DNA of 64,000 nucleotides from an uncultured Mycoplasmatota bacterium. Its GTDB lineage: Bacteria > Bacillota_I > Bacilli_A > RF39 > UBA660. This document shows positions 1 through 64,000 of this stretch, one piece after another. How positions within the stretch are numbered: position 1 is the first letter of the stretch; each line of letters starts with the position of its first letter. Below the pieces are notes generated by a model. It was given only the letters and a program-made list of their open reading frames with translations, was not told where the DNA came from and did no database searches. The stretch lies in NCBI GenBank assembly GCA_947302655.1, contig CAMYVW010000002.1:233537-297536 (forward strand). Direction: 5' to 3'. Position numbers and translations under genes: made by a program.

Positions 1-314
1 ATGAAAAAGAAGGTGGAGCAAGATGTGCTGTTTGCATTAAAAAAAGAATGGAATATACATGCATTAAAGCCAAAGAACTTGGTTATGATTATTTTGCTAC
101 AACACTTACAGTAAGTCCTCATAAAAATAGTCAAGTTATAAATAAAATTGGTGAGAGTTTAGAATCTTTATATGGAATAAAATTTTTATATAGTGATTTT
201 AAGAAGGAAGATGGCTATTTAAAAAGTATTAATTATTCTAAAGAATACGGTTTATACAGACAAAACTACTGTGGATGTAGGTATTCATTTCATGATGAAA
301 TAGATGGTGATTAA
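1..314 (+). CDS. queH: Epoxyqueuosine reductase QueH (DUF208), 5'-truncated by the window edge. The reading frame is open from position 3.
   Basis: Frame continues upstream of the M at 48 (EKEGGARCAVC...). Conserved Cys motifs CAVC and CGC are present. The C-terminus is typical of the DUF208/QueH family. Confidence 0.5.
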   Translation, partial: EKEGGARCAVCIKKRMEYTCIKAKELGYDYFATTLTVSPHKNSQVINKIGESLESLYGIKFLYSDFKKEDGYLKSINYSKEYGLYRQNYCGCRYSFHDEIDGD

Positions 315-505
315 ATCACCATTTTTTTTATTATAAAATCGTGTATTTTCCCTTGTATTTAAGCATATTATTTGATAAAATACTACTAGCCTTAAAGAAA
401 AGGAAAAAATACACATTAATGGGGATTATTTATATCGAGTGCCTTTATAGGTGTTATAGATGAGTAGATCCATTAAGCGGAAAAAAACGAAGGAGGATGA
501 AATTT

Positions 506-1528
506 ATGGCTGTAGTTTCTATGAGTTATTTATTAGAAGCTGGGGTTCATTTCGGTCATCAAACTAAAAGATGGAACCCTAAAATGAAGGAGTATATTTA
601 TACTTCTAGAGATGATATTTATATTATCGATTTACAAAAGACACAAGCTTTAATCGAAGAAGCTTATGCAGAAATCAAAAGTATTGCAGATAACGGAGGA
701 AACTTCTTATTTGTTGGTACTAAAAAACAAGCTAGTGAAGTAGCTAAGGAAGAAGCAATAAGATCTAATTCTTATTATGTAACTGAAAGATGGTTAGGTG
801 GTACTCTTACAAACTTCAGAACTATCAGAAGTCGTGTAAAAAGAATGGAACAAATTGAAAAAATGGAAGAAGACGGTAAATTTGATTTACTTCCTAAAAA
901 AGAAGTTATCGGTCTTAGAAAAGAACATGATAAACTTGATAGAGTTTTAGGTGGTATTCGTGAAATGGTTAAACTTCCCCAAGCAATAATTATTGTTGAT
1001 CCTAAGAAGGAAGCTAACGCTATCCATGAAGCAAGAAAATTAAATATACCTGTATTTGGTATTGTTGATACAAACTGTGATCCAGATGACGTTGATTATG
1101 TAATTCCTGGTAATGACGATGCTGTTAGATCAGTAAAAGTTATTTTAGGAGTTTTAGCAAATGCTATTTGTGAATCACGTGGACTTGAAATTGTTGATTA
1201 TGTAACTGAAGATGAAACTAAAGTTAAATCTCAAAGAGATGAATTAAAAGAAGAAGTTAAAGAAGAAAAAGCAACTAAAAAAGTTGTAAAAGCTGCTAAA
1301 GAAGAAGTAGTAGAAGAAGTTAAGGAAGAAAAACCTGCTAAAAAAACTACTGCTAAAAAAGAAGAAGTAAAAGAAGAAAAACCTGCTAAAAAAGCTCCTG
1401 CTAAGAAAGAAGCTAAAGAAGATTTATCTTCTAAAACTTTAACTGAACTTAAAGCTATCGCTAAAGAAAAAGGTTTAAAAGGTTACTCAACAATGAAAAA
1501 AGATGAGCTTGTAAAAGCTTTAGGATAA
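506..1528 (+). CDS. rpsB: 30S ribosomal protein S2 with a long K/E-rich C-terminal extension ending in a Rho_N/SAP-like helix-hairpin motif.
   Basis: N-terminus [27 protein letters not shown] is the canonical S2 start, with RBS AAGGAGGA 9 nt upstream. It precedes tsf. The C-terminal tail contains [11 protein letters not shown] repeats and [28 protein letters not shown]. Confidence 0.9.
1313..1408 (+). repeat. Two tandem 48-nt in-frame coding repeats ([11 protein letters not shown](T/A)(T/P)AKK) inside the rpsB tail.
   Basis: Units gaagaagttaaggaagaaaaacctgctaaaaaaactactgctaaaaaa and gaagaagtaaaagaagaaaaacctgctaaaaaagctcctgctaagaaa are read directly from the sequence. Confidence 0.6.
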
Positions 1529-1547
1529 TAAAGGAGAATTACTTATT

Positions 1548-2429
1548 ATGGAAATAACTGCTAGTATGGTTAAAGAATTACGTGAAGCTACTGGAGCTGG
1601 AATGATGGATTGCAAAAAAGCTCTTAGTGAATGTAATGGCAATATGGATGAAGCTGCTAATTGGCTTCGTGAAAAAGGTATTTCTAAATCTGCTAAGAAG
1701 GAATCTAGAATTGCTGCTGAAGGTTTAGCAAATATTTATGTTGAAGGAAATAAAGCTGTTATTTTAGAAGTTAATTCTGAAACAGACTTCGTTTCTAAAA
1801 ATGAAGAATTTAAAGCTATGATCGATGAAATTGGTAATGCTATTTTAAATAGTGATGCTAAAACTATGGACGAAGCTTTAGCACTTAGATCTAGTGAAGG
1901 GACTGTTCAAGATTTAATCGTTGCAAAAGTTGCAAAGATTGGTGAAAAGTTATCTTTCAGAAGATTTGAAGTTATTGAAAAAACTGATGCTGATTTCTTT
2001 GGAGCATATTTACATATGGGTGGAAAAATTGCTGTAGTTGTTGTTACTGAAGGAGCTTCTGAAGAAGTTGCTAAAGATGTTGCAATGCAAGCTGCTGCTA
2101 TGAAACCTAAATATGTATTTACTGAAGATGTTCCAGCTGAAGAAGTTGAAGAAGAAAAGAAAGTTTTAAAAGAACAAGCTATGAATGAAGGTAAACCTGC
2201 TGAAATAGCTGAAAAGATGGTTGCTGGTAGAATTAATAAATTCTATAAAGAAATTTGTTTAACTAAACAAGCTTTTATTAAAGACGGTGACATCGATGTT
2301 GAAACTTATGTAAAAAATAATAAAGGTACAATTAAATCAATGGTTCGTTATGAAGTTGGTGAAGGAATGCAAAAAAGAGAAGAAAACTTTGCTGAAGAAG
2401 TAATGAATCAAGTTAATGGTACTAACTAA
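1548..2429 (+). CDS. tsf: Elongation factor Ts.
   Basis: N-terminus MEITASMVKELREATGAGMMDCKKAL is the EF-Ts signature. It sits directly after rpsB with an RBS. Confidence 0.9.
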   Translation: MEITASMVKELREATGAGMMDCKKALSECNGNMDEAANWLREKGISKSAKKESRIAAEGLANIYVEGNKAVILEVNSETDFVSKNEEFKAMIDEIGNAILNSDAKTMDEALALRSSEGTVQDLIVAKVAKIGEKLSFRRFEVIEKTDADFFGAYLHMGGKIAVVVVTEGASEEVAKDVAMQAAAMKPKYVFTEDVPAEEVEEEKKVLKEQAMNEGKPAEIAEKMVAGRINKFYKEICLTKQAFIKDGDIDVETYVKNNKGTIKSMVRYEVGEGMQKREENFAEEVMNQVNGTN

Positions 2430-2519
2430 TAATTAATAAATAATATAGACACTTTATTAGTAAAGTGTCTTTTAATTTCTTTATAAACTTATTTTTAGAG
2501 TGTATAATTATTTGTATAG

Positions 2520-3107
2520 GTGGTAGCTATGAAAAAATATATAAAGTTATTAATTTTTTGTGTATTTATTGCATTATTTATTTATTTTGGTACTTTAGGT
2601 AAAACTAGTGAATCAAGGAAGAAAAACTCTAATAATAATTCGGTTGATAAATATTTTGGAAGCGCATATGTTTTTGAAGAAATTAATCACTCTAAGCTTT
2701 TGTCAAAACTTAATTCAAATGATCCTACAATGATTATTTATGCATGCTTTAAAGATAGCGATTTATGTGATAGCTATGCACAGCTTATTAATGAAATTGC
2801 AAGAAATTATGAGATAGATGAAATTTTATATTATGATTTTAAAATTGATAAAAAAGAGAAAAATGCAACTTATCAAAAAATCTTATCTAAATTTTCTGAT
2901 TATTTAATGACAGATGATTTTGGTAATCAAGATTTTTATGCACCTACTTTAATTACTATTAAAGATGGCTTTGTTTACGGTTTTGATGATGATCTTGCTT
3001 TAAAAAGAGGAAAAGATTCTCATAACAGAAAATTATCACAAGAAGAACTTGATTTAAAAAGAGAATATTTAATTAATACATTTGAGGAGTTTAAATCTAA
3101 TGAATAG
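2520..3107 (+). CDS. Hypothetical membrane-anchored protein (N-terminal TM), possibly thioredoxin-fold-like.
   Basis: ORF with an N-terminal hydrophobic segment. It occupies the position where pyrH normally sits between tsf and frr. No recognisable catalytic motif. Confidence 0.45.
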   Translation: MVAMKKYIKLLIFCVFIALFIYFGTLGKTSESRKKNSNNNSVDKYFGSAYVFEEINHSKLLSKLNSNDPTMIIYACFKDSDLCDSYAQLINEIARNYEIDEILYYDFKIDKKEKNATYQKILSKFSDYLMTDDFGNQDFYAPTLITIKDGFVYGFDDDLALKRGKDSHNRKLSQEELDLKREYLINTFEEFKSNE

Positions 3108-3873
3108 AAATTTGGAAAGAAGAAGAGATTTTATTGGTAGTATTTTATTTGTTATTTTTGTTTTTATTTTAGTTGTTGGAGGTTTTTTTGCAACTAAATA
3201 TCTAACAAGTGATTCGCAAAAAAAACAAATTCATAAATCTGAACTTAATAAGATAAAAGTAAATTCCGATAAAGATTTTGTTTATTATGATAATGAAGTA
3301 ACAATATGTGAAGATCCAGATATTGTACATAAAGATATTATAATAAATATTCAAGGAACTGATACTTTAAAAGAATTATTAAAAAAAGAAAACGATGAAA
3401 TTAGATCTTCAGTTAAAAAAATTAGTGAAAGTGAAGTTGATACTTCAAAAGAAATTCTTTATAAAGATGGAGATATATTTTTTACAAAAGAAAGAAATTA
3501 TGCTTCATATGAATCTAGTAAATATTTAAGTATAGTTATTACTGATGGTGAATTTAACTGCTATACTGGAAGCCAAATAAAAAGTGTTAAAACATATAAT
3601 TTTAATTTAGCCAATGGTAAACAATTATCTAATGAAACTATTTTAGGTTTCTATAGTATGAGTATAGATGATGTTAAAAATAAAATTTCCACTAAACTTG
3701 CATCAGATCAAGAAGAGTTTGGGGAAAATAGTTTAATTAATGTTGAAGATACACTTAATAGTATTAGTTTAGAAAATGCTGCCATATATTTTAATAAAGC
3801 AGGAAAACTTATGATAAGTGTTATTGTAAAAACAAATCAAGAAAGTTATAATGATACTATAGAACTTAATTAA
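3082..3873 (+). CDS. Hypothetical membrane-anchored protein.
   Basis: ORF with an N-terminal TM helix (ILFVIFVFILVVGGFFA). It overlaps the previous ORF, consistent with an operon. No recognisable family. Confidence 0.45.
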   Translation: MRSLNLMNRNLERRRDFIGSILFVIFVFILVVGGFFATKYLTSDSQKKQIHKSELNKIKVNSDKDFVYYDNEVTICEDPDIVHKDIIINIQGTDTLKELLKKENDEIRSSVKKISESEVDTSKEILYKDGDIFFTKERNYASYESSKYLSIVITDGEFNCYTGSQIKSVKTYNFNLANGKQLSNETILGFYSMSIDDVKNKISTKLASDQEEFGENSLINVEDTLNSISLENAAIYFNKAGKLMISVIVKTNQESYNDTIELN

Positions 3874-3885
3874 GGAGTGATATAT

Positions 3886-4422
3886 ATGGATATAAATGAT
3901 GTAGAACTTAAAATGATGAAAGCCGTTGATACAATGGATTCAAGACTTTTAAATATTAGAGCTGGTAGAGCAAACCCAGCTATGCTTAATGGAATTCAAG
4001 CAGAGTATTATGGAGTGCCAACTCCAATTCAATCTCTTGCAAATATTACTGTTCCAGAAGCAAGACAATTATTTATTAAACCTTTTGATAAATCTGCTTT
4101 AAAAGAAATTGAAAGAGCTATTAATGAAGCAAATTTAGGTATTACACCAACTAATAATGGTGAAATGATTATTTTAACTATTCCAGAACTTAATGAAGAT
4201 AGAAGAAGAGAATATGTTAAACAAGCTAAACAAATTGGTGAAGAAGGAAAAGTAGCTGTTAGAAATGTTAGACAAGATGCTAACAATGATCTTAAAAAGT
4301 TAGAACTTCCAGAAGATGAAGAAAAATTATATTTAGAAGATATTCAAGAACTTACAAATAAATATAATAAGATTATAGAAGATAAAATTAAAGAAAAAGA
4401 AGAAGAACTAATGCAAGTTTAG
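3886..4422 (+). CDS. frr: Ribosome recycling factor.
   Basis: MDINDVELKMMKAVD...RAGRANPAMLNGIQAEYYGVPTPIQSLANITVPEARQL is a canonical RRF. The ATG at 3886 is preferred because RBS AAGGAGTG precedes it; the ORF-track start at 3877 is a GTG. Confidence 0.9.
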   Translation: MDINDVELKMMKAVDTMDSRLLNIRAGRANPAMLNGIQAEYYGVPTPIQSLANITVPEARQLFIKPFDKSALKEIERAINEANLGITPTNNGEMIILTIPELNEDRRREYVKQAKQIGEEGKVAVRNVRQDANNDLKKLELPEDEEKLYLEDIQELTNKYNKIIEDKIKEKEEELMQV

Positions 4423-4510
4423 TTCTTTTTTTTGTATAGTTTATGTATATTGAAAAATTAAGTAAAATATGATATATTATAGACATATTAGAAATAAGGA
4501 GAGTGATTTT

Positions 4511-5065
4511 ATGCCAGTATGGGGATGGATCATAATTGGTGTTGTAGGCTTTATTATTTTATGGGTAGTAGGAGCTTATAACGGACTTGTAAGACTTAGA
4601 AATAGGGTTAGAGATCAATGGGCTCAAATCGATGTTCAACTTAAAAGAAGATTCGATTTAATACCTAACTTAGTAGAAACTGTTAAAGGTTATACTAAAC
4701 ATGAAAGTGAAACTTTAGAGAATGTAGTAAAAGCTAGAAATACTTATTTAAGTGCTACTACACCTGAAGGACAAATGGAAGCTAATGGAGAACTTACTCA
4801 AGCAATATCTAAATTATTTGCTCTAACTGAAAGTTATCCTGATTTAAAAGCTAATTCTAACTTTATGCAAATGCAAGCTGATTTAAAAGAAACTGAAGAA
4901 AAGATTGCATATGCTCGTCAATTCTATAATGACACTGTACTTCAATACAATAATAAAGTTGAAGTTGTTCCAACAAACATTATTGCAGGTTTATTTGGAT
5001 TCAAGAAGGAAGCTTTCTTCCAAGCTACTGAAGCTGAAAGACAAAACGTTGAAGTTAAATTTTAA
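4511..5065 (+). CDS. lemA: LemA family protein.
   Basis: N-terminal TM followed by NGLVRLRNRVRDQWAQIDVQLKRRFDLIPNLVETVKGY, a LemA signature. Start is moved to the ATG after RBS AAGGAGAGTG. Confidence 0.8.
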   Translation: MPVWGWIIIGVVGFIILWVVGAYNGLVRLRNRVRDQWAQIDVQLKRRFDLIPNLVETVKGYTKHESETLENVVKARNTYLSATTPEGQMEANGELTQAISKLFALTESYPDLKANSNFMQMQADLKETEEKIAYARQFYNDTVLQYNNKVEVVPTNIIAGLFGFKKEAFFQATEAERQNVEVKF

Positions 5066-5109
5066 GCTTACTTAAAAGTAAGCTTTTTTTTAAAGAAGGA
5101 GGATATATT

Positions 5110-7047
5110 ATGAAACGTATTTTATTTGCGATTCTTTCTTTTTTTATTTTGCCTCTAGCAGTTTATGCTGGAAGAGCAGTTAATAATGTTAATTTTGATA
5201 TTAAGCAAGATTATTTTAATGTTCATATTCTAGATAATGGTGATGTTAAAGTTCAAGAGTTAATTCGTTATAGTGGATCACTTAATGGAGTATATTTAAA
5301 TCTTGCATTTGGTAATACATTTACAAGCTATAGTGATACTGATTATGCAAATAATGCTATTTATAATTTTGATGGTTATAAAGATGTTAAAATATCAGCA
5401 AAAAAACTAAGTAAAATATCATTTGATACATTTAATAATCTTGATGGTTTTAAAGAATTTGAAGAAACAGATTATGCAACTTCTGGTGATGAGTTTGTAT
5501 ATACTTTAGATTCAAGTTTGGATGAAGATAGTTATAAAATTTTTTATCTTGTTCATAGTGATTCAGTAGTATTTTTATATGAATATACACTAGATAAACC
5601 AGTAGTTATTCATGATGATGTTGCTGAACTTTACTGGCAGATATTTGATACTGATCCAGTAAGACAAAATCAAACTGATGTTTCTGTTAGAGTTTATTTA
5701 CCAGAACCTGATAATGAAGATGTATTTAGAATTTGGACTCATGATATTTTATCAAGTACCATACAATATCTTGAACAAAATGGTGAATTAATTGGTTTTG
5801 AAGTTCATGCTGATAAAATAACACCAGATGATCTATTTGATATCAGAACAACATTTAGTAAGAATTCAATTAAAGATAAATCTGGATTAGACCATTTTTA
5901 TGGAGAAGGACTTAAAAATATATTAGAAGTTGAAAAGGAAAGAGCATATCTTGCTAATGAGGAAAGAGCTCATTTAAAAAGAATATATAATATATATAAA
6001 ACCATTTCTTATGTTCTTTTAATTACATGTCCTATTTTATTTATAATAATATATTTTCTATATGCCATGAAACCAAAAACTAATTTCTACGCAAAATATT
6101 ATAGAGAATTTATTGATGATTATAATGTTGAAGTAATTGATTATTTATATCATAAAAGTTTAACACCTAATGCTTTTTCAGCGGCTATTATGAATTTAGT
6201 ATACCTTAAAAAGATTGAAGTTGAAGAACTTCATGATGGAAAAAATAATGGTAAAAAGAAGGAGTATAAGTTTAAACTTCTATCTAGGGATGATTTAGAT
6301 GAATCAAATTTATATTTAGTAGAGTTCTTATTTGATAGGGTTGGTAAAGATGATGAAGTAACTACTAAAGATATTAAGAATTACGCAGCATCAACTAAGA
6401 CAGGTTCTAAATTTAATACATCTTATACAAAGTGGAATAATAAGGTAAAAGGTATAGGTGCTAAACAAAACTTCTTTAAGAGCAAAGCAGGAGCTTATCT
6501 TGCAGCTGTAATATATTTCTTTATATCTCTTATAATTATGTCTACTGGTTCATCAAGAGGTGTGGATTTATTTACAATTTACTTACCATTTATATTATCA
6601 ATTGCACTATTTATCTATGTATGCACTATTAAAGCATATAATGAAAAAGGTGCACTACATGTTAAAAAATGGAATGCATTTAAGAACTTTTTAAATGATT
6701 TTGGAACATTTGAAGTTAAAGAATTACCTGAAATCAAGCTTTGGGAAAGATATTTAGTTTATGCAACTATGTTTGGACTTGCTGATAAAGTTCAAAAAGT
6801 TATGAATGTAAAAATAAAAGAAGTATCTGAACTTGATAGTACGTATACAAATACAACATTTACACATTTATATATGTATGACTCTTTAAGACATACTGTA
6901 AATAGAGCTGTAAGTGATGGTAGAAGACAGTATGCTGCATCAAGAGCTAATGCTTATTCATCACATTCTTCTGGAGGAGGCTTCGGTGGAGGCGGATCCT
7001 TTGGCGGAGGCTTCGGTGGTGGAGGCGGAGGCCGTGGAGGTTTCTAG
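5110..7047 (+). CDS. DUF2207-family membrane protein with a Gly-rich C-terminus.
   Basis: Signal/TM, a central multi-TM block, and a C-terminal SSGGGFGGGGSFGGGFGGGGGGRGGF tail typical of DUF2207. It is the usual partner gene of LemA. Confidence 0.7.
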   Translation: MKRILFAILSFFILPLAVYAGRAVNNVNFDIKQDYFNVHILDNGDVKVQELIRYSGSLNGVYLNLAFGNTFTSYSDTDYANNAIYNFDGYKDVKISAKKLSKISFDTFNNLDGFKEFEETDYATSGDEFVYTLDSSLDEDSYKIFYLVHSDSVVFLYEYTLDKPVVIHDDVAELYWQIFDTDPVRQNQTDVSVRVYLPEPDNEDVFRIWTHDILSSTIQYLEQNGELIGFEVHADKITPDDLFDIRTTFSKNSIKDKSGLDHFYGEGLKNILEVEKERAYLANEERAHLKRIYNIYKTISYVLLITCPILFIIIYFLYAMKPKTNFYAKYYREFIDDYNVEVIDYLYHKSLTPNAFSAAIMNLVYLKKIEVEELHDGKNNGKKKEYKFKLLSRDDLDESNLYLVEFLFDRVGKDDEVTTKDIKNYAASTKTGSKFNTSYTKWNNKVKGIGAKQNFFKSKAGAYLAAVIYFFISLIIMSTGSSRGVDLFTIYLPFILSIALFIYVCTIKAYNEKGALHVKKWNAFKNFLNDFGTFEVKELPEIKLWERYLVYATMFGLADKVQKVMNVKIKEVSELDSTYTNTTFTHLYMYDSLRHTVNRAVSDGRRQYAASRANAYSSHSSGGGFGGGGSFGGGFGGGGGGRGGF

Positions 7048-7147
7048 TTATAAATAAAAGGTATGAATAATACCTTTTTTTCTTGCATTATATTTAGTTT
7101 TGTATATAATAAGTGTCATAATTTTAATTTTAAGTGAGGTTTTAATT

Positions 7148-7732
7148 ATGAATAATGATGTTTTTAAAAAGCTTTTTTATGCTTACAATATAGATGAAAC
7201 TGATAAGAAAAAATATTCAGCTATTTTAAGTAATGTAAATTTAGCTCCACTTGGAAAACAAGTTAAAAAGAATGTATCTAATGGAACTATTACAGTAAGT
7301 GTACCTGCAATGGCTTATAGATATAATGGGCTTGATTCTAATCCTTATAATACGACATTAAATTTTCTTATTAGACATAATAATGATAATAATAATTACA
7401 ATATAGAGTCATTATTTTTTAATATTGATGAAAATTTTTATAGTGTACATGATTTAGAGTATATTGAAGATATTAATGAAGATAATAATTGGTCAGTTGA
7501 TTTTCAATATGATTTATATGACAGAAATTCTTATTTCTACGCTATATATCAAGGAAAAACACTTGATGTAACACCACAAACTTTTATTGATAATAATATT
7601 AAACCTAATGTAAGTTTAAGTGCTAGTTTTTCACAAACATATATTTATAATATTATAGATGTATGTGTTAGAAGTCTTGATAAACATAAAACATTTAATG
7701 GTCATGATGTTTATCCAAGTAGAACAAAATAA
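7148..7732 (+). CDS. Hypothetical protein, N/Y-rich.
   Basis: ORF preceded by a terminator and RBS AGTGAGG. No family recognised. Confidence 0.4.
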   Translation: MNNDVFKKLFYAYNIDETDKKKYSAILSNVNLAPLGKQVKKNVSNGTITVSVPAMAYRYNGLDSNPYNTTLNFLIRHNNDNNNYNIESLFFNIDENFYSVHDLEYIEDINEDNNWSVDFQYDLYDRNSYFYAIYQGKTLDVTPQTFIDNNIKPNVSLSASFSQTYIYNIIDVCVRSLDKHKTFNGHDVYPSRTK

Positions 7733-7794
7733 TTAAAGGTATTTATATACCTTTTTTTATATGTTAAAATAAATATATAAAGTGGTGATATGAG

Positions 7795-9015
7795 TTGAAA
7801 ACTAAGAGAATAAAAACAAAAAAAGAAAAAATACTTTTAATGCTAGATATATTAGTTGTAGCTATTTGTATATTTAGATGCTTAAAAAACTATAGTTTTT
7901 TTAAAGAAGGATTTCAAGCTTTTAAAGCAATAGGAAATAGTTCTTTTATATCTATATTATTATTTCTTTATTTAATATGGTTATTTATTTTATATATTAT
8001 TGTTAAAAACTTCTTAATACTTGCTATTTATTTAGCTTACAGAATACCTAAAAAAAGAATATTAAAACATAATACTAAATATGAAGTAATAGATAATATA
8101 GATTATTTTAGAGATAGATTTAATAATATTACACCTTCTGAAATTAGTTTATTAACTGATTTAGAAATCGAAACAAAAAAGGATTTAGCTGCATCTATTT
8201 TAAATTTATATAATAAAAAATTAATATCATTTGATAATAAAAAGAAGATGATTATTAGAAAAGATGCAAATACTGATAATTTAAAAGAAAGTGACAAACT
8301 TTTATATAGTTTACTTCTAAATAATAATTTAAATGCTGTAAGTGTTAAAGAATGGAAAAATATTTCAGAAAAAGAAGCTGTAGAAGACGGATTTATTAAA
8401 GAAAAAGGTCGAAAGAAATGGTATGGTTTTACTGATTCTATAACAACAGTTATGAAATGGGTTGGTGTTTTATTTTTATCAGGAATAATAGGTGGTGGAT
8501 ATCTAGTTACACCTGTTGGTCAAAAATTAATGGATAAAATGAATACATATGAAGAACTAACGAAAGATATTAAAGATCAAGATGTTATTGTTGATATGAT
8601 AAAAACTGATAAAGATTTTAGAAAATTAACATATGATATATATGTTGAATCAATTCCAGTATGTATTGTTGGTACATTTGCTGTTATTGCATTATTTGCT
8701 TTATTTTCTATGCCTTTTTATTTAAGAGCAAGAAAAATTACTTATTTCTTAGTTGATGCCAATGATAAATATGAAAGAACTAGTGAAGGTAAAGTATTAG
8801 TAGAGCAAATAGTTGGAATGAAAAACTTTATTCATGATTTTAGTAATTTATCTAAAAGTCAGAAAGATGAAGTTATTTTATGGAATGATTTTTTAGTATA
8901 TGCTGTTTTACTTGAAGAAAATGATAAGATAATTAAAGATATATTTAATTATAAAAAAGTTGATACAGAAGTACTAAAACTTGTTGATAGTAATATTAAT
9001 ATAAAAAATATATAA
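7795..9015 (+). CDS. Hypothetical integral membrane protein.
   Basis: ORF with several predicted TM segments. It is flanked by hairpin terminators. The start is uncertain (TTG at 7795 or ATG at 7840). Confidence 0.45.
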   Translation: MKTKRIKTKKEKILLMLDILVVAICIFRCLKNYSFFKEGFQAFKAIGNSSFISILLFLYLIWLFILYIIVKNFLILAIYLAYRIPKKRILKHNTKYEVIDNIDYFRDRFNNITPSEISLLTDLEIETKKDLAASILNLYNKKLISFDNKKKMIIRKDANTDNLKESDKLLYSLLLNNNLNAVSVKEWKNISEKEAVEDGFIKEKGRKKWYGFTDSITTVMKWVGVLFLSGIIGGGYLVTPVGQKLMDKMNTYEELTKDIKDQDVIVDMIKTDKDFRKLTYDIYVESIPVCIVGTFAVIALFALFSMPFYLRARKITYFLVDANDKYERTSEGKVLVEQIVGMKNFIHDFSNLSKSQKDEVILWNDFLVYAVLLEENDKIIKDIFNYKKVDTEVLKLVDSNINIKNI

Positions 9016-9075
9016 GTAAAAGGTATTTTTAATACCTTTTTTTATATGGTATAATTATTTTTAGGAGGCATAAAT

Positions 9076-9714
9076 ATGGAGATTAAGTTTAATGGCATAG
9101 ATGTTAATATTGTTATTGAAAAAAAACGTAATCGAAACATGTATTTTCGCTTTAAAGACGTAAATACACTTTATGTTACTTGTCCATATTTAACCTCAGA
9201 TAAAACAATAATTAAATTTATTGAAGAAAATTATAATTCTCTATCTAAAATGCATAAAAAAACAATTAAAAATGAAGAATCCGATGAGTATTTTTGTTTT
9301 AAAGGTAAAAGATATATAAGAGTCTTTGATGAATCTTATAAAGGAGTATCTTTTGATGATGATTTTGTTTATGCTAAAGATGAAAAATCTTTAAATTCTT
9401 ATATAAAAAAATATATAAAAGAATATTTCACTAATGAAGTTGATTTAATTAAACCCATGTTTCAAGGTATTCCAGAGTTTGCTTTAAGAATTAGATTTAT
9501 GAAAACCAGATGGGGCGTGTGTAATAGAACTAATAAAATCGTAACTCTTAATAGTGAACTTATTAAAAGAACAAGAGAAGAACTTGATTATGTTATAGTT
9601 CATGAACTATGTCACTTTTATGAAGGAAATCATAGTGCTAAATTCTGGGAACATGTATCAAGGTATATTCCTAATTATAAGGAACTTAGAAAAACAATGA
9701 AGGAGGCAATATAA
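9076..9714 (+). CDS. YgjP/DUF45-family (SprT-like) zinc metallohydrolase.
   Basis: C-terminal HELCHFYEGNHSAKFWEHV contains HExxH plus the downstream His/Glu typical of DUF45. RBS AGGAGG precedes the ATG. Confidence 0.6.
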   Translation: MEIKFNGIDVNIVIEKKRNRNMYFRFKDVNTLYVTCPYLTSDKTIIKFIEENYNSLSKMHKKTIKNEESDEYFCFKGKRYIRVFDESYKGVSFDDDFVYAKDEKSLNSYIKKYIKEYFTNEVDLIKPMFQGIPEFALRIRFMKTRWGVCNRTNKIVTLNSELIKRTREELDYVIVHELCHFYEGNHSAKFWEHVSRYIPNYKELRKTMKEAI

Positions 9715-10442
9715 TGGTAATTACATCAGTAAATAATGATTATATTAAAGAAGTTAATAAACTTCATCAAAAAAAGTATCGTGATGAATCGAAAACATTT
9801 ATTGTTGAAGGTGATCATTTAATTGGTGAAGCTTATAAAAGCGGTTATTTAAAAGAAATAATTACTTTAGAAAACAATTTAGTAAAATATGATGATATTA
9901 AAACAGTGTATGTAACTAAAGAAGTTATGGATAAGATATCTGAGCAAGTATCAAGTACTAATATTATTGGTATATGTAATTATATTGAAAATAAAGATGT
10001 AAATAATAATGTAATTATGTTAGATAGTCTTCAAGATCCAGGTAACTTAGGAACTATTATAAGAAGTGCTGTTGCATTTAATTATAATGTTGTTTTAGGT
10101 GATAATTCGGTAGATATTTATAATAGTAAAGTACTTAGATCTACTGAAGGTATGATATTTAATGTTAATTTTATAAAATCTAATTTATTAGATTTTATTA
10201 ATGAACATAATGATTATAAATACTATATTGCTGATATGAATAGAGGTATTAATGTTAAAAAAATAAATAATATACCTAAACACGGAATTATTGTAGGTAA
10301 TGAAGGTAATGGAATATCTAATGAAATAAGAAATATGGATTTAGATTATGTTCACATAGGGCAAAATAATAAATGTGAAAGTTTAAATGTAGGGGTTGCT
10401 GCAAGTATTATTATGCATGAATTAGGTGATATTAATGAATAA
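9714..10442 (+). CDS. TrmH/SpoU-family RNA 2'-O-methyltransferase.
   Basis: LDSLQDPGNLGTIIRSAVAF and GNEGNGIS are SPOUT-class motifs. Confidence 0.75.
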   Translation: MVITSVNNDYIKEVNKLHQKKYRDESKTFIVEGDHLIGEAYKSGYLKEIITLENNLVKYDDIKTVYVTKEVMDKISEQVSSTNIIGICNYIENKDVNNNVIMLDSLQDPGNLGTIIRSAVAFNYNVVLGDNSVDIYNSKVLRSTEGMIFNVNFIKSNLLDFINEHNDYKYYIADMNRGINVKKINNIPKHGIIVGNEGNGISNEIRNMDLDYVHIGQNNKCESLNVGVAASIIMHELGDINE

Positions 10443-10923
10443 GCTTTATGTTGGTAGAGTTGTTGGAACTCATGGTATAAAAGGAGAAATAAAAATTTCT
10501 TCTGATATAGAAGTGCAAGATAAAGTATTTAAAGAAGGTAATATATTATATTTTGATGATTTAAATAATTCTTATGAAATCGAATCTGTTCGATTTCATA
10601 AAAAGAATTATTTAGTTTTACTTAAAGGTTTTAATAATATTAATGATGTTTTATTCTTGCTTAAGAAGAAAGTATATATTGATAGAGATGCAGTTTTAAG
10701 TAGTGATGAATATGTATATGATGATCTAATTGGTTTTGAAATTGTATGTGATGATAAAGTTTATGGAACTATTTCTGATTATGAAGTAAATAATTCATAT
10801 GCAACCTTCTTTGTTGAAGGAGAATCTAATTTTTATCTTCCTAACGTTTCAGAATACGTTATAAATATTGATTTAAAAAACAAAAAAGTTTATACTAAAA
10901 ACGTAGGGGATTTGATATTATGA
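10435..10923 (+). CDS. rimM: 16S rRNA processing protein RimM.
   Basis: MNKLYVGRVVGTHGIKGEIKI is a canonical RimM N-terminus. It lies upstream of trmD in the conserved rimM-trmD-rplS arrangement. Confidence 0.85.
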   Translation: MNKLYVGRVVGTHGIKGEIKISSDIEVQDKVFKEGNILYFDDLNNSYEIESVRFHKKNYLVLLKGFNNINDVLFLLKKKVYIDRDAVLSSDEYVYDDLIGFEIVCDDKVYGTISDYEVNNSYATFFVEGESNFYLPNVSEYVINIDLKNKKVYTKNVGDLIL

Positions 10924-11582
10924 AAATTGACGTTTTAACACTTTTTCCTGAATCTATTGAAGGATTTATTAATGAATCAATTATTAAAAGAGCAATATCA
11001 TCTGGAAAAGTTGAAATAAATTTAATTAATTTTCGTGATTATTCACCACTTAATAATAAGCAAGTCGATGATACTCCTTATGGTGGTGGAGCTGGTATGG
11101 TACTTAGATGTGAACCAATTTTTAATTGTTTAGATGAAATTAAAACACCTGATTCATATGTTATAATGCTAACTCCAGAAGGAAATACTTATAATCAAAA
11201 AATAGCCAAATCCTTATCTTTAAAAAAACATATAATACTTCTTTGTGGACACTATGAAGGTTTTGATGAAAGAATTAAAACGCTAGTTGATGAGGAAATA
11301 TCTATCGGTGATTATATTTTAACTGGAGGAGAAATCGCGGCTAGTGCTATTATAGATTCTGTTGTAAGACTTATTGATGGTGTTATTACAAAGGATAGTT
11401 TGGAATCTGAAAGTTTTAATGATAATCTTTTAGATTATCCAACTTATACTAAACCTAGTGAATATCGAGGTTTAAAGGTTCCTGATGTTTTAATAAGTGG
11501 TAATCATGAACTTATTAATAAGTGGAGAGAAGAACAAAAAAAAGAAAAAACAAAAAATAAAAGACCTGATCTATTAAAATAG
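10920..11582 (+). CDS. trmD: tRNA (guanine37-N1)-methyltransferase TrmD.
   Basis: MKIDVLTLFPE...GGGAGMV...LLCGHYEGFDER are TrmD motifs. Confidence 0.9.
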   Translation: MKIDVLTLFPESIEGFINESIIKRAISSGKVEINLINFRDYSPLNNKQVDDTPYGGGAGMVLRCEPIFNCLDEIKTPDSYVIMLTPEGNTYNQKIAKSLSLKKHIILLCGHYEGFDERIKTLVDEEISIGDYILTGGEIAASAIIDSVVRLIDGVITKDSLESESFNDNLLDYPTYTKPSEYRGLKVPDVLISGNHELINKWREEQKKEKTKNKRPDLLK

Positions 11583-11593
11583 AGGTGAATATC

Positions 11594-12040
11594 ATGAATT
11601 ATAAAATATATCGTAATAAAAAGAGATTTAATGCTGTTGTAACTTATGCAAAACAAAAGCCATATATATTTAATCCTGCATATAGACGAAGCAACGATAT
11701 AATAGATATTAATAAATTTGTTTTATATAATCCTAAAATGATTGATGGTATTTTAGAACAAAAGTATATTAGAAAATATAGAAATCTTTTAAAAATGGTA
11801 TATTTATTATTTAATGATGCCTTTCCTGGGGATACAGGATATCCTGCTGTGCTTGATGAATCAAGTAAACTTAGAGCTACTTTAATAGATAAATATAATA
11901 AGTATTTAAGTTTAACTAAACAAAAGAAATTTTTAAAACAACTTGATTATATTGATTCTGAAGTTAAAAAGAAATATATAGAACAAAGATTGTTTAAAGA
12001 ACAATTTATGAATATGGACTTTAGAGGAATTAATAGATAA
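11594..12040 (+). CDS. Hypothetical protein.
   Basis: ORF after trmD with RBS AGAGGTGA. No family recognised. Confidence 0.4.
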   Translation: MNYKIYRNKKRFNAVVTYAKQKPYIFNPAYRRSNDIIDINKFVLYNPKMIDGILEQKYIRKYRNLLKMVYLLFNDAFPGDTGYPAVLDESSKLRATLIDKYNKYLSLTKQKKFLKQLDYIDSEVKKKYIEQRLFKEQFMNMDFRGINR

Positions 12041-12204
12041 AAAACATCATCATTTGATGATGTTTTTCATTTATAAATAAGTACTTGTACTTTATATTTA
12101 CTTATGTTATAATCTTTTTGACCCAAAAAATGTAATCCGCCTATCAATTAATTAAGTATGATAATGATTGCAGGTTAATATATATTTATAGAAAGGATAT
12201 TTTT

Positions 12205-12546
12205 ATGGCTAATTTAGTTGATAGAATCAATGAAAAGCACATTAAAAAAGACGTTCCTAAGTTTCAAGTTGGTGACACAGTTCGTGTTGATGTATGGGTT
12301 AAAGAAGGAAAGAAAGAAAGAATTCAATCATTTGAAGGCCTAGTAATAGGAAAGAAAAATGGTGGAGTATCTGAAACATTTACTGTTAGAAAGAAATCTA
12401 GTGGTGTTGGTGTTGAAAGAATCTTCCCTGTTAATGCACCTACAATCGATAAAATTACTGTTATTAAAAAAGGTAGCGTACGTCGTGCTAAGTTAAACTT
12501 TATTAAGAAAATGACTAAAGAATATAAAGTTAAAGAAAGAAATTAA
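12205..12546 (+). CDS. rplS: 50S ribosomal protein L19.
   Basis: MANLVDRINEKHIKKDVPKFQVGDTVRVDVWVKEGKKERIQSFEG is a canonical L19. Confidence 0.9.
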   Translation: MANLVDRINEKHIKKDVPKFQVGDTVRVDVWVKEGKKERIQSFEGLVIGKKNGGVSETFTVRKKSSGVGVERIFPVNAPTIDKITVIKKGSVRRAKLNFIKKMTKEYKVKERN

Positions 12547-12580
12547 GGTTTAACCTTAATTTTTTTACTTAAAAGGAGAT

Positions 12581-13075
12581 TTGATTATTGTGAAAAAGTT
12601 TCTAAAAGATATTTACCCTTATTTAATAATTGTTGCTGTTGTTGTATTAATTAGAACGTTTTTATTTACACCAATTAGAGTTAGTGGTCCATCAATGAAT
12701 CCTAATTTAAAAAATGGTGACATTATGATTTTAAATAAAACAGCAAAGATTGATAGATTTGATATTGTTGTTATCAAAAGTAAAGATGTTGATGATGTTT
12801 TAATTAAAAGAGTAATTGCACTTCCTGGTGAAACTTTTGAAGTAAAAGATGGTGATATCTATATTAATGATAAAAAGATTAATGATAAATATGGATATGG
12901 TGAAACAGCTGATTTTGTTAAACTAAAGGTACCGCAAGGTGAATACTTTGTAATGGGTGATAATAGATCAATATCTGCTGATAGTAGAATGTTTGGTACA
13001 TTTAAGAAGAAAGATATTAAAGGAACTACAAGTTTTATACTATTTCCTTTTAAAAGATTTGGTAAGGTAAAGTAG
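12581..13075 (+). CDS. lepB: Signal peptidase I.
   Basis: N-terminal TM, the SGPSMNPNL serine box and the GDNRSISADSR lysine-box region. A TTG start follows RBS AAAGGAG. Confidence 0.8.
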   Translation: MIIVKKFLKDIYPYLIIVAVVVLIRTFLFTPIRVSGPSMNPNLKNGDIMILNKTAKIDRFDIVVIKSKDVDDVLIKRVIALPGETFEVKDGDIYINDKKINDKYGYGETADFVKLKVPQGEYFVMGDNRSISADSRMFGTFKKKDIKGTTSFILFPFKRFGKVK

Positions 13076-13147
13076 ATATCATAGATGTCTACTTTTTTAC
13101 TTTGTGATATAATTATCAGGATGATTATATTGAAAGGGTGTTAATAT

Positions 13148-13903
13148 ATGCTTACAGTAAAGAATATTAAAAAGAAATTCATTAAGCTTGAAAAGAATAA
13201 CAAAAAGATCGAGATTTATGCAAATAACGGAATAAGTTTTACTGCAAATGAAGGAATGATTCTTGGTGTTTTAGGACCTAACGGGGCCGGTAAAACAACG
13301 TTACTTAGAATTGTTGCGGGAATTATTGAACCAACTGAAGGTACTGTTGATTATGATTCATTAATTTTTAAAGATAATGAGATCGAAATTAAAAGAAATT
13401 TGGCGTATTTATCGGGAAATACTAAAATATATAACACAGTATCTGCATATGAACTTCTGAAAATGTGTGCTGAAGTTTATGGAGTACAAAAGACTCAAAT
13501 TAAAAAGAGAATAGAGGAAATATCTAAAAAGTTGGAAATGGATTCGTTTTTATATAATAGAATATCATCTTTATCTACTGGTCAAACACAAAGAGTTAAT
13601 ATAGCAAGATGCTTAATTCATGATCCTAAATATTATATTTTAGATGAAGCTACTAGTGGTCTTGATATCATATCTAGTCAAATAATACTTGATTTTATTA
13701 AAGAAGAGAAAAAAAGAGGAAAAACCATTCTTTATTCAACACACTATATGGAAGAAGCTGAAAATATATGTGATTATGTTTTAATGATTAATAAAGGCGT
13801 TTTGGTAAAAGAAGGCACACCAGATAGAATTAAAAAAGATACTAAAACTACCAATTTAAGGGACGCTTTCTTTAGTATAATTGGAGGTGTTAAGAATGAA
13901 TAG
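13148..13903 (+). CDS. ABC transporter ATP-binding protein.
   Basis: Walker A GPNGAGKTT, signature LSTGQTQR and Walker B ILDEATSGLD. Confidence 0.85.
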   Translation: MLTVKNIKKKFIKLEKNNKKIEIYANNGISFTANEGMILGVLGPNGAGKTTLLRIVAGIIEPTEGTVDYDSLIFKDNEIEIKRNLAYLSGNTKIYNTVSAYELLKMCAEVYGVQKTQIKKRIEEISKKLEMDSFLYNRISSLSTGQTQRVNIARCLIHDPKYYILDEATSGLDIISSQIILDFIKEEKKRGKTILYSTHYMEEAENICDYVLMINKGVLVKEGTPDRIKKDTKTTNLRDAFFSIIGGVKNE

Positions 13904-15035
13904 TTTATTAATTATTTTAAAAAAAGAATTAAAAGATGTTTTTCGAGATAAAAAGTCTTTATCTATGATGCTTATTATTCCTTTTATGATACCTTTAATA
14001 ATCATTGGAATGTCAGCTCTATTTAATATGGAAGCTAATAAAGATATTAAAACTTATAATAAGATTGGTTTTTGTTATGAGTTAAGCGAAGCGGAATTAA
14101 ATATTGCTAAGGAACTAAATATTGAGGTTATATATAAAGATGAAAATGAACTAAAAAAAGATTACGAAGATGGTTTGATTAATTTGTACGTTACTAAAAT
14201 TGCTGATACATATATACTTAATGGAACCACAGGAGAAAACACTACTTTTGCTGTTGATTTAGTTAACAATTATTTTCATAAATATAAAGAATATTTACAA
14301 GTTAAATATTTAAATGAAAATAATATTAATGCAAATAAATTAATAAATATTATTAATGTTGAAGAAAATATAAAAGAAAAAGATAATTATTTTCAAAACT
14401 ATATTTTTACGTATGGATTCTTATTTATTATAATGGCAATAACTGTTTCTTCTACATATCCTGCAACAGATGCAACAGCTGGTGAAAAAGAAAGAGGCAC
14501 GTTGGAAACTTTAATTACTTTTCCTATTAAAAGTAAGGATATTATATTAGGTAAATTTTTAAGTGTATTTATTTCTAACTTTATTACTGGCATATTAAGT
14601 TTAATTTTTTATTATTTTTCATTAATACTATCAGGTAATATGTTTAAAATATACGAGGGAATTAATTTAGTTCTTCCGTTTAAAACATTTATGTTTATTT
14701 TTAGTGTAATAACTTTATACTCACTTCTTATTGCTGGTGTATGCATAGCTGTTGCAAGTAAATGTAAGACATTTAAAGAAGCACAAAGTGCTTTAACTCC
14801 GTTTACTTTCTTGTCTTTATTTCCTGGAATGCTTGCATTTATGATAAGCTTAAAATCTTCATTATTACTTTCTTTTGTTCCTTGTTTGAACTTTGTTTTA
14901 TTATTCCAAGATTTAATGAACGGAAGCTTAAATATCTTATATTTAATTGTTATGTTTATATCAACAATTGTGATAATAGCTGTTTTACTTGGTGTAATTA
15001 TAAAGCAGTATAAGTCAGAAAAAATTATTATTTAA
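13896..15035 (+). CDS. ABC-2 type transporter permease.
   Basis: Directly follows the ATPase and overlaps it. It is a multi-TM protein with a large first extracytoplasmic loop, typical of ABC-2 permeases. Confidence 0.7.
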   Translation: MNSLLIILKKELKDVFRDKKSLSMMLIIPFMIPLIIIGMSALFNMEANKDIKTYNKIGFCYELSEAELNIAKELNIEVIYKDENELKKDYEDGLINLYVTKIADTYILNGTTGENTTFAVDLVNNYFHKYKEYLQVKYLNENNINANKLINIINVEENIKEKDNYFQNYIFTYGFLFIIMAITVSSTYPATDATAGEKERGTLETLITFPIKSKDIILGKFLSVFISNFITGILSLIFYYFSLILSGNMFKIYEGINLVLPFKTFMFIFSVITLYSLLIAGVCIAVASKCKTFKEAQSALTPFTFLSLFPGMLAFMISLKSSLLLSFVPCLNFVLLFQDLMNGSLNILYLIVMFISTIVIIAVLLGVIIKQYKSEKIII

Positions 15036-15114
15036 TTATAATTAAAGTAAAGTATTTAACTTTACTTTTTTTATGTTATAATTTGTTTATAAAGTAGTAA
15101 GGGTAGTAGTATAA

Positions 15115-16539
15115 ATGAAAAAGAAGTATGTTTTAATTTCATTAATTAGTATTATATTAATATTAATTAGTATATCTATTTTTTACATTGTACGAATTAA
15201 TAAGGTTAAACCAACATTTGCTAGTTTAAATAAAGATTCTTCTGGCAAAGTTGATTTAGTTGTAAAACAAGATGTTTTATCACCCTATATTGATGAAGAT
15301 GTTACTTTAAAACTTGGTGATAAAACTATTGATAAATCAAAATATAAAGTTACTAAAACTGGTATAGTTGATACATCTACTTTAGGAACTTATGAAATCG
15401 AATATATAATTAAGTATTCTTATAGAACTATTAAAGTTAAAAAGACTATTGAAGTTGTTGATCAAACAGCTCCTGAACTTACTATTAATGTTGATGAAGT
15501 AGATAGAGATTTTTGTTCTAAAAAAATTAAACAAAATATCGTATATAGTGCTATTGATAATTATGATGGAGATATTACTTCTAATGTTACAGTTGAAGAA
15601 GGAGAAGATAAATTAATATATTCTATAACTGATTCAAGTGGTAATACTTCAACTAAAGAAGTAAACATTAATTATGGTAAGAAACCAGGAAATAAATTTT
15701 ATATAAATGGTGCTAATCCAATGCATGTTATTATTAATACTGAGTATCAAGAAAAAGGTGCAAGTTATACTGATGGATGTGGAAAAAATATTGGTAAAGA
15801 AATAATTACTTCAGGAACAGTAGATACAACTGTTGAAGGAACATATTATATTAATTATGATGTAGAAGGTGAAGCAACAATTACTAGAAAAGTAATTGTT
15901 GAACATTACGCACCTAAAACAATATATTTAACATTTGATGATGGACCTGGAGCAAATACAGTTAAGGTATTAAATGCTTTAGATAAGTATAATGTTAAAG
16001 CAACATTCTTTGTTACAAATCAATTTCCTCGATATCAATATTTAATTGCTGAGGAATATAATAAGGGTCATAAAATAGGAGTTCATACTTTAACTCATAA
16101 GTGGAGTGTTTATGATAGTTTAGATGCTTATTTAGATGATTTTAACCAAATGAATGAAATAGTTAAAAACCAAACTGGGTCTTATACTAATATATTTAGA
16201 TTTCCTGGTGGATCTGGTAATACTGTAAGTAGAAGTCATAAAACTGGTGTAGTTACAGAAATAGCTAATGAAATGACTAATAGAGGTTATATTTATTTTG
16301 ACTGGAATTTAAGTAGTGGTGATGCTGATGGTAAGGGAGCATCTACTGATAAAATTATAAGTAATGTAGTTAACAGAGTAGATAAGTGCTCTGCTCACTG
16401 TGTTATATTATTTCATGATTATAAACCAACTACAGCAAATGCGATAGAACCAATACTTGCAGAACTTACTAAAAGAGGTTACAATTTTGCGACACTAAAT
16501 GAAAATAGTCCAACAGTACATGCAAAGATTTTAAATTAA
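15115..16539 (+). CDS. Polysaccharide deacetylase (NodB homology domain) with N-terminal TM and Ig-like repeats.
   Basis: TFDDGPGANTVKVLNALDKYNVKATFFV and HTLTH are NodB motifs. Confidence 0.8.
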   Translation: MKKKYVLISLISIILILISISIFYIVRINKVKPTFASLNKDSSGKVDLVVKQDVLSPYIDEDVTLKLGDKTIDKSKYKVTKTGIVDTSTLGTYEIEYIIKYSYRTIKVKKTIEVVDQTAPELTINVDEVDRDFCSKKIKQNIVYSAIDNYDGDITSNVTVEEGEDKLIYSITDSSGNTSTKEVNINYGKKPGNKFYINGANPMHVIINTEYQEKGASYTDGCGKNIGKEIITSGTVDTTVEGTYYINYDVEGEATITRKVIVEHYAPKTIYLTFDDGPGANTVKVLNALDKYNVKATFFVTNQFPRYQYLIAEEYNKGHKIGVHTLTHKWSVYDSLDAYLDDFNQMNEIVKNQTGSYTNIFRFPGGSGNTVSRSHKTGVVTEIANEMTNRGYIYFDWNLSSGDADGKGASTDKIISNVVNRVDKCSAHCVILFHDYKPTTANAIEPILAELTKRGYNFATLNENSPTVHAKILN

Positions 16540-16715
16540 AAAGATATTAGATAGTATCTAATATCTTTTTCTATTGTAAACTTTATTTTTTATTCTATTG
16601 AGATTTTTTTTATTTTGTACTAGAATATCTAAGGTGCTTTAGTAATATAAAGTTTATTAGTTACATTTTAAAATTATTATGTATAAAATAATTAAAGGTG
16701 AAGGAGATAAATAGT

Positions 16716-19130
16716 ATGAGAAAAATAACTGATTTGATTGTTAAATTTAGATATGCTTTTTTAATAATTTTTATTTTACTTGCTGGTCTTTGCTTATATT
16801 TACAAACTAAAGTAAATATTAATGATGATATTATGAAATATTTACCTAAAAGTAGTGAAACAAAAATTGGTAATGACATAATGAATAAAGAATTTGATAA
16901 ATTAAGTACATCAAATTTAGATGTTATGTTTAAAGGTTTAACTAAAAAGGAAAAGGTAAAAACTTTTGAAAGATTATCTAAAGTAAAGGGTGTATCTTCT
17001 GTTAGATATGATAATACTAATGAATATAATATTGGTGATTATACTTTATATAAATTATCAGTAGATGATTATAGTGATTCTAAACTTGCTAAAAATGTAT
17101 ATGAGAGAGTTAAAGATAACTTTAAAGTTGATGCTATGAGTGGATCTATTTATGATGAAAATAAACCACTTTTACAACTTTGGATTGTTTTCTTAGCAAT
17201 AAGCTGTGCGTTAGTAATACTTATTATATTAAGCGATTCTTGGTTTGAGCCATTCTTATTTTTAATAACTATAGGTATAGCTGTATTTATTAATAAAGGT
17301 ACTAACATAATGTTTAGTAGTGTATCATCTATTACTAATGCAATAGTTGCAGTATTACAACTAGCACTTTCAATGGATTATTCAATCATGCTATCTAATA
17401 GATTTAAACAAGAAAAAGAAAAAAATAGTAATAAAATAGAAGCTATGAAAGAAGCACTTTACCAATCATTTAAAGCTATATCTAGTAGTTCATTTACAAC
17501 TATTGTTGGATTACTAGCTTTAGTATTTATGAGCTTTACTATTGGTAAAGATCTAGGATTTATTTTGGCAAAAGGAGTTTTATTAAGTTTAATAAGTATT
17601 TTCTTTTGTTTACCTGCATTACTATTATTTTTCGATACATTCTTAAAAACAACAAAGAAAAAATCATTTAAGTTTAAATTTAATAAAAAACTAAGTAAAT
17701 TTAGTTATAAAAATAAACATGCTTTAACATTTACTATAATAGGTTTATTTTTATTAGCATTCTTATTAAAGGGTAGCGTTCAAATCCTTTATACTGATAT
17801 TCAGCAAGATAAAGTGGGTCAGGTATTTGGTTCTAATAACCAAATTGCTATAGTATATGAAAATAGTTATAGTGATAAAGTTAATAATTATTTACCAAGT
17901 TTAATGGATGATGAAAATGTATCTGCAATTCTTTCTTATGATATGCTTTTGGAAAGAAAATTATCTGCTGATGAATTAACAGCTCTTGCATCTAATTTTT
18001 CATCAAGTATAGATATTGATGAGAGTTTAGTAAAACTTGTTTATTATATGAGATTTGATGGACAGATTCATGATGATTTATCTATTAGTGATCTTCTTAA
18101 AACGATTAATAGTAATGATTATTTAAGTAGTTATGTTAAAAATAATTATAGTGTAGATTTATCGGAGATTATTAATAGTTTAGATGGCGTATCTTTAAAT
18201 GATAAACTTGATGTTAAAACATTATCTAAACTTTTAAATGTAGATGAAAAAGAATTAAATTTATTATATTTATTTTATAATGCAAATGTAAATTATAATA
18301 ATGAATGGTCATTAACCGCAGAAGAAATATTCGCGTTTATTAAAGATACTGTTGCAGAAAATGATTATTTAATGAACTTTATTCCAAATGAGAAAAGATT
18401 AAGTTTACTTGTTAGTTTTAATAAAGTATCTAATATAAAAAATATCTTTGTTTCTGATAAATATAGTAGAGCCGTTTTAAATACTACTTATAAACAGGAA
18501 GGAAAAGAAACATATGAATTTGTTAAAGATATTAATAAGAAGTTAGGTAAAGAAAAAGGTATTTATATTGTAGGTGTTTCACCAATGGCATATGAGATAA
18601 ATAAAACTTTTAACTCTGAACTTAATAAGATTACTTTAATAACAATTATTTTTATCTTCATTGTAGTTGCATTTACATTTAAAGATTTAATAATTCCATT
18701 TGTTTTAGTTTTAATGATTCAGTGCGCTGTATATATTACAATGAGTTATATATCAATTACTGGTGGAAGTGTATACTTTATAGCAATATTAATTGTTCAA
18801 GCTATTTTAATGGGAGCAACAATTGATTATGCAATTGTATTTACATCTTATTATAGAGAAGGAAGACTAACTAAAAATGTTAAAGATTCAATTCTTTATG
18901 CATATAATGGTTCTATTAGAACAATCGTTAGTTCAGCATCTATATTAATAATTGTTACTTTAATTGTTTCTAATTTTGCAACTGCCATAGCCGCTAAAAT
19001 ATGTGAAACAGTTTCTCAAGGAACATTCTGTGCATTATTATTAGTTTTATTAATTCTACCAGGTGTTTTAGCTACATGTGATAAATTAATATGTAGGGGA
19101 GAAAAATATAATAATATTGATAAAAAATAA
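16716..19130 (+). CDS. MMPL/RND-superfamily membrane transporter.
   Basis: About 800 aa. It has two repeats of TM1, a large extracytoplasmic domain, then 5 TM, which is MMPL-like topology. The ATG at 16716 follows RBS AAGGAG. Confidence 0.6.
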   Translation: MRKITDLIVKFRYAFLIIFILLAGLCLYLQTKVNINDDIMKYLPKSSETKIGNDIMNKEFDKLSTSNLDVMFKGLTKKEKVKTFERLSKVKGVSSVRYDNTNEYNIGDYTLYKLSVDDYSDSKLAKNVYERVKDNFKVDAMSGSIYDENKPLLQLWIVFLAISCALVILIILSDSWFEPFLFLITIGIAVFINKGTNIMFSSVSSITNAIVAVLQLALSMDYSIMLSNRFKQEKEKNSNKIEAMKEALYQSFKAISSSSFTTIVGLLALVFMSFTIGKDLGFILAKGVLLSLISIFFCLPALLLFFDTFLKTTKKKSFKFKFNKKLSKFSYKNKHALTFTIIGLFLLAFLLKGSVQILYTDIQQDKVGQVFGSNNQIAIVYENSYSDKVNNYLPSLMDDENVSAILSYDMLLERKLSADELTALASNFSSSIDIDESLVKLVYYMRFDGQIHDDLSISDLLKTINSNDYLSSYVKNNYSVDLSEIINSLDGVSLNDKLDVKTLSKLLNVDEKELNLLYLFYNANVNYNNEWSLTAEEIFAFIKDTVAENDYLMNFIPNEKRLSLLVSFNKVSNIKNIFVSDKYSRAVLNTTYKQEGKETYEFVKDINKKLGKEKGIYIVGVSPMAYEINKTFNSELNKITLITIIFIFIVVAFTFKDLIIPFVLVLMIQCAVYITMSYISITGGSVYFIAILIVQAILMGATIDYAIVFTSYYREGRLTKNVKDSILYAYNGSIRTIVSSASILIIVTLIVSNFATAIAAKICETVSQGTFCALLLVLLILPGVLATCDKLICRGEKYNNIDKK

Positions 19131-19189
19131 TAGGATTCAAATGTATATTTGAACCTTTTTTTGTGTTATAATTTCATTAGGTGTTATAT

Positions 19190-19747
19190 ATGAGTTTAGA
19201 ACAATTATATGAGATTTTATTGTCTGATAATCCTAGTAAATTAATTAAAAAACATGAAGATAAAATATTTGATATGATTCCTGAATTAAAAGCTTGTAAA
19301 GGTTTTAATCAAAATAATATTTGGCATGTGTATGATGTTTATGAACATATTCTTCATGTTATAGATAAAGTAGATAAAGATTTACCCCTTAGACTGAGCG
19401 CACTTTTTCATGATGTTGCTAAACCCAGTGTGTATACCGAAGATTCTGATGGATTTGGGCATTTTCCTTTTCACTGGGTTGAATCAGTTAAAATATTTGA
19501 TAGATTTGTAAATAAATATAATGTAGATTCAACTCTTGCAGAGCAAACGAGAAAACTCATATTTTTTCATGATGCAAATAAGGAAAAACTTAATAGAGTT
19601 TTAGATGTTTTTGATAGTGAATCTATTAAAAAATTATTTAATTTAAAAAGATCTGACTTACTTGCACAAAATCCAAAGTTTCATTATATGATTGATACTT
19701 ATGATGATTTTGAAAAAGAAGCTTTAGATAAAATTAGAAAAAGATAA
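19190..19747 (+). CDS. HD-domain phosphohydrolase.
   Basis: H...H...LSALFHDVAKP HD motif. It is a small standalone HD protein and a paralog of the gene at 23285. Confidence 0.6.
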   Translation: MSLEQLYEILLSDNPSKLIKKHEDKIFDMIPELKACKGFNQNNIWHVYDVYEHILHVIDKVDKDLPLRLSALFHDVAKPSVYTEDSDGFGHFPFHWVESVKIFDRFVNKYNVDSTLAEQTRKLIFFHDANKEKLNRVLDVFDSESIKKLFNLKRSDLLAQNPKFHYMIDTYDDFEKEALDKIRKR

Positions 19748-19777
19748 TTATTAATAATTTATATAGAGGTGAGATAT

Positions 19778-22177
19778 ATGGAAAATAAAGAATATAAATA
19801 TGATGCATTTATTAGTTACAGACACTGTGAACGAGATAAATTTGTTGCCGAGAATTTGCATAGAATTTTAGAAAGTTATGATTTACCAAAAGGTATTAAA
19901 ACTAAACTTGGAGTAGAAGGAAAAGCTTTTAAAAGAATATTTAGAGATCAAGAAGAATTACCACTTTCAAGTAATTTAGAAGATCCTATTATTGATGCTT
20001 TAAATCAATCTAAATATTTAATTGTTATATGCTCACCTAGACTTAAAGATTCTTTATGGTGTAAAAAAGAAATTCAAACCTTTAAAAAAATTAGGGGAAG
20101 AAAAAATATTTTATGTGTTTTAGTTGAAGGGGAACCATCTGAATCTTTCCCTGAAGAAGTTTTGTATGATGAAAAAGAAGTTAAACAAAAAAATGGTAAA
20201 GTTAAAAAAGAAAAGATTCTTGTTGAACCTTTAGCAGCTGATGTAAGGGGTAATTCAAAGTCTGAAGTTTTAAAAAGAATAAAAGAAGAAAAATTAAGAC
20301 TTGTTGCATCCATGTTTAATATTGATTATGATGATCTAAGACAAAGACATAAGTTAAGAAAACAAAAAAGGATTATAGCTTTATCATCTGCTATTGCATG
20401 CTTTTGTCTTTTATTTGCTTTATATACATCTGTAATGTTTCTTAAAATAAATAAACAAAAAAATACATTAAGAGAGCATCAAGCTTTATCTTTATCAGCT
20501 AAAGCACTTGATTATTTAAGTATTGATGATAGATATGATGCTATCGAATCTTCTTATCAAGCTTTAACTAAATTTGATGGTGTAAAAATGCCTTATACTT
20601 CTGATGCTGAGTATGCTCTTGTTGAAAGTCTTGGTTTATATGATGTTGGTTCATCATATAAATCAATATCAGAAATTAAAACTAAAGGTGTTGCTGATTA
20701 TATAAAATCAACATCAGATAAAAAATATGACGCTCTTTATGATGAATCTGGAGAGTTAACTTTATTTGACACTGCAACTATGAAAGTTATAAAGATATTT
20801 AAAGTAAGTGATAAATCATTTAATGAAGAATCATTTTCATTTATAGGAAATGAAAAATTAGTTTATATAAATGATAAAAATAACCTTAATATTGTTAATG
20901 TAGAAAATGGAAAATTAATTAAAGAAATTAAAAAAGATGATAGATATTTTAATTCTGTTTTAGGTGAATCAACTGGAAAATATCTAGCTTATGATACAAA
21001 TAAAAATTTTTATTTATATGATTTAGAAAATGATAAGTTAATTACTCAATTATCTACTGATAACAAGTTTATGAAAGAATTATATTTTTCAAGTGATAGT
21101 AGTTATGTTTTTACTTCTTCGATAAAAGAAAGTCCTAGTATTAGTGAAGAAGATTATATAACAGTTCATACTATTAATATTAAAACTGGTAAAGAAGTTA
21201 GTTCTATTACTTTTGCTGCTGGTTATTTATCAGGTATAGTTACTAAAGAAAATAATGCTTATGTTCTTCTTAATGAAGCAATAGGTACTAAATTTAATAT
21301 GATAGTTGCTTCTTATAACTATACTGATGGTAAGAGTAACTGGACGAAAACATTTGATAATAATTGGGGTACATTTATTGTTCCATCTTATGATGAAAAA
21401 ATAGATCATATTGCTGTTGTTAATCATGATGCTTTTAAATTAATTAGTTCAAAAGATGGAGATGTTGTTCAGTCAACTACTGCAGCTAAAGAAATTATTG
21501 ATATATATACATCAGCAGGCAAGGAAATCTATACATTATTCTTAGCTAATGGTGATGTTAACTTTTATAATGCTGATGCAAAAGATAATATTAATTTACT
21601 TGGTAAGTTTGAATTTAATTTAGATAGATATTCTAAAGTTGCTTTAGCATCACATGGATTCTTATTAATACCGGAAAACTCTAATAGAGTGATTCTTTAT
21701 GAAGAAAAATTTAATAAAGATATTAAAAAAGAAAATATTAAAGTTGATTATGTAAATGATGATTCAATAAATATAACTAAATTTGAAGAAGTTATAAATA
21801 AATATAGTATTAAAAATAAAAGTTTAGTTGAAAAGATTTTTTATGATGATAAAAAAGAAGTTATGTTTGTTAATTATACTAATAAGGATATTTCTGTATA
21901 TGATGTAAAAACTAAAAAGCTTTTAAAAACTATTGAAAATGTTGATACAGTTTATCATTATTTTGGTAAAGATAAATTAGGTAGAACCTATCTTGGAGAT
22001 ATGTCTGATGCATATATATTTGATAAAGACTATAATAAAGTTGGTCATATTAAAAGTCTTGTAAAACTTGATAAAGATAAAGTATATATTTTATACAATA
22101 GTGAATATTATTCTTTAAAAGTTTATGATTTAGAAGATATATTAAAAGAAGCTAAAAATTATTTAAATAAAAAATAA
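19778..22177 (+). CDS. TIR-domain protein with topology N-terminal cytoplasmic TIR, single TM, large extracytoplasmic domain.
   Basis: YDAFISYRHCERDKFVAENL...FRDQEELPLSSNLEDPIIDALNQSKYLIVICSPRLKDSLWCKKEIQTF matches TIR motifs, including the conserved Glu position. A TM helix (IIALSSAIACFCLLFALYTSVMFL) lies at about aa 200-225, followed by roughly 570 aa. Confidence 0.7.
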   Translation: MENKEYKYDAFISYRHCERDKFVAENLHRILESYDLPKGIKTKLGVEGKAFKRIFRDQEELPLSSNLEDPIIDALNQSKYLIVICSPRLKDSLWCKKEIQTFKKIRGRKNILCVLVEGEPSESFPEEVLYDEKEVKQKNGKVKKEKILVEPLAADVRGNSKSEVLKRIKEEKLRLVASMFNIDYDDLRQRHKLRKQKRIIALSSAIACFCLLFALYTSVMFLKINKQKNTLREHQALSLSAKALDYLSIDDRYDAIESSYQALTKFDGVKMPYTSDAEYALVESLGLYDVGSSYKSISEIKTKGVADYIKSTSDKKYDALYDESGELTLFDTATMKVIKIFKVSDKSFNEESFSFIGNEKLVYINDKNNLNIVNVENGKLIKEIKKDDRYFNSVLGESTGKYLAYDTNKNFYLYDLENDKLITQLSTDNKFMKELYFSSDSSYVFTSSIKESPSISEEDYITVHTINIKTGKEVSSITFAAGYLSGIVTKENNAYVLLNEAIGTKFNMIVASYNYTDGKSNWTKTFDNNWGTFIVPSYDEKIDHIAVVNHDAFKLISSKDGDVVQSTTAAKEIIDIYTSAGKEIYTLFLANGDVNFYNADAKDNINLLGKFEFNLDRYSKVALASHGFLLIPENSNRVILYEEKFNKDIKKENIKVDYVNDDSINITKFEEVINKYSIKNKSLVEKIFYDDKKEVMFVNYTNKDISVYDVKTKKLLKTIENVDTVYHYFGKDKLGRTYLGDMSDAYIFDKDYNKVGHIKSLVKLDKDKVYILYNSEYYSLKVYDLEDILKEAKNYLNKK

Positions 22178-22196
22178 TTAATGAGGTGATATATAT

Positions 22197-22724
22197 ATGT
22201 TTACTCCTGAGCTTGAAACAGAAAGATTAATTCTAAGAAGATTTAATAGTTCAGATATTAATTTATTTCATGAATTAATATCTGATAAAAAAGTCAATGA
22301 ATTTAATTATTATCCCGATACATCTATAGAGTATGCATCTAAATATATAAATAACATTATCAATAATATTGATAATAATCCATATGAATCATGGGTAATT
22401 GAAATAAAGGATACACATATTCCAATTGGAAAGATAAATGTTAATAACATTTATTCTAGATTTAATTACTGTAATGTTGGTTATACTCTTAAGTATGATT
22501 ACTGGGGTAATGGATATGCTGCCGAAGCTTTAGCTAAAGTAACTGATCACCTATTAAATGATGTAAAATATCATTTGGTGGAGTGTTCTATTGATGATAG
22601 GAATGTAAGATCTATAAGAGTAGTTGAAAAAGCTGGTTTTATAAAAGATGGATATATTAATGGTAGAAGACCTAATGGTGATGGAACATATTCTGGTATA
22701 TCATATTATAGTAAATCTTTATAA
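22197..22724 (+). CDS. GNAT family N-acetyltransferase (RimJ/RimL-like).
   Basis: LILRRFNSSD... with GNAT motif A near WGNGYAAEA. Confidence 0.7.
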   Translation: MFTPELETERLILRRFNSSDINLFHELISDKKVNEFNYYPDTSIEYASKYINNIINNIDNNPYESWVIEIKDTHIPIGKINVNNIYSRFNYCNVGYTLKYDYWGNGYAAEALAKVTDHLLNDVKYHLVECSIDDRNVRSIRVVEKAGFIKDGYINGRRPNGDGTYSGISYYSKSL

Positions 22725-22766
22725 TAATATAATAATAGTCAAAGTATTGAGAATGGAGAATATAAT

Positions 22767-23213
22767 ATGGAATATTTAGTTGAAAGCCATATGGGTGGAC
22801 ATTATATAAGTAATTGTGATCCAGAAATTATTGAGGCAATTTGTGATCAGTGTGGTGATTTTGATCGTATTATTTTATCATGGGAAAATGGAGAAATGTT
22901 AGATACATTGTTAGAATACTTTTCTTATATAAAAAGGTCAGTTGAACAATTGGAAAAGGATAAAAACGAATTAGATTTAATGAAAGAAGAATTAATTGAT
23001 AGTTTAACATGGTCTTATGATGAGGATAGATACTTAATATGTGAATTATCAGAAGATGGTATAATTAGTCCTGATGAGAAGAAGACATTATTAAAACAAA
23101 TCACTTGTTCTCAAAAGAGACAATTTGAAACACTAAAAAGTATATATTATCCAAATGGATATGTAAGGGTAAAGAAGTTTAATAATAAAAACAAAAGGAA
23201 TTGCTCCAAATAA
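22767..23213 (+). CDS. Hypothetical protein.
   Basis: ORF with an RBS. No family recognised. Confidence 0.4.
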   Translation: MEYLVESHMGGHYISNCDPEIIEAICDQCGDFDRIILSWENGEMLDTLLEYFSYIKRSVEQLEKDKNELDLMKEELIDSLTWSYDEDRYLICELSEDGIISPDEKKTLLKQITCSQKRQFETLKSIYYPNGYVRVKKFNNKNKRNCSK

Positions 23214-23217
23214 ATGT

Positions 23218-23242
23218 AAATAAAACTAATATAAACTGGTTG
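23218..23242 (+). repeat. rbgA-5'-end repeat copy A (AAATAAAACTAATATAAACTGGTTG).
   Basis: The exact 23-mer is also found at 23831 and 25592 (the latter is the rbgA codon 5-12 region). Confidence 0.7.
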
Positions 23243-23284
23243 GTAATAATTTAGTTAAAACTGTGTAAACAAGAGGTAATTTAT

Positions 23285-23836
23285 ATGAACTTAAATGAAA
23301 TATTATTATCAGATAATGTAGTTGAATCCATTAATGAAAATATTGACTACTTATTACAAATAATTCCAGAAATTAAAAATATGATTGGGTTTGAACATAA
23401 ACATCCACATCATCACTTAGATGTTTGGAATCACACTTTATTAGCATTAAGTTTATCTGAAAATGATTTTGATGTAAGGTTGTGTTTATTACTTCATGAT
23501 ATAGGTAAACCTTTTTCATATCAAGATGAAGATGTGAGACATTTTAGAAATCATGCGGTAGTATCTGCTAATATGTCAAAGATAATATTAAAAAGGTTAG
23601 GATTTGATGATGACTATATAAAATATGTTTGTTATCTAATTGAACACCATGATACTCAAATTAGTAATGAACAAATCGTAAATGATTATGATTTATGTTT
23701 AAAGTTATTAAAAATACAAAAGTGCGATGCATTAGCACATCATCCTGATAAATTAGAAAAAAGAAAGAAATATATTGATGAAATATATAAAGAACTAGTA
23801 TTAAATAAAGAAGTTGACTCTCATGAATGGAAATAA
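23285..23836 (+). CDS. HD-domain phosphohydrolase.
   Basis: HKHPHHHLDVWNHT...LLLHDIGKP HD motif. It is a paralog of the gene at 19190. Confidence 0.6.
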   Translation: MNLNEILLSDNVVESINENIDYLLQIIPEIKNMIGFEHKHPHHHLDVWNHTLLALSLSENDFDVRLCLLLHDIGKPFSYQDEDVRHFRNHAVVSANMSKIILKRLGFDDDYIKYVCYLIEHHDTQISNEQIVNDYDLCLKLLKIQKCDALAHHPDKLEKRKKYIDEIYKELVLNKEVDSHEWK

Positions 23837-23905
23837 AACTAATATAAACTGGTTGATATTGATTTAGTCAAAGATTCATTCAAACTCCTATAAGATAAGG
23901 AAAAC
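23831..23905 (+). repeat. rbgA-5'-end repeat copy B with a ~50-bp extension.
   Basis: aaataaaactaatataaactggttgatattgatttagtcaaagattcattcaaactcctataagataaggaaaa is nearly identical over ~70 bp to copy C at 24849. Confidence 0.7.
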
Positions 23906-23968
23906 TAAGTGTTTAGTAATTACATTTTTTAATAAATGATATTAAAAAGAACAAAATAACTAAAATAG

Positions 23969-24673
23969 TTATTTTGTTCTTTTTCTTACGTATTCTTTTT
24001 CTAAAGCTTTACTATCTATATTGTAATTGTATATTTTATTTTTTTTGATCTCGTTTTGCAATTTGTTTTCTTCTTTTTTATCGATTGTTTTTTCGTCATC
24101 ATCTTTTTCTATATTAATATTAGTATTATTCTTTTGCTTTATTTTATCTTTAAGCTGTATAGACAAGCTTGCTACTCCAAGTGATGCCATTGAAGTTGTT
24201 AATAATATACTTAAAATAGAATTTAAGGATACATTATTTAAAAGTATGATTGATATTCCTGTTAGGGCTGTAAATAATCTGCTTATTGATAATCCTTGAA
24301 CAGTTCTTTCTTCTTTATTTTTAGTTTTAGCAAGATTAATTGCACCACCAGTTAAAAGGATGGAATTATAACCTATGATAGTTGTTGCAAATGTCGGAGA
24401 AATTTTTTTTGTAATTAATAAACCTATAAGACATAAAAAAATTCCGGTTTTATCAGTTATAGTATCCATTATTCTAAATCTTAATTTATCTTTTTCATTG
24501 TTATATTTTCTTGATATTTTTCCATCAAATATATCAGATGTCATTATAACAGTTGTTAGTAATATTTGGCTAAGTAATGTTATTGAAAGCACATTGAATG
24601 TGCTTAGGATTATTGGAATGAATGATATTATTCTTGTTGTGAGAAGAGCATATGGTATATTCTTTTTTTTCAT
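23969..24673 (-). CDS. CDP-alcohol phosphatidyltransferase family protein (divergent).
   Basis: Multi-TM protein with DIFDGKISRK...RIMDTITD resembling the D-x2-DG-x2-AR...D-x3-D motif. The start is moved to the internal ATG (MKKKNIPYAL) that follows RBS GAGGTGA. It is a minus-strand gene inside the repeat-bounded region. Confidence 0.5.
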   Translation of the reverse strand: MKKKNIPYALLTTRIISFIPIILSTFNVLSITLLSQILLTTVIMTSDIFDGKISRKYNNEKDKLRFRIMDTITDKTGIFLCLIGLLITKKISPTFATTIIGYNSILLTGGAINLAKTKNKEERTVQGLSISRLFTALTGISIILLNNVSLNSILSILLTTSMASLGVASLSIQLKDKIKQKNNTNINIEKDDDEKTIDKKEENKLQNEIKKNKIYNYNIDSKALEKEYVRKRTK

Positions 24674-24819
24674 AACCATCACCTCATATAGTTGGTTATT
24701 ATACAATACTATTTAAATTTGTACAATGTTTATTGTATTAACCATGATATCTAAAATCATAAAAAATATGATATAATTAATTAGTGAAGTTTTCTTAAAA
24801 AGAAAAGGGAGTGATTCGT

Positions 24820-24882
24820 ATGAATAGTAATGAAAAAGTTGAGCTAGACAAAACCAATATAAACTGGTTGATATTGATTTAG
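24820..24882 (+). pseudogene. Fossil rbgA 5' end (MNSNEKVELDKTNINWLILI*) with its own -10 box and RBS.
   Basis: Compare the true rbgA start MNNENKTNINWYPGHM. It is preceded by TATGATATAAT (24767-24777) and AAGGGAGTGA, and contains repeat copy C. Confidence 0.45.
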
Positions 24883-24919
24883 TCAAAGATTTATTCAAAC
24901 TCCTATAAAATAAGGAAAA
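24849..24919 (+). repeat. rbgA-5'-end repeat copy C (variant) with a ~50-bp extension.
   Basis: caaaaccaatataaactggttgatattgatttagtcaaagatttattcaaactcctataaaataaggaaaaaac is a direct repeat of copy B. Confidence 0.7.
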
Positions 24920-25055
24920 AACAAGTATATACTTGTTACACAATTTGATAAAAATATATAAAATAATGATAAAAATAACAAAAAAAGTTTTAAAAATAGC
25001 ATAGTATTTGATACTTGGTATTGACGGTTAAGCCATTAATATAAGAGGTGAAAAT

Positions 25056-25571
25056 ATGAGTGATTTATCTAAAATAATTTTAGGAACAGGTAATTATTAT
25101 CATGTAAAAAGTGGTAATACTGTATCCGTTACTGGTGATGGTGGTAATGCATGGGGATATTTTGGACCAGCATATAAAAAATTAGCTCCTAAACTAGTTA
25201 CTTATACACCTTATGCTGAAAAATTAGAAGTATTAGAAGAATTAAAAAAAGATGTCTCTAAATTAAAAGAATATATAGAATTTAGAAAACAAATAGAAGA
25301 TGAATATATAAAAAGTTATTATAATATAAGACTAAAAGATTTAGATGTTAAAGAGTTACTTTATATATTAAATGAGAAATTTGGTAATGATATAATATTA
25401 TTGTGTCATGAACCAATAGATGAATTTTGTCATAGAAGATTGATTGCAGATTATATAGAACTTGAAACAGGTATATATATACCAGAAGTAAGTGTAGATG
25501 AACAAGGTAATGTTAAAAAACTTGTTCCAATAAGATATAAAAATAGACTAAAAGAAGTAATAAAAAAGTAG
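25056..25571 (+). CDS. DUF488-like protein (C-terminal LLCHE...CHRRL motif).
   Basis: LLCHEPIDEFCHRRLIADYIE resembles the conserved C-terminal motif of DUF488. The N-terminus is divergent. Confidence 0.35.
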   Translation: MSDLSKIILGTGNYYHVKSGNTVSVTGDGGNAWGYFGPAYKKLAPKLVTYTPYAEKLEVLEELKKDVSKLKEYIEFRKQIEDEYIKSYYNIRLKDLDVKELLYILNEKFGNDIILLCHEPIDEFCHRRLIADYIELETGIYIPEVSVDEQGNVKKLVPIRYKNRLKEVIKK

Positions 25572-25580
25572 GTGATTTAC

Positions 25581-26441
25581 ATGAATAACGAAAATAAAAC
25601 TAATATAAACTGGTATCCAGGACATATGCAAAAAACTAAACGACTAATTGAAGAAATGAAAGATCAAATAGATGTTGTTATAGAGTTAATTGATGCAAGA
25701 TGCCCATACTCATCTAAAATGAGAGATATAGATAATCTAATTAAAAATAAACCTAGACTTTTGGTTTTAACAAAAAAAGATCTATGTGATATTAATGAAA
25801 CTAATAAATGGATTAAGTATTATGAAGATGAAGGTTATAATACAGCACTTATTAGTGGTATTAATGATAAGGACTATAAAGTTATTTATGAAAAACTAAG
25901 TGATATTACTTCTTCTATTCAAGAAAAAAGAATATCTAAAGGTTTAAAGATAAAAGAAATTAGATGTTTAGTTATAGGTATACCAAATGTAGGTAAATCA
26001 ACGTTAATTAATAAAATGGTTGGTAGAAAGGTAGCTAATATAGGAAATAGACCTGGAGTTACAACTTCTTTAAACTGGCTTAAAACAAATGCTGGAGTAC
26101 TACTTTTAGATTCTCCTGGTATTTTATGGCCTAAATTTGATGAAGAAGAAGTAGCTTTAAACTTAGCTGCAATATCATCAATTAGAACAGAAGTAATAGA
26201 TATTGATTCTGTTGCTGTTCATATATTAAAATTTTTAGAAAAATATTATCCAGATATTCTAGAGTCTAGATATAAAATTACAAACACAGAAGATATCTTA
26301 GAAGTATATAATAGTATAGGAAAACAAATAGGAGCATATAAAAATGGTGAAGCTGATTTTGATAGAGTTAGTAATAAAATTATTAATGATATTAAATCAG
26401 AAGCTATTAAAGGAGTAACATTTGATAGATGGAGAAAATAG
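25581..26441 (+). CDS. rbgA: Ribosome biogenesis GTPase A (YlqF/RbgA).
   Basis: MNNENKTNINWYPGHMQKT, a circularly permuted GTPase with G4 LTKKDL, G1 GIPNVGKST and G3 DSPG. It precedes rnhB as in Bacillus. Confidence 0.85.
   Translation: MNNENKTNINWYPGHMQKTKRLIEEMKDQIDVVIELIDARCPYSSKMRDIDNLIKNKPRLLVLTKKDLCDINETNKWIKYYEDEGYNTALISGINDKDYKVIYEKLSDITSSIQEKRISKGLKIKEIRCLVIGIPNVGKSTLINKMVGRKVANIGNRPGVTTSLNWLKTNAGVLLLDSPGILWPKFDEEEVALNLAAISSIRTEVIDIDSVAVHILKFLEKYYPDILESRYKITNTEDILEVYNSIGKQIGAYKNGEADFDRVSNKIINDIKSEAIKGVTFDRWRK
25592..25614 (+). repeat. rbgA-5'-end repeat copy D (the native site inside rbgA codons 5-12).
   Basis: Exact AAATAAAACTAATATAAACTGGT. Confidence 0.7.
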
Positions 26442-27067
26442 ATTTACTAGTTTATGAAAAAAAATTATATAAGAAAAACATCACTTTAATAGCTGGTGTT
26501 GATGAAGTAGGAAGAGGACCACTAGTTGGTCCTGTTGTTGCTGCTGCAGTAATACTTCCTAAAAATTATAAGTTAGAAGGTCTAAATGATTCTAAGAAAC
26601 TATCAGAGAAAAAAAGAGAAGAATTATATCCTATTATAATGAAAGATGCTATAGCTATTGGTATAGGTGAAGTATCAGCAAAGGAAATAGATAAAATTAA
26701 TATCTATGAAGCATCAAGAAAAGCTATGATGATAGCTATAGATAATTTAAGTGTAAAGCCAGAGTATATATTAGTTGATGCTATGCCACTCTTTACAGAT
26801 ACACCACATGATGCTATAATTCATGGCGATGCTCTTTCTTTATCAATTGCTGCAGCAAGCGTAATTGCTAAAGTTACTAGAGATAAAATGATGATTGAAC
26901 TAGATAAAAAGTATCCTTTATATGGATTTAAAAATCATAAAGGATATCCAACAAAAGCTCACTTAGAAGCATTAAAAAAGTATGGACCACTTAAAAATTA
27001 TAGATTTACATATGGCCCAGTTCGTGATTTAATTATAAAAGAAAGTTGTGATTTATGTGAAAAGTAG
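26429..27067 (+). CDS. rnhB: Ribonuclease HII.
   Basis: LIAGVDEVGRGPLVGPVVAAAVILP is a canonical RNase HII N-terminus. Confidence 0.9.
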   Translation: MEKIDLLVYEKKLYKKNITLIAGVDEVGRGPLVGPVVAAAVILPKNYKLEGLNDSKKLSEKKREELYPIIMKDAIAIGIGEVSAKEIDKINIYEASRKAMMIAIDNLSVKPEYILVDAMPLFTDTPHDAIIHGDALSLSIAAASVIAKVTRDKMMIELDKKYPLYGFKNHKGYPTKAHLEALKKYGPLKNYRFTYGPVRDLIIKESCDLCEK

Positions 27068-29138
27068 ACTAACTGAATTTATAAAAACTACATGGTTTAG
27101 ATATATGGCCATTCTTTTTTTAGGCATTTTTTCTGGTGAAATAATTTTTAGATCATGTGCCCATATGCCTGTATTTAGTTATCCTACTTTTAGAGTATTT
27201 ATATCTACTTTATTTTTAAGTGGTTTATTTGGATACTTACTTTCATTTTGTAATAAAATTGTTGCAAGAGTATTAATAGGTCTTTTAATATTTTTAACTA
27301 ATTTTTATGCATACTTACAACTTGGATTTAATAATTTTTTAGGTGTATATATGTCTTTTGGTACATCTAGTCAACTTGGAGCTGTAGTTGATTATATTAA
27401 AGATTTCTTACATAGCATAAAACTTGTATATTATACAACTTTTATTCCATTTATATTAATTCTTCCTTATTTAATATTATTTGAAAAGAAAATATATAAT
27501 AATGATAGAAATAATATTGATAAAGAAGGAAAAAAATATAAATTTTATATAAAATCATTATTAATGTTAGGTTCTGTATTAATATTTATATCAGTTTATT
27601 ATTTAACGCTTACACTTAAATTTATGCAAAATGATTTACAATTAACTAAAAATACTGATTTATTTGTCAATCCATCTGTTCCATCTACAGCAATACAACA
27701 ATTTGGTACAACTGTATTTGCTTTAGGTGATATAAAGGTAACTTTATTTCCAATGGATGAACAACTTACTTATAACCATAAAAAGAGAAATAATAAGAGT
27801 TCTAACTCTGATTCTGATCTAACTAGAAAAATAGATGATACAGCATGGGAAAGTGTTATAGCAAATGAAAAAAATAATACTTATAATACTTTAAATAATT
27901 ATTTTATTAGTCAAGAAATTACTAATAAAAATGAATATACAGGTATGTTTAAAGGTAAGAATGTTATCTTTATAATGATGGAATCCGTATCTGATATTAT
28001 GATTAATCCAGATTTATTTCCTAATTTTTATAAAATGTATTCTGAAGGATGGCATTGGGAAAATAACTTTTCTCCAAGAAATGCATGTGCTACAGGTAAT
28101 AATGAAATGAGTGGAATGCTGTCTTTATATACTATTAATAATAACTGTACAGCTAATAACTATAAATATAATACATACTTTGAGAGTATATTTAATATAT
28201 ATAAAAATGATGGTTATAGAACTTCTAGTATGCATGATTATACAGAAGCATATTATTATAGATCTACAATTCATAAAAATATGGGATCTGAAGCATACTA
28301 TGGGGTAAATCAACTTAAAATACCTTATCAAACAGAGTATGTTAACTGGGCTTCTGATGAAGACTTTATGAATAAAGCTTTAGAAATACTTACAAATACT
28401 GATGATACAAAACCATTTATGACATGGCTTACAACAGTATCAGGTCATCAACCATATACAGCATCATCTATATTAGGTGATAAATATTTAAAAGATTTTT
28501 CTGATTTAGGTTATTCAACTGAAATGAAAAGATATTTATCTAAAATTAAAGTTACTGATGATGGACTTGGAGTACTTCTTAAAGGTTTAGAAGAAAAAGG
28601 TATTTTAGATGATACAGTTATCGTTATGTATGGAGATCACTATCCATATGGAATGAATAGAAATACTATAAAACAAGTACTTACTTATGATTTAAATGAT
28701 TATGAGATTGAAAGAGTTCCTTTTGTAATATATAATAGCAAGATGGAACCAAAAACATTTACTAGTTATACATCATATATAAATATAGTTCCAACACTAG
28801 CAAATCTATTTGATTTAAATTATGATCCAAGACTTTATATGGGTCATGATTTACTAGATCCAAATTATGAATCTATGGTTGTATTTGCTGATGGCTCATG
28901 GAAAAATGAAAAAGCATATTATAATGCTCAAAATGGTGTTGTTAAAAACTATACTGATACACCTTATACTAATGAAGAAATTAAAGCTATAAATGAAAAG
29001 GTTTCATATAAAATGAAGATGAGTAGTTTAGCAATAAGAAATAATTACTTTAAATATTTAGATAACCAGTTATCTAAATATAAAGTAGTAGAAGTATCTT
29101 CTACTACTGGTGATAACGTTGCAGTAGCTACTAATTAA
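27048..29138 (+). CDS. LTA synthase family protein (LtaS-like sulfatase-domain phosphoglycerol transferase).
   Basis: Five N-terminal TM helices plus an extracellular sulfatase-like domain (MMESVSDIMINPDLFPNFYKM...SPRNACATGNNEMSGMLSL). Confidence 0.7.
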   Translation: MIYVKSRLTEFIKTTWFRYMAILFLGIFSGEIIFRSCAHMPVFSYPTFRVFISTLFLSGLFGYLLSFCNKIVARVLIGLLIFLTNFYAYLQLGFNNFLGVYMSFGTSSQLGAVVDYIKDFLHSIKLVYYTTFIPFILILPYLILFEKKIYNNDRNNIDKEGKKYKFYIKSLLMLGSVLIFISVYYLTLTLKFMQNDLQLTKNTDLFVNPSVPSTAIQQFGTTVFALGDIKVTLFPMDEQLTYNHKKRNNKSSNSDSDLTRKIDDTAWESVIANEKNNTYNTLNNYFISQEITNKNEYTGMFKGKNVIFIMMESVSDIMINPDLFPNFYKMYSEGWHWENNFSPRNACATGNNEMSGMLSLYTINNNCTANNYKYNTYFESIFNIYKNDGYRTSSMHDYTEAYYYRSTIHKNMGSEAYYGVNQLKIPYQTEYVNWASDEDFMNKALEILTNTDDTKPFMTWLTTVSGHQPYTASSILGDKYLKDFSDLGYSTEMKRYLSKIKVTDDGLGVLLKGLEEKGILDDTVIVMYGDHYPYGMNRNTIKQVLTYDLNDYEIERVPFVIYNSKMEPKTFTSYTSYINIVPTLANLFDLNYDPRLYMGHDLLDPNYESMVVFADGSWKNEKAYYNAQNGVVKNYTDTPYTNEEIKAINEKVSYKMKMSSLAIRNNYFKYLDNQLSKYKVVEVSSTTGDNVAVATN

Positions 29139-29152
29139 GAAAGGAATATTTT

Positions 29153-31177
29153 ATGAATAAAGTTGTTATAGTAGAATCACCTGCTAAAAGTAAAACTATT
29201 GAAAAATACTTAGGTAGTGATTTTACAGTAGTATCAAGTAAAGGTCATATTAGAGATTTAGCAACATCTGGTAAGTTTGGACTAGGCGTTGATATTGATA
29301 ATAACTTTGCTCCAAAATATATTATTATTAAGGGCAAAAACAAGGATGTTTCTGCCCTTAAAAAATTAACTGATAAAGCTGATATGGTCTATCTTGCAAC
29401 AGATCCAGACCGTGAAGGAGAAGCTATCAGTTGGCATTTATTTGATGAACTTAAAATACCAAATGATAAATATGAAAGAGTAGTCTTTAACGAAATTACG
29501 AAAAATGTTGTTAAAGAAGCTATTGATAATCCTAGAAAAATAGATATGGATTTAGTCCATAGTCAGGAAACAAGAAGAATTCTTGATAGAATTATTGGTT
29601 TTAGATTATCTAAATTAATGCAATCTAAAACAGGTGGTAAGTCTGCTGGTAGAGTTCAAAGTGTAGCTCTTAAAATAATTGTTGATAGAGAAAGAGAAAT
29701 TGAAGCATTTAATCCAGAAGAGTACTGGACTATTACTTCTAATTTTGGTTCTTTTGAAGCAACACTTGAAAAATATCATGGAAAAAATATTGAAATAAAA
29801 AATGAAGTTGAAGCTAATGAAATTTTAGATAAACTTTCTAATTCTTTTGAAATTGATTCTATTGATGAAACAGAAAAAAATAGAAAGAGTAAAGAAGTAT
29901 TCAGAACTTCAACTATGCAACAGGCTATATATAATAAATATGGTTTTGATTCATCTAAAACAATGCGTATAGCACAAAAGCTTTATGAAGGTATTGATTT
30001 AGGTGATGAAACTGTCGGTTTAATTACATACATGAGAACAGATTCAGTTAGAGTATCTCCAGAATTTGTTAAAGATACATTTGGCTATATTAAAGGTAAA
30101 TATGGCTCTGAATATGTAGGATCTGTTAAAACAGGTAAAAAGAATGAAAATATTCAAGATGCTCATGAAGGTATTAGACCTACATCTATTAATAGAAAAC
30201 CAGAAGATGTTAAAGAATATTTAACACCTGATGAATATAAAGTATATAAAATGATTTATTATAGAGCTTTAGCATCACTAATGGCTGATTCTAAATATTT
30301 ATCTACTACTGTAAATTTAGATAATAATGGATATTTATTTAAAGCTAGTGGATCTGTTACAACTTTTGATGGTTATTTAAAAGTTTATGGTGAATTTGAA
30401 GAAAAAGAAGATAATACTTTACCTGATTTTAAATCATATAAAAGTAAAACTTTAGTTTGTGATGAAATAAATAAAGAACAACACTTCACTAAAGCTCCTG
30501 CTAGATATACTGAAAGTACTTTAATTAAAGAACTAGAAGCACTTGGTATTGGTAGGCCTTCTACTTATGCAACTATTATGCAAACTATTAAAGCTAGAGG
30601 TTATGTATCACTGGTTGAAAAAAGATTTGTTCCTACTAAAATAGGTATAGAAACAAACGATAAACTTCAAGAATTCTTTAATTCAATAATAAATGTTGAA
30701 TATACCGCTAATATGGAAAAAGATTTAGATGAAATAGCAGAAGATAAAAAAGATTCTACTAAAGTTTTAAAAGATTTCTATGCTGGTTTTGAACCACTTT
30801 TAGATAAAGCATTTAATGAGATGGAGAAAAAACAAGCAGAGGAAACTGGAGAAATGTGTCCAAATTGTGGAAGCCCACTTGTTATAAGAAACGGTAGATT
30901 TGGAGAATTTGTAGCTTGCTCAAATTATCCAAAATGTAAATATATTAAACAAGAAGAAAGAGAAGTTAATGTGGTTTGTAAATGCCCTAAATGTTCTTCA
31001 GATATTGTTGAAAAAAGAACAAGAAGAGGGAAAATCTTTTATGGATGTTCAAACTATCCTAAATGTGATTTTGCTGTATGGAATAAACCCATTGATAGGA
31101 AATGCCCAGAGTGTGGAAATATCCTAACGGAGAAGGGTAAAAAAATTGCTTGTTCTTCATGCGATTATAGTGAATAA
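29153..31177 (+). CDS. topA: DNA topoisomerase I.
   Basis: The TOPRIM N-terminus VVIVESPAKSKTIEKYLG and the active-site region are present. The C-terminus carries several C4 zinc ribbons. Confidence 0.9.
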   Translation: MNKVVIVESPAKSKTIEKYLGSDFTVVSSKGHIRDLATSGKFGLGVDIDNNFAPKYIIIKGKNKDVSALKKLTDKADMVYLATDPDREGEAISWHLFDELKIPNDKYERVVFNEITKNVVKEAIDNPRKIDMDLVHSQETRRILDRIIGFRLSKLMQSKTGGKSAGRVQSVALKIIVDREREIEAFNPEEYWTITSNFGSFEATLEKYHGKNIEIKNEVEANEILDKLSNSFEIDSIDETEKNRKSKEVFRTSTMQQAIYNKYGFDSSKTMRIAQKLYEGIDLGDETVGLITYMRTDSVRVSPEFVKDTFGYIKGKYGSEYVGSVKTGKKNENIQDAHEGIRPTSINRKPEDVKEYLTPDEYKVYKMIYYRALASLMADSKYLSTTVNLDNNGYLFKASGSVTTFDGYLKVYGEFEEKEDNTLPDFKSYKSKTLVCDEINKEQHFTKAPARYTESTLIKELEALGIGRPSTYATIMQTIKARGYVSLVEKRFVPTKIGIETNDKLQEFFNSIINVEYTANMEKDLDEIAEDKKDSTKVLKDFYAGFEPLLDKAFNEMEKKQAEETGEMCPNCGSPLVIRNGRFGEFVACSNYPKCKYIKQEEREVNVVCKCPKCSSDIVEKRTRRGKIFYGCSNYPKCDFAVWNKPIDRKCPECGNILTEKGKKIACSSCDYSE

Positions 31178-31281
31178 AAAGTATCATTAATTGATACTTT
31201 TTTTATTTAAAACTGTTTTATTTATTAACAAAATGTTTTATAATAATCACACTTTTTCGTATTTAAGGAGGTGATATCTAT

Positions 31282-32268
31282 ATGGATAATCTTAATAAGT
31301 ATGTTGAAGAAATGAAGGAAGAAGTTCTTATCCGAAATCTTAAAACTGAACTTGAAATTATAAAATTTGTATATTTTGATTTGGGTAATAGATTTTCATT
31401 TGATCCAAAATTTATTCCTTTTGGTGATAGCAGATATAGACAAAATTTTTATAGATATCACGCAGGAAACATTTATGATTTAAATGAATGTATGGAAAAC
31501 GGGATTATTATTTGTAAGTCAGTTTCACATATACTTGAATATGTTTTATCAAAATTTGATATTGATATTAAAATATATGAAGATGTATCTGAAAAGAGAA
31601 AACACTGTCCTCATGTATGTAATCAAGTTACATTAAAAGATGGTAGAAAATTTGTTATTGATCTTCAAGAAGATATACGTAACATTAAACTAAATTTCTT
31701 TACATCAAATTTTGGCGTTAAATCGTTATATGGAACTGATTATGTTATTAGTAAAGATGAGCAAAGAAAAGTTGATGTTAAGCTTGGATATATATCTAAT
31801 AATAATGATTATACAGATGAATATATTAGTGTTTTAGAATCGCTTGTTAGTGGTGTTGATGATATATTTTTAAAACTTGATATTATCTTAAATAATATAG
31901 ATATTATTACTCCTACTAACTTAAGTTATACTGATAGACTGTGGTATCATAAAGATATCTTAGAGAAAATCTTTACTTATTTTGAATTTAATTATTCCGC
32001 TGTTTCACAGTCTGGTTCAGGTAAGATAAAAATTATTAATTGTCATTTAAATGTTGATCAGGATAAAGTATATGTATGTTTAATTCAAGTGTTTGATAAG
32101 GGTAAGGCCGTTTATTATATGTATGATGATGTTAGTTATAAGTATAATAAGATTTCACTTGAGGAACTTGCGGATTATTATCAGTATGGATTAGTAGTAC
32201 ATAATTCTCGAATACATGGATTACGAAAAGAATTAAAAGCAAGAAGAAATAAAGAAAAAAATAATTAA
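31282..32268 (+). CDS. Hypothetical protein.
   Basis: ORF with RBS AAGGAGGTGA. No family recognised. Confidence 0.45.
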   Translation: MDNLNKYVEEMKEEVLIRNLKTELEIIKFVYFDLGNRFSFDPKFIPFGDSRYRQNFYRYHAGNIYDLNECMENGIIICKSVSHILEYVLSKFDIDIKIYEDVSEKRKHCPHVCNQVTLKDGRKFVIDLQEDIRNIKLNFFTSNFGVKSLYGTDYVISKDEQRKVDVKLGYISNNNDYTDEYISVLESLVSGVDDIFLKLDIILNNIDIITPTNLSYTDRLWYHKDILEKIFTYFEFNYSAVSQSGSGKIKIINCHLNVDQDKVYVCLIQVFDKGKAVYYMYDDVSYKYNKISLEELADYYQYGLVVHNSRIHGLRKELKARRNKEKNN

Positions 32269-32374
32269 ATAATTATTTTTTACTTTATTTTTTTAATGTA
32301 AATATGTATATAAAAAAAACTTTTTTAATAATTACTTTTCATGCTATAATTTAAATATGAAAGTAGGATAGTAT

Positions 32375-34324
32375 ATGAAGAGAAAATTATTGTTTTTCGT
32401 TTCACTTAGTTTAGTTGTTGTTTTATCATATTTTACTGTTAAAGCTTTAACTTATAATCATGAAACTCTTGATATAATTGATATTCATAAAAACGGTGGA
32501 ACAGCTGCTACAACTCATGAGAAAGATGTAAGAGAAACAAATGTAACTGTTGAAAACTTAGGTTATACATCAAGTGGTTATTTAGGTAAAGTTACTTTAG
32601 ATGTAGAACCAGGATATTATGTATCTAGTTTTGAAGCAACGCATATGTCTGTAGATGGCCCGTTAATGCTTGGTTTTGAAGCTGGAGCTGAATCTGGAGG
32701 ATTCTTTAGAGATAATCCTTATAGAGCAGATAAAACTGAATATCAGTTTTTAATACCAGAAGGTGCTTCTGATGAAGATCCGGTTAATGTAACTTATAAT
32801 CTTACGCAAAAGAAACCTATTGATATAACTTATTTTAAATATACAAGTAATGATACTTCAGAAAATGCTTATGGTGACATAAGTAATTATGATTTAGATA
32901 ACGAACTTCCTTTAATTGATGCATATAGAGATGGTGATATCATTTTACCAGAAGATTGTATGGAAAAAGGATGTGCCGTAAAATTTAAATTTACTAATGA
33001 AGATGAGTATAATGAATATAAAAATCATAAAATAACTGAAGAACATACTCCATGGGTATGGGCTGATGGATTTATATTTACTGATCATGGTGATGAAAGA
33101 ACTTTAATTGCTAATGATCAAATGTGTGTTGAAAATGATAATGCTGATGGATACTATTGCTACTTAGTAGTTACAAAAGGTTTTGAAGAAGTTGGTAATG
33201 CACCATTTACTATTGGTTATACAAAAATGAATATTTTTGCTCCAAATACAGCTGGAATTAAAGTGTCTTTAGATATTGAAAACTTCTTTGATACTCTTAA
33301 TGATAAAGATCAAATAACATTTAGTAATAATAAAAAAGAGGCTAGTATTGAAGCTTTCTATGGAACTAGAACAATTACTTTAGAAAAACTTACTCCTAAA
33401 GCTTTAGTTAAAGATGGTAGTCAACATATGGGTTCACTTAAATCATTTGATGATATAACTGGTTCTGGTTATGGATATAATGTTTACTATAATAATATGA
33501 CTGGAAAAGGCTTTATAAATATTGATTCTTATTATCAAGATAAAATAGCAATAGAGTTTAATATTACTAATAATAATGAAGATATCTTTGGTGGTAAAGT
33601 TAAAATAAATCTTGATAGATTTGCATTTAATAACTGGGTTACTGAAGTTGATGCTCAAGGTAGAAACTGTGAAGAAGGCAATAATGGCAACAACTGTGCT
33701 AGTGGTAGATATTATTCAGTGCAGTATAGAGGTATTCCTAAGTTTATGTATATAACTGAAGAAGAACAAGAAAAACAGCAAACTACTGGACCTCAAACTG
33801 TTATTGATTGGTATTATGAAGATGATGCTTCACATGATGGGGAATTAATTCTTAGAAAGGTAGGACCTACAAATGATCCTGTCTATGAAAGAAACACAGA
33901 ATTTAATCCACATGCTATAGCGCTATTTTATGATGAAAATGATGAAATAGTATTAACTAAAGATTTTGATTTAAATAGTGAAGTATATTATGAAGGATTT
34001 GTTACTAGAGATAAATTTAATGAATTATATGAAGGCGCAGATGTAAAAGACGAAGATGGAAATCCAGTAACTGTTGATGAGGATTATGTTAGATTAGGTA
34101 TAAATAATATGCCTCTAATTAAAGATGTTACTTATTTCTTTAGAAATATAGAAGGAACTATAATGCATGAAATAGTTTTAATTAGTAAAGAAGAAGCTAG
34201 TGACATGCATATTAAAAAGATAGCGTTATTCTTAATTAATGGTGAACTAGATAATGGTAATATACCAGAACTTACATATGGACTTGGTGAAGGTAGAACA
34301 TTTGAAATAAGAGGTGAGAATTAA
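32375..34324 (+). CDS. Hypothetical secreted protein (signal peptide).
   Basis: N-terminal signal or anchor LLFFVSLSLVVVLSYFTVKA followed by a large acidic secreted domain. Confidence 0.5.
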   Translation: MKRKLLFFVSLSLVVVLSYFTVKALTYNHETLDIIDIHKNGGTAATTHEKDVRETNVTVENLGYTSSGYLGKVTLDVEPGYYVSSFEATHMSVDGPLMLGFEAGAESGGFFRDNPYRADKTEYQFLIPEGASDEDPVNVTYNLTQKKPIDITYFKYTSNDTSENAYGDISNYDLDNELPLIDAYRDGDIILPEDCMEKGCAVKFKFTNEDEYNEYKNHKITEEHTPWVWADGFIFTDHGDERTLIANDQMCVENDNADGYYCYLVVTKGFEEVGNAPFTIGYTKMNIFAPNTAGIKVSLDIENFFDTLNDKDQITFSNNKKEASIEAFYGTRTITLEKLTPKALVKDGSQHMGSLKSFDDITGSGYGYNVYYNNMTGKGFINIDSYYQDKIAIEFNITNNNEDIFGGKVKINLDRFAFNNWVTEVDAQGRNCEEGNNGNNCASGRYYSVQYRGIPKFMYITEEEQEKQQTTGPQTVIDWYYEDDASHDGELILRKVGPTNDPVYERNTEFNPHAIALFYDENDEIVLTKDFDLNSEVYYEGFVTRDKFNELYEGADVKDEDGNPVTVDEDYVRLGINNMPLIKDVTYFFRNIEGTIMHEIVLISKEEASDMHIKKIALFLINGELDNGNIPELTYGLGEGRTFEIRGEN

Positions 34325-34325
34325 T

Positions 34326-35555
34326 ATGAAAAAAATAAAATACTTACTTCTTACAGTATTATTTATTTTCCCAATAAAAGCATATGCTACTACTATTAAT
34401 ACTGATTTTGATGAAAGCACATGTACACTTAATGTATCTGGTAATTTTACAGGCGTTAGTGCTCATGATGTACAAGTATTACTTACGAAAAAACCTAATG
34501 AAACAAAAGGTTTAAAAAATACTGAATTAAATAATAATAGTTATTCTACAAGTTTTGTTTTAACATTTGATGAAGAAACAAAACTTGATGTAACTGTTGC
34601 AGATCAAAATGGATCAGGCGATACAACAAAAGAAGATGTTACTATTCCTGCTTGTGAACTTGCAGTTCAAGAGGGAAGAGTTACAACAATTGAAGATTTT
34701 GATCATCATGGACACTCTATTACAATTAAAGATACTACTATTGGTTTTGATGAACATGATAGATTAGATATTGATATGCTTGATATCGATGGAATTAATG
34801 CAATGTTACAATTATTTGAAGGTAGTGAAGAATACGATGGATTCTTAGCTATTAAAAATGGTATTATAGAACAATTAGGTGAATATAAAGTATTTGCTCA
34901 ATTTATGAATGTTTATTTAAGAAATTCACATTTAAATGATATTGATTATTCAAATTATACTAAAGGATTTATTTTAAGATTAAATATGCCTAAAGAAGTA
35001 TATAATCAATATCCTGGTTTAAAAGCAGCTTATTTTGATCAAGCAAATATTAAAATAGGTGATGTTATTGAAACATCTTATGATGAAGAAAATGAATTAT
35101 TTATATTAAATATTTCTAAACCTGGTCAATTTGTACTTTATATAGATAATGATTATGAATTTATCGATAATACTGCTAATCCTAAAATTACTTTAGGAGA
35201 ATCTAATAATTTAACTTTAAAAATTAATGCTGAATTATCTAAATTTAAAAAATTAACTATTGATGGTAAAGATATAAAAGATGTAGATAAAAAATCTGGA
35301 AGCACTATTCTAACTATATCAAAAGATTATTTAAACACTTTATCTGCAGGTAAACATGATGTTGTTGCATATTTTGCTGATGGATCAGCTAAAACAACAT
35401 TAACAGTTGCAGAAAAAGAAGAATCTGTTATTTCTAAGTTAGTTAATCCAAAAACAAGTGATCCTGTATATATTTATATTAGATTAGCTATCTTATCATT
35501 TGCAGGATTATCTACTGTAGTTGCAGTAAATAAATTTAAAAAGAAAAATAATTAA
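34326..35555 (+). CDS. Hypothetical cell-surface protein (signal peptide plus C-terminal TM anchor).
   Basis: Signal peptide LLLTVLFIFPIKAYA and a C-terminal hydrophobic anchor followed by KKKNN. Confidence 0.5.
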   Translation: MKKIKYLLLTVLFIFPIKAYATTINTDFDESTCTLNVSGNFTGVSAHDVQVLLTKKPNETKGLKNTELNNNSYSTSFVLTFDEETKLDVTVADQNGSGDTTKEDVTIPACELAVQEGRVTTIEDFDHHGHSITIKDTTIGFDEHDRLDIDMLDIDGINAMLQLFEGSEEYDGFLAIKNGIIEQLGEYKVFAQFMNVYLRNSHLNDIDYSNYTKGFILRLNMPKEVYNQYPGLKAAYFDQANIKIGDVIETSYDEENELFILNISKPGQFVLYIDNDYEFIDNTANPKITLGESNNLTLKINAELSKFKKLTIDGKDIKDVDKKSGSTILTISKDYLNTLSAGKHDVVAYFADGSAKTTLTVAEKEESVISKLVNPKTSDPVYIYIRLAILSFAGLSTVVAVNKFKKKNN

Positions 35556-35585
35556 AAAAAACACATCAAATGATGTGTTTTTTTG
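35555..35585. terminator. Bidirectional Rho-independent terminator.
   Basis: aaaaaaaACACATCAaaTGATGTGTttttttt is a perfect 8-bp stem with A-tracts and T-tracts on both sides. Confidence 0.65.
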
Positions 35586-35619
35586 TATATTTTTTAAGAT
35601 TGTTTGATATAATTAATAT

Positions 35620-35697
35620 GTAAGTGCTACCCATGTTGGGCAGTGCCTACTATGATTTCGGACACCGGCTCACTTAAGGGCTGGTGACTTTTTTTAT
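35620..35697 (+). ncRNA. Candidate antitoxin sRNA, convergent with and overlapping the 3' end of the small toxin ORF.
   Basis: Extended -10 TGaTATAAT at 35605-35613. The GC-rich body (GUGCUACCCAUGUUGGGCAGUGCC...) stands out in an AT-rich genome. The terminator CACCGGCucacuuaaggGCUGGUG plus UUUUUUU lies at 35664-35697. Confidence 0.45.
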
Positions 35698-35762
35698 ATT
35701 AATCTTAAGATAACAAGAATTAACATAATTATTATTACTAAAAAACAAAAGTCTTTGTTCAT
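35694..35762 (-). CDS. Candidate type I toxin: a 22-aa hydrophobic peptide MNKDFCFLVIIIMLILVILRLI.
   Basis: Perfect RBS AAGGAGG 6 nt upstream of the ATG on the minus strand. It forms a single TM-like helix. A sigma-A-like promoter (TTGAAA-16-TATAAT) sits about 100 nt upstream, with a GC-rich structured 5'UTR. An antisense sRNA is encoded opposite its 3' end. Confidence 0.45.
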   Translation of the reverse strand: MNKDFCFLVIIIMLILVILRLI

Positions 35763-35866
35763 AGCCTATGCCTCCTTTACTTAAAACCCCCTGGTTCTTC
35801 AGGACTACGAAATCCTAAGCAAAAAAGTTAAAGCAGGCACCACCAACGTAGGTAACACGGAAAGTT

Positions 35867-35894
35867 ATTATAGATATTTATTTATATATTTCAA
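35867..35894 (-). promoter_or_regulatory. Putative sigma-A promoter for the toxin mRNA.
   Basis: On the minus strand: TTGAAA (35894-35889), 16-nt spacer, TATAAT (35872-35867). Confidence 0.4.
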
Positions 35895-36046
35895 CATCTC
35901 TCCTAAAACATATTATTATTCGACAAATATTAATATAAAATCTTTACATTTTTATAGTGTAAATCTATGTAAAATTAGTTATTATTTATTGCCTTAAAAT
36001 AGGCACTTTGCTATAATAATTTTTGTGAAATTGGAGGAATAAAAAT

Positions 36047-38677
36047 ATGACTAAATATGTATACTTATTTAGTGAAGGTAATGCTGATATGAGAAACCTT
36101 CTTGGTGGTAAAGGTGCTAACCTTGCTGAAATGACTAATATTGGTCTTCCAGTACCTCAAGGTTTTACTATCACTACTGAAGCTTGTACTAAGTATTATG
36201 AAGATGGAAGAGAAATTAACTCTGAAATCCAAGAACAAATTAATGAATATATCGTTAAGATGGAAGAAATTACTGGAAAGAAATTTGGAGATGTAGAAAA
36301 TCCACTTTTAGTTTCAGTAAGATCTGGTGCTAGAGCATCAATGCCTGGTATGATGGATACTATTTTAAATTTAGGTTTAAATGAAGAAGTAGTAGAATCA
36401 ATTGCTAAACAATCTAATAATCCTAGATGGGCATGGGATTGTTATAGAAGATTTATTCAAATGTATTCTGACGTAGTTATGGAAGTTGGTAAGAAATACT
36501 TTGAAGAATTAATTGATAAAATGAAAGAAGCTAAGGGAGTTAAACAAGATGTTGAACTTTCTGCTGAAGATTTAAAAGAATTAGCTAATGAGTTTAAAGC
36601 TGAATATAAAGCTAAAATCGGTAGTGAGTTCCCAACTGATCCAAAAGAACAATTAATGGGAGCTATTAAAGCTGTATTTAGATCTTGGGATAACCCTAGA
36701 GCTAACGTATATAGAAGAGATAATGATATTCCATATTCATGGGGAACTGCTGTAAATGTTCAATCTATGGCATTCGGTAATATGGGAGATGACTGTGGTA
36801 CAGGTGTTGCCTTTACTCGTGACCCTGCAACAGGTGAAAAAGGTTTATTTGGTGAATTCTTAACTAATGCACAAGGTGAAGACGTTGTTGCTGGTGTTAG
36901 AACTCCAATGCATATAACTGAAATGGAAGAAAAATTCCCAGAAGCATTTAAACAATTTAAAGAAGTTTGTGAAACTCTAGAAAAACATTATAGAGATATG
37001 CAAGATATGGAATTTACTGTTGAACATGGTAAACTTTACATGCTTCAAACAAGAAATGGTAAAAGAACTGCTAAAGCAGCACTAAAAATTGCTTGTGATT
37101 TAGTAGATGAAGGAATGAGATCAGAAGAAGAAGCTGTAGCTATGATTGATCCTCGTAACCTTGATACATTACTACATCCACAATTTGATGCTACTGCACT
37201 TAAAAATGCATCAGTACTTGGTAAAGGTTTAGGAGCATCTCCTGGAGCTGCTTGTGGACAAATCGTATTTAGTGCTGAAGATGCTGTTAAATGGAAAGAA
37301 AATGGTAAAAAAGTCGTTTTAGTTAGACTTGAAACTTCACCAGAAGATATTACTGGTATGAAAGCTTCTCAAGGTATTTTGACTGTTCGTGGTGGTATGA
37401 CAAGTCATGCTGCAGTAGTTGCTCGTGGTATGGGTACTTGCTGTGTATCTGGTTGTGGAGATATCGCAATGGATGAAGCTAATAAACAATTTACTTTAGC
37501 TGGTAAAACATTCCATGAAGGTGATGAAATTTCTATTGATGGTACTACAGGTGTTATTTATGAAGGATTAGTTCCTACAGTTGATGCTACTATTTCAGGT
37601 GAATTTGGCAGAGTTATGGAATGGGCTGATAAATTCAGAACATTAAAGGTTAGAACTAATGCTGATACTCCAAGAGATGCTAAAAAAGCTCATGAACTTG
37701 GAGCACAAGGTATTGGTTTATGTAGAACAGAACATATGTTCTTCGAAGAAGATAGAATTGCTGCATTTAGAGAAATGATTTGTGCAGATACAGTTGAAGA
37801 AAGAGAAGCTGCACTTGATAAGATTTTACCTTATCAACAATCAGACTTTGAAAATATGTATGAAGCCCTTGAAGGTGATTCAATGGTAGTTAGATACTTA
37901 GACCCACCTCTACATGAATTCGTTCCAACTGAAGAAGCTGATATTAAAAAACTTGCTGATGCTCAAGGTAAATCAGTTGAAAGAATTAAAGAAATTATTG
38001 ATGCACTTCATGAATTTAACCCAATGATGGGTCATAGAGGATGTCGTTTAGCTGTTACTTATCCAGAAATAGCTAAGATGCAAACTAAAGCTGTTATTAG
38101 AGCTGCTATTAATGTTAATAAGAAACATCCAGAATGGAATATAACTCCAGAAATTATGATTCCTCTTGTTGGAGAAGTTAAAGAGTTAAAATATGTTAAA
38201 GATGTAGTTGTTGCTACAGCTGATGAAGAAATTAAAAATGCTGGAGTTGAAATGAAATACCAAGTTGGTACTATGATTGAAATTCCAAGAGCTGCTTTAA
38301 CTGCTGATGAAATTGCTAAAGAAGCTGAATTCTTCTCATTTGGTACTAACGACTTAACTCAAATGACATTTGGATTCTCAAGAGATGATGCTGGTAAATT
38401 CTTACCTGCTTACTATGAAAAGAAAATTTATGAAGAAGATCCATTTAAGACACTTGATCAAACTGGTGTTGGTCAATTAATTAAAATGGCTGCTGAAAAA
38501 GGAAGAAGCACTAGACCTGAACTTCATTTAGGAGTTTGTGGTGAAACTGGTGGAGATCCTAAATCAATTGAATTCTATAATGCTGTTGGACTAGATTATG
38601 TATCTTGCTCACCATTTAGAGTTCCAGTTGCTAGACTTGCTGCTGCACAAGCTGCAATTAAAGCAAAGAAGAACTAA
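36047..38677 (+). CDS. ppdK: Pyruvate, phosphate dikinase.
   Basis: 876 aa with the PEP-utilising enzyme mobile-domain motif GGMTSHAAVVARGMG and the nucleotide-binding N-terminus. Full-length PPDK. Confidence 0.9.
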   Translation: MTKYVYLFSEGNADMRNLLGGKGANLAEMTNIGLPVPQGFTITTEACTKYYEDGREINSEIQEQINEYIVKMEEITGKKFGDVENPLLVSVRSGARASMPGMMDTILNLGLNEEVVESIAKQSNNPRWAWDCYRRFIQMYSDVVMEVGKKYFEELIDKMKEAKGVKQDVELSAEDLKELANEFKAEYKAKIGSEFPTDPKEQLMGAIKAVFRSWDNPRANVYRRDNDIPYSWGTAVNVQSMAFGNMGDDCGTGVAFTRDPATGEKGLFGEFLTNAQGEDVVAGVRTPMHITEMEEKFPEAFKQFKEVCETLEKHYRDMQDMEFTVEHGKLYMLQTRNGKRTAKAALKIACDLVDEGMRSEEEAVAMIDPRNLDTLLHPQFDATALKNASVLGKGLGASPGAACGQIVFSAEDAVKWKENGKKVVLVRLETSPEDITGMKASQGILTVRGGMTSHAAVVARGMGTCCVSGCGDIAMDEANKQFTLAGKTFHEGDEISIDGTTGVIYEGLVPTVDATISGEFGRVMEWADKFRTLKVRTNADTPRDAKKAHELGAQGIGLCRTEHMFFEEDRIAAFREMICADTVEEREAALDKILPYQQSDFENMYEALEGDSMVVRYLDPPLHEFVPTEEADIKKLADAQGKSVERIKEIIDALHEFNPMMGHRGCRLAVTYPEIAKMQTKAVIRAAINVNKKHPEWNITPEIMIPLVGEVKELKYVKDVVVATADEEIKNAGVEMKYQVGTMIEIPRAALTADEIAKEAEFFSFGTNDLTQMTFGFSRDDAGKFLPAYYEKKIYEEDPFKTLDQTGVGQLIKMAAEKGRSTRPELHLGVCGETGGDPKSIEFYNAVGLDYVSCSPFRVPVARLAAAQAAIKAKKN

Positions 38678-38690
38678 TATAAATAATTAA

Positions 38691-38717
38691 AGACTAGGTA
38701 AAACTAGTCTTTTTTTA
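38691..38717 (+). terminator. ppdK terminator, followed directly by the extended -10 TGaTATAAT at 38718-38726.
   Basis: AGACTAGgtaaaaCTAGTCT plus T7. This hairpin-plus-promoter module recurs at each cassette junction. Confidence 0.7.
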
Positions 38718-38743
38718 TGATATAATTTATGTAGGTGATAATT

Positions 38744-39277
38744 ATGACAATTAATTATTCTGATCAAGAAGTTATAAAAAATCAGAAATCTATATTTTTA
38801 GCTGGCCCAACTCCAAGGGGTGAAAATGTTATATCTTGGAGAACTAAAGCTTGCAATATAATAGAACAACTAGGATTTGATGGAATAGTATATGTTCCAG
38901 AATATTCAACATGGAAACCCAAAGCAGATTATGTAGATCAAGCACAGTGGGAAAGAGACGCATTATCCAATGCTTCAGTAATAGCTTTCTGGATCCCAAG
39001 AACATTACCAGATATGCCAGCATTTACAACAAATGTAGAATTCGGTTATTGGTTACATACTGGTAAAGTATTATATGGAAGACCTGATGATGCTAAAAAG
39101 ATTAAATACCTTGATTGGTTATATAAAACTGATACAAATAAAACCCCATATTCAAGCTTAGAAGAATTATTATATGGTTCTATAAAATTAGCAAACCAAC
39201 TTGGTGTTAATGATGAAACAGAAATATTAACATTAGAAAAAAGATTGATTATGAGCAAAAGTAATCATAATAAATGA
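38744..39277 (+). CDS. Nucleoside 2-deoxyribosyltransferase-like protein (cassette 1).
   Basis: SIFLAGPTPRGE N-terminus plus ASVIAFWIPR...FTTNVEFGYWLHTGKVLYG resembles the Nuc_deoxyri_tr2 fold. RBS AGGTGATA and an ATG lie 17 nt after the -10. Confidence 0.5.
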   Translation: MTINYSDQEVIKNQKSIFLAGPTPRGENVISWRTKACNIIEQLGFDGIVYVPEYSTWKPKADYVDQAQWERDALSNASVIAFWIPRTLPDMPAFTTNVEFGYWLHTGKVLYGRPDDAKKIKYLDWLYKTDTNKTPYSSLEELLYGSIKLANQLGVNDETEILTLEKRLIMSKSNHNK

Positions 39278-39340
39278 CATGTCAAAAAAACAAGGCCTAG
39301 CCATGTAGAAATAGTATGTATTTTAGAAAGGAAATAAGAA

Positions 39341-39964
39341 ATGAAAACTATTTATTTAATAAGACATTCTGCGCCTTTTATTGAAATAGAAAATTATGAA
39401 GATTATAAAAATGTTCCATGGAATGATTATAATCGAAATATGATTCTTTCTAGTGAAGGTGAAGAAAAAGCAAAAAGGCTTTGCGAATTAGATGAATTAA
39501 AAGATTTAGATTCTATATATTCGGCTGATTCATTTAGAGCAATCGGTACTGCAAAATTTGTTGCAGAGATGAATAATTTAAAGATAAAAATAGATACCAG
39601 AATAAATGAAAGAAATCTTGGAGTAAATACTATTAGTGAATTACCTGATAATCAAACAATAAAATCATTTAGTAATAAAGATTATAAATTTGGAAATGCT
39701 GAATCACTTAATGAAATGGATAATAGATTCAATTCGTTTATAAAAGATGTATTAAGAAGTGATAATAATAAAATAGCATTATTTATTCATGGAATAATAA
39801 TGATGTCTTTTCTTCAAAATAATACCGATTTTTCTTTTGATGGTAAAAATATGAAATTATTATTTAATGATAAAGAAGTATATAATGATAAAATGATAAA
39901 TCCTATGGTTTTTAAAATAGAATATGAAGATACTAGAATAATAAACGTTGAATTTATTGGATAG
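39341..39964 (+). CDS. Histidine phosphatase (PGAM-like) family protein.
   Basis: MKTIYLIRHSAPF is the catalytic RHS/RHG N-terminus. A conserved His lies near the C-terminus (FIHG). Confidence 0.7.
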   Translation: MKTIYLIRHSAPFIEIENYEDYKNVPWNDYNRNMILSSEGEEKAKRLCELDELKDLDSIYSADSFRAIGTAKFVAEMNNLKIKIDTRINERNLGVNTISELPDNQTIKSFSNKDYKFGNAESLNEMDNRFNSFIKDVLRSDNNKIALFIHGIIMMSFLQNNTDFSFDGKNMKLLFNDKEVYNDKMINPMVFKIEYEDTRIINVEFIG

Positions 39965-40103
39965 GAATGACTTAGCAATAATACGCTAAAAACTAGGAAA
40001 ATTTTATTAAGATGAATTATTTCCAGAAACTAAAAAAACTTATGATTTATTAGTTATTATTAAAGATGTTAAAATAATATTAACTCTATGGAAGGAATTA
40101 GAT

Positions 40104-40742
40104 ATGAAAACAATTGTATATATTTCAAGACATTCTTTAACTTTAAAAACGAAAGTATTAAATGAAAATCAGAGCAGTGTTATTCAAAACATAAAAACTC
40201 CATTATCGGTTAAGGGTGAAGAAAACGCTAAAAAATTGAGTGAATATATCGAGTTAAGCTCAGTGGATGCTGTTTATTCTAGCAATTATACAAGAGCAAT
40301 TTCTACTGCAAAATATATTGCTAATAAAAATAACTTAAATGTAATAGTTGACTATAGATTTGGAGAAAGATTACATGGTGTAAAGAATGATTATAACGAA
40401 CTTCCATATGACTTTGAGATGATGCAATTAAAGGACGAAAACTATAAATATGGAGAAGGTGAGTCAAGGAAAGAAGTTACAGAGAGAATGAGAACTGCAT
40501 TATTTGATGCAGTAAATACAAATGCTGGTAAAACTATTTATATCACCTCTCATTCAACTGCTATGATGGATTTATTTATTTCATTTGGTTATGCAAAAAT
40601 TGAAGATGGTAGGTTTAGTATAATTGTTAATGATATTGAATTATTAAATAGTGATTTTGAATGGAATACTAATTCTCCCGAACTTTTTAAACTTGACTTT
40701 GAAGATGATAGATTGGTAAATATTAATTATGTTAAATGGTAA
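40104..40742 (+). CDS. Histidine phosphatase (PGAM-like) family protein.
   Basis: IVYISRHSLT catalytic motif with ITSHS near the C-terminus. It is a paralog of the gene at 39341, but divergent. Confidence 0.7.
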   Translation: MKTIVYISRHSLTLKTKVLNENQSSVIQNIKTPLSVKGEENAKKLSEYIELSSVDAVYSSNYTRAISTAKYIANKNNLNVIVDYRFGERLHGVKNDYNELPYDFEMMQLKDENYKYGEGESRKEVTERMRTALFDAVNTNAGKTIYITSHSTAMMDLFISFGYAKIEDGRFSIIVNDIELLNSDFEWNTNSPELFKLDFEDDRLVNINYVKW

Positions 40743-40875
40743 TTTCTATATGTTACTGTATAGTTGGTATTTACCAACTTCTTTTATGTATTAGAATATT
40801 GTGTAAAGTTAACGTATTAATATCAATGTGAAAGTAAATTTTGATATAATGTTTATAGTAAGGAAGTGTGGTCAA

Positions 40876-42513
40876 ATGGAAAATAAAGTCTTTTTAGAAT
40901 TATCTGAAGATGAGAATCTTAAAAAAATGAATATTGATCCACTTTTAGTTGATTCTTTTAAAAGGGTTATGATAAAGATTCAAGAATACTTTGACGCTAA
41001 TGGGTATACTGATGAAATTGATTTTAATTCTATTGTAAAAGAATATATAATGCCTCGTGATGTTGTTGATAAAGATACAGTAAGAAGTAATGAAGAATTC
41101 ATCACTTCACTTAACAGTGCAAAAAAAGCCTACAACGATTTAGAGAAACTTTTTGGTGCAAAATTACCACCATTTAGTGATGAGGATTACTTGTCGAATT
41201 ATATTCAAAAAAACTATAATGTAGGTTTGTGTATTACTGTTTCCTCAAATAGCAGTAGTTTTTATGATAATTATGGTCAGTACGAACCTTCTGTTAATCA
41301 GATAATTATAAATAAAGCTTCAAATGTTTTTAATTCAGACGAGCTAGATAGAGTAATATGTCATGAATTTATTCATTGTTTAACAATGTGTGGCAGTCCA
41401 TCTATTAGTTCTGTTAGTGATGAGATGCCAAGTGTTATGTTTGAGCCAATAACTGAAATGATTTCATCCGAAATAATTGGAGAAGGTATTCCACATTCAT
41501 ATAGAAGTTTTTGTAAGATAATTAAATATATGAATAAAATCGCTGGAGTTAATGACTATAGTTCTTTTTTAAATAGGAAACTTGATTCTAGGTATAATTC
41601 ATTTACATCAGTAATTGACTTAATGGATAATGCGTTTAATAAAGGAAGTTTTAATGAGGACCGTAAATATGGTGTGATTAATAAAGAAGATATGGTAAGT
41701 GTACTTACATCCATTACAAGTGAGCTTGTAATTAGAAATTATAGTGGTGTTGATGATTTGATTGATAACCTAATTCATATTTATAGTTTAAAGGGAGATC
41801 TTTCAATTGATACAATAAAAAATATCCAAGAAATAATCGTAAAGAGTTATTTATCTAAAAATAGAATTTCTGATGAGATAACGGCACAAAAAATAATGCA
41901 ATTATTAGAAGTAAAAAATACTCGAAGATTGATAGATGGTAGAGAGTTTTCTACAATTGATATCGATGGTACAAATTACTACGTTGATAGAAATGGTGGT
42001 ATTTATTACCATGATGAAAATGTTATTAATAAACTTTCTTTCGCTGCATTAGCACATGATTTAAATAATGGGACATTGCTTATAGGTAGTGGTTCTACAT
42101 TCAAAGGCTTTGATTTATCAAGCATGGATTTTAGTAAACTTGGAGATAGTTTAGAAGAAAAACAAAAGCTATTGGAAAGTGAAATAAGTTTATTAATAGG
42201 AGGTAAGAAATTGAATAGACCATATATAAAACAAAGCGTTATATCTATAATTGAATCTAGAGATAAAGCTATTACACCTAGCAAGCAGGAGTATAAAAAG
42301 AAGCTTAAAAGACCATACATTAATCCTGCTACTAAATCTTTACTTGAAGAAAAGATTAAATCATTCGAATTTGAAAAAGAGAGGGAAAAATTATTATCTC
42401 AAAAAAACAATATTCAACAGATTATGACAGAACAGCAGTTACTTGCTAATCAACAAGCTGTAATGGCTTCTCTTGAAGAACAAGATGAACAAGATATGAG
42501 TATGGGAATGTAA
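40876..42513 (+). CDS. Hypothetical 545-aa protein with an HExxH motif (putative metallohydrolase-like).
   Basis: VICHEFIHCL contains HExxH. It has a Q-rich C-terminus. Own promoter TTGATATAAT at 40844. No ppdK-type repeat lies upstream. Confidence 0.4.
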   Translation: MENKVFLELSEDENLKKMNIDPLLVDSFKRVMIKIQEYFDANGYTDEIDFNSIVKEYIMPRDVVDKDTVRSNEEFITSLNSAKKAYNDLEKLFGAKLPPFSDEDYLSNYIQKNYNVGLCITVSSNSSSFYDNYGQYEPSVNQIIINKASNVFNSDELDRVICHEFIHCLTMCGSPSISSVSDEMPSVMFEPITEMISSEIIGEGIPHSYRSFCKIIKYMNKIAGVNDYSSFLNRKLDSRYNSFTSVIDLMDNAFNKGSFNEDRKYGVINKEDMVSVLTSITSELVIRNYSGVDDLIDNLIHIYSLKGDLSIDTIKNIQEIIVKSYLSKNRISDEITAQKIMQLLEVKNTRRLIDGREFSTIDIDGTNYYVDRNGGIYYHDENVINKLSFAALAHDLNNGTLLIGSGSTFKGFDLSSMDFSKLGDSLEEKQKLLESEISLLIGGKKLNRPYIKQSVISIIESRDKAITPSKQEYKKKLKRPYINPATKSLLEEKIKSFEFEKEREKLLSQKNNIQQIMTEQQLLANQQAVMASLEEQDEQDMSMGM

Positions 42514-42522
42514 GGAGAAAAT

Positions 42523-42846
42523 ATGGAAAAAGAATTTTTATTAAAAAAAGAAGATATAAAACCATTAATTAAACTTGGGTTTAGTTGTATAGCATCTGAT
42601 AGAATTACGCTAGATGGTAAAAAAGTAGGTTATATGTATAGAGAAGGTTCAACAAGCCAATCTGATACTGGATGGAGATTTTTTGCTGGTGATGAAAATG
42701 AAATCTATACTGATAATCCTGATAATTTTGAAATATACGATTTAAATACAATATGTAATTATGATAAGGATATTATTCCCTATCTAACTAAACCAGTTGG
42801 ATCTAAATTAGAGAGAAACGGAACTGAATTTACTGAAGTTGACTAA
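42523..42846 (+). CDS. Small hypothetical protein (107 aa), possibly a DUF2185-like immunity-type protein.
   Basis: Translationally coupled to the upstream HExxH protein (9-nt gap, RBS AAGGAG). The GWRFFAGDE motif is reminiscent of DUF2185. The assignment is uncertain. Confidence 0.35.
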   Translation: MEKEFLLKKEDIKPLIKLGFSCIASDRITLDGKKVGYMYREGSTSQSDTGWRFFAGDENEIYTDNPDNFEIYDLNTICNYDKDIIPYLTKPVGSKLERNGTEFTEVD

Positions 42847-42859
42847 TAATAATTAAAGA

Positions 42860-43045
42860 TTGTTTTGTATAAGTTTTATTCTTAGAAAGAAAATAACTAT
42901 GATTAAAAGCATTAATAAGGTTGATACAAATATGGAACCATATAATAGTATTGAAGATTTATTATTATCATCAATTTTTAAGGCGAATGAAGTTGGTATT
43001 AATTATGAAAATGAAATGCTTCCTTTACAAAAAAGAAAATTATAG
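42860..43045 (+). pseudogene. 3' remnant of a nucleoside 2-deoxyribosyltransferase-like cassette gene.
   Basis: KVDTNMEPYNSIEDLLLSSIFKANEVGINYENEMLPLQKRKL aligns with the C-terminus of the 38744 gene (KTDTNKTPYSSLEELLYGSIKLANQLGVNDETEILTLEKRLI). It lacks the N-terminal two-thirds. Confidence 0.55.
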
Positions 43046-43056
43046 AAATGATAGTA

Positions 43057-43107
43057 TTTTAATTTCATATAACTTTTACTCCCTTCCATGATGGAAGTAC
43101 AAGCTGC
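43057..43107 (+). repeat. 51-bp perfect direct repeat (left copy) ending in the ppdK-end-like core CAAGCTGC.
   Basis: ttttaatttcatataacttttactcccttccatgatggaagtacaagctgc is identical to 43638-43688. Confidence 0.8.
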
Positions 43108-43184
43108 TATCAAGCAAGGAAGTAAAAATTAATTTCTAAGAGATTAAGTGAAAACTTAATCTTTTTCTATGATATAATTATTAT

Positions 43185-43637
43185 ATGTTGGTGATAAATG
43201 TGGAAACAAAATATGAATTTTTTATAGCAGGTAAAACTAGAAATAAGAATAATATTTTAAAAATATGTGATATTTTTGATAAATATAATATTTCTTATTA
43301 TTGTTTTTTAAAAAATGATGATACTATGAACAGTTATGGTGAAGAAGGCCAAACTGAAGATGAAAAAATGAAAGTGTTTGAAAATCTTGGCTTAAAAAGT
43401 GATATTGTTTTAAATATATTTAAACAAGATTTAGATAACGAAAAAGCATGTAAAAATTTATTATTGGTTCTACCGGCTGGTAAATCTGGTCATATTGAAG
43501 CTGGGATAGCATATGGTATGGGTAAAAAATGCTATGCGATTGGTGAATTTGATGCCACTGATTCATTATATAATATTTTTGAAAACATCTTTGAAAGTGA
43601 GCAACAATTAGAAGAGTTTTTAAAACAATATAATTAG
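43185..43637 (+). CDS. Nucleoside 2-deoxyribosyltransferase-like protein.
   Basis: FIAGKTR N-terminus and LVLPAGKSGHIEAGIAYGMGKKCYAIGE resemble the C-terminal catalytic-Glu region of the PF05014-type fold. The true start may be the GTG at 43200, after RBS GGTGATA. Confidence 0.5.
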   Translation: MLVINVETKYEFFIAGKTRNKNNILKICDIFDKYNISYYCFLKNDDTMNSYGEEGQTEDEKMKVFENLGLKSDIVLNIFKQDLDNEKACKNLLLVLPAGKSGHIEAGIAYGMGKKCYAIGEFDATDSLYNIFENIFESEQQLEEFLKQYN

Positions 43638-43688
43638 TTTTAATTTCATATAACTTTTACTCCCTTCCATGATGGAAGTACAAGCTGC
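43638..43688 (+). repeat. 51-bp perfect direct repeat (right copy).
   Basis: Identical to 43057-43107. It starts immediately after the stop codon of the 43185 gene. Confidence 0.8.
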
Positions 43689-43710
43689 AATTAAAGCAAA
43701 GAAGAATTAA
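43680..43710 (+). repeat. ppdK-3'-end-like core (near-identical to the ppdK terminus).
   Basis: acaagctgcaattaaagcaaagaagaattaa compared with ppdK acaagctgcaattaaagcaaagaagaactaa. It is followed by the hairpin agactaggtaaaactagtct, identical to the ppdK terminator. Confidence 0.8.
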
Positions 43711-43768
43711 TAAATAAGGACTAGGTAAAACTAGTCTTTTTTATGGTATAATGTGGATAGGCGATAAT

Positions 43769-44281
43769 ATGGAAAAAATAATTACAAATGATTATAATCT
43801 AAAAGATGAAGATATGACTGAACTTGTAGTAAGAGTTAAAATATTATTAATTAATAGTAATAATGAAATTCTATTAGGTTATTCACATAATGAGTATCAA
43901 TGTCCAGGTGGTCATGTTGAAGAAGGTGAAAATCTAATAAGTGCCATTAATAGGGAAGTGCAAGAAGAGACAGGTATTGAATTAAATATTAAAGATGCTG
44001 AACCGTTTGCATGCTCAATAGGCTATTATAAGGATTGGCCAGCAGTTGGTAAAAATAGAAAGATTGAAATTTATTATTACGAGATTAAGACAGATGAAAG
44101 ACCGAATCTAGATAATACAAAGTATACTGAATCAGAAAAGAATGGTAATTTTGAATTAAGATACATTCCAATAGAAAACGTGGAAAATGAGTTTATTAAA
44201 AATGCTGAAATCTATGAAGATAAACACGGTATAGCAAAAGAAATGTTAAAAGTATTTGAAATATATAAAAATATAAATTAA
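43769..44281 (+). CDS. NUDIX hydrolase.
   Basis: Nudix box GGHVEEGENLISAINREVQEETGI. The ATG at 43769 is preferred because the 43751 ATG overlaps the -10 box. Confidence 0.75.
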   Translation: MEKIITNDYNLKDEDMTELVVRVKILLINSNNEILLGYSHNEYQCPGGHVEEGENLISAINREVQEETGIELNIKDAEPFACSIGYYKDWPAVGKNRKIEIYYYEIKTDERPNLDNTKYTESEKNGNFELRYIPIENVENEFIKNAEIYEDKHGIAKEMLKVFEIYKNIN

Positions 44282-44310
44282 TATACAAGTCATCTTAGCC
44301 TTAATCGGCT

Positions 44311-44353
44311 CGAACTTACCTATAGTGCAAGCTGCAATAAAAGCAAAAAACAA
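44311..44353 (+). repeat. ppdK-3'-end-like core (degenerate).
   Basis: cgaacttacctatagtgcaagctgcaataaaagcaaaaaacaa. Confidence 0.7.
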
Positions 44354-44480
44354 CAAGTAATTAAACTAATAAAGACTAGAGAAATCTAGTCTTTTTTGTT
44401 CAGAAAATAGTAATATTGTGATTACTAAAAGTAAGAAAAAAAGTATATTCTTGTGATATAATGAATATGAGGTGTAAACT

Positions 44481-45224
44481 ATGAATGAGTATATTAATTT
44501 AGATGAAAAGAATATTGATGAAGAACATATTTGTTGTGCAATAGGAGATCCTAAACATCAAGATGGTGTTGATAAAAAGAAAGAATGGATTAAAAGCAAA
44601 TTAAAAGATGGTCATGTATTTAGAAAGTTAAATGCAAGAGGTAAAATCTTTATTGAGTATGAACCAATAGAAACTGCTTGGGTTCCTATCAATGGTAAAA
44701 ACTATATGCATATTTATTGTTTATGGGTAGCAGGTAGTTTTAAAGGAAAAGGTATTGGTAAAGAATTATTAGAATATGCTATTGAAGATGCAAAAAATAA
44801 AAAAATGAGTGGTGTATGTACATTAGTATCACAAAAGAAGAAACCATTTATTGGAGATAAGAAATTCTTTGAACATTATGGATTTAAAGTAGTTGATACA
44901 ATTAATGACTATGAATTAATGGCATTACAATTTGATGATAAAGAAGCGCCTAAGTTTAGTGATAGTGCTAGAAAGATGGAGATTGATAGTCAAGATTTCA
45001 CTATATATTATTCTAATGAATGTCCATATGTTGAATATGAAGTAAAAGAGTTATCTGATTATGCTAAAGATAAAGGCATTAAGTTAAACTTTATAAAAAT
45101 AGATTCATTAGAGAAAGCTAAAAATGCTCCATGTGTTTTTAATAATTGGGCAAACTTTTATAAAGGAAAGTTTGTTTCAAATACAATATTAAATGCAAAT
45201 GCATTTGAAAAATTGATTAAATAA
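44481..45224 (+). CDS. GNAT N-acetyltransferase with a YoaP-like C-terminal domain.
   Basis: CLWVAGSFKGKGIGKELLEYA is GNAT motif A. The C-terminal ~100 aa resemble the YoaP-like domain. Confidence 0.6.
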   Translation: MNEYINLDEKNIDEEHICCAIGDPKHQDGVDKKKEWIKSKLKDGHVFRKLNARGKIFIEYEPIETAWVPINGKNYMHIYCLWVAGSFKGKGIGKELLEYAIEDAKNKKMSGVCTLVSQKKKPFIGDKKFFEHYGFKVVDTINDYELMALQFDDKEAPKFSDSARKMEIDSQDFTIYYSNECPYVEYEVKELSDYAKDKGIKLNFIKIDSLEKAKNAPCVFNNWANFYKGKFVSNTILNANAFEKLIK

Positions 45225-45320
45225 AATGATCGTAATATTTTAAGATTGCGATATCCTTGTTATAATTAACTAGATAAGCAATTTAGTTAATATTAGTTTA
45301 GCTTCCCAGCTTTGACATTA

Positions 45321-45353
45321 TTGCAAGCTGCAATTAATGCAAAAAAGAATTAA
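45321..45353 (+). repeat. ppdK-3'-end-like core (degenerate).
   Basis: ttgcaagctgcaattaatgcaaaaaagaattaa. Confidence 0.7.
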
Positions 45354-45428
45354 TATATAATTATTAGAAGACTAGAGAAATCTAGTCTTTTTATGATATA
45401 ATAAAAATATATTCGGGGAGGTTTACTT

Positions 45429-46373
45429 ATGAAAGATTTTAGAAAAATAGATGATAAACTATATTATGCAAAATATTGTGATAAGAAAGTTGGTAATCCA
45501 AAAGAAATTTGGAGTTCAATTAAAAGTAATAGGGAATTATTAGAATGGGCAATCAAACCAACTAAAGATAAATTTGGAGAAAGAGATTTAGTAAATGGTT
45601 TAGCAATATGTGAGGATATGCTTGTTGATTTTAATAATGTTGATAATGAAGTGTATCAAAAACTTGTAGACTTGATTTATTCTAATAGACAAATTGCTAG
45701 AATTGTTTTAGATGGTTATAGTAATGGTGGTTATTCATATTTACTGATGACTTTATGGAATCCTAATTTAAAACTAACAGAATATCAAAAAGCATTTGCA
45801 GTTGATGAAGCAATGAATAAAATTGGTACTACTAGATATGAAAATGCTAAGAATGAATATTCTAAAAAACTAGATGAAAAAGGCATTACAGATGAACAAA
45901 CTATGTATACTGAATTTGGTGGGTCCATTAATCCTGTAGGTGCTAAAACTGGTAATATGTACATGACTAGTTTATTTGGTTCATTAAGTGATACTCAAGC
46001 TCATGGTTCAGGAGATTTTGATATAAGATATTGGATACTTAGAAATCCAAATTGGTCATTCGAAGAAAAACAAAAACTAATTATTGATTTTTGGTTTAAT
46101 GACGAAGATTATGACGAAACATTAGAACAATGGGAATGGGGTATTGTTAATGATCATGCAAATTATAAAGGAAACCCAATGCCTTTGTTTGATAGAGATG
46201 AATTGTATGAGTATTCTTATGATGGATTATTAAAGTTCTATGGTGATAAAGAAACTACAGATAGAATATGGGAAGAAATCCAATTTTGTAAACAAATGCA
46301 TCAATTAAGACCTCAACAATGGGAATTAGAATTTGTTAAACCAAGAGTTTTAGAAAAAATAATACAAAATTAA
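45429..46373 (+). CDS. Hypothetical protein (314 aa).
   Basis: ORF with RBS GGGGAGG after the repeat, terminator and promoter module. No family recognised. Confidence 0.45.
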   Translation: MKDFRKIDDKLYYAKYCDKKVGNPKEIWSSIKSNRELLEWAIKPTKDKFGERDLVNGLAICEDMLVDFNNVDNEVYQKLVDLIYSNRQIARIVLDGYSNGGYSYLLMTLWNPNLKLTEYQKAFAVDEAMNKIGTTRYENAKNEYSKKLDEKGITDEQTMYTEFGGSINPVGAKTGNMYMTSLFGSLSDTQAHGSGDFDIRYWILRNPNWSFEEKQKLIIDFWFNDEDYDETLEQWEWGIVNDHANYKGNPMPLFDRDELYEYSYDGLLKFYGDKETTDRIWEEIQFCKQMHQLRPQQWELEFVKPRVLEKIIQN

Positions 46374-46476
46374 AAAATTACACAATTAAAGAAACAAAAT
46401 TATTGTTATAAAATAACATAAATAGTTATCTTAGTCCGCGAATTGGTTCTTTATTGTTCTAATCTTTACTGTCGGG

Positions 46477-46500
46477 CAAGCTGCTATTCGTTCTAAGCAA
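46477..46500 (+). repeat. ppdK-3'-end-like core (most degenerate copy).
   Basis: gggcaagctgctattcgttctaagcaa. Confidence 0.5.
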
Positions 46501-46637
46501 TCTAAATGAAATATGCATAAAGGCTGAGTAAAATCAGTCTTTTTCTATGTTCGGAAAATAGAAAATTTTACGATTACTCAAATTATTAAAAAAAATCAAA
46601 AAACGTGTTATAATTATATATATAATAGGAGTTGCAT

Positions 46638-47924
46638 ATGAAAAAGAAAGTTATAATTATAAGTTCAATAACATTAGTATTTGTTTTGGCAGTGGCATTA
46701 ATAGTTTTATTGGTATTTAATAAAGATAAAGATTTAAATACAGAAAAAGAAAAATTTGATAATGAAATTGTTTCGATATTAACTATTGATGTTAATCCTA
46801 GTATTGAAATAAACTTAAATAAAAACAATATTGTTGTTAGTGTTGTTGCTTTAAATGATGATGCTAAAGTTGTTACTAATAATTTAAATTATGAGAAAGA
46901 AAAATTAGAAAATGTTTTATCAATGTTGGTTGATTCTTTAAAACAAAATAATTATTTATCTGATGAAAATAATTTAATACTAATTAATGTTGATTCAAAA
47001 GATGAAAAATTATTGGAATTGGTTAAAAATAAAACAAATGAATCGTTAGAAAAAAATAAAGTTAATGGGGAAATAGTTATACAACAAGTTGAAGAAACTA
47101 GTGAATTGAAAGAATTAGCAGAAAAAAATAATATTACAATTTCAAAAGCATATTATATTCAAGAACAAATAAAAAATGAAGAAGGTTTAAAGGTAGAAGA
47201 CTTTAAGGATACATCTATAACTGAAATAAAAGAAAAAATAAATAATTACAAACAAGAACAGGAACAAAAGAAACAAGAAGAACTAAAAGAAAAGACAACG
47301 ACAAAACAAACAAACACTAATACAAGTAAAAATACAACACCAAATACTAACACAACAACTCAAAAGGTGACTAAGACTTATACATGTACACCACCAAACG
47401 ATTTAAAAGATACTGAATGGTGTAACTGGAATAATAAAAGACCTCAAAGTTGTGAATTCTATTATGATGATATTAGTACTGATAAAGTCAGAGGGTACGC
47501 ACTTTCTCGTTATAATTTAGATGATTCAGCCAGTACTTATATTACAACCCAAGAATATAAAGGTGCTTCTTACTGTAGAGCACATATTGTAAAAATTAAT
47601 ACTTCAAGTGAAAAAATTATAAGTTATTGGGATTCACATACTGGAGAATTCTTAAAAGAAAAAAGAGAAACCGCTCCAACCTATATTAGTACCGAGACAG
47701 CCCAGACAGTTGCTAAAAATTATATTAAGAATAATAAAAATAACGCTTTTGATGAAGCAGAAATAAAGTATTCTGAAGTTAATAGTGGAACAGATCGTGA
47801 TGGTGGACCAGATGAATATTATAGACATCAAGTATTATTTATAATGAATGACGGTACTCATTATACAGTGGATGTAGATGCTGTAACAAAAGAAGTTAAA
47901 TACTACCGTACATGGACAAATTAA
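46638..47924 (+). CDS. Hypothetical membrane-anchored or secreted protein with a T/N/Q-rich linker.
   Basis: N-terminal TM IIISSITLVFVLAVALIVLLVF followed by a KTTTKQTNTNTSKNTTPNTNTTTQ linker and a C-terminal globular domain. Confidence 0.45.
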   Translation: MKKKVIIISSITLVFVLAVALIVLLVFNKDKDLNTEKEKFDNEIVSILTIDVNPSIEINLNKNNIVVSVVALNDDAKVVTNNLNYEKEKLENVLSMLVDSLKQNNYLSDENNLILINVDSKDEKLLELVKNKTNESLEKNKVNGEIVIQQVEETSELKELAEKNNITISKAYYIQEQIKNEEGLKVEDFKDTSITEIKEKINNYKQEQEQKKQEELKEKTTTKQTNTNTSKNTTPNTNTTTQKVTKTYTCTPPNDLKDTEWCNWNNKRPQSCEFYYDDISTDKVRGYALSRYNLDDSASTYITTQEYKGASYCRAHIVKINTSSEKIISYWDSHTGEFLKEKRETAPTYISTETAQTVAKNYIKNNKNNAFDEAEIKYSEVNSGTDRDGGPDEYYRHQVLFIMNDGTHYTVDVDAVTKEVKYYRTWTN

Positions 47925-48050
47925 AAAAAGAAGAGTCTAGTGATACAAACTAGACTTTTTGAATGTTCGCAATATTTTTGTTTTTACGAACACAGATACA
48001 TGATATAATTAGTTTGGATAAGCAATTTAGTAAAAATATAGTTTTGCTAC

Positions 48051-48097
48051 CCGAACTTGCTTATAGTACAAGCTGCAATCAAGGCAAAGAAGAATAA
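48051..48097 (+). repeat. ppdK-3'-end-like core (close copy).
   Basis: ccgaacttgcttatagtacaagctgcaatcaaggcaaagaagaataa compared with ppdK agacttgctgctgcacaagctgcaattaaagcaaagaagaactaa. Confidence 0.8.
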
Positions 48098-48157
48098 GTA
48101 ATAATTAAGACTAGGTAAACCTAGTCTTTTTTATGTTATAATTGAGTTGGTGATAAT

Positions 48158-48514
48158 ATGAAATATAATTTTGACATAAATAATAGAGCTTTTAATGCTA
48201 TTAAAAATAAAACTAAAAGAGTAGAAATTAGAACTACTAAATTGGGTAAAAATCATTTTGACTATGGCATTCTAAAAAGTGGAGATAAAATTATATTTAA
48301 ATCATATGATGGTGAAATAATTAATTGTGTAGTTGGTGATGTTAATCATTATGATTCAATTGAGGAATTATTAACACTTGAGGGAACAAGATATACATTA
48401 TCATCTACAAATGATTTTAATGAAGGTATTAAATCTATCAATAGTATAAATGGTTATGAAGAAGCAATAAAAGTTAATGGCGTGTACGCTATACATATTA
48501 CACCTATAGAATAA
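48158..48514 (+). CDS. ASCH (PUA-like) domain protein.
   Basis: KTKRVEIRTTKL...SGDKIIFKS...GVYAIHI matches the ASCH beta-barrel pattern. The size (118 aa) is typical. Confidence 0.45.
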   Translation: MKYNFDINNRAFNAIKNKTKRVEIRTTKLGKNHFDYGILKSGDKIIFKSYDGEIINCVVGDVNHYDSIEELLTLEGTRYTLSSTNDFNEGIKSINSINGYEEAIKVNGVYAIHITPIE

Positions 48515-48545
48515 TTAATTATAAGTCATTTTAGCCTTAATCACC

Positions 48546-48593
48546 CCTAACTTGCCTATAGTACAATCCGCAATTAAAGCAAAACAAACTAAA
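48546..48593 (+). repeat. ppdK-3'-end-like core (degenerate).
   Basis: cctaacttgcctatagtacaatccgcaattaaagcaaaacaaactaa. Confidence 0.7.
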
Positions 48594-48675
48594 TAATTAC
48601 AATTAAATCAAGAAAACTAGTTAACTTCATACAACCTAGTTTTTTTATGATATAATTTACGTGTAGGTGATAAGT

Positions 48676-49152
48676 ATGGATTATCAATTAGCAAAAGTTA
48701 AATATCAAGCTAAAGATAAGTTATATAGACTTCTTGAATACTCATTATATGAAGGCTCTTTTTATATGGATAAAGATGTAAATGATGAATGTTTATTTGA
48801 ATATAAGTGGTTTGATAATTATTTTACTGATGATGATAGAGATGCCTATTTTATTAAGACTAATAATAAATATATAGGTTATGTTATGGTTAACGAAAAT
48901 TTAAAATTTAATAAGTGTGGAAAGTGTATTGCAGAGTTTTTTATTATGCCTAAGTATAGAAGAAATCATGTAGGTAAGAATGTTGCTTTTGAAATATTTG
49001 ATATGTATCAAGGAGACTGGGAAGTTCAACCTATGGAAAATAATATAAATGCATATTCTTTTTGGAGTAACATTATAAAAGAATATACCAATGGTAATTA
49101 CACCATAAAGAATGATGGTATTGAAGATGTTTTTATTTTTAAAAGCAGATAG
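48676..49152 (+). CDS. GNAT-family acetyltransferase.
   Basis: FFIMPKYRRNHVGKNVAFEIF is a motif A-like segment. Confidence 0.5.
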   Translation: MDYQLAKVKYQAKDKLYRLLEYSLYEGSFYMDKDVNDECLFEYKWFDNYFTDDDRDAYFIKTNNKYIGYVMVNENLKFNKCGKCIAEFFIMPKYRRNHVGKNVAFEIFDMYQGDWEVQPMENNINAYSFWSNIIKEYTNGNYTIKNDGIEDVFIFKSR

Positions 49153-49194
49153 TTAATTCTTTTTTATTAGTTTTATAATTTAAGGAGTCATTAT

Positions 49195-50085
49195 ATGGAA
49201 TTATTAAAAGCTAAAACAATTTTATCTAAGGTAAACTATGGTAATGATTGGTACGGTGTAGATTATAATATAAATCTTTATAGAGGATGTTCTCATGGCT
49301 GTATTTATTGTGATAGTAGAAGTAATTGCTATCACATAGATAATTTTGATGTTCCAAAAGGTAAAGAAAATGCCTTATTAATACTTGAAAAAGAATTATC
49401 TAAAAGAAATGATCATGGTGTAGTAGGAATAGGTTCTATGTCTGATACTTATAATCCTTTAGAAATAAAGCATGAACAAACAAGAGGAACTTTAAAGTTA
49501 TTATCTAAATATAATTATGGTGTATCTATCGATACTAAAAGTGATTTAATATTAAGAGACTTAGATTTACTTAAAGAAATAAATTCTAAAAATAACGTTA
49601 TTATTAAATTTACTATAACAACCCCAAATGATGAATTATCTAAAATAATTGAACCTCATGTTTGTGTATCTTCAAAAAGATTTGAAGCTATTAAAAAGTT
49701 ATCTGATAATGGTATATTTGTTGGAATAATGATGAATCCAGTTTTACCATTTATTACTGATAGTGAAGAAGATATAATAAAACTAGTTAAGTTTGCTCAT
49801 GATAGTGGTGCTAAATTTATCCATACATTTATGGGAATGACATTAAGAGAAAATCAAAGAGATTATTACTTTGAAGAACTTGATAAATATTTTAAGGGAT
49901 TAAAAGAAAAGTATATTAAGTATTATGGACAAAGTTATAATTGTGCTGTTCCTAATTATAAATCATTATATAAAGCGTTTACTAATGAGTGTGATAAATA
50001 TAAAATACTTTATAATATGAAAGATATTATAAAAACCTATAAAAAAGAGATAAAGGATGATAATGAACAAATATCATTATTTTGA
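49195..50085 (+). CDS. Radical SAM protein, SplB/COG1533 (DNA photolyase-like) family.
   Basis: NLYRGCSHGCIYCDSR carries the CxxxCxxC cluster in the context characteristic of COG1533. Confidence 0.6.
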   Translation: MELLKAKTILSKVNYGNDWYGVDYNINLYRGCSHGCIYCDSRSNCYHIDNFDVPKGKENALLILEKELSKRNDHGVVGIGSMSDTYNPLEIKHEQTRGTLKLLSKYNYGVSIDTKSDLILRDLDLLKEINSKNNVIIKFTITTPNDELSKIIEPHVCVSSKRFEAIKKLSDNGIFVGIMMNPVLPFITDSEEDIIKLVKFAHDSGAKFIHTFMGMTLRENQRDYYFEELDKYFKGLKEKYIKYYGQSYNCAVPNYKSLYKAFTNECDKYKILYNMKDIIKTYKKEIKDDNEQISLF

Positions 50086-50155
50086 TAAAATAGTTATTAA
50101 TTAATTGCAATACATAAATTAAGTATGTTAAAATATGCGGAAATGGGTGGGTTTT

Positions 50156-51178
50156 ATGAAAAAAACAAAAAGATTAAAAAAAATAGAAAATAAAAACAAT
50201 AAAAATACTTATGATGCCATAGTTGATATTGTTTCTTATACAGAAAATATTCAGTATTATTCTTATAAAAGAGAAGATTATAAAGAACTTGTTCTAAATG
50301 CACTAGTTAATAATTCTTCTTCAATTAAGTATGTTTCACCATTATCAAATGATTATGCATTTTTTTGTGAGGAAGCAGTAAAACAAGACTATCAAAATTT
50401 CCTGCTTATAAATGATAGTGTTACTAATTATAAAGAGCTTGGAATTAAAGCAATTTTAGTTAATCCTTTTGTTGTATGTGATTTACCAAAATTTTCAAAA
50501 TATTATTATTTCTTTTGGAAGCTTGCTGTATTTAATTGTTTTAGTGTTTTAATGTCAATTAAAGAAGATAATAAAGAGTTATTTTCTTTAATAGCTATAG
50601 CACTTGATAAAGAACCTAAAGCTATTTTATATGTTGACCATGAATTATCTATATACAATAATTTATGCAAGTTTGCTTATAGTAAAGATGTTGAATCTGT
50701 TGATTATATGGATATAAATTATGTAGATAAAAAACTTGCTTTAGAAATAATTAAAAGAGATCCTAAAAAAATTGATTGTTTAAATATAGATAGTCCTTAT
50801 TATAACGAAGCTTGGAGGCTTGCAGTTAGTTTAAATAGTGAATTAATAAATACTGTTTGTTTTCATAATATGGAACAAAGACTTGATTTTTTCTTAGAAT
50901 TAATTAATTCTATAAAATTAGAGAATCCTGGTATTATGAAAAGTTATAACGTTCTTAAAGCTTTATATTTTAAAAATAAACGTGATAAAGAAAAAGTTAT
51001 TAATTCATGTGATTCACCGGATGAAGAATTTTTCAAATTGCTAGGTGATTTAGATAATGACGGTAAGTTATTATATAAAAAATTATTAGAGGCACGTGAA
51101 AACTTTTATAAATCATCTAAATCAAATAGCTATATTTATTCAGAACATGAATGTCCTATTAGAGTTAAAACTAGGTAA
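50156..51178 (+). CDS. Hypothetical protein.
   Basis: ORF. The ATG at 50156 is preferred, after RBS GGGTGGG. No family recognised. Confidence 0.4.
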   Translation: MKKTKRLKKIENKNNKNTYDAIVDIVSYTENIQYYSYKREDYKELVLNALVNNSSSIKYVSPLSNDYAFFCEEAVKQDYQNFLLINDSVTNYKELGIKAILVNPFVVCDLPKFSKYYYFFWKLAVFNCFSVLMSIKEDNKELFSLIAIALDKEPKAILYVDHELSIYNNLCKFAYSKDVESVDYMDINYVDKKLALEIIKRDPKKIDCLNIDSPYYNEAWRLAVSLNSELINTVCFHNMEQRLDFFLELINSIKLENPGIMKSYNVLKALYFKNKRDKEKVINSCDSPDEEFFKLLGDLDNDGKLLYKKLLEARENFYKSSKSNSYIYSEHECPIRVKTR

Positions 51179-51228
51179 TGTTATATAACCTAGTTTTTTT
51201 ATGTTATAATTTACGTGTGGGTGATAGT

Positions 51229-51810
51229 ATGAATCTTATATTTTTAAGACATGGTGAAGCAACTGATAATGTTAAAGAACTAATCTCTGATAAAGAAATT
51301 TACTGGTCTATATTAACTGATAAAGGAATAAAAGATGTAAAAGAATCAATTGAGTTATTACCAAGTAATATAGATATAGTTTATGTTTCACCACTTCCAA
51401 GAACAATTCAAACAGCTCATTTTGTTTATGAAAAATATCCTCATTTAAACTTTTTAATAGATGATAGAATTAGAGAAATACAATATGGTAAATATTCTCA
51501 TTTTAAGAATAATGAAGAATTAGATGAAACAAGAAAAAAACAAATTGCTGGCGATTATTTAGTTAGATTTGGTGACTACGGTGAAAATAAGCTAGATATT
51601 GAAAGAAGATTATCAAATTTTTTAATTGATATATCTAAAAGTAAATATGAAAATGTATTAATTGTATCTCACGGATCAGTGATATCTTATATGAAGAGAT
51701 TATTAGATTTAAAATCTTCACATATTAAAAAAGGTGAAATAGAAATATTTAATGATGTAGATTTTAATTATTTATTAAAGTATCAAGATATTCTTGATAG
51801 ATTTAAATAG
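51229..51810 (+). CDS. Histidine phosphatase (PGAM-like) family protein.
   Basis: MNLIFLRHGEATDN is a canonical RHG catalytic N-terminus with a VSHG C-terminal His. It is preceded by the terminator-plus-TGtTATAAT module. Confidence 0.75.
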   Translation: MNLIFLRHGEATDNVKELISDKEIYWSILTDKGIKDVKESIELLPSNIDIVYVSPLPRTIQTAHFVYEKYPHLNFLIDDRIREIQYGKYSHFKNNEELDETRKKQIAGDYLVRFGDYGENKLDIERRLSNFLIDISKSKYENVLIVSHGSVISYMKRLLDLKSSHIKKGEIEIFNDVDFNYLLKYQDILDRFK

Positions 51811-51908
51811 TAAATATAATTTATAAAAAAATGTTATATATGTATAAATATTTAATATATTTGTTTCTTTTATTTTAGTGTTATTATACATTTTAAGGGA
51901 GTGGTATT

Positions 51909-52601
51909 ATGGATTTATATTTTTTAGAAGATAGAATAAAGATACGTGAGTATTCAAAGAAAGCTAAAAAAATTGCTATTAAGCTTGGAACTTGGGAAAA
52001 ATATAGAAAAGGTGAATTCTCAGGATGTAAATATCATGATATAACATTATCTAAAAATGACCCTTATGGTTTAAACATTACATATTGTTCAAGTGATGAT
52101 ATTTATATAGAGTATAATAATAAAATAGTTATGGATTCAAAACATAAAACTATTGAAAGAGGTCCATGGGAGGATGTTCTTCTTGAAACATATAATAGAT
52201 TACCAAGTATTTTAAGAGAAAAACAAGAGCAGGAACGCCTTAACGAAAGAGCCCTTAAATTTATGGAAGTACTTTATGCTATTAATAAATATATGGGTGT
52301 GGAAGTTTCTATTAGTCCTAATATAGAAGTTACTATATCATACTCTTATACGGAAGGTTATTATTCTTGCTCTATTTCTGGAAGATACTATACGATTAAA
52401 GTAGATGATAAAGTAGTTTTCTCTGCAAGTGATGGTGGATCTACAACGTATACTAAAATACACAAATATATTCCTGGTGAATGGGAAAATGATGTTAAAA
52501 GAGCTATGTATAATGGAATGAATGAATATAACAGAAAAGTAAGAGCAAATGAACAAAGGCAAGCAGAAGAATCAATTCAAAGATTAAGAAAAAAATATTA
52601 A
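51909..52601 (+). CDS. Hypothetical protein.
   Basis: ORF with RBS AAGGGAG. No family recognised. Confidence 0.4.
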   Translation: MDLYFLEDRIKIREYSKKAKKIAIKLGTWEKYRKGEFSGCKYHDITLSKNDPYGLNITYCSSDDIYIEYNNKIVMDSKHKTIERGPWEDVLLETYNRLPSILREKQEQERLNERALKFMEVLYAINKYMGVEVSISPNIEVTISYSYTEGYYSCSISGRYYTIKVDDKVVFSASDGGSTTYTKIHKYIPGEWENDVKRAMYNGMNEYNRKVRANEQRQAEESIQRLRKKY

Positions 52602-52629
52602 AAAAACTAGATTTTTTAAATCTAGTTTT

Positions 52630-53118
52630 TTAATACCCTAATTTTCCTTCTAGGCTTTCATCATTTTTTATCCATTCATCAACTTCATAGATAGTAAAAT
52701 CAGTTTTATTTTCTCTTGCAATAACTCTTTTTATACCTGCATTAATAACGAATCTTTTACAAAGCATACAAGGCGATGCACTTTTAACATATTCTCCTGT
52801 TTTATAATCTTTACCAACTAAGTATAAATCAGCGCCAATCATTTTATCTCTTGATGCAGATATGATTGCATTTTGCTCTGCATGAACGCTTCTGCATAGT
52901 TCATATCTTTCACCTCGAGCAACATTCATTTTTTCTCTTAAACAATAATTTAAATCACAGCAATTTTTTCTACCTCTTGGAGCTCCAGTATAACCAGTTG
53001 AAATGATTTCATCATTTTTTACAATAATTGCTCCAAAATTTCTTCTTAAACAAGTGCCTCTTTCTAAAGCAGCTTCTGCTATATCTAAATAATAATTAGT
53101 TTTATCTATTCTTCCCAT
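52630..53118 (-). CDS. dCMP/deoxycytidylate deaminase (ComEB-like).
   Basis: HAEQNAI and PCMLCKRFVINAGIKRV are zinc-binding CDA-fold motifs typical of dCMP deaminase. Confidence 0.8.
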   Translation of the reverse strand: MGRIDKTNYYLDIAEAALERGTCLRRNFGAIIVKNDEIISTGYTGAPRGRKNCCDLNYCLREKMNVARGERYELCRSVHAEQNAIISASRDKMIGADLYLVGKDYKTGEYVKSASPCMLCKRFVINAGIKRVIARENKTDFTIYEVDEWIKNDESLEGKLGY

Positions 53119-53213
53119 ACTATCACCATATAAATTATAATATATATTTATTTAAAAAAACAATTTCTTTTTTTAAAATTTTCTGCTATAGTATGTACCT
53201 GAAGGATGATTTT

Positions 53214-53936
53214 ATGGGTAAATTATTTGTTATTGGAGTTGGAACTGGTAATATTGATGATTTAACAGTTAAAGCTGATAGAATAATTAGAAGTTCTGAC
53301 TTTGTATATTGTGATGAAAAAATGTTTCAAAAAATGAGATTATATTATGATATTAATAAACTTATTCCAAATGATTATACCAAAACAACAACTAGATGTA
53401 TAAATGCGATTAATCAAGCTAAAGAAAGTGATTTAGTATCTATTCTAGGTAGTGGTGATACAGGAATTTATGGTATAGCAGGAATTGTTTTAGATAAAAT
53501 AGATGAAATGAATGTTAATATTGATGTTGAGATTATACCGGGAATGACATCAGCTATTTTAGGTTCATCTTTACTTGGATCACCAATAACAAAAGACTTT
53601 GCTGTTATAACTTTAAGTGATCACTTTGTAAATAAAGAAGAATTTGAACAAAAAATAAAAAATATTGCTACTTCTGATTTAAGTATTGTTTTTTATAGTC
53701 CTTCTAATCCAACTAAAGAAAATTTAATTAGAGCTAAAGAAATTTTACTTAAATATAGAGATAGTAAAACTTTAGTTGGAATAACTAATAATATTGGTAA
53801 TGATGATCAAAATATCATTATTACTAATTTAGAAGAATTTGATTTATCTTTTGTTAATTCATTATCAACAATATTTATTGGAAATAACGACACTCATTTA
53901 ACAAGGACAAGAAAAATGGTAACTAAATTATATTAA
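53214..53936 (+). CDS. Tetrapyrrole (corrin/porphyrin) methylase family protein (CbiH/CobJ-like domain).
   Basis: KLFVIGVGTGNIDDLTVKA N-terminal motif and a GDTGIYG mid motif. Confidence 0.5.
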   Translation: MGKLFVIGVGTGNIDDLTVKADRIIRSSDFVYCDEKMFQKMRLYYDINKLIPNDYTKTTTRCINAINQAKESDLVSILGSGDTGIYGIAGIVLDKIDEMNVNIDVEIIPGMTSAILGSSLLGSPITKDFAVITLSDHFVNKEEFEQKIKNIATSDLSIVFYSPSNPTKENLIRAKEILLKYRDSKTLVGITNNIGNDDQNIIITNLEEFDLSFVNSLSTIFIGNNDTHLTRTRKMVTKLY

Positions 53937-54064
53937 TAATAAGACTATAAAATTATAGTCTTTTTTTGATATAATATTAATAGAGTAGTAATTAACTCAA
54001 CTTCCAGTTCGTATAAATATTTAAATGATTATTGTATATTTATAACCAGAAAGGAGCAATTCAC

Positions 54065-54670
54065 ATGGATCAAATTAAAATAGGAAATTTTATTCAAGAA
54101 AAAAGAAAAGAAAAAAATATAACACAGTTAGAACTTGCTGAAAGACTTGGCATTACTGATAGAGCTGTATCAAAATGGGAAAATGGTATATGTTTACCTG
54201 ATGCTGGAACAATGCCTGAACTTTGCTCAATTCTTGATATTTCTATTAATGATTTATTTAGTGGAGAGGAAGTTGATATGAAAAACAATGAAAAGAAATT
54301 AGAAGAAAATTTACTTGAAATGACTAAAGCAAAAGAAGAAAGGGATAAACAACTACTTCATTTGGAATATGTAGTTGGTTTAATTTCTATTATTGTATTT
54401 ATAATATTAGTATTACTTGCATCTTATGCACCTATGAAAGATTGGGTTAGATTTGTAATTATTGGTGTAACTACAGCTGCTATTATTTTAGTTGCTTTTG
54501 TTTTACTTAAGATTGAGCAAGTTGCTGGTTATTATGAATGCAAACATTGTCATAATAAATATGTTCCAACATATTTATCTGTACAAAAAGCTATGCATTT
54601 TGGAAGAACTAGATATATGAAATGCCCAAAATGTGGTAAGAAAAGTTGGCAAAAGAAAGTATTAAAATAA
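54065..54670 (+). CDS. XRE-family HTH regulator with two TM helices and a C-terminal zinc ribbon.
   Basis: FIQEKRKEKNITQLELAERLGITDRAVSKWENG is an HTH_3 motif. TM helices lie at about aa 110-160. The C-terminus carries CKHC...CPKC. Confidence 0.65.
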   Translation: MDQIKIGNFIQEKRKEKNITQLELAERLGITDRAVSKWENGICLPDAGTMPELCSILDISINDLFSGEEVDMKNNEKKLEENLLEMTKAKEERDKQLLHLEYVVGLISIIVFIILVLLASYAPMKDWVRFVIIGVTTAAIILVAFVLLKIEQVAGYYECKHCHNKYVPTYLSVQKAMHFGRTRYMKCPKCGKKSWQKKVLK

Positions 54671-54797
54671 ATTAAAAAATAACTTAAAGATTTAAGTTAT
54701 TTTTTGATTTTTATATATATCATGTTTTCTTATATGTGGTACAATTATATATGTATAATGAATATAGATAAAAGATATTAATATGGAGGAATCATAT

Positions 54798-55427
54798 ATG
54801 AAAAGAAAAGATTTAATATTTATTATTGTCGTTTTAATTATTGTTGTTGGTTTTATTACTTTTTCTAATTTTATAGGAAGTAATAAATCTAGTAAAACAA
54901 CAAAAAAAGATAAGGTTAACTTATTAAGCGGTAAACATTATGTTCTTATTACGGTCAAAGATTATGGAGAAATTAAACTTGAACTAGATGCAGATATAGC
55001 TCCAATTACTGTAACAAATTTTATAAATCTTGTTAGTGATAAATTTTATGATGGACTTACTTTCCACAGAATTATGAAAGGTTTTATGATTCAAGGTGGT
55101 GGATATGAAGTTGATGGAACTAGAAAAAATGCTGACACTATAAAAGGGGAGTTTTTACAAAATAATGTTAAAAACACTATTTTGCACAAAAGAGGAGTTA
55201 TATCAATGGCAAGAGCTAATGATATGAACTCTGCATCTTCAGAGTTTTTTATAATGCATGAAGATGATGATTATTTAGATGGTAAATATGCAGCTTTTGG
55301 TAAGGTAATTAGTGGAATGGATGTCGTAGATAAAATTGCTAATAATGCTAAACCTACTGATAATAATGGCTCTATTTTACTTAATGAAAGACCAGTTATA
55401 AAATCAATTAGAGTTGTAGAAAATTAG
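54798..55427 (+). CDS. Peptidyl-prolyl cis-trans isomerase, cyclophilin type (membrane-anchored).
   Basis: FHRIMKGFMIQGGG and SMARANDMNSASSEFFI are cyclophilin motifs, with an N-terminal TM anchor. Confidence 0.85.
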   Translation: MKRKDLIFIIVVLIIVVGFITFSNFIGSNKSSKTTKKDKVNLLSGKHYVLITVKDYGEIKLELDADIAPITVTNFINLVSDKFYDGLTFHRIMKGFMIQGGGYEVDGTRKNADTIKGEFLQNNVKNTILHKRGVISMARANDMNSASSEFFIMHEDDDYLDGKYAAFGKVISGMDVVDKIANNAKPTDNNGSILLNERPVIKSIRVVEN

Positions 55428-55442
55428 TTTGGAGGAATATTT

Positions 55443-55853
55443 ATGGATAAAGTATTAAAAGCTGGATGTGTTGTAATTAATCCTGCGGATAAAACTGTAG
55501 CTTTAGTTTATCGTTCTAAGTTTAATGATTTTTCTTTTCCAAAAGGACATTTAGAAGAAGGAGAATCATTAATTGAATGTGCTTTAAGAGAAACAGCAGA
55601 AGAAACAAAAAGAGATGTTGAGATTTTAGATGAGAATCCTATTTATATTGAGGAATATTACACACCAAGAGATGAAGATGTAAGACTTTATTACTACCTT
55701 GCTAAAGATATAGGGCCAAGTACTAATGATTCAACTGACACTCATGATTTATATTGGATTAGTTTTGATGAAGTACTTGATAAACTTACTCATGATAGTG
55801 TTAAAGAAGTATGGAACTCTATTAAAGATAAAGTAAAGACATATTTTAATTAA
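55443..55853 (+). CDS. NUDIX hydrolase.
   Basis: Nudix box GHLEEGESLIECALRETAEETK. Confidence 0.7.
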   Translation: MDKVLKAGCVVINPADKTVALVYRSKFNDFSFPKGHLEEGESLIECALRETAEETKRDVEILDENPIYIEEYYTPRDEDVRLYYYLAKDIGPSTNDSTDTHDLYWISFDEVLDKLTHDSVKEVWNSIKDKVKTYFN

Positions 55854-55869
55854 ATTTTAGGAGATGAAA

Positions 55870-57099
55870 ATGATGAAAAAAGAAGAAAAAGAAGAGTTTA
55901 TTGATGAAGTTGGTGTAAAAAGTAAAGGTAAATTTAAATTTATTTTAATTATCATTATTCTTTTACTTATAATTGCTGGTTTAATGGTTTGGATAATTAA
56001 ATATGATGTATTAAAAAAAGATGATAAGAAAGTATCATCAAAAAGTAATGATAAAGTCATTTTAAAACATAGTAATCCTCAAACAGTTAAATCAGAAGGT
56101 GTTTATATAACTGATGTATCTGATGTAGTTGATGAAGTAATGCCATCAATTGTATCTATTACAAGTAAAACAATTATTGATTCTGGTAATTATGGCTTTT
56201 ACTTTTATGGTGGAAAGTATACAACTGAAGGCGCAGGATCTGGAATTATCGTTTCAGAAAATGAAAAAGAAATATTTATTTTAACTAATTATCATGTAGT
56301 TAAAAATACTGATGAACTATCTGTTAAATTTATTGATGATAAAAGCGTTGATGCCAAAGTAAAGGGTGTTTCAGAGAGAAATGATATTGCAATTGTTTCC
56401 GTTGAAAAATCTAAACTTGATAGCAAGACTCTTGATAGTATTAAAATTGCTACTTTAGGTAATAGTAATGAACTTAAAGTTGGTAATGGTATTATAGCTA
56501 TAGGTAATGCCCTTGGTTATGGTCAATCTGTTACAACAGGTGTTGTAAGTGCTCTTAATAGAGAAGTATCAACTGATGAAGCTAGTCAAGATATGATTCA
56601 AATAGATGCAGCTATTAATGGGGGAAACAGTGGTGGAGCTTTACTTAATAGTAAGGGAGAAGTAGTTGGCATTAATACTGCTAAGTATTCTTCTAGTTTG
56701 ACTTCATCATCTTCTGCAAGTATTGAAGGTATGGGTTTTGCTATTCCTATATCTGATGTTGAAAATTTAATTACTGATTTAATAAGTGGTAAAGATGATG
56801 AAGAAGGTCTTTTACTTGGTGTTGAAGGCTATATGACTAATTCAACTGAATTATCATCTTATGGATTTCCTACAGGGTTTTATGTTTCAGGAATAGTTAA
56901 AGGTGGTAATGCAGCTGATTCAGATCTTGAAATTGGAAACATTATTGTAAAAGCTGATGGTAAAGAAATTACTTCATTTTCTTCCTTAAAAAAAGTATTA
57001 AATAAGAAAAATAAAGGTGATACCGTTAAGCTTACAATTAAATATGTTAAAGGAAATGAATATAAAGAAAAAGATATAAATATTAAATTAGAAAAATAA
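55870..57099 (+). CDS. HtrA/DegP-family serine protease with a PDZ domain.
   Basis: Trypsin-like catalytic His (TNYHVV), Asp, and Ser in GNSGGAL. The C-terminal PDZ domain and the N-terminal TM are present. Confidence 0.8.
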   Translation: MMKKEEKEEFIDEVGVKSKGKFKFILIIIILLLIIAGLMVWIIKYDVLKKDDKKVSSKSNDKVILKHSNPQTVKSEGVYITDVSDVVDEVMPSIVSITSKTIIDSGNYGFYFYGGKYTTEGAGSGIIVSENEKEIFILTNYHVVKNTDELSVKFIDDKSVDAKVKGVSERNDIAIVSVEKSKLDSKTLDSIKIATLGNSNELKVGNGIIAIGNALGYGQSVTTGVVSALNREVSTDEASQDMIQIDAAINGGNSGGALLNSKGEVVGINTAKYSSSLTSSSSASIEGMGFAIPISDVENLITDLISGKDDEEGLLLGVEGYMTNSTELSSYGFPTGFYVSGIVKGGNAADSDLEIGNIIVKADGKEITSFSSLKKVLNKKNKGDTVKLTIKYVKGNEYKEKDINIKLEK

Positions 57100-57159
57100 A
57101 TTAAAACAAAAATTGACATAAATATTGTTATGTGTTAGAGTTTAATTGGAGGATGAGTT

Positions 57160-57645
57160 ATGGCGAAGTTTTGTGGTAAATGTGGTGCAGAAATTACTGA
57201 AGATTTTTGTACAAGTTGTGGAGCAAAAGCAAGTGAAGCAACTGCAACAGTAAACAGTGATGTTAATGAATATTTCCGTGATAAACTAATGAGCAAGAAA
57301 AGACATAATGCTTACCGTATTGCTGCTGGTGTTATTATGTTAATACTTGGATTCTTAGTTACTATTGCAGGTCTTTTATATGATGATTTAGATGTATCTA
57401 TTGCTTTTGATAATGTTGCTCTTGCATTAGTACTTCCTGGTATCTTTACTTTTGTTGGTGGACTACTTAGCATTATTAGTAAAAAAGTAAATGTATTACT
57501 TCTTTGTTCAGGAATATCTTATATATTAGCTGCTATATTTAACGCTGTTGGAATTCAAAATATTTCTTTAATATTTATTTTATGCGCAATATATGCACCA
57601 ATTAATATTGTTTACTATTTTCAAGCTGAGAAGCTAGAAAAATAA
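57160..57645 (+). CDS. Zinc-ribbon domain membrane protein.
   Basis: N-terminal CGKCGAEITEDFCTSCGA zinc ribbon followed by 4 TM segments. Confidence 0.5.
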   Translation: MAKFCGKCGAEITEDFCTSCGAKASEATATVNSDVNEYFRDKLMSKKRHNAYRIAAGVIMLILGFLVTIAGLLYDDLDVSIAFDNVALALVLPGIFTFVGGLLSIISKKVNVLLLCSGISYILAAIFNAVGIQNISLIFILCAIYAPINIVYYFQAEKLEK

Positions 57646-57713
57646 AAACAAAAAACCTATATAAATAGGTTTTTTTTATGCTATAATTTTATGGTAAAGT
57701 ATGGTGATATATC

Positions 57714-58358
57714 GTGGTAGAAAAACTAAACAGTATTAGAAGCTATGATAAGAAATATAACAAAAAAAGAGCATTAATTATAACAATAGTTATTCTTTTA
57801 TTTGGTATTTTAGTGGGTATTGTAGCTAAATGCTTAGATAATTTAGCTCTTGATAATAATATATGGTGGCATAATATTATTGCTCATTTTGATATAGGAA
57901 ATATTCTCTCTTGTATGGGTATATGGCTTTTAATAGCACTTATTATATCTATATATAGTAAAACTCCATTTAGAGCTGCTTTAAATGTATTTTTGTTTTT
58001 TATTGGTATGAATGTAAGTTATCATATATGGACCATAGTTTATAGTGGTTTTAATCCAAGTAGATACATGATGATATGGTACAATTTAACTATTTTATCT
58101 CCTTTATTAGCTTATATTTCGTGGTATTCTAAAGGTAGTCATATAGTATCAATTATAATAAGTTCATTTATTATAGGTGTAATGATGGTTTTTAGTTTTA
58201 GTACTGGCTACTGGTATATATATTTTAAAAGTATAATAGATACATTAATTTTTATATTTACTCTTATAGTTTTATTTCATGATTATAAAACAAGTATTAA
58301 AAGTTTAATTGTAGGTATATTATTATCCTTTATTTTAGTAAATTATATCCATTTTTAA
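57714..58358 (+). CDS. Hypothetical integral membrane protein.
   Basis: ORF (GTG start) with 6 predicted TM helices. Confidence 0.4.
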   Translation: MVEKLNSIRSYDKKYNKKRALIITIVILLFGILVGIVAKCLDNLALDNNIWWHNIIAHFDIGNILSCMGIWLLIALIISIYSKTPFRAALNVFLFFIGMNVSYHIWTIVYSGFNPSRYMMIWYNLTILSPLLAYISWYSKGSHIVSIIISSFIIGVMMVFSFSTGYWYIYFKSIIDTLIFIFTLIVLFHDYKTSIKSLIVGILLSFILVNYIHF

Positions 58359-58419
58359 TTCTTTATTTTTAGTTATTTATATTGTATAATACATTTAGAA
58401 TAGAAAAGGTGATTGATAA

Positions 58420-59604
58420 ATGAAAGCACTAGTAATTGGACATTCTTCATATGATATTGCATGCCCTGTTAACGAGTATCCAGTTGAAAACACTAAGTAT
58501 CGTTTAGATGAAGTTGTAACTTGTGGTGGAGGACCTGCAGGTAATGCTGCTTATTTACTTGGTAAATGGGGTATTGAAACTTATTATGCTGGTGTTGTTG
58601 GCTCTGATGATTTTGGAACTAAAATCAAAAAAGAGTTTGAAAACATAGGTGTTCATACAGAATATTTGGAGACTAATTATGAAAAACCTACTTCAGTTTC
58701 ATTTATCATGATTAATAAACAAAACGGAAGTCGTACTTTATTTAATATTGCCGGTGAAAGACCAAATATGAAAAAGTATGATTTTAATATTGATCCAGAT
58801 GTTATATTAATTGATGGGCATGATTATAACGCTTCAATGGCAGCACTTAATAAATATCCTAATGCAATAAGTGTTATAGACGCTGGAAGAATTACTCCAG
58901 AATTATTAGAATTGTGTAAGTATACAAAATATATTGTTACTTCTAAAGGATTTGCTGAGACAGTAGCAAAAATGAAATTTGATTTTTCAAATCCTAATTC
59001 TTTAGTTCAAATTTATACAATTGTAAAAAATAGATATCCTAAATCAGAAATAGTTATAACTCTAGAAGAAAAAGGATGTTTATATGCTGTTAATAATGAA
59101 ATAAAAATAATGCCAGGTTTAAAAGTTCAAGCTGCTGATACAACAGGTGCTGGAGATATATTTCATGGAGCATTTACTTATGCAATTTCTAAAGGATATG
59201 ATATTGAAAAGTGTGTAAGACTTTCAAATATTACGGCTGGTTTATCTGTTCAAAAAATTGGTGCAAGACTTTCAATACCTACACTTACTGAAGTAACTAA
59301 TTATTATAATGAGAAATTTCCACAAACTAATCAAAGTATTCAGCAACCTACACCAACAGTTGAGCAAACACCAGTAAATACAAACAATTCTCAAGCAAAT
59401 ATTAATCAGGTAGTTAATAATCAAAATATGGTTCAAAATACTAATCAAATACCTAATCAAATACAGAATACTAATAATCAAGCTGTTTCTAACCAAGAAC
59501 CAGTTTCTCAAGTTAATCAAAACGTTCAGCAACCTGCTGTAATGAGTTATGAGCAAGCTATGCAAGCTCAAAATAATGCTAATGGGGGAAATTTAAATGG
59601 CTAA
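58420..59604 (+). CDS. PfkB-family carbohydrate kinase with a ~90-aa Q/N-rich C-terminal tail.
   Basis: Ribokinase-like motifs (DTTGAGDIFHGAF). The C-terminus is QQPTPTVEQTPVNTNNSQANINQVVNNQNMVQNTNQIPNQIQNTNNQ.... Confidence 0.7.
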   Translation: MKALVIGHSSYDIACPVNEYPVENTKYRLDEVVTCGGGPAGNAAYLLGKWGIETYYAGVVGSDDFGTKIKKEFENIGVHTEYLETNYEKPTSVSFIMINKQNGSRTLFNIAGERPNMKKYDFNIDPDVILIDGHDYNASMAALNKYPNAISVIDAGRITPELLELCKYTKYIVTSKGFAETVAKMKFDFSNPNSLVQIYTIVKNRYPKSEIVITLEEKGCLYAVNNEIKIMPGLKVQAADTTGAGDIFHGAFTYAISKGYDIEKCVRLSNITAGLSVQKIGARLSIPTLTEVTNYYNEKFPQTNQSIQQPTPTVEQTPVNTNNSQANINQVVNNQNMVQNTNQIPNQIQNTNNQAVSNQEPVSQVNQNVQQPAVMSYEQAMQAQNNANGGNLNG

Positions 59605-59863
59605 TAACATTCTAACTAGTAAATCACCTAGATTAGATGTACATGGGGAAACATATGATAGTGTTTCCCTTTATGTTTCTCAATTTGTTGATGATAATTA
59701 TAAATTAGGTAATAAATATATTGCAATAGTTCATGGTAAGGGTGAAGGAATCCTTAAAAATAGGGTACATGAGCTATTAAAAGTAAATAAAAAAGTTGAA
59801 GATTATTATCTTAATAATTGGAATATTGGAGAAACAATAATTGTACTTAAAACTGATAGATAA
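59597..59863 (+). CDS. Smr domain protein.
   Basis: LDVHGETYDS...IAIVHGKGEGILKNRVHELL matches Smr (LDLHG / HGKG). It overlaps the kinase stop by 8 nt. Confidence 0.6.
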   Translation: MANNILTSKSPRLDVHGETYDSVSLYVSQFVDDNYKLGNKYIAIVHGKGEGILKNRVHELLKVNKKVEDYYLNNWNIGETIIVLKTDR

Positions 59864-59980
59864 AGATATTTATCAAAAAAAGTTGACATTTGTTCGAAAA
59901 AATGTTATTATTAAAGCATCAAAAGAAGGGTAACAAAGAAATAGTGCTAAATTTCTTTTGAATAAACAGGGGGATATATT

Positions 59981-60403
59981 ATGAAAGGTTATGTTTTAGA
60001 TTATATCAACGAAAACGAATATAAAAAACTTGAAAGAGCATTAAAGAAATATAATATGCTTGCTTTTAAGAAATTAACATTCGATTATTATCATGCTTTA
60101 AAAAACGGTAATTTCGTTGGTGAAAAGATTTCTTCTAATAAGAAAGAAAACACAGAAACATATGAGTTAAAATTACCTAGTGATAAGATGTTTGCTCAAA
60201 TATATGGTGATATTAAAGTAAAATATATTGTTTATAAAAAAGATAAAATTGTTATGCTTGATACTATAACACCAACTGATATTTTACTTGAAGGTCATAG
60301 ATCTGAACTTACTACTTATAAAGGTATAATGATTTCTAAGAACAATGCTTCTAAAGAAATGTTTAAAATTGATTTACTTAATATGCTTCAAGGAGATAAG
60401 TAA
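59981..60403 (+). CDS. Hypothetical protein.
   Basis: ORF with RBS GGGGGA. No family recognised. Confidence 0.4.
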   Translation: MKGYVLDYINENEYKKLERALKKYNMLAFKKLTFDYYHALKNGNFVGEKISSNKKENTETYELKLPSDKMFAQIYGDIKVKYIVYKKDKIVMLDTITPTDILLEGHRSELTTYKGIMISKNNASKEMFKIDLLNMLQGDK

Positions 60404-60499
60404 TTTATTACTTATCTTTTTTTCTTTGAAAAGCCGGATGCTATATATAAAAATGGTGTTGCAACATATAATATTTTATGTTATTATTAAATAGCAATT

Positions 60500-60576
60500 G
60501 GACCTCTAGCTCAGTTGGTTAGAGCATCCGGCTCATAACCGGGCGGTCGTAGGTTCGAGTCCTACGAGGTCCACCA
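60500..60576 (+). tRNA. tRNA with CAU anticodon. It is most similar to Firmicute tRNA-Ile2 (lysidine) but formally reads as tRNA-Met.
   Basis: GGACCTCTAGCTCAGTTGGTTAGAGCATCCGGCTCATAACCGG...GGTTCGAGTCCTACGAGGTCCACCA folds as a cloverleaf with a 7-bp acceptor stem (GGACCUC/GAGGUCC), a TPsiC loop GGTTCGAGTCC and an encoded CCA. Confidence 0.85.
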
Positions 60577-60585
60577 TTTATATTT

Positions 60586-60670
60586 GCAGGTATGGCGAAA
60601 TTGGTAGACGCACTAGACTTAGGATCTAGCGGAGCGATCCATATGGGTTCAAGTCCCTTTACCTGCACCA
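60586..60670 (+). tRNA. tRNA-Leu (UAG anticodon), class II with a long variable arm.
   Basis: Acceptor GCAGGTA/TACCTGC plus ACCA, D-loop GCGAAATTGGTAGACGC, anticodon loop CTTAGGA, TPsiC GGTTCAAGTCC. 85 nt. Confidence 0.8.
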
Positions 60671-60674
60671 CTTA

Positions 60675-60703
60675 AAAATAAAGCCACAAAGTGGCTTTTT
60701 TAA
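60675..60703 (+). terminator. Rho-independent terminator after the tRNA pair.
   Basis: aaaataAAGCCACaaaGTGGCTTttttaa. Confidence 0.7.
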
Positions 60704-60750
60704 TTGCTTTTTCAGTATATTTTTGATATATTTTATTAAGAGATTGGAAG

Positions 60751-61398
60751 ATGAATATGAAAAAGAAAATTTGTTTATTTTTAATTATGTTTTTATCATT
60801 TTTTATGATATCACCTAAAGTTGAAGCTAAGAAAAGTGATAAAGTAACTATTTATTTATTTAGAGGAAAAGGATGCGGATATTGTCGTTCATTTTTAACA
60901 TTCTTAAGTAATATAAATGAAGAATATGGTAAATATTTTGAACTTGAATCTTATGAAGTTTGGTACGATGCTGATAATAATGCATTAATGAAAACAATTT
61001 CTAACTTCTTAGGTGAAGAAGCTAGGGGAGTACCATATATTATTATTGGTGATAAAGTTTTTGCTGGTTATAGTAGCTCTGATGATGCTGAAATTAAATC
61101 TACAATTAAAAAATTATATAACACTAAAAAAAGTAAAAGATATGATGTATTTAAAGAATACAAAAAAGAAAACAAATTAACTGGTGACTATACTTCTAAA
61201 AATTTGAAGAAAACATTAGAAGATGAAAGTATTGAACTTAAAGGAGAAAAGAAAGTAACTTCTATACAATTAGAAGGTTTACCTAATGTTGTACTTAATT
61301 TCCTTTTTGTAGCTGCTGGAACAGGTATTGTAATTTTCTATAACAACAGGAAATTTAAAAGTTTAGAAGATAAATTAAATAGTAAAAAAAATAAATAA
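60751..61398 (+). CDS. Secreted thioredoxin-fold protein with a CxxC motif and a C-terminal TM anchor.
   Basis: Signal peptide, GKGCGYCRSF (CxxC) and a C-terminal hydrophobic helix. Confidence 0.5.
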   Translation: MNMKKKICLFLIMFLSFFMISPKVEAKKSDKVTIYLFRGKGCGYCRSFLTFLSNINEEYGKYFELESYEVWYDADNNALMKTISNFLGEEARGVPYIIIGDKVFAGYSSSDDAEIKSTIKKLYNTKKSKRYDVFKEYKKENKLTGDYTSKNLKKTLEDESIELKGEKKVTSIQLEGLPNVVLNFLFVAAGTGIVIFYNNRKFKSLEDKLNSKKNK

Positions 61399-61452
61399 TT
61401 AAAAAAATCTCATTAACATGAGATTTTTTATATTGTTAATTAGGTGAGTAAT

Positions 61453-62265
61453 ATGATTAGTAGAAATAAATTTAAGAAAATATATTTTGAAATAACAAAT
61501 GCATGTAATTTATCATGTCCTTTTTGTTTAAAAACAAAAAGAGATAAAAAGTCGGTTACATTTGATGAATTTAAGTATGTTCTTAATCAGATTAAACCGT
61601 ATACAAAATATTTATATTTTCATGTTTTAGGAGAGCCTCTATTACATAATGATATAAATAAATTTATTAATTATGCATCAAAAGATTTTTACATAAATAT
61701 AACTACAAATGGTTACTTAATAAATAATATAAATACTAATAATATCAGGCAGATAAATATATCTTTACATAGTTTTAATGATAAATATAATAAAACTTTA
61801 TCTGCTTACTTAAATGATTTATATAAATTTGAAGAAATGTATTCAGGTAATACATATGTTAATTACAGGCTTTGGGTTAATAATAAATATTATAATCAAA
61901 TTATTGATAGTATTTCTAAACATTATGATGTTAATATTCCTGATAATTTTTCTAATGTTAAACTTAAGAAAAATGTATATATTAATTCATCTAATGAATT
62001 TGTTTGGCCGCAAGATAATAACTCTGATAAAAACTATGATGGAGTGTGCTATGCTCTTAAAGATCATATTGCTATATTATCAAATGGCGATGTAACTGCT
62101 TGTTGTTTAGATGGAAATGGTGTATTAAAGTTTGGTAATATTTTTAAAGTAGATTTCAAAAATATAATTTCTTCAAAAAGTTTTGCTGATATGAAAAGTG
62201 ATTTAACTAATGGTAAAAGAACTAAAAAATTATGTAAGAAATGTAATTTCTTATTTAGAGATTAA
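61453..62265 (+). CDS. Radical SAM protein with a C-terminal Cys-rich (SPASM/twitch-like) region.
   Basis: FEITNACNLSCPFC carries the CxxxCxxC cluster. The C-terminus has GVCYALKDHIAILSNGDVTACCLDGNG...CKKC. Confidence 0.6.
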   Translation: MISRNKFKKIYFEITNACNLSCPFCLKTKRDKKSVTFDEFKYVLNQIKPYTKYLYFHVLGEPLLHNDINKFINYASKDFYINITTNGYLINNINTNNIRQINISLHSFNDKYNKTLSAYLNDLYKFEEMYSGNTYVNYRLWVNNKYYNQIIDSISKHYDVNIPDNFSNVKLKKNVYINSSNEFVWPQDNNSDKNYDGVCYALKDHIAILSNGDVTACCLDGNGVLKFGNIFKVDFKNIISSKSFADMKSDLTNGKRTKKLCKKCNFLFRD

Positions 62266-62334
62266 ATTTATTAATTATTATTTTTAATTTTCGACAAATT
62301 TGTTATACTATTAAAGTAGAATAGGAGTATAGAT

Positions 62335-63510
62335 ATGAAAGATAAATCATTATTAGTTTTAATATTATCATCTTTTGTAGCTGTACTTCTTCTTTTATTT
62401 ATTCCTGATAAAAGTCAAATAAAAGAAGTTAAATATCAAAAGAGCCTTTATTCTTCGTTTAAAAATATATCTACATTAACCGGTGGAGTTTATAAACTTG
62501 CTAGTGAAAAGAGATTAAGTAATAATATCTTAAATTTACTTTATTATAATAATGAAACAGATGACTATTTATCTTTCTTTATTGATAATAAAACCGGTAA
62601 GAAAATATCATTTGCTGCCTTATTAAAAGATGATTCTATTAAATCTTTTTCTGAAGTTGAAAATAGACTTTTAAGGCTTAAATATCCTAAATTTGTTGTA
62701 GATGCTATTTCTTCTAATGAAGTTACTAAAACTTATAGAGTACTTGATAATGAAATTATTATATATTATAAAAATGTTCATACAAATCCAGAAATAACTG
62801 ATAAATTTTATATTAAAATTAACAATAATGAAATAACTGATTATCTTAATTATGATCATAAACTTGATTTAGAGTATCATAATGAAAATAGTTTTGAATA
62901 TGACTCTTCAAAAAAATATATCGCATTTACATTTGATGATGGACCTAGTAAAAATAACACCAAAGATGTTGTTAATTACTTAAATGATAATAATGCTCAC
63001 GCAACATTTTTCATGTTAGGTAATTCGATGGCAAATAATCCTGATATTGTTAAATATGTTTTAGATAATGGTAATGAAGTTGGTTCTCACACATATTCTC
63101 ATAAGAATTTAAAACGTCTTTCTTTAGATGAGGTAGAAAGAGAAATGCAGCTTACTCAAGATGTATATAAAAATATTACTAATAATGACATTGAACTTTT
63201 AAGACCTCCATACGGAGCGATAAATGAAAAAATAAAAGATTCTTTTTCATATCCTTATATTTTATGGAGCGTTGATACATTAGATTGGCAATATAAAGAT
63301 AGTGATTATTTATATAATTATGTTATTAATAATGTTCGTGATGGAGATATTGTATTAATGCATGATATTCATGATACAACTAAAATAGCAGTTGAAAGAA
63401 TTTTACCTGAATTATATGCTCGAGGATATAGGGTAGTAAGTGTAAGTGAACTTGCTAAATTAAAAGGTGTTATCCTTGAAGATAATCACAGCTATAGATC
63501 TATAAAATAA
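62335..63510 (+). CDS. Polysaccharide deacetylase (NodB domain), membrane-anchored.
   Basis: IAFTFDDGPSKNNT, HTYSH and LMHD are NodB motifs. Confidence 0.75.
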   Translation: MKDKSLLVLILSSFVAVLLLLFIPDKSQIKEVKYQKSLYSSFKNISTLTGGVYKLASEKRLSNNILNLLYYNNETDDYLSFFIDNKTGKKISFAALLKDDSIKSFSEVENRLLRLKYPKFVVDAISSNEVTKTYRVLDNEIIIYYKNVHTNPEITDKFYIKINNNEITDYLNYDHKLDLEYHNENSFEYDSSKKYIAFTFDDGPSKNNTKDVVNYLNDNNAHATFFMLGNSMANNPDIVKYVLDNGNEVGSHTYSHKNLKRLSLDEVEREMQLTQDVYKNITNNDIELLRPPYGAINEKIKDSFSYPYILWSVDTLDWQYKDSDYLYNYVINNVRDGDIVLMHDIHDTTKIAVERILPELYARGYRVVSVSELAKLKGVILEDNHSYRSIK

Positions 63511-63536
63511 AAAATAATGTAAGACTTTGTCTTACA

Positions 63537-63725
63537 TTATTTATTTTTTCTTATAATTATATATCTTCCAATTAAAAATACTACTGAGAATACTGCTAGA
63601 ACAATTGCAATTATATATTCCCATAGTGTATTTCTCTTACTTACATAATTTTCAACAATTATTGCTGTAGAAATACCAAGACCAAATATACCATAAATAA
63701 ATAGTCTACTAAGAGGGCTTTTCAA
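63537..63725 (-). CDS. Small two-TM membrane protein (62 aa, TTG start).
   Basis: RBS AGGTGATG upstream on the minus strand. A bidirectional terminator (AATGTAAGACtttgTCTTACATT) lies downstream. Two hydrophobic helices. Confidence 0.35.
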   Translation of the reverse strand: MKSPLSRLFIYGIFGLGISTAIIVENYVSKRNTLWEYIIAIVLAVFSVVFLIGRYIIIRKNK

Positions 63726-63812
63726 ATTACATCACCTAACTTAATTTTAACATATAATGTTAATATTTGCATTATTTTATTACTTTGATATAATTATTGT
63801 GGGTGGAAGTTG

Positions 63813-64000
63813 ATGAAGCAGTTACTAGGTAAATCATATATTATTAAATTAATATGGATTTTTATTATTGGTTCTTTATGCGGTTATTTTATTGAAACAA
63901 GTTACTACTTCTTAAAACACGGAGTATTTATGAATAAGCAAGGTTTATTATATGGACATATTAAGCCCATATATGGTTTTGCTTCTATTCTAATTACTTT
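63813..64000 (+). CDS. CmpB/DUF1113-like (putative ABC-transporter type IV) membrane protein, 3'-truncated by the window edge.
   Basis: MKQLLGKSYIIKLIWIFIIGSLCGYFIETSYYFLKHGVFMNKQGLLYGHIKPIYGFASIL matches the conserved N-terminal pattern (GW..E........F.NrG.L.GP..PIYGFG) of PF06541. RBS GGTGGAAG. Confidence 0.45.
   Translation, partial: MKQLLGKSYIIKLIWIFIIGSLCGYFIETSYYFLKHGVFMNKQGLLYGHIKPIYGFASILIT

Follow-up and report, generated by a model that had tools for sequence, protein, structure and literature searches.

In an uncultured low-GC Bacillota lineage, ppdK is an essential gene with swappable one-gene cassettes in a row just 3' of it. The 3' end of ppdK probably (at roughly 60%) serves as the attachment site (attB) of a family of large serine recombinase (LSR)-type integrative elements, which would have accreted in tandem and whose recombinase would move integrase-less mini-cassettes in trans. 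Such an array works in an integron-like manner but by different machinery. The window analyzed here is the whole 64-kb stretch of DNA containing this array, and positions refer to it.

The ppdK terminus and its downstream copies

The attachment site lies at the very end of the coding sequence and is directly followed by the expression signals of the first unit:

36047..38677, + strand: ppdK, pyruvate, phosphate dikinase, 876 aa (ORF), with the att site in its last ~30 nt
38648..38677, + strand: attL-type site, 11-nt core CAAGCTGCAAT followed by the tail TAAAGCAAAGAAGAACTAA; ppdK tail variability starts here
38678..38746, + strand: left-end (P') expression module of cassette 1 (sequence and terminator scan), with hairpin 38689-38712, TGaTATAAT 38718-38726, RBS AGGTGAT 38733-38739 and ATG 38744

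The core corresponds to ppdK codons Q-A-A-I, and the tail codes for the final residues (I)KAKKN and the stop codon. Among 120 ppdK homologs (at least 89% identity), all of which contain the PPDK_N, PEP-utilizers and PEP-utilizers_C domains, the C-terminus is almost invariant through ...RLAAAQA, with only nine versions of the last 37 aa, and past this point the tails occur in 44 versions. This hypervariability starts exactly at the core, and identical tails turn up again in differing backgrounds. The attL-type site is the present insertion point.

Seven further copies of the core with its A-rich tail are found downstream, from 43100 to 48564 (all core starts, + strand: 38648, 43100, 43681, 44328, 45324, 46477, 48069 and 48564), in agreement with the seven junction intervals at which the original prediction had placed ppdK-like repeats. 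With up to three mismatches allowed, the 20-mer CAAGCTGCAATTAAAGCAAA from the ppdK 3' end matches at six sites, compared with a chance expectation of 0.02; these sites span 38648 to 48583 and are without exception + strand. A junction-derived profile detects eight copies in the window, including the true ppdK end:

38590-38721, + strand: profile match at the real ppdK end
43050-43173, 43626-43747, 44275-44400 and 45269-45393, + strand: downstream profile matches
46418-46549, 48014-48138 and 48507-48632, + strand: further downstream profile matches

The homology had been described as covering the last ~45 bp of ppdK. It holds for the core and a tail of ~20-25 nt, but not for the 40 nt 5' of each pseudo-core, where similarity to ppdK is no higher than in shuffled sequence; the arms at this position (P arms) sort into conserved, element-specific classes. 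A core had also been expected at every junction, whereas beyond the seven downstream copies none is present in the five inter-gene gaps of the first 4.45-kb unit (38.7-43.1 kb) or in the window's junctions beyond 48.6 kb.

The predicted succession of hairpin, TGnTATAAT promoter, GGTGATA-type RBS and unrelated gene after each core copy is visible in the sequence. A + strand scan places terminator-like hairpins after the cores at 38689, 43716, 44371, 46519 and 48107, and the array region contains 11 terminator-like sites versus 2.2 expected; a generic promoter scan (136 found versus 134 expected) is uninformative in such AT-rich DNA. Altogether, core, tail, terminator and promoter form a module of ~90 nt that is about 75-90% alike among cassettes.

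These repeats might be explained by local spread of an immobile, duplicated terminator-promoter or 3'UTR module whose similarity to ppdK is incidental, and the terminator-promoter-RBS part does occur without a core at 51167 and 53921. This explanation is extremely improbable, given that the other 54 kb of the window contain no core by profile search and the motif is not a generic 3'UTR element, that cassette content differs among strains and ppdK tails are swapped, and that this core also delimits autonomous elements.

Units of the array

The window contains seven units, all without a recombinase gene, six of which are single-gene cassettes of 0.5-1.6 kb, followed by a last pseudo-end and a distal region:

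38648..43099, + strand: unit 1, 4452 nt, six ORFs (Pfam) and no internal cores: Nuc_deoxyribosyltransferase-like, two His_Phos_1, a 561-aa protein without assigned function, Imm33 and a 61-aa ORF
43100..43680, + strand: cassette 2, 581 nt, from pseudo-core 43100; 150-aa ORF (43185-43637) with its own terminator, promoter and RBS
43681..44327, + strand: cassette 3, 647 nt; NUDIX hydrolase (43751-44281; Pfam, profile), then a class-1 P arm starting GTCATCTTAGCC
44328..45323, + strand: cassette 4, 996 nt; GNAT acetyltransferase with YoaP domain (44481-45224; Pfam)
45324..46476, + strand: cassette 5, 1153 nt; 314-aa ORF (45429-46373) with no Pfam family
46477..48068, + strand: cassette 6, 1592 nt; 430-aa RsgI_M-domain protein (46632-47924)
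48069..48563, + strand: cassette 7, 495 nt; 118-aa ASCH-like ORF (48158-48514), then a class-1 P arm
48564..48632, + strand: last recognizable pseudo-end (profile match), with core CAATCCGCAAT, tail and hairpin
48633..54700, + strand: distal region with cassette-like genes but no ppdK cores: GNAT, radical SAM, DUF4116, His_Phos_1, deaminase (- strand), TP_methylase and HTH

The copy at 46477, previously noted as decayed, indeed has the core CAAGCTGCTAT and a divergent tail. On an accretion model, the pseudo-end at 48564..48632 would be the oldest att copy. Farther downstream, the junction at 51150-51228 retains the terminator-promoter-RBS module in common with the array but without the core, and repeat D8 joins 48613 and 51167 at 88% identity. 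The conserved flank begins near 54783, flank families 22 and 23 being common to the window and the related locus L098.

Several of these units recur elsewhere. Cassette 2, whose upstream arm belongs to class 3, has a counterpart of 582 nt in L103 (95% identity) with different neighbors, and the cassette 4 gene is found in other contexts in L131 (94% identical) and L195 (86%). Cassette 7 is present in L202 at an equal 495 nt, with homology beginning at the core, and its gene also occurs in L096, L098, L105 and L206. The His_Phos_1 gene of the distal region (51229-51810) occurs as a cassette between two cores in L098, L109 and L164.

Cassette turnover in related genomes

A metagenome scan revealed 225 junctions in 111 contigs, never of mixed orientation, with a median spacing of ~1 kb. 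Arrays often reach 4-8 units, and their genes are co-oriented in 169 cases versus 4 opposed. Complete core-to-core cassettes (n = 102) contain one gene in 68 cases and two in 23, and show 91 distinct gene compositions.

Co-oriented, mostly single-gene cassettes of very diverse and often unknown functions are also what a genuine integron or a CALIN (an integrase-less cluster of attC sites) would display. Such an origin is nevertheless most unlikely. In line with the earlier view that they are not attC-like, the repeats copy a gene terminus directly and do not form imperfect palindromes with R''/L''-L'/R' boxes; every cassette comes with a promoter and a terminator; and the associated recombinase is a serine enzyme, no IntI-type tyrosine recombinase being found in the window or the loci examined.

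Recurrent cassettes hold their length within 3 nt while their neighbors differ, for example 1264-1267 nt for an HTH + Bro-N two-gene cassette in four contexts, and 581/582, 495/495 and 624/624 nt for others; the M20-peptidase cassette (fam12) is more variable (1524/1524/1454 nt). Close relatives at 94-98% nucleotide identity differ in their cassettes, with the core as the point where homology breaks. L198 is 98% identical to the window over unit 1 up to 43113 and then diverges, L132 is 95% identical up to 46487, within a core, before diverging, and homology with L202 begins at 48064. An all-against-all comparison yields 51 internal left endpoints, of which 14 fall within -12 to 0 nt of a core. 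Since the variants at core positions 6 and 9 go with the sequence on the right-hand side, exchange takes place at or left of CAAGC; crossover mapping gives slightly conflicting positions and pins no single dinucleotide. No circular cassettes or excision junctions were seen. The comparison of related genomes that had been proposed reveals variable gene content, and the original prediction of repeated site-specific insertion at the ppdK stop, with regeneration of the site, is supported by tails that are hypervariable from the core onward, breaks of homology at the core, cassette lengths kept amid different neighbors, and the LSR and ICE-like elements at the same site.

Serine recombinases and ICE-like elements at the ppdK site

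In relatives, LSR genes are strictly linked to ppdK. They carry Resolvase and Recombinase domains, and the PDB entry that matches best is annotated as a 'putative conjugative transposon recombinase'. The 3' end of the LSR gene lies 71-94 nt before a core in five full-length cases (L092, L102, L126, L159 and L196). As an independent test, the homologs P0124 and P0140 were picked by protein similarity alone, and an LSR was found 4-6 kb downstream of ppdK in 8 of the 8 places examined. One 6.2-kb LSR element with a core at both ends occurs in at least three different upstream contexts over 23 contigs, and P-arm class 4 is found after LSR genes and cargo genes alike. Moreover, an ICE-like element sits directly after ppdK in L081, L084 and L085, with the L081 ppdK tail departing from the core onward; its first gene, encoding a ~155-aa HTH protein (HTH-155), has a homolog in first position in the LSR elements. 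The window itself contains no LSR, LSR remnant (sought at the junctions by tblastn) or HTH-155 gene, consistent with the earlier statement that it lacks an integrase, so trans-action rests on relatives and not on this genome.

The core might instead be served by a tyrosine recombinase of the ICE-like element, a host Xer-type enzyme or another protein, with LSR elements simply sharing the hotspot. The ICE-like element was recovered without its far end and hence without its integrase, Bacteroidota conjugative transposons (CTns) with their own integrases target the identical ppdK motif (PMC11005914), a Phage_integrase gene lies two genes 5' of ppdK in L213, L214 and L217, and slightly conflicting crossover positions are expected of a longer overlap region. 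We regard this as improbable: among the array genes examined, LSR is the sole recombinase family found beside cores, in both the five full-length cases and the eight independent contexts, LSR elements have this core at either end and a P-arm class in common with cargo cassettes, and the upstream Phage_integrase is confined to one genomic background.

Some units are decay products and not dedicated cassettes, as shown by LSR and HTH-155 gene fragments that adjoin cores in L098, L194, L196, L213 and L216. Decay might account for the entire array, which would then be a graveyard of successive full-size LSR elements or ICEs at ppdK, deleted down to cargo and displaced att copies; the cassettes would no longer be recombinase substrates, and shuffling would reflect homologous recombination at the ~90-nt modules after DNA uptake. 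In addition to these truncated genes, the frameshifted LSR of L100 fits such a history, as do junction modules alike enough for RecA-mediated exchange, and the fam 6 and fam 21 cassettes, whose relative order is the same in the window and in L098 at ~80% nucleotide identity, look old and vertically inherited; textbook accounts derive CIMEs from just such a three-step route (PMC5704250). Even so, decay as the only process appears rather unlikely. Random deletion would hardly leave an intact ~40-nt P arm at a stop-to-core distance of about 50 nt after 29 unrelated gene families, as observed for the largest P-arm class (44 members, AGTCATTTTAGTCTTAATCGTCCCTAACTTGCCTATAGTA). Lengths kept to within 3 nt across contexts, window junctions of 115-265 nt that are free of pseudogene debris and LSR remnants, and core positions 6 and 9 that follow the right-hand side and show no random split all argue against it as well.

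Proposed mechanism

On the preferred reading of LSR-mediated accretion, an integrating unit starts on the left with the core and a new ppdK tail that includes a stop codon. An intrinsic terminator comes next, then an extended -10 promoter with an RBS, and the cargo gene(s) are followed by an element-specific right arm (the P arm) of about 40-90 nt ending at a core. This anatomy is directly observed, as are the turnover of cassettes among strains with breaks at the core, their discrete lengths and the strict linkage of LSR genes to ppdK. Integration would exchange the ppdK tail for that of the element, so that ppdK would stay intact and the site would be regenerated, while the earlier tail would be displaced downstream as a pseudo-end. 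Repeated integration would yield a co-oriented array with the newest unit beside ppdK. The window cassettes would be non-autonomous, and an LSR acting in trans would excise, insert or exchange them at the flanking cores, presumably at an exact crossover dinucleotide and through circle formation, the circularized cassette being a whole transcription unit (promoter, ORF, P arm, core, tail and terminator). The likely LSR sources are autonomous relatives, namely the 5-6 kb LSR elements and probably also the ICE-like element at the ppdK site.

Canonical LSRs recombine attP and attB, and reversal depends on a directionality factor; this counts against the proposed mechanism, in which hybrid sites would be reused. 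The P arms are highly diverse (64 clusters) and the LSR lineages are only 52-82% identical, so any pairing of enzyme and site is tentative. The ~90-nt module could also support RecA-mediated exchange, and breakpoints cannot fully separate the two processes.

Comparison with known systems

Like integrons, the ppdK array has a fixed insertion point, with the newest unit in proximal position. Its cassettes are co-oriented, discretely bounded and for the most part limited to one gene; their cargo is highly diverse, and each ORF is immediately followed by a short recombination site. In contrast to the ppdK array, integrons employ a tyrosine recombinase that acts on attC hairpins folded from single strands, their cassettes usually lack promoters and are driven by Pc, and the platform includes the integrase. 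In tycheposons and additive flexible genomic islands at tRNA genes, cargo arrays are split by partial copies of the target 3' end and many units lack a recombinase, but the targets are tRNA/tmRNA genes, the enzymes mostly tyrosine recombinases and the units larger.

The original prediction did not recognize the architecture as a described system. In kind it is known, from SCC composite islands and Dehalococcoides ssrA islands, where serine-recombinase and integrase-less islands accrete in tandem at one single-copy gene (10.64898/2026.03.31.715619; PMC3146451), from CIMEs (PMC5704250), and from Bacteroidota CTns that use the ppdK motif as attB (PMC11005914); the integron-like miniaturization of the units appears to be undescribed. 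In staphylococcal SCC/SCCmec, the large serine recombinases CcrAB/CcrC insert at the 3' end of rlmH (orfX), att sites are half-sites flanking a central dinucleotide with several similar half-sites given by the element, tandem or composite arrays are split by att copies, and ccr-less units with att pairs exist (10.64898/2026.03.31.715619; 10.1101/336396). The ppdK array likewise has tandem units, some of them recombinase-less, and probably arose by serine-recombinase insertion into the 3' terminus of a gene that is conserved and single-copy. It differs in its target and host lineage and in its units, which measure 0.5-1.6 kb with one gene each instead of tens of kb, bear a tail-terminator-promoter-RBS module and commonly number 4-8 per array. 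The host of the ppdK array is a gut or rumen bacterium.

The Dehalococcoides ssrA islands lie in tandem 3' of a single-copy essential gene, each with a 20-bp direct repeat of its end and a conserved element-specific motif just 5' of the repeat; DsiB is a CcrB-like serine recombinase of ~540 aa, and many islands without an integration module were read as CIME-like (PMC3146451). The tandem arrangement, the repeats, the motif next to them, the use of a serine recombinase and the units without an integration module have parallels in the ppdK array. However, each Dehalococcoides island holds several genes, and its integration module of 6 genes lies at attL, whereas the ppdK elements have the LSR at the attR side and the array units are mainly single-gene cassettes with their own expression signals.

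CIMEs (ICESt1/ICESt3 at the fda 3' end; IME/ICE tandems) keep attL and attR without integrase or transfer genes, sit in tandem with autonomous elements of equal specificity and can be mobilized in cis (PMC5704250). The integrase-less ppdK units share this arrangement, but classical CIMEs are decay products of tyrosine-recombinase ICEs, few per locus, whereas ppdK arrays are long and consist of streamlined cassettes with conserved P-arm classes and a serine recombinase. Finally, PvCTn-family conjugative transposons of Bacteroidota insert in ppdK at the same motif, their known attB, regenerating the stop codon within 2-3 residues and leaving attL and attR as imperfect direct repeats; in contrast to the array described here, they are large CTns of another phylum for which no cassette arrays are reported (PMC11005914). 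Their nearest counterpart is the ICE-like element in L081, L084 and L085.

Copies of the ppdK Terminus and Anatomy of the Junctions

The array downstream of ppdK is best read as a miniaturised, integron-like form of serine-recombinase accretion at a target known from another phylum, and integron components are absent from it. Its point of reference is the following gene:

36047-38677, + strand: ppdK, whose final 30 nt are CAAGCTGCAATTAAAGCAAAGAAGAACTAA

The first 20 nt of CAAGCTGCAATTAAAGCAAAGAAGAACTAA are found again, with three or fewer mismatches, at 43681, 44328, 45324, 48069 and 48564, all on the + strand, against a chance expectation of 0.02. Searching the 64-kb window with a profile HMM of the junctions recovered eight copies, including the decayed ones at 43100 and 46477, and no copy outside those eight. 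The eight cores, each an 11-nt sequence of the ppdK 3' end, delimit seven units of, in order, 4452, 581, 647, 996, 1153, 1592 and 495 nt. A hairpin with a T-run comes after each copy, and the region contains 11 terminator-like sites compared with 2.2 expected, five of the + strand ones lying directly after cores. On the 3' side of the hairpin, a visible TGnTATAAT, a GGTGATA-type ribosome-binding site (RBS) and an open reading frame (ORF) follow. The start of every cassette has a terminator, TGnTATAAT and RBS of its own, the promoter being called from the visible TGnTATAAT only; a sigma-70 promoter scan gave no discrimination in this AT-rich (26% GC) DNA.

The original prediction had placed ppdK-type repeats at these junctions, and both the repeats and their coordinates proved correct. 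It had also placed a copy at every junction, which holds for the eight cores but not within the first 4.45-kb unit or past 48.6 kb, where the core is absent. Similarly, the predicted homology to the ppdK end is real for the core and tail and limited to them: the 40 nt 5' of each pseudo-core (a downstream copy) are no more similar to ppdK than shuffled sequence. A gapless ppdK homology of ~70 nt in the upstream arms of the junctions was dropped as a candidate when the shuffle test was not significant. The statement that the repeats are not attC-like was borne out at the level of sequence, since they repeat the core and tail of ppdK in direct orientation and the sole hairpin is a canonical terminator with its T-run.

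An Rfam search of 38-55 kb returned no RNA family. Two junctions, 45225-45323 and 47925-48068, have in common an extra segment 5' of the core, in which a TATAAT-like box precedes GATAAGCAATTTAGT. A transcript begun at this box would cross the P arm (the arm ending at the core), the core and the tail, end at the following terminator and measure ~110 nt; it has no match in Rfam.

Cargo of the Window Units

The proteins encoded in the seven units are as follows:

Seven units: a nucleoside deoxyribosyltransferase-like protein, two histidine phosphatases, and 150-aa and 314-aa proteins of unknown function
Seven units, further proteins: a NUDIX hydrolase, a GNAT-YoaP acetyltransferase, an RsgI_M-domain protein and an ASCH-like protein
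40828-42846: a protein of 561 aa for which Pfam gave no family (SprT-like at best, weakly, E = 0.027), directly 5' of an Imm33 immunity protein

The 561-aa protein and Imm33 may form a toxin-immunity pair in the ppdK-proximal unit. According to Pfam, the units contain metabolic, immunity or unknown proteins only, with no integration or transfer genes. As had been predicted, no integrase was found in the window: the 20 proteins encoded from 38.7 to 54.7 kb contain no recombinase domain recognized by Pfam, inspection of the remaining ORFs by eye showed none, and tblastn of the window with large serine recombinase (LSR) and HTH-155 (a ~155-aa helix-turn-helix protein, see below) queries was negative. 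The rest of the window looks housekeeping (rpsB, tsf, frr, trmD, rplS, rnhB, topA and others). Exact-protein look-ups of the window ppdK, NUDIX and 118-aa proteins gave no match.

Related Arrays and Variation of the ppdK Tail

A metagenome scan with the core returned 120 contigs, and the profile detected 225 junctions in 111 of the sequences examined. Junction orientation was never mixed inside any contig, spacing ranged from 400 to 7600 nt (median near 1 kb), and called genes inside the arrays were co-oriented in 169 cases versus 4 opposed. These contigs are labeled as uncultured Clostridia, Bacilli or Firmicutes MAGs of ~25% GC, a cluster look-up gave 'Bacillota/Firmicutes bacterium', and the source samples include pig gut for at least one contig and human gut for at least one. 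A scan of viral contigs for core plus tail produced only four chance matches, within a phage gene; the LSR query found nothing there, and no free attP was recovered from viral contigs.

A scan of a genome collection, in which ppdK relatives reached at most 88% identity among the matches listed, yielded at least three loci with downstream copies, two of them (L047 and L078) independent arrays. The closest relative among those matches (L001; 88% amino acid identity in ppdK) has a matching ppdK end, terminator and promoter together with two decayed pseudo-ends (core copies with tail). A Hungatella-like MAG of 48% GC (L078; 10721-12500) contains two exact or near-exact downstream copies of its own ppdK terminus, which bracket a putative RelB/YoeB-type pair, read from the sequence by eye, and a second small cassette; no recombinase was seen in the 10 kb inspected. 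A Clostridiales MAG of 42% GC (L047; 10721 and 13037) has one extra copy of its own ppdK terminus. The copies in these two MAGs indicate that accretion at the ppdK terminus is not confined to one clade.

The ppdK tail itself is variable. In a set of 120 ppdK homologues (identity 89% or higher), there are 9 versions of the 37 residues that end in RLAAAQA and 44 of the 7-12 residues that follow, including AIKAKKN, AIKSGTKKN, AIKSSQK, AIALKNNK, AIKERRQ and HLRQKAAQKQGK. Identical tails are present in differing backgrounds, with replacement within 4-12 residues, and variation begins at the core, which is what element-supplied replacement tails predict. At a larger scale, a contig whose ppdK is 94% identical (L083) contains three pseudo-ends and an array different from that of the window. 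In L082, a 454-kb metagenome scaffold stops 19 nt past the ppdK stop (contig end at 12656), in keeping with a ppdK terminus that varies between strains and breaks assemblies.

Discreteness and Shuffling of Cassettes

The prediction that gene content at the ppdK end would vary between relatives agrees with the L083 array and with protein clustering, in which window cassettes are present in other arrays beside other neighbors. The breakpoints of similarity lie at cores. One related contig (L198) is 98% identical to window 41420-43113 and diverges straight after CAAGCTGC, a second (L132) keeps 95% identity until 46487, within a core, and in a third (L202) similarity begins at 48064, five bases 5' of a core, and lasts through the next core. 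All-against-all comparison by megablast gave 51 internal left endpoints, 14 of which fell -12 to 0 nt from a core; with a 13-nt target every ~1 kb, the expectation is about one.

Among 102 complete core-to-core units in other contigs, 68 contain one gene and 23 two genes, in 91 distinct gene compositions. Recurrent units hold their length when both neighbors are different, as seen for an HTH plus Bro-N pair (1264-1267 nt in four contexts) and for units of 581/582, 495/495 and 624/624 nt; an M20-peptidase unit (fam12) is less uniform (1524/1524/1454 nt). Some cassettes (fam 6, fam 21) keep the same order in the window and L098 at ~80% nucleotide identity, so the array contains variable units alongside old ones passed on vertically. 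No contig with the terminal overlap of a circular cassette was found.

In three independent contigs, IS110-family transposase genes (DEDD_Tnp_IS110 plus Transposase_20) lie reversed, right after a ppdK-type junction (oriented coordinates):

L092, 1957-3183, - strand: IS110-family transposase
L184: IS110-family transposase
L132, 2481-3632, - strand: IS110-family transposase

Their position is reminiscent of IS1111/IS110 elements, for which integron attC sites serve as targets.

Conserved P Arms Upstream of the Cores

The arms upstream of 170 pseudo-ends fall into 64 clusters, the largest of which (44 members, consensus AGTCATTTTAGTCTTAATCGTCCCTAACTTGCCTATAGTA) stands behind 29 unrelated gene families in 38 contigs. 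In arm classes 1 and 3, the ORF stop lies ~50 nt before the core; within the window, junctions 44328 and 48564 belong to class 1, and 43100 and 43681 to class 3. The motif GTCATTTTAGTCT precedes 77 of 167 pseudo-ends and no real ppdK end, and those 77 make up most of its 89 occurrences in the whole data set. The class-4 arm is found behind LSR genes and cargo genes alike. An arm class that recurs behind many different genes indicates a conserved site and not random debris. Some arrays do contain remnants of decay (see below); conserved P-arm classes at ~50 nt behind 29 unrelated genes, however, would argue for an organization more regular than that left by decay of integrative and conjugative or mobilizable elements (ICE/IME).

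Recombinases and Autonomous Elements in Relatives

Related contigs encode an LSR family of 530-580 aa with PF00239 and PF07508 (E = 7e-28 and 2e-29), and precomputed domains of 120 LSR homologues give the same Resolvase plus Recombinase pair. Matches in the PDB are conjugative-transposon, SPbeta, TP901-1, A118 and phiC31 integrases. The LSR stop lies 71-94 nt 5' of the core in five contigs (L092, L102, L126, L159 and L196). Linkage to ppdK was assessed with LSR homologues chosen by protein sequence alone, two of which were looked up: in eight of eight places (L210-L217), the LSR gene follows ppdK at a distance of 4-6 kb and is co-oriented with it.

A 6.2-kb element encoding HTH-158, a 385-aa protein, an N6/N4 methyltransferase, an ASCH protein and the LSR occurs in 23 contigs with at least three upstream contexts, and in L214 an extra two-gene unit is inserted between ppdK and this element. 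Both ends of the 6.2-kb element are the core, and its element-side arms are constant where the chromosome-side arms differ. In the element of one LSR (P0140), attL and attR have CAAGCYGC in common, with constant P and P' arms next to differing chromosomal arms. Autonomous elements at the same site comprise the LSR elements of L100 and L210-L217 as well as an ICE-like element that immediately follows ppdK:

L081, 12810-22637 (recovered part): ICE-like element
L084 and L085, 12842-22634 (recovered part): ICE-like element

The ICE-like element contains genes for HTH-155, ParB_N, a ~1000-aa SpaA/TED surface protein (SpaA pilin), a sortase, SSB and MobC, and its upstream context differs between genomes; the recovered part stops short of the distal end and includes no integrase gene. 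The ppdK tails of its three hosts differ from the core on and are of the 'SG' type (KSGTKKN, RSGKKN). The first genes of the LSR elements and of the ICE-like element, encoding HTH proteins of ~155 aa, are homologous (35-75% identity). Truncated HTH-155 copies follow cores in L213, L216, L196 and L194, and LSR fragments are present in L098 and L196. Taken with the full elements and the neat units, these fragments indicate that autonomous elements, decay products and cassettes coexist in these arrays.

Proposed Mechanism

The original prediction of repeated site-specific insertion at the ppdK end is supported, and can be extended by a probable recombinase family and autonomous partners. The junctions have a common 11-nt core, exchange points lie at this core, and LSR and ppdK are strictly linked. 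To the left of the core the arm is element-specific; to the right it is conserved and doubles as the ppdK tail. Core position 6 is identical in 103/120 right-homologous pairs versus 88/122 left-homologous ones, position 9 in 118/120 versus 102/122, and the base 5' of the core follows the left-hand side. Since positions 6 and 9 go with the right side and the 5' base with the left, exchange is placed within or just left of CAAGC, a mapping that sets only a limit (position 6 or anything to its left) and with which L213/L214 positions partly conflict.

In the mechanism that we propose, with a probability of about 0.6, an LSR would join a circular unit consisting of P arm, core and P' to the ppdK end. 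In the sequence logo P' looks much like the chromosomal tail, so the ppdK-adjacent product would again be a target, and units would accrete with the newest proximal. Cassettes lacking an integrase would be shifted in trans, which is the weakest link of the scheme. On the circle, the predicted order of promoter, ORF, P arm, core, tail and terminator would amount to a complete transcription unit. Homologous recombination in the ~90-nt common module could also contribute to shuffling.

A broader reading is put forward tentatively, with the odds somewhat against it: the system may be a serine-recombinase counterpart of the integron, dedicated to gene capture and widespread in low-GC Bacillota of gut and rumen. 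Its cassettes would be streamlined, self-contained one-gene transcription units with a conserved P-arm site of ~40 nt located ~50 nt past the stop. LSRs acting in trans would insert, remove and reorder them at the ppdK terminus, and the cassettes would constitute a maintained non-autonomous class, not decay debris.

Comparison with Known Systems

Integrons differ in three respects. They use an IntI-type tyrosine recombinase, whereas none was found among the 20 proteins at this array and related arrays have a serine enzyme; their attC sites are imperfect palindromes recombined as folded single strands, whereas the sites here appear, by sequence, to be direct repeats of core plus tail of ppdK; and their cassettes are promoterless and depend on the platform promoter Pc, whereas each cassette here has its own signals.

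Serine-recombinase systems are closer. A Resolvase plus Recombinase protein of ~500-600 aa, a recombinase gene abutting att and a short common core at the ends characterize LSR integrative elements; all are found in the relatives, and no such protein in the window. In staphylococcal SCC elements, Ccr LSRs enter the rlmH 3' end, and composite islands include ccr-less units (10.64898/2026.03.31.715619). The target here is instead ppdK, in an uncultured Bacillota lineage of ~25% GC. A relationship of the 530-580-aa LSR of the relatives to CcrA/B/C may exist; its PDB matches are to other LSRs. Dehalococcoides ssrA islands form tandem arrays with 20-bp ssrA 3'-end repeats, an element-specific motif upstream and a CcrB-like LSR, and many lack an integration module and are read as CIME-like (PMC3146451). 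The CIME, an integrase-less element keeping both att sites, and accretion are defined in PMC5704250; of the marks of such arrays, att-flanked units and the lack of integration and transfer genes are seen in the window, and autonomous elements at the same site in relatives. The target is also familiar, as an AAQAAI-coding ppdK motif is a documented attB of Bacteroidota conjugative transposons, with regeneration of the stop codon (PMC11005914). Aligned by eye with this PvCTn attB motif, the window sequence GCT GCA CAA GCT GCA ATT AA matches at 18/20 positions, the mismatches to the degenerate motif being T instead of S at position 3 and A instead of G at position 19.

The claim that the architecture was undescribed is thus too broad for accretion arrays and for ppdK as attB, but may hold for the miniaturised, integron-like combination. 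No LSR-driven single-gene cassette array was described in the literature searched, which included few subscription journals, so that this negative carries little weight. We found no description of long arrays that are dominated by a streamlined one-gene cassette with its own signals and combine a short site at fixed distance, diverse cargo and a serine recombinase.

Among well-understood systems, integrons are to our knowledge alone in stockpiling and shuffling single-gene cassettes, and their occurrence is essentially limited to Gram-negative lineages. If the present reading is true, cassette banking has evolved more than once, with another enzyme class and in abundant uncultured Firmicutes of gut and rumen. 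It would also reveal a large and diverse pool of accessory genes (nucleotide-modifying enzymes, acetyltransferases, immunity, Fic, toxin-antitoxin and Abi-type genes) and natural LSR/att pairs whose site is regenerated with each insertion, as is wanted for iterative genome engineering. As a contig-breaking and strain-variable hotspot, the ppdK terminus is relevant to MAG annotation and strain tracking.

A Second Repeat Upstream of rbgA

Another repeat of the junction type, which is not related to the ppdK core, has the sequence AAAAC(T/C)AATATAAACTGGTTG(A/G)TA(T/A)T(G/A)ATTTAGT(C/T)AAAG and occurs three times in the window:

23226-23262: second repeat
23837-23910: second repeat
24851-24925: second repeat

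It stands behind two small accessory genes, encoding a 148-aa protein and an HD-domain protein, and inside a 20-codon ORF (24820-24882), and is also present in L082 and L148. The gene content of the region upstream of rbgA (19-25.5 kb) varies among the window, L081 and L082. The repeat and this variable content together point to a possible second cassette hotspot, which may have its own att-like site, and, along with the Hungatella-like ppdK arrays, they hint that the principle is general. A GNAT acetyltransferase gene (family 9; 22197-22724) is located upstream of rbgA here and forms a core-flanked cassette of the ppdK array in L098 and L109, a placement that suggests gene traffic between the two hotspots.

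Follow-up and report, generated by a model that had tools for sequence, protein, structure and literature searches.

The ppdK locus and the anatomy of its cassettes

The stretch of DNA analysed here (the window, 64 kb) comes from an uncultured bacterium of a low-GC Bacilli lineage that lives in the gut or rumen. On its plus strand lies ppdK (36047..38677), encoding an 876-aa pyruvate phosphate dikinase that shares 84-88% amino acid identity with PpdK of the low-GC metagenome-assembled genomes L001, L002 and L053. Downstream of the gene there is no synteny with the closest genomes, and a conserved right flank, syntenic with L155, sets in near 54.8 kb. A preliminary description of this DNA had placed a cassette array behind ppdK, and the repeat structure bears this out: the last 26 nt of the gene occur in five copies at no more than 3 mismatches, where 0 are expected by chance, and two further, degenerate copies are also present. 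The first copy (CAAGCTGCAATTAAAGCAAAGAAGAA, 38648..38673, plus strand) consists of the final ppdK codons themselves, and we regard this 3' end as the attachment site of the array, an attB-like site.

Behind this site stand a hairpin terminator (AAAGACTAG-N6-CTAGTCTTT followed by a T-run) and a TG-extended -10 element, TGATATAAT (38689..38726, plus strand), a module that recurs at the start of every cassette. Each unit is then laid out in the same order: the right half of the core, the hairpin terminator, a predicted promoter motif (TGnTATAAT), one or a few co-oriented genes, a 3' arm of ~40-55 nt that often begins with AAGTCATTTTAGTC, and the left half of the next core, which is a duplicate of ~26 bp of the last ppdK codons. 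T-run and TGnTATAAT modules also precede ordinary genes of the window; the combination of ppdK coding sequence with a cassette-specific arm is found only inside the array.

The junctions, all on the plus strand, become less regular with distance from ppdK. An arm of type 3 with the hairpin CTTCCATGATGGAAG and a partial variant core (43057..43113) is followed by an arm with a perfect core copy (43638..43706), by one with the U-like motif AAGTCATCTTAGCC and a core with 3 mismatches (44284..44353), by two whose cores have 2 mismatches each (45294..45349 and 48025..48094), and by the last recognisable junction, with a U motif and a degenerate core of 6 mismatches (48520..48589). Farther on there is a core-less terminator and promoter module (51167..51226, plus strand), 88% identical to 48613-48672. 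The distal variable genes (51909..54670), which lie upstream of the conserved right flank, have no cores; they encode a 230-aa protein of no assigned family, a dCMP deaminase (52630-53118, minus strand), a CbiH-like methyltransferase (53193-53936) and an HTH membrane protein (54032-54670). The genes had been described as uniformly monocistronic, which they are not: unit A holds 5-6 genes, unit D two and unit F four. Unit A is a 4.2-kb chromosomal block, and the five genes that head the array recur with 97.5% identity in L172, where they occupy an ordinary chromosomal position.

The cargo of the window

Profile searches upheld nearly every domain call of the preliminary description, and its ATG starts at 38744, 43769, 48676 and 51229 are better than those of the longest ORFs. 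Two proteins and one fragment had been called nucleoside 2-deoxyribosyltransferase-like, and the calls for the two proteins stand at the superfamily level. The gene at 38744..39277 (plus strand) encodes a protein of 180 or 177 aa that matches PF15891 (Nuc_deoxyri_tr2, E=7e-15). Its AF2 model (pLDDT 78.6) has the Rossmann-like fold of the nucleoside deoxyribosyltransferases (NDT), its best fold matches in the PDB being the putative NDT 4MCJ (E=1.8e-7, TM 0.63/0.73) and bona fide NDTs. Among its 2002 homologs, all of the matches listed carry PF15891. In other genomes the gene lies at ordinary chromosomal sites, either 3' of a TRAM methyltransferase gene (L161, L167, L172) or after secA (L165), and jumbo phages have homologs too. 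The second gene (43185..43637, plus strand) encodes a 150-aa protein with the motif LPAGKSGHIEAGIAYGMGKK and 1574 homologs, and the cassette is also present in L085, L142 and L190. A Pfam search with this protein gave nothing and its fold model is of low confidence (pLDDT 47), but a profile of 26 distant relatives matches the CMP N-glycosidases BcmB (4JEN, E=6.4e-6) and MilB (6e-4) and, weakly, NDTs, and it is on this profile match that we place the protein in the NDT superfamily. In the alignment with BcmB and MilB, the family motif HxEAGxA..GKK coincides with their catalytic-Glu segment. In hhalign the 150-aa and 180-aa families gave no significant match, any relation between their sequences being undetectable, and neither protein reaches a named NCBIfam equivalog; both are probably nucleotide N-glycosidases. 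The fragment (42860..43045, plus strand) is a composite remnant of 61 aa, in which the start of a deleted HAD gene runs into the C-terminal piece of an NDT-like paralog; this piece has 43% identity with the C-terminal end of the 180-aa protein.

The three histidine phosphatase paralogs (39341..39964, 40104..40742 and 51229..51810, plus strand) match His_Phos_1 at E=6e-16 to 1e-23 and are 29-34% identical to one another. The R-H...R...E...H signature of branch 1 is intact in all three (R8, H9, R66, E90, H150), and the region of the third is about 83% identical at the nucleotide level to L089 9795-10279. The NUDIX hydrolase (43769..44281, plus strand; Pfam E=2e-12) likewise retains its box, GHVEEGENLISAINREVQEETGI, when compared with GX5EX7REUXEEXGU. 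The two acetyltransferases had also been named correctly: the GNAT with a YoaP domain (44481..45224, plus strand) is confirmed by Pfam and recurs at 97% amino acid identity in L093 and L114, while the match of the other (48676-49152) is weak. This second GNAT opens a three-gene stretch (48676..51178, plus strand) with a COG1533-type radical SAM protein (49195-50085) and a DUF4116 protein (50135-51178). The radical SAM protein, whose gene recurs in L114 and L128, has the CxxxCxxC motif, and its broad family assignment holds; the closer likeness to SplB does not, since the spore photoproduct lyase model TIGR04070 scores 19 bits against a cut-off of 400, and the nearest families are PA0069 and Rv2578c, both below their cut-offs. 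The 118-aa protein at 48158..48514 (plus strand) has no Pfam match at E<0.01, the ASCH family PF04266 included. By phmmer it is probably ASCH-like, matching PH0355 (2Z0T, E=1.4e-4) and PF0455 (1S04, 2.5e-3), which we take to be ASCH-type structures, and its cassette is found in other contexts at ~95% amino acid identity in L087, L106, L142 and L147.

Four further genes, absent from the preliminary description, complete the inventory. In addition to the DUF4116 gene, these are a gene for a rare protein of 545-561 aa (40876..42513, with another start at 40828; plus strand), which has an HEFIH (HExxH) motif and is SprT-like by way of a distant homolog; the gene paired with it, for a 107-aa protein with an Imm33 immunity-protein domain (42523..42846, plus strand; Pfam E=1.9e-32); and the gene for a 430-aa RsgI_M-like protein (46632), which shares a two-gene unit (45429..47924, plus strand) with that for a 314-aa protein of no assigned family. 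The HExxH and Imm33 pair, with a 541-aa partner, is kept at 38% identity in L170, on a contig without array cores. Modified bases, small molecules and nucleotide pools are most likely what the window's cargo acts on; we infer these enzymatic roles from superfamily membership only.

Sister arrays, recombination and the nature of the array

The same junctions are carried by about 70 low-GC metagenome contigs, with ppdK directly upstream in 11. These sister arrays comprise 54 repeat-bounded units with a median length of 992 bp, 33 of which consist of a single gene with its own predicted promoter and terminator; their 88 ORFs, of which 84 run in the direction of ppdK, fall into 73 protein families. 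Of 108 unique junctions, 75 have a hairpin and 57 the U motif, whose distance to the core that follows is fixed at either 40 or 55 nt. Cassettes of the window recur in these arrays in other orders and neighbourhoods, an intact single-gene unit of ~0.5-1 kb with a core at both boundaries recurring in differing contexts.

Homology between contexts breaks within the core, at about GTA|CAAGCTGCAAT, on both sides of a cassette, which points to site-specific recombination; in L113 the ppdK tail diverges immediately after CAAGCT. Candidates for the enzyme come from sister arrays: a complete large serine recombinase (LSR) of 573 aa ends 94 nt before the core in L092, a partial one ends 72 nt before it in L081, and in L190 the stop codon of a 586-aa Resolvase+Recombinase protein lies within the core. 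Remnants of such genes lie in L105, L112 and L138, which brings the contigs with an LSR gene or remnant to no more than about 6 among some 80 that bear arrays. No recombinase of any kind, tyrosine recombinases included, was found in the 64-kb window by tblastn with LSR queries and three Xer/integrase queries or by Pfam searches of the flanking ORFs beyond 23 kb. The Xer-like genes beside ppdK in L089, L143, L053 and L155 are orthologs of the topA-linked XerC of L162, and the one in L053 is present without any array.

In what we consider the probable reading, the genes of this interval are the cargo of a cassette array that has its anchor at the 3' end of ppdK and forms an accessory-gene bank of integron- or SCC-like type. 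Site-specific recombination within ~CAAGCT(GC) would bring cassettes in and release them, most likely through a large serine recombinase that integrative elements sharing this site provide in trans. Insertion beside ppdK would restore the end of the gene, and older cassettes would shift downstream as their cores decay. Pairs of attP-like sites are not normally recombined by serine integrases, however, and the excision of internal cassettes does not follow from this scheme. Some rearrangements bypass the core, namely a GNAT-rSAM fusion in L114, swaps of promoter modules and unit A. In our reading, the window's share of the bank is a set of nucleotide-pool and small-molecule enzymes together with the SprT-like/Imm33 pair.

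There is a small chance that no cassette system exists, and that successive LSR-prophage or ICE integrations at the ppdK att site have decayed to leave att-proximal moron genes which merely look like cassettes. The small phage-like ORFs upstream of the junction-sited LSR genes in L092 and L190, the truncated LSR remnants within the arrays of L105, L112 and L138, the first unit of L113 (6.7 kb, 10 genes) and the decay of window cores away from ppdK would all suit such debris. It would hardly yield intact core-bounded units recurring in varied orders, 3' arms of a few conserved types at fixed spacing, or a majority of one-gene units each equipped with promoter and terminator, and the junction was found in no viral contig. 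A further alternative is that these genes belong to ordinary core or salvage metabolism, syntenic downstream of ppdK, in which case the repeats would be terminators duplicated by homologous recombination. The promoter modules of ordinary genes and the chromosomal copy of the five-gene block in L172 could be taken in its favour, but it is contradicted by the comparisons of synteny and cargo and is very improbable indeed: the closest genomes show no such synteny, cargo differs in nearly every array, and the repeat, confined to the array, contains ppdK coding sequence and a cassette-specific arm. Just 40 of 330 sister-array ORFs match anything in the window, and we therefore regard the window genes as cassette cargo.

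The remaining question is whether these cassettes serve primarily for anti-phage defence or counter-defence, acting on nucleotides and nucleotide-derived signals, be it by nucleotide depletion, by destroying modified phage nucleotides or by degrading NAD, ADPR or cyclic-nucleotide signals. The part of this proposal that stands comes from the sister arrays. Against the defence models of PADLOC-DB 2.0, 76 sister cassette proteins matched 46 families at E<=1e-5, several below 1e-100, compared with 9 generic-domain families (best E=6.7e-29) for 45 non-array proteins of the window, the counts being of families and not of proteins. The matches include a CBASS-type cyclase (1.2e-90) and a 4TM effector (2.3e-46), PDC-S13 (5e-110), PDC-S22 (2.5e-115), a full-length PDC-S51 (3.4e-115), PDC-S04 in 4 members, PDC-S32 and a Tmn-like NTPase, which supports the presence of defence genes, bona fide or candidate, in the array family. 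UDG, NADAR, Ham1 and Fic proteins are also encoded there, NDT-like genes adjoin rSAM-SPASM and HMUDK_hel genes in the L190 array, an Abi_2 gene adjoins the HExxH and Imm33 pair in L170, and the 150-aa protein is similar to hydroxymethyl-CMP hydrolases. Two findings from the literature count on the same side: a role of integron cassettes as defence biobanks is documented (bioRxiv 10.1101/2024.07.02.601686), and antiviral DNA glycosylases have been reported (bioRxiv 10.1101/2025.10.29.685425).

The window's own proteins do not follow suit. For the 20 array proteins PADLOC returned nothing beyond shared domains: the NUDIX protein shares only the Nudix box with PDC-S07, the NDT_II-A match has E=0.0095, the dCMP deaminase shares only the deaminase domain with dCTPase, and the other matches are to HTH regions only; none of the array proteins reaches a curated NCBIfam cut-off. 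The 180-aa NDT-like gene also sits at ordinary chromosomal positions, its jumbo-phage homologs fit nucleotide metabolism, and GNAT, histidine phosphatase and Nudix are generic housekeeping or detoxification families. The sister arrays moreover carry GNATs, HTH+Bro-N pairs, ABC-F ATPases, a P-type ATPase, an Na/H exchanger, Imm33, DUF2625, a peptidase, transporters and regulators, of which the transporters and peptidases in particular speak against an anti-phage purpose. Defence genes and nucleotide enzymes are a fraction of sister cargo and not its theme, and defence systems are one cargo class among several across the array family. We hence think it rather unlikely that the window's cassettes are primarily a defence toolkit.

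Likeness to known systems

At the level of single proteins, the NDT superfamily (NDT, DNPH1/Rcl and the CMP N-glycosidases BcmB and MilB) shares its fold with the 180-aa protein and has, in BcmB and MilB, a catalytic-Glu segment that aligns with the motif of the 150-aa protein; both proteins fall below the named equivalogs and are mutually unrelated by detectable sequence. At the level of the locus, sedentary chromosomal integrons likewise form long arrays beside a fixed attachment site, made up of co-oriented cassettes that mostly hold a single gene. A recombination site bounds each cassette, cassettes are shuffled between arrays, and the cargo is very diverse, with many GNATs and unknowns and with miniature defence systems among it. 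In contrast to integrons, no IntI-type tyrosine recombinase, adjacent or otherwise, and no attI or structured attC was found for the ppdK array. Its site has 26 bp of conserved sequence, a copy of the 3' end of a housekeeping gene, in place of a structure-conserved attC, its cassettes bring their own terminator and predicted promoter whereas integron cassettes are promoterless and depend on a common Pc, its candidate enzyme is a large serine recombinase, and its host belongs to a low-GC Bacilli lineage.

Tandem accretion in streptococci offers a second parallel. There, integrative elements occupy the 3' ends of housekeeping genes, and CIMEs are att-flanked elements without recombination genes stacked at such an end, as the ppdK cassettes are; they derive from tyrosine-recombinase ICEs and amount to one or two multi-kb elements, not to arrays of promoter-carrying single-gene cassettes. 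In staphylococci, SCC and pseudo-SCC elements occupy the 3' end of rlmH (orfX) as composite islands that are moved by the CcrAB or CcrC serine recombinases. As in the ppdK array, the 3' end of a conserved gene is the target and is restored on insertion, each junction shows the integration sequence as a direct repeat, and elements accumulate in tandem, those without a recombinase presumably being mobilised in trans. The ppdK array differs from these islands of 3-60 kb in building with mini-cassettes of ~0.5-5 kb, in drawing on dozens of cargo families, in the standard terminator-promoter module of its units, and in having ppdK as its target.

Junctions of the ppdK array

The window, at about 25% G+C, holds nearly all of its genes on the + strand. 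Upstream of ppdK (36047-38677) lie housekeeping genes, namely a ylqF-like GTPase gene, RNase HII and topA, and from about 54.8 kb a conserved flank resumes with cyclophilin, Nudix, HtrA and PfkB genes and two tRNAs; several right-flank genes are common to the window and a related contig (L155). Rfam returned the two tRNAs and nothing else in the window. The interval between topA and ppdK (31282-35555) contains three ORFs of 328, 649 and 413 aa without a Pfam family, which matched nothing in the PDB apart from a brief segment of the 413-aa product resembling an IgA protease chain (E=1e-6); related contigs have xerC and/or tk here. An exact-protein look-up for PpdK gave no match, and its relatives from a scan of genome contigs reach at most 88% identity. 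In the contigs of those relatives synteny was absent and a test with their own ppdK tails showed no arrays; a later scan picked up one junction in one of them (L001).

With up to three mismatches, the last 26 nt of ppdK appear again at 43681, 44328, 45324 and 48069, making five copies with ppdK's own where none is expected. Degenerate copies of this core lie at about 43100 and 48564, and mismatches tend upward with distance from ppdK (0, 0, 3, 2, 2, 6). Each copy is preceded by a 40-55-nt arm and followed by a hairpin, a T-run and a TGnTATAAT motif; this promoter-like motif also stands before ordinary genes, and hence reflects the organism's general design. Past 48.6 kb the cores are gone and terminator-promoter modules alone persist (D8 and D9). 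One 60-nt module, running from terminator and promoter to RBS and start, has 88% identity between its copies at 48613-48672 and 51167-51226, which precede two unrelated genes, for a GNAT and for the third histidine phosphatase; this suggests that expression modules are swapped between cassettes.

A search of metagenome contigs with a pattern specific to the cassette junctions recovered 74 contigs, 70 of them at 21-30% G+C and most with 2-4 junctions; in eleven, ppdK (62-94% aa identity) lies immediately upstream of the array. The units bounded by cores (n=54) have a median length of 992 bp and 33 hold a single gene. Their 88 ORFs make up 73 families, and 84 run in the direction of ppdK. The window's cassettes recur in these sister arrays in changed order: the gene for a 150-aa protein (43185) in L085, L142 and L190, that for a 118-aa protein (48158) in L087, L106, L142 and L147, GNAT-YoaP in L093 and L114, the radical SAM gene in L114 and L128, and a block of NDT-like and histidine phosphatase genes in L140 and L114. 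Overall, 40 of 330 sister-array ORFs match anything in the window.

Where the same cassette is aligned in different contexts, homology ends within the core at either boundary: the downstream gene takes along the tail, hairpin and promoter, and the upstream gene the 3' arm; in L113 the ppdK tail diverges immediately past CAAGCT. The sequence AGTA/CAAGCTGCAATTAAAGCAAA is almost invariant over 108 unique junctions, and the motif AGTCATTTTAGTC, present at 57 of them, keeps a fixed spacing of 40 or 55 nt to the core. On these sequence grounds, namely the breaks of homology inside a near-invariant core and the fixed arm spacing, the array junctions bear the signature of site-specific recombination. 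Some rearrangements do not respect the core boundary, and a search for dyad symmetry around the core turned up only a faint signal, with 14 of 25 positions at attB.

Candidate recombinases

No recombinase was found in the window by tblastn with Xer and LSR (large serine recombinase) queries or by Pfam on the flanking ORFs. A Xer-type tyrosine recombinase was considered as the array enzyme, since four contigs have xer immediately upstream of ppdK, and was set aside: it is the topA-linked housekeeping XerC ortholog, occurs in L053, which has no array, and is missing from the window. In sister arrays, genes for large serine recombinases (LSRs) stand at the junctions and end near or inside the core. 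That of L092 (780-2620, oriented) is complete, stops 94 nt short of the core and resembles SPbeta SprA, TP901-1 and a conjugative-transposon recombinase; that of L081 (1-1036) is partial and stops 72 nt short. The L190 gene (1931-3703) encodes a Resolvase+Recombinase protein of 586 aa with 56% identity to that of L092, has its stop codon within the core and is preceded by small phage-like ORFs. Shortened LSR remnants occur in L105, L112 and L138. Among viral contigs, the LSR query retrieved nothing closely related, and a scan with the junction pattern gave two matches, neither fitting the extended core.

We consider the junction LSRs of L190, L092 and L081 the best candidates for the array recombinase. 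The elements encoding them would use the ppdK core as an att site, and the mini-cassettes would be non-autonomous users of that same site. Since the ppdK site and the cassette site have the same right half-site, integration would regenerate the target beside ppdK.

Cassette cargo

The preliminary description had presented the window's unusual cassette cargo as a candidate toolkit for phage defence or counter-defence. Its observation of that cargo is confirmed by the domains and the core repeats, and among its domain calls Pfam bears out PF15891 in a 180-aa NDT-like protein (38744), three His_Phos_1 domains, a NUDIX, a GNAT with YoaP, a further GNAT and a radical SAM. Pfam also finds three domains missing from its list, namely Imm33, an RsgI_M-like one and DUF4116. 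Catalytic motifs are complete in the three phosphatases, the Nudix protein and the radical SAM enzyme; the last, described as SplB-like, is by NCBIfam of the PA0069/Rv2578c kind and not SplB proper. No window cassette protein reached an equivalog cut-off in NCBIfam, which thus supplied no equivalog-level names.

The deoxyribosyltransferase-like fold proposed for the 180-aa protein agrees with its predicted structure (pLDDT 78.6), which resembles putative and genuine nucleoside deoxyribosyltransferases. Jumbo phages carry homologs of this protein at about 39-51% identity (phage G gp334, JN638751.1:244487-244879; megaphage records LR756511, LR745208 and LR756502). The 150-aa protein has no Pfam match, and its AF2 model, from a shallow alignment, has a pLDDT of 47. 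An exhaustive search found 225 relatives, and a family profile built from 26 of them matches the CMP N-glycosidases BcmB (E=6.4e-6) and MilB along an alignment that spans the catalytic HxEAGxA..GKK segment. By hhalign, the match between the 150-aa and 180-aa families is below significance. The 118-aa protein matches chains of PH0355 and PF0455, which we take to be ASCH-type structures.

The block heading the array (38733-42908) is 97.5% identical over 4.2 kb and five genes to L172:7860-12036 in another genome, where no ppdK tail is present and the genes for the NDT-like protein, two histidine phosphatases, a 545-aa protein and Imm33 come straight after a TRAM/U5-methyltransferase gene. The HAD gene 3' of the block in L172 is deleted in the window to a 61-aa remnant. 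At the sequence level, such identity between the two sites indicates a recent movement of a chromosomal five-gene block into or out of the ppdK array. Homologs of the NDT-like protein also occur after secA (L165), after the TRAM/U5-methyltransferase gene but among other neighbours (L167), and, in L162, in a variable region that includes ASCH, CYTH, dCMP deaminase and histidine phosphatase genes.

Within this block, the 561-aa protein carries a HEFIH motif. Its homologs number only five, and a distant homolog is SprT-like; a PDB search was uninformative. In this rare family of 545-561-aa HExxH proteins Imm33 always comes next (window 40876-42846, with Imm33 from 42523; L170:3937-5899), and in L170 and L171 the pair, conserved at 38% identity, adjoins an Abi_2 gene. 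Given the motif and this conserved pairing beside Abi_2, the duo could act as a toxin with its immunity protein, or in defence.

Elsewhere in the window's variable region, a lone precorrin-3B C17-methyltransferase-like gene (53193-53936; 199 bits against a cut-off of 246) has no further cobalamin genes nearby. The only minus-strand gene there encodes a dCMP deaminase (52630-53118) that is ComEB-sized and matches the deaminase domain of anti-phage dCTP deaminase models.

As to defence, the 20 array proteins of the window gave PADLOC matches through shared domains only, whereas 76 non-redundant cassette proteins of the sister arrays yielded 46 families at E<=1e-5, including a CBASS-type cyclase (1.2e-90), a 4TM effector, WYL, a Tmn-like NTPase, PDC-S04 (four members), S13, S22, S32 and S51; among 45 non-array window proteins, taken as a control, there were nine matches, all generic. 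Pfam assigned to the same 76 proteins GNATs, HTH regulators, UDG, Fic, Bro-N, PHP, SMODS, NADAR, Ham1, HAD and IMPase, and other arrays carry a P-type ATPase, a Na/H exchanger with a NUDIX protein, an acyltransferase, Imm33, DUF2625, ABC-F ATPases and a peptidase. This mixture makes defence a genuine yet partial cargo class of the array family; the toolkit reading is partly supported, with known or candidate defence genes in the sister arrays and shared-domain matches alone in the window. The commonest sister-array cassette pairs genes for a ~90-aa HTH protein and a ~285-aa Bro-N domain protein (L085, L104, L105, L115 at 550-1681 oriented, L119, L122, L123, L124, L132 and L146). In L190 (10619-12592), an rSAM-SPASM gene and an HMUDK_hel gene share a unit with NDT-like and 150-aa genes; HMUDK_hel is presumably the helical domain of the 5-hydroxymethyl-dU DNA kinase known from phage thymidine hypermodification.

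A probable cassette bank and its relation to integrons

The ppdK array is best read as a new form of site-specific cassette bank. A literature search found no report of a cassette array anchored at ppdK, and the nearest published concept is that of integron cassettes as defence biobanks (bioRxiv 10.1101/2024.07.02.601686). The toolkit reading as originally worded has a more modest value, the window's genes being so far without a link to defence.

A far-reaching proposal, which we advance with considerable doubt, is that the array represents an undescribed platform for gene capture, functionally analogous to integrons, which stockpiles miniature immune systems in uncultured Bacilli of gut and rumen, and that the window's cassettes for NDT-like, histidine phosphatase, Nudix and ASCH proteins, together with its SprT-like/Imm33 pair, constitute novel anti-phage effectors of one or two genes acting on phage nucleotide pools or modified bases. 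If it were a separate platform with integron logic, it would represent convergent evolution of cassette banks, its 26-bp core would offer a simple handle by which small accessory genes that bring their own expression signals could be harvested by the thousand from uncultured Bacilli, and it would be a source of compact candidate defence and nucleotide-modifying enzymes. The abundance of such a platform in rumen and gut metagenomes would show in the homolog counts of the two cassette families searched (1574 for the 150-aa and 2002 for the 180-aa protein). To our knowledge, integrons are essentially a Gram-negative phenomenon. Integrons would be the functional analogue of such a gene-capture platform, and the ppdK array would differ from them in its LSR att site, placed in the ppdK stop region, and in cassettes that each bring their own terminator and promoter.
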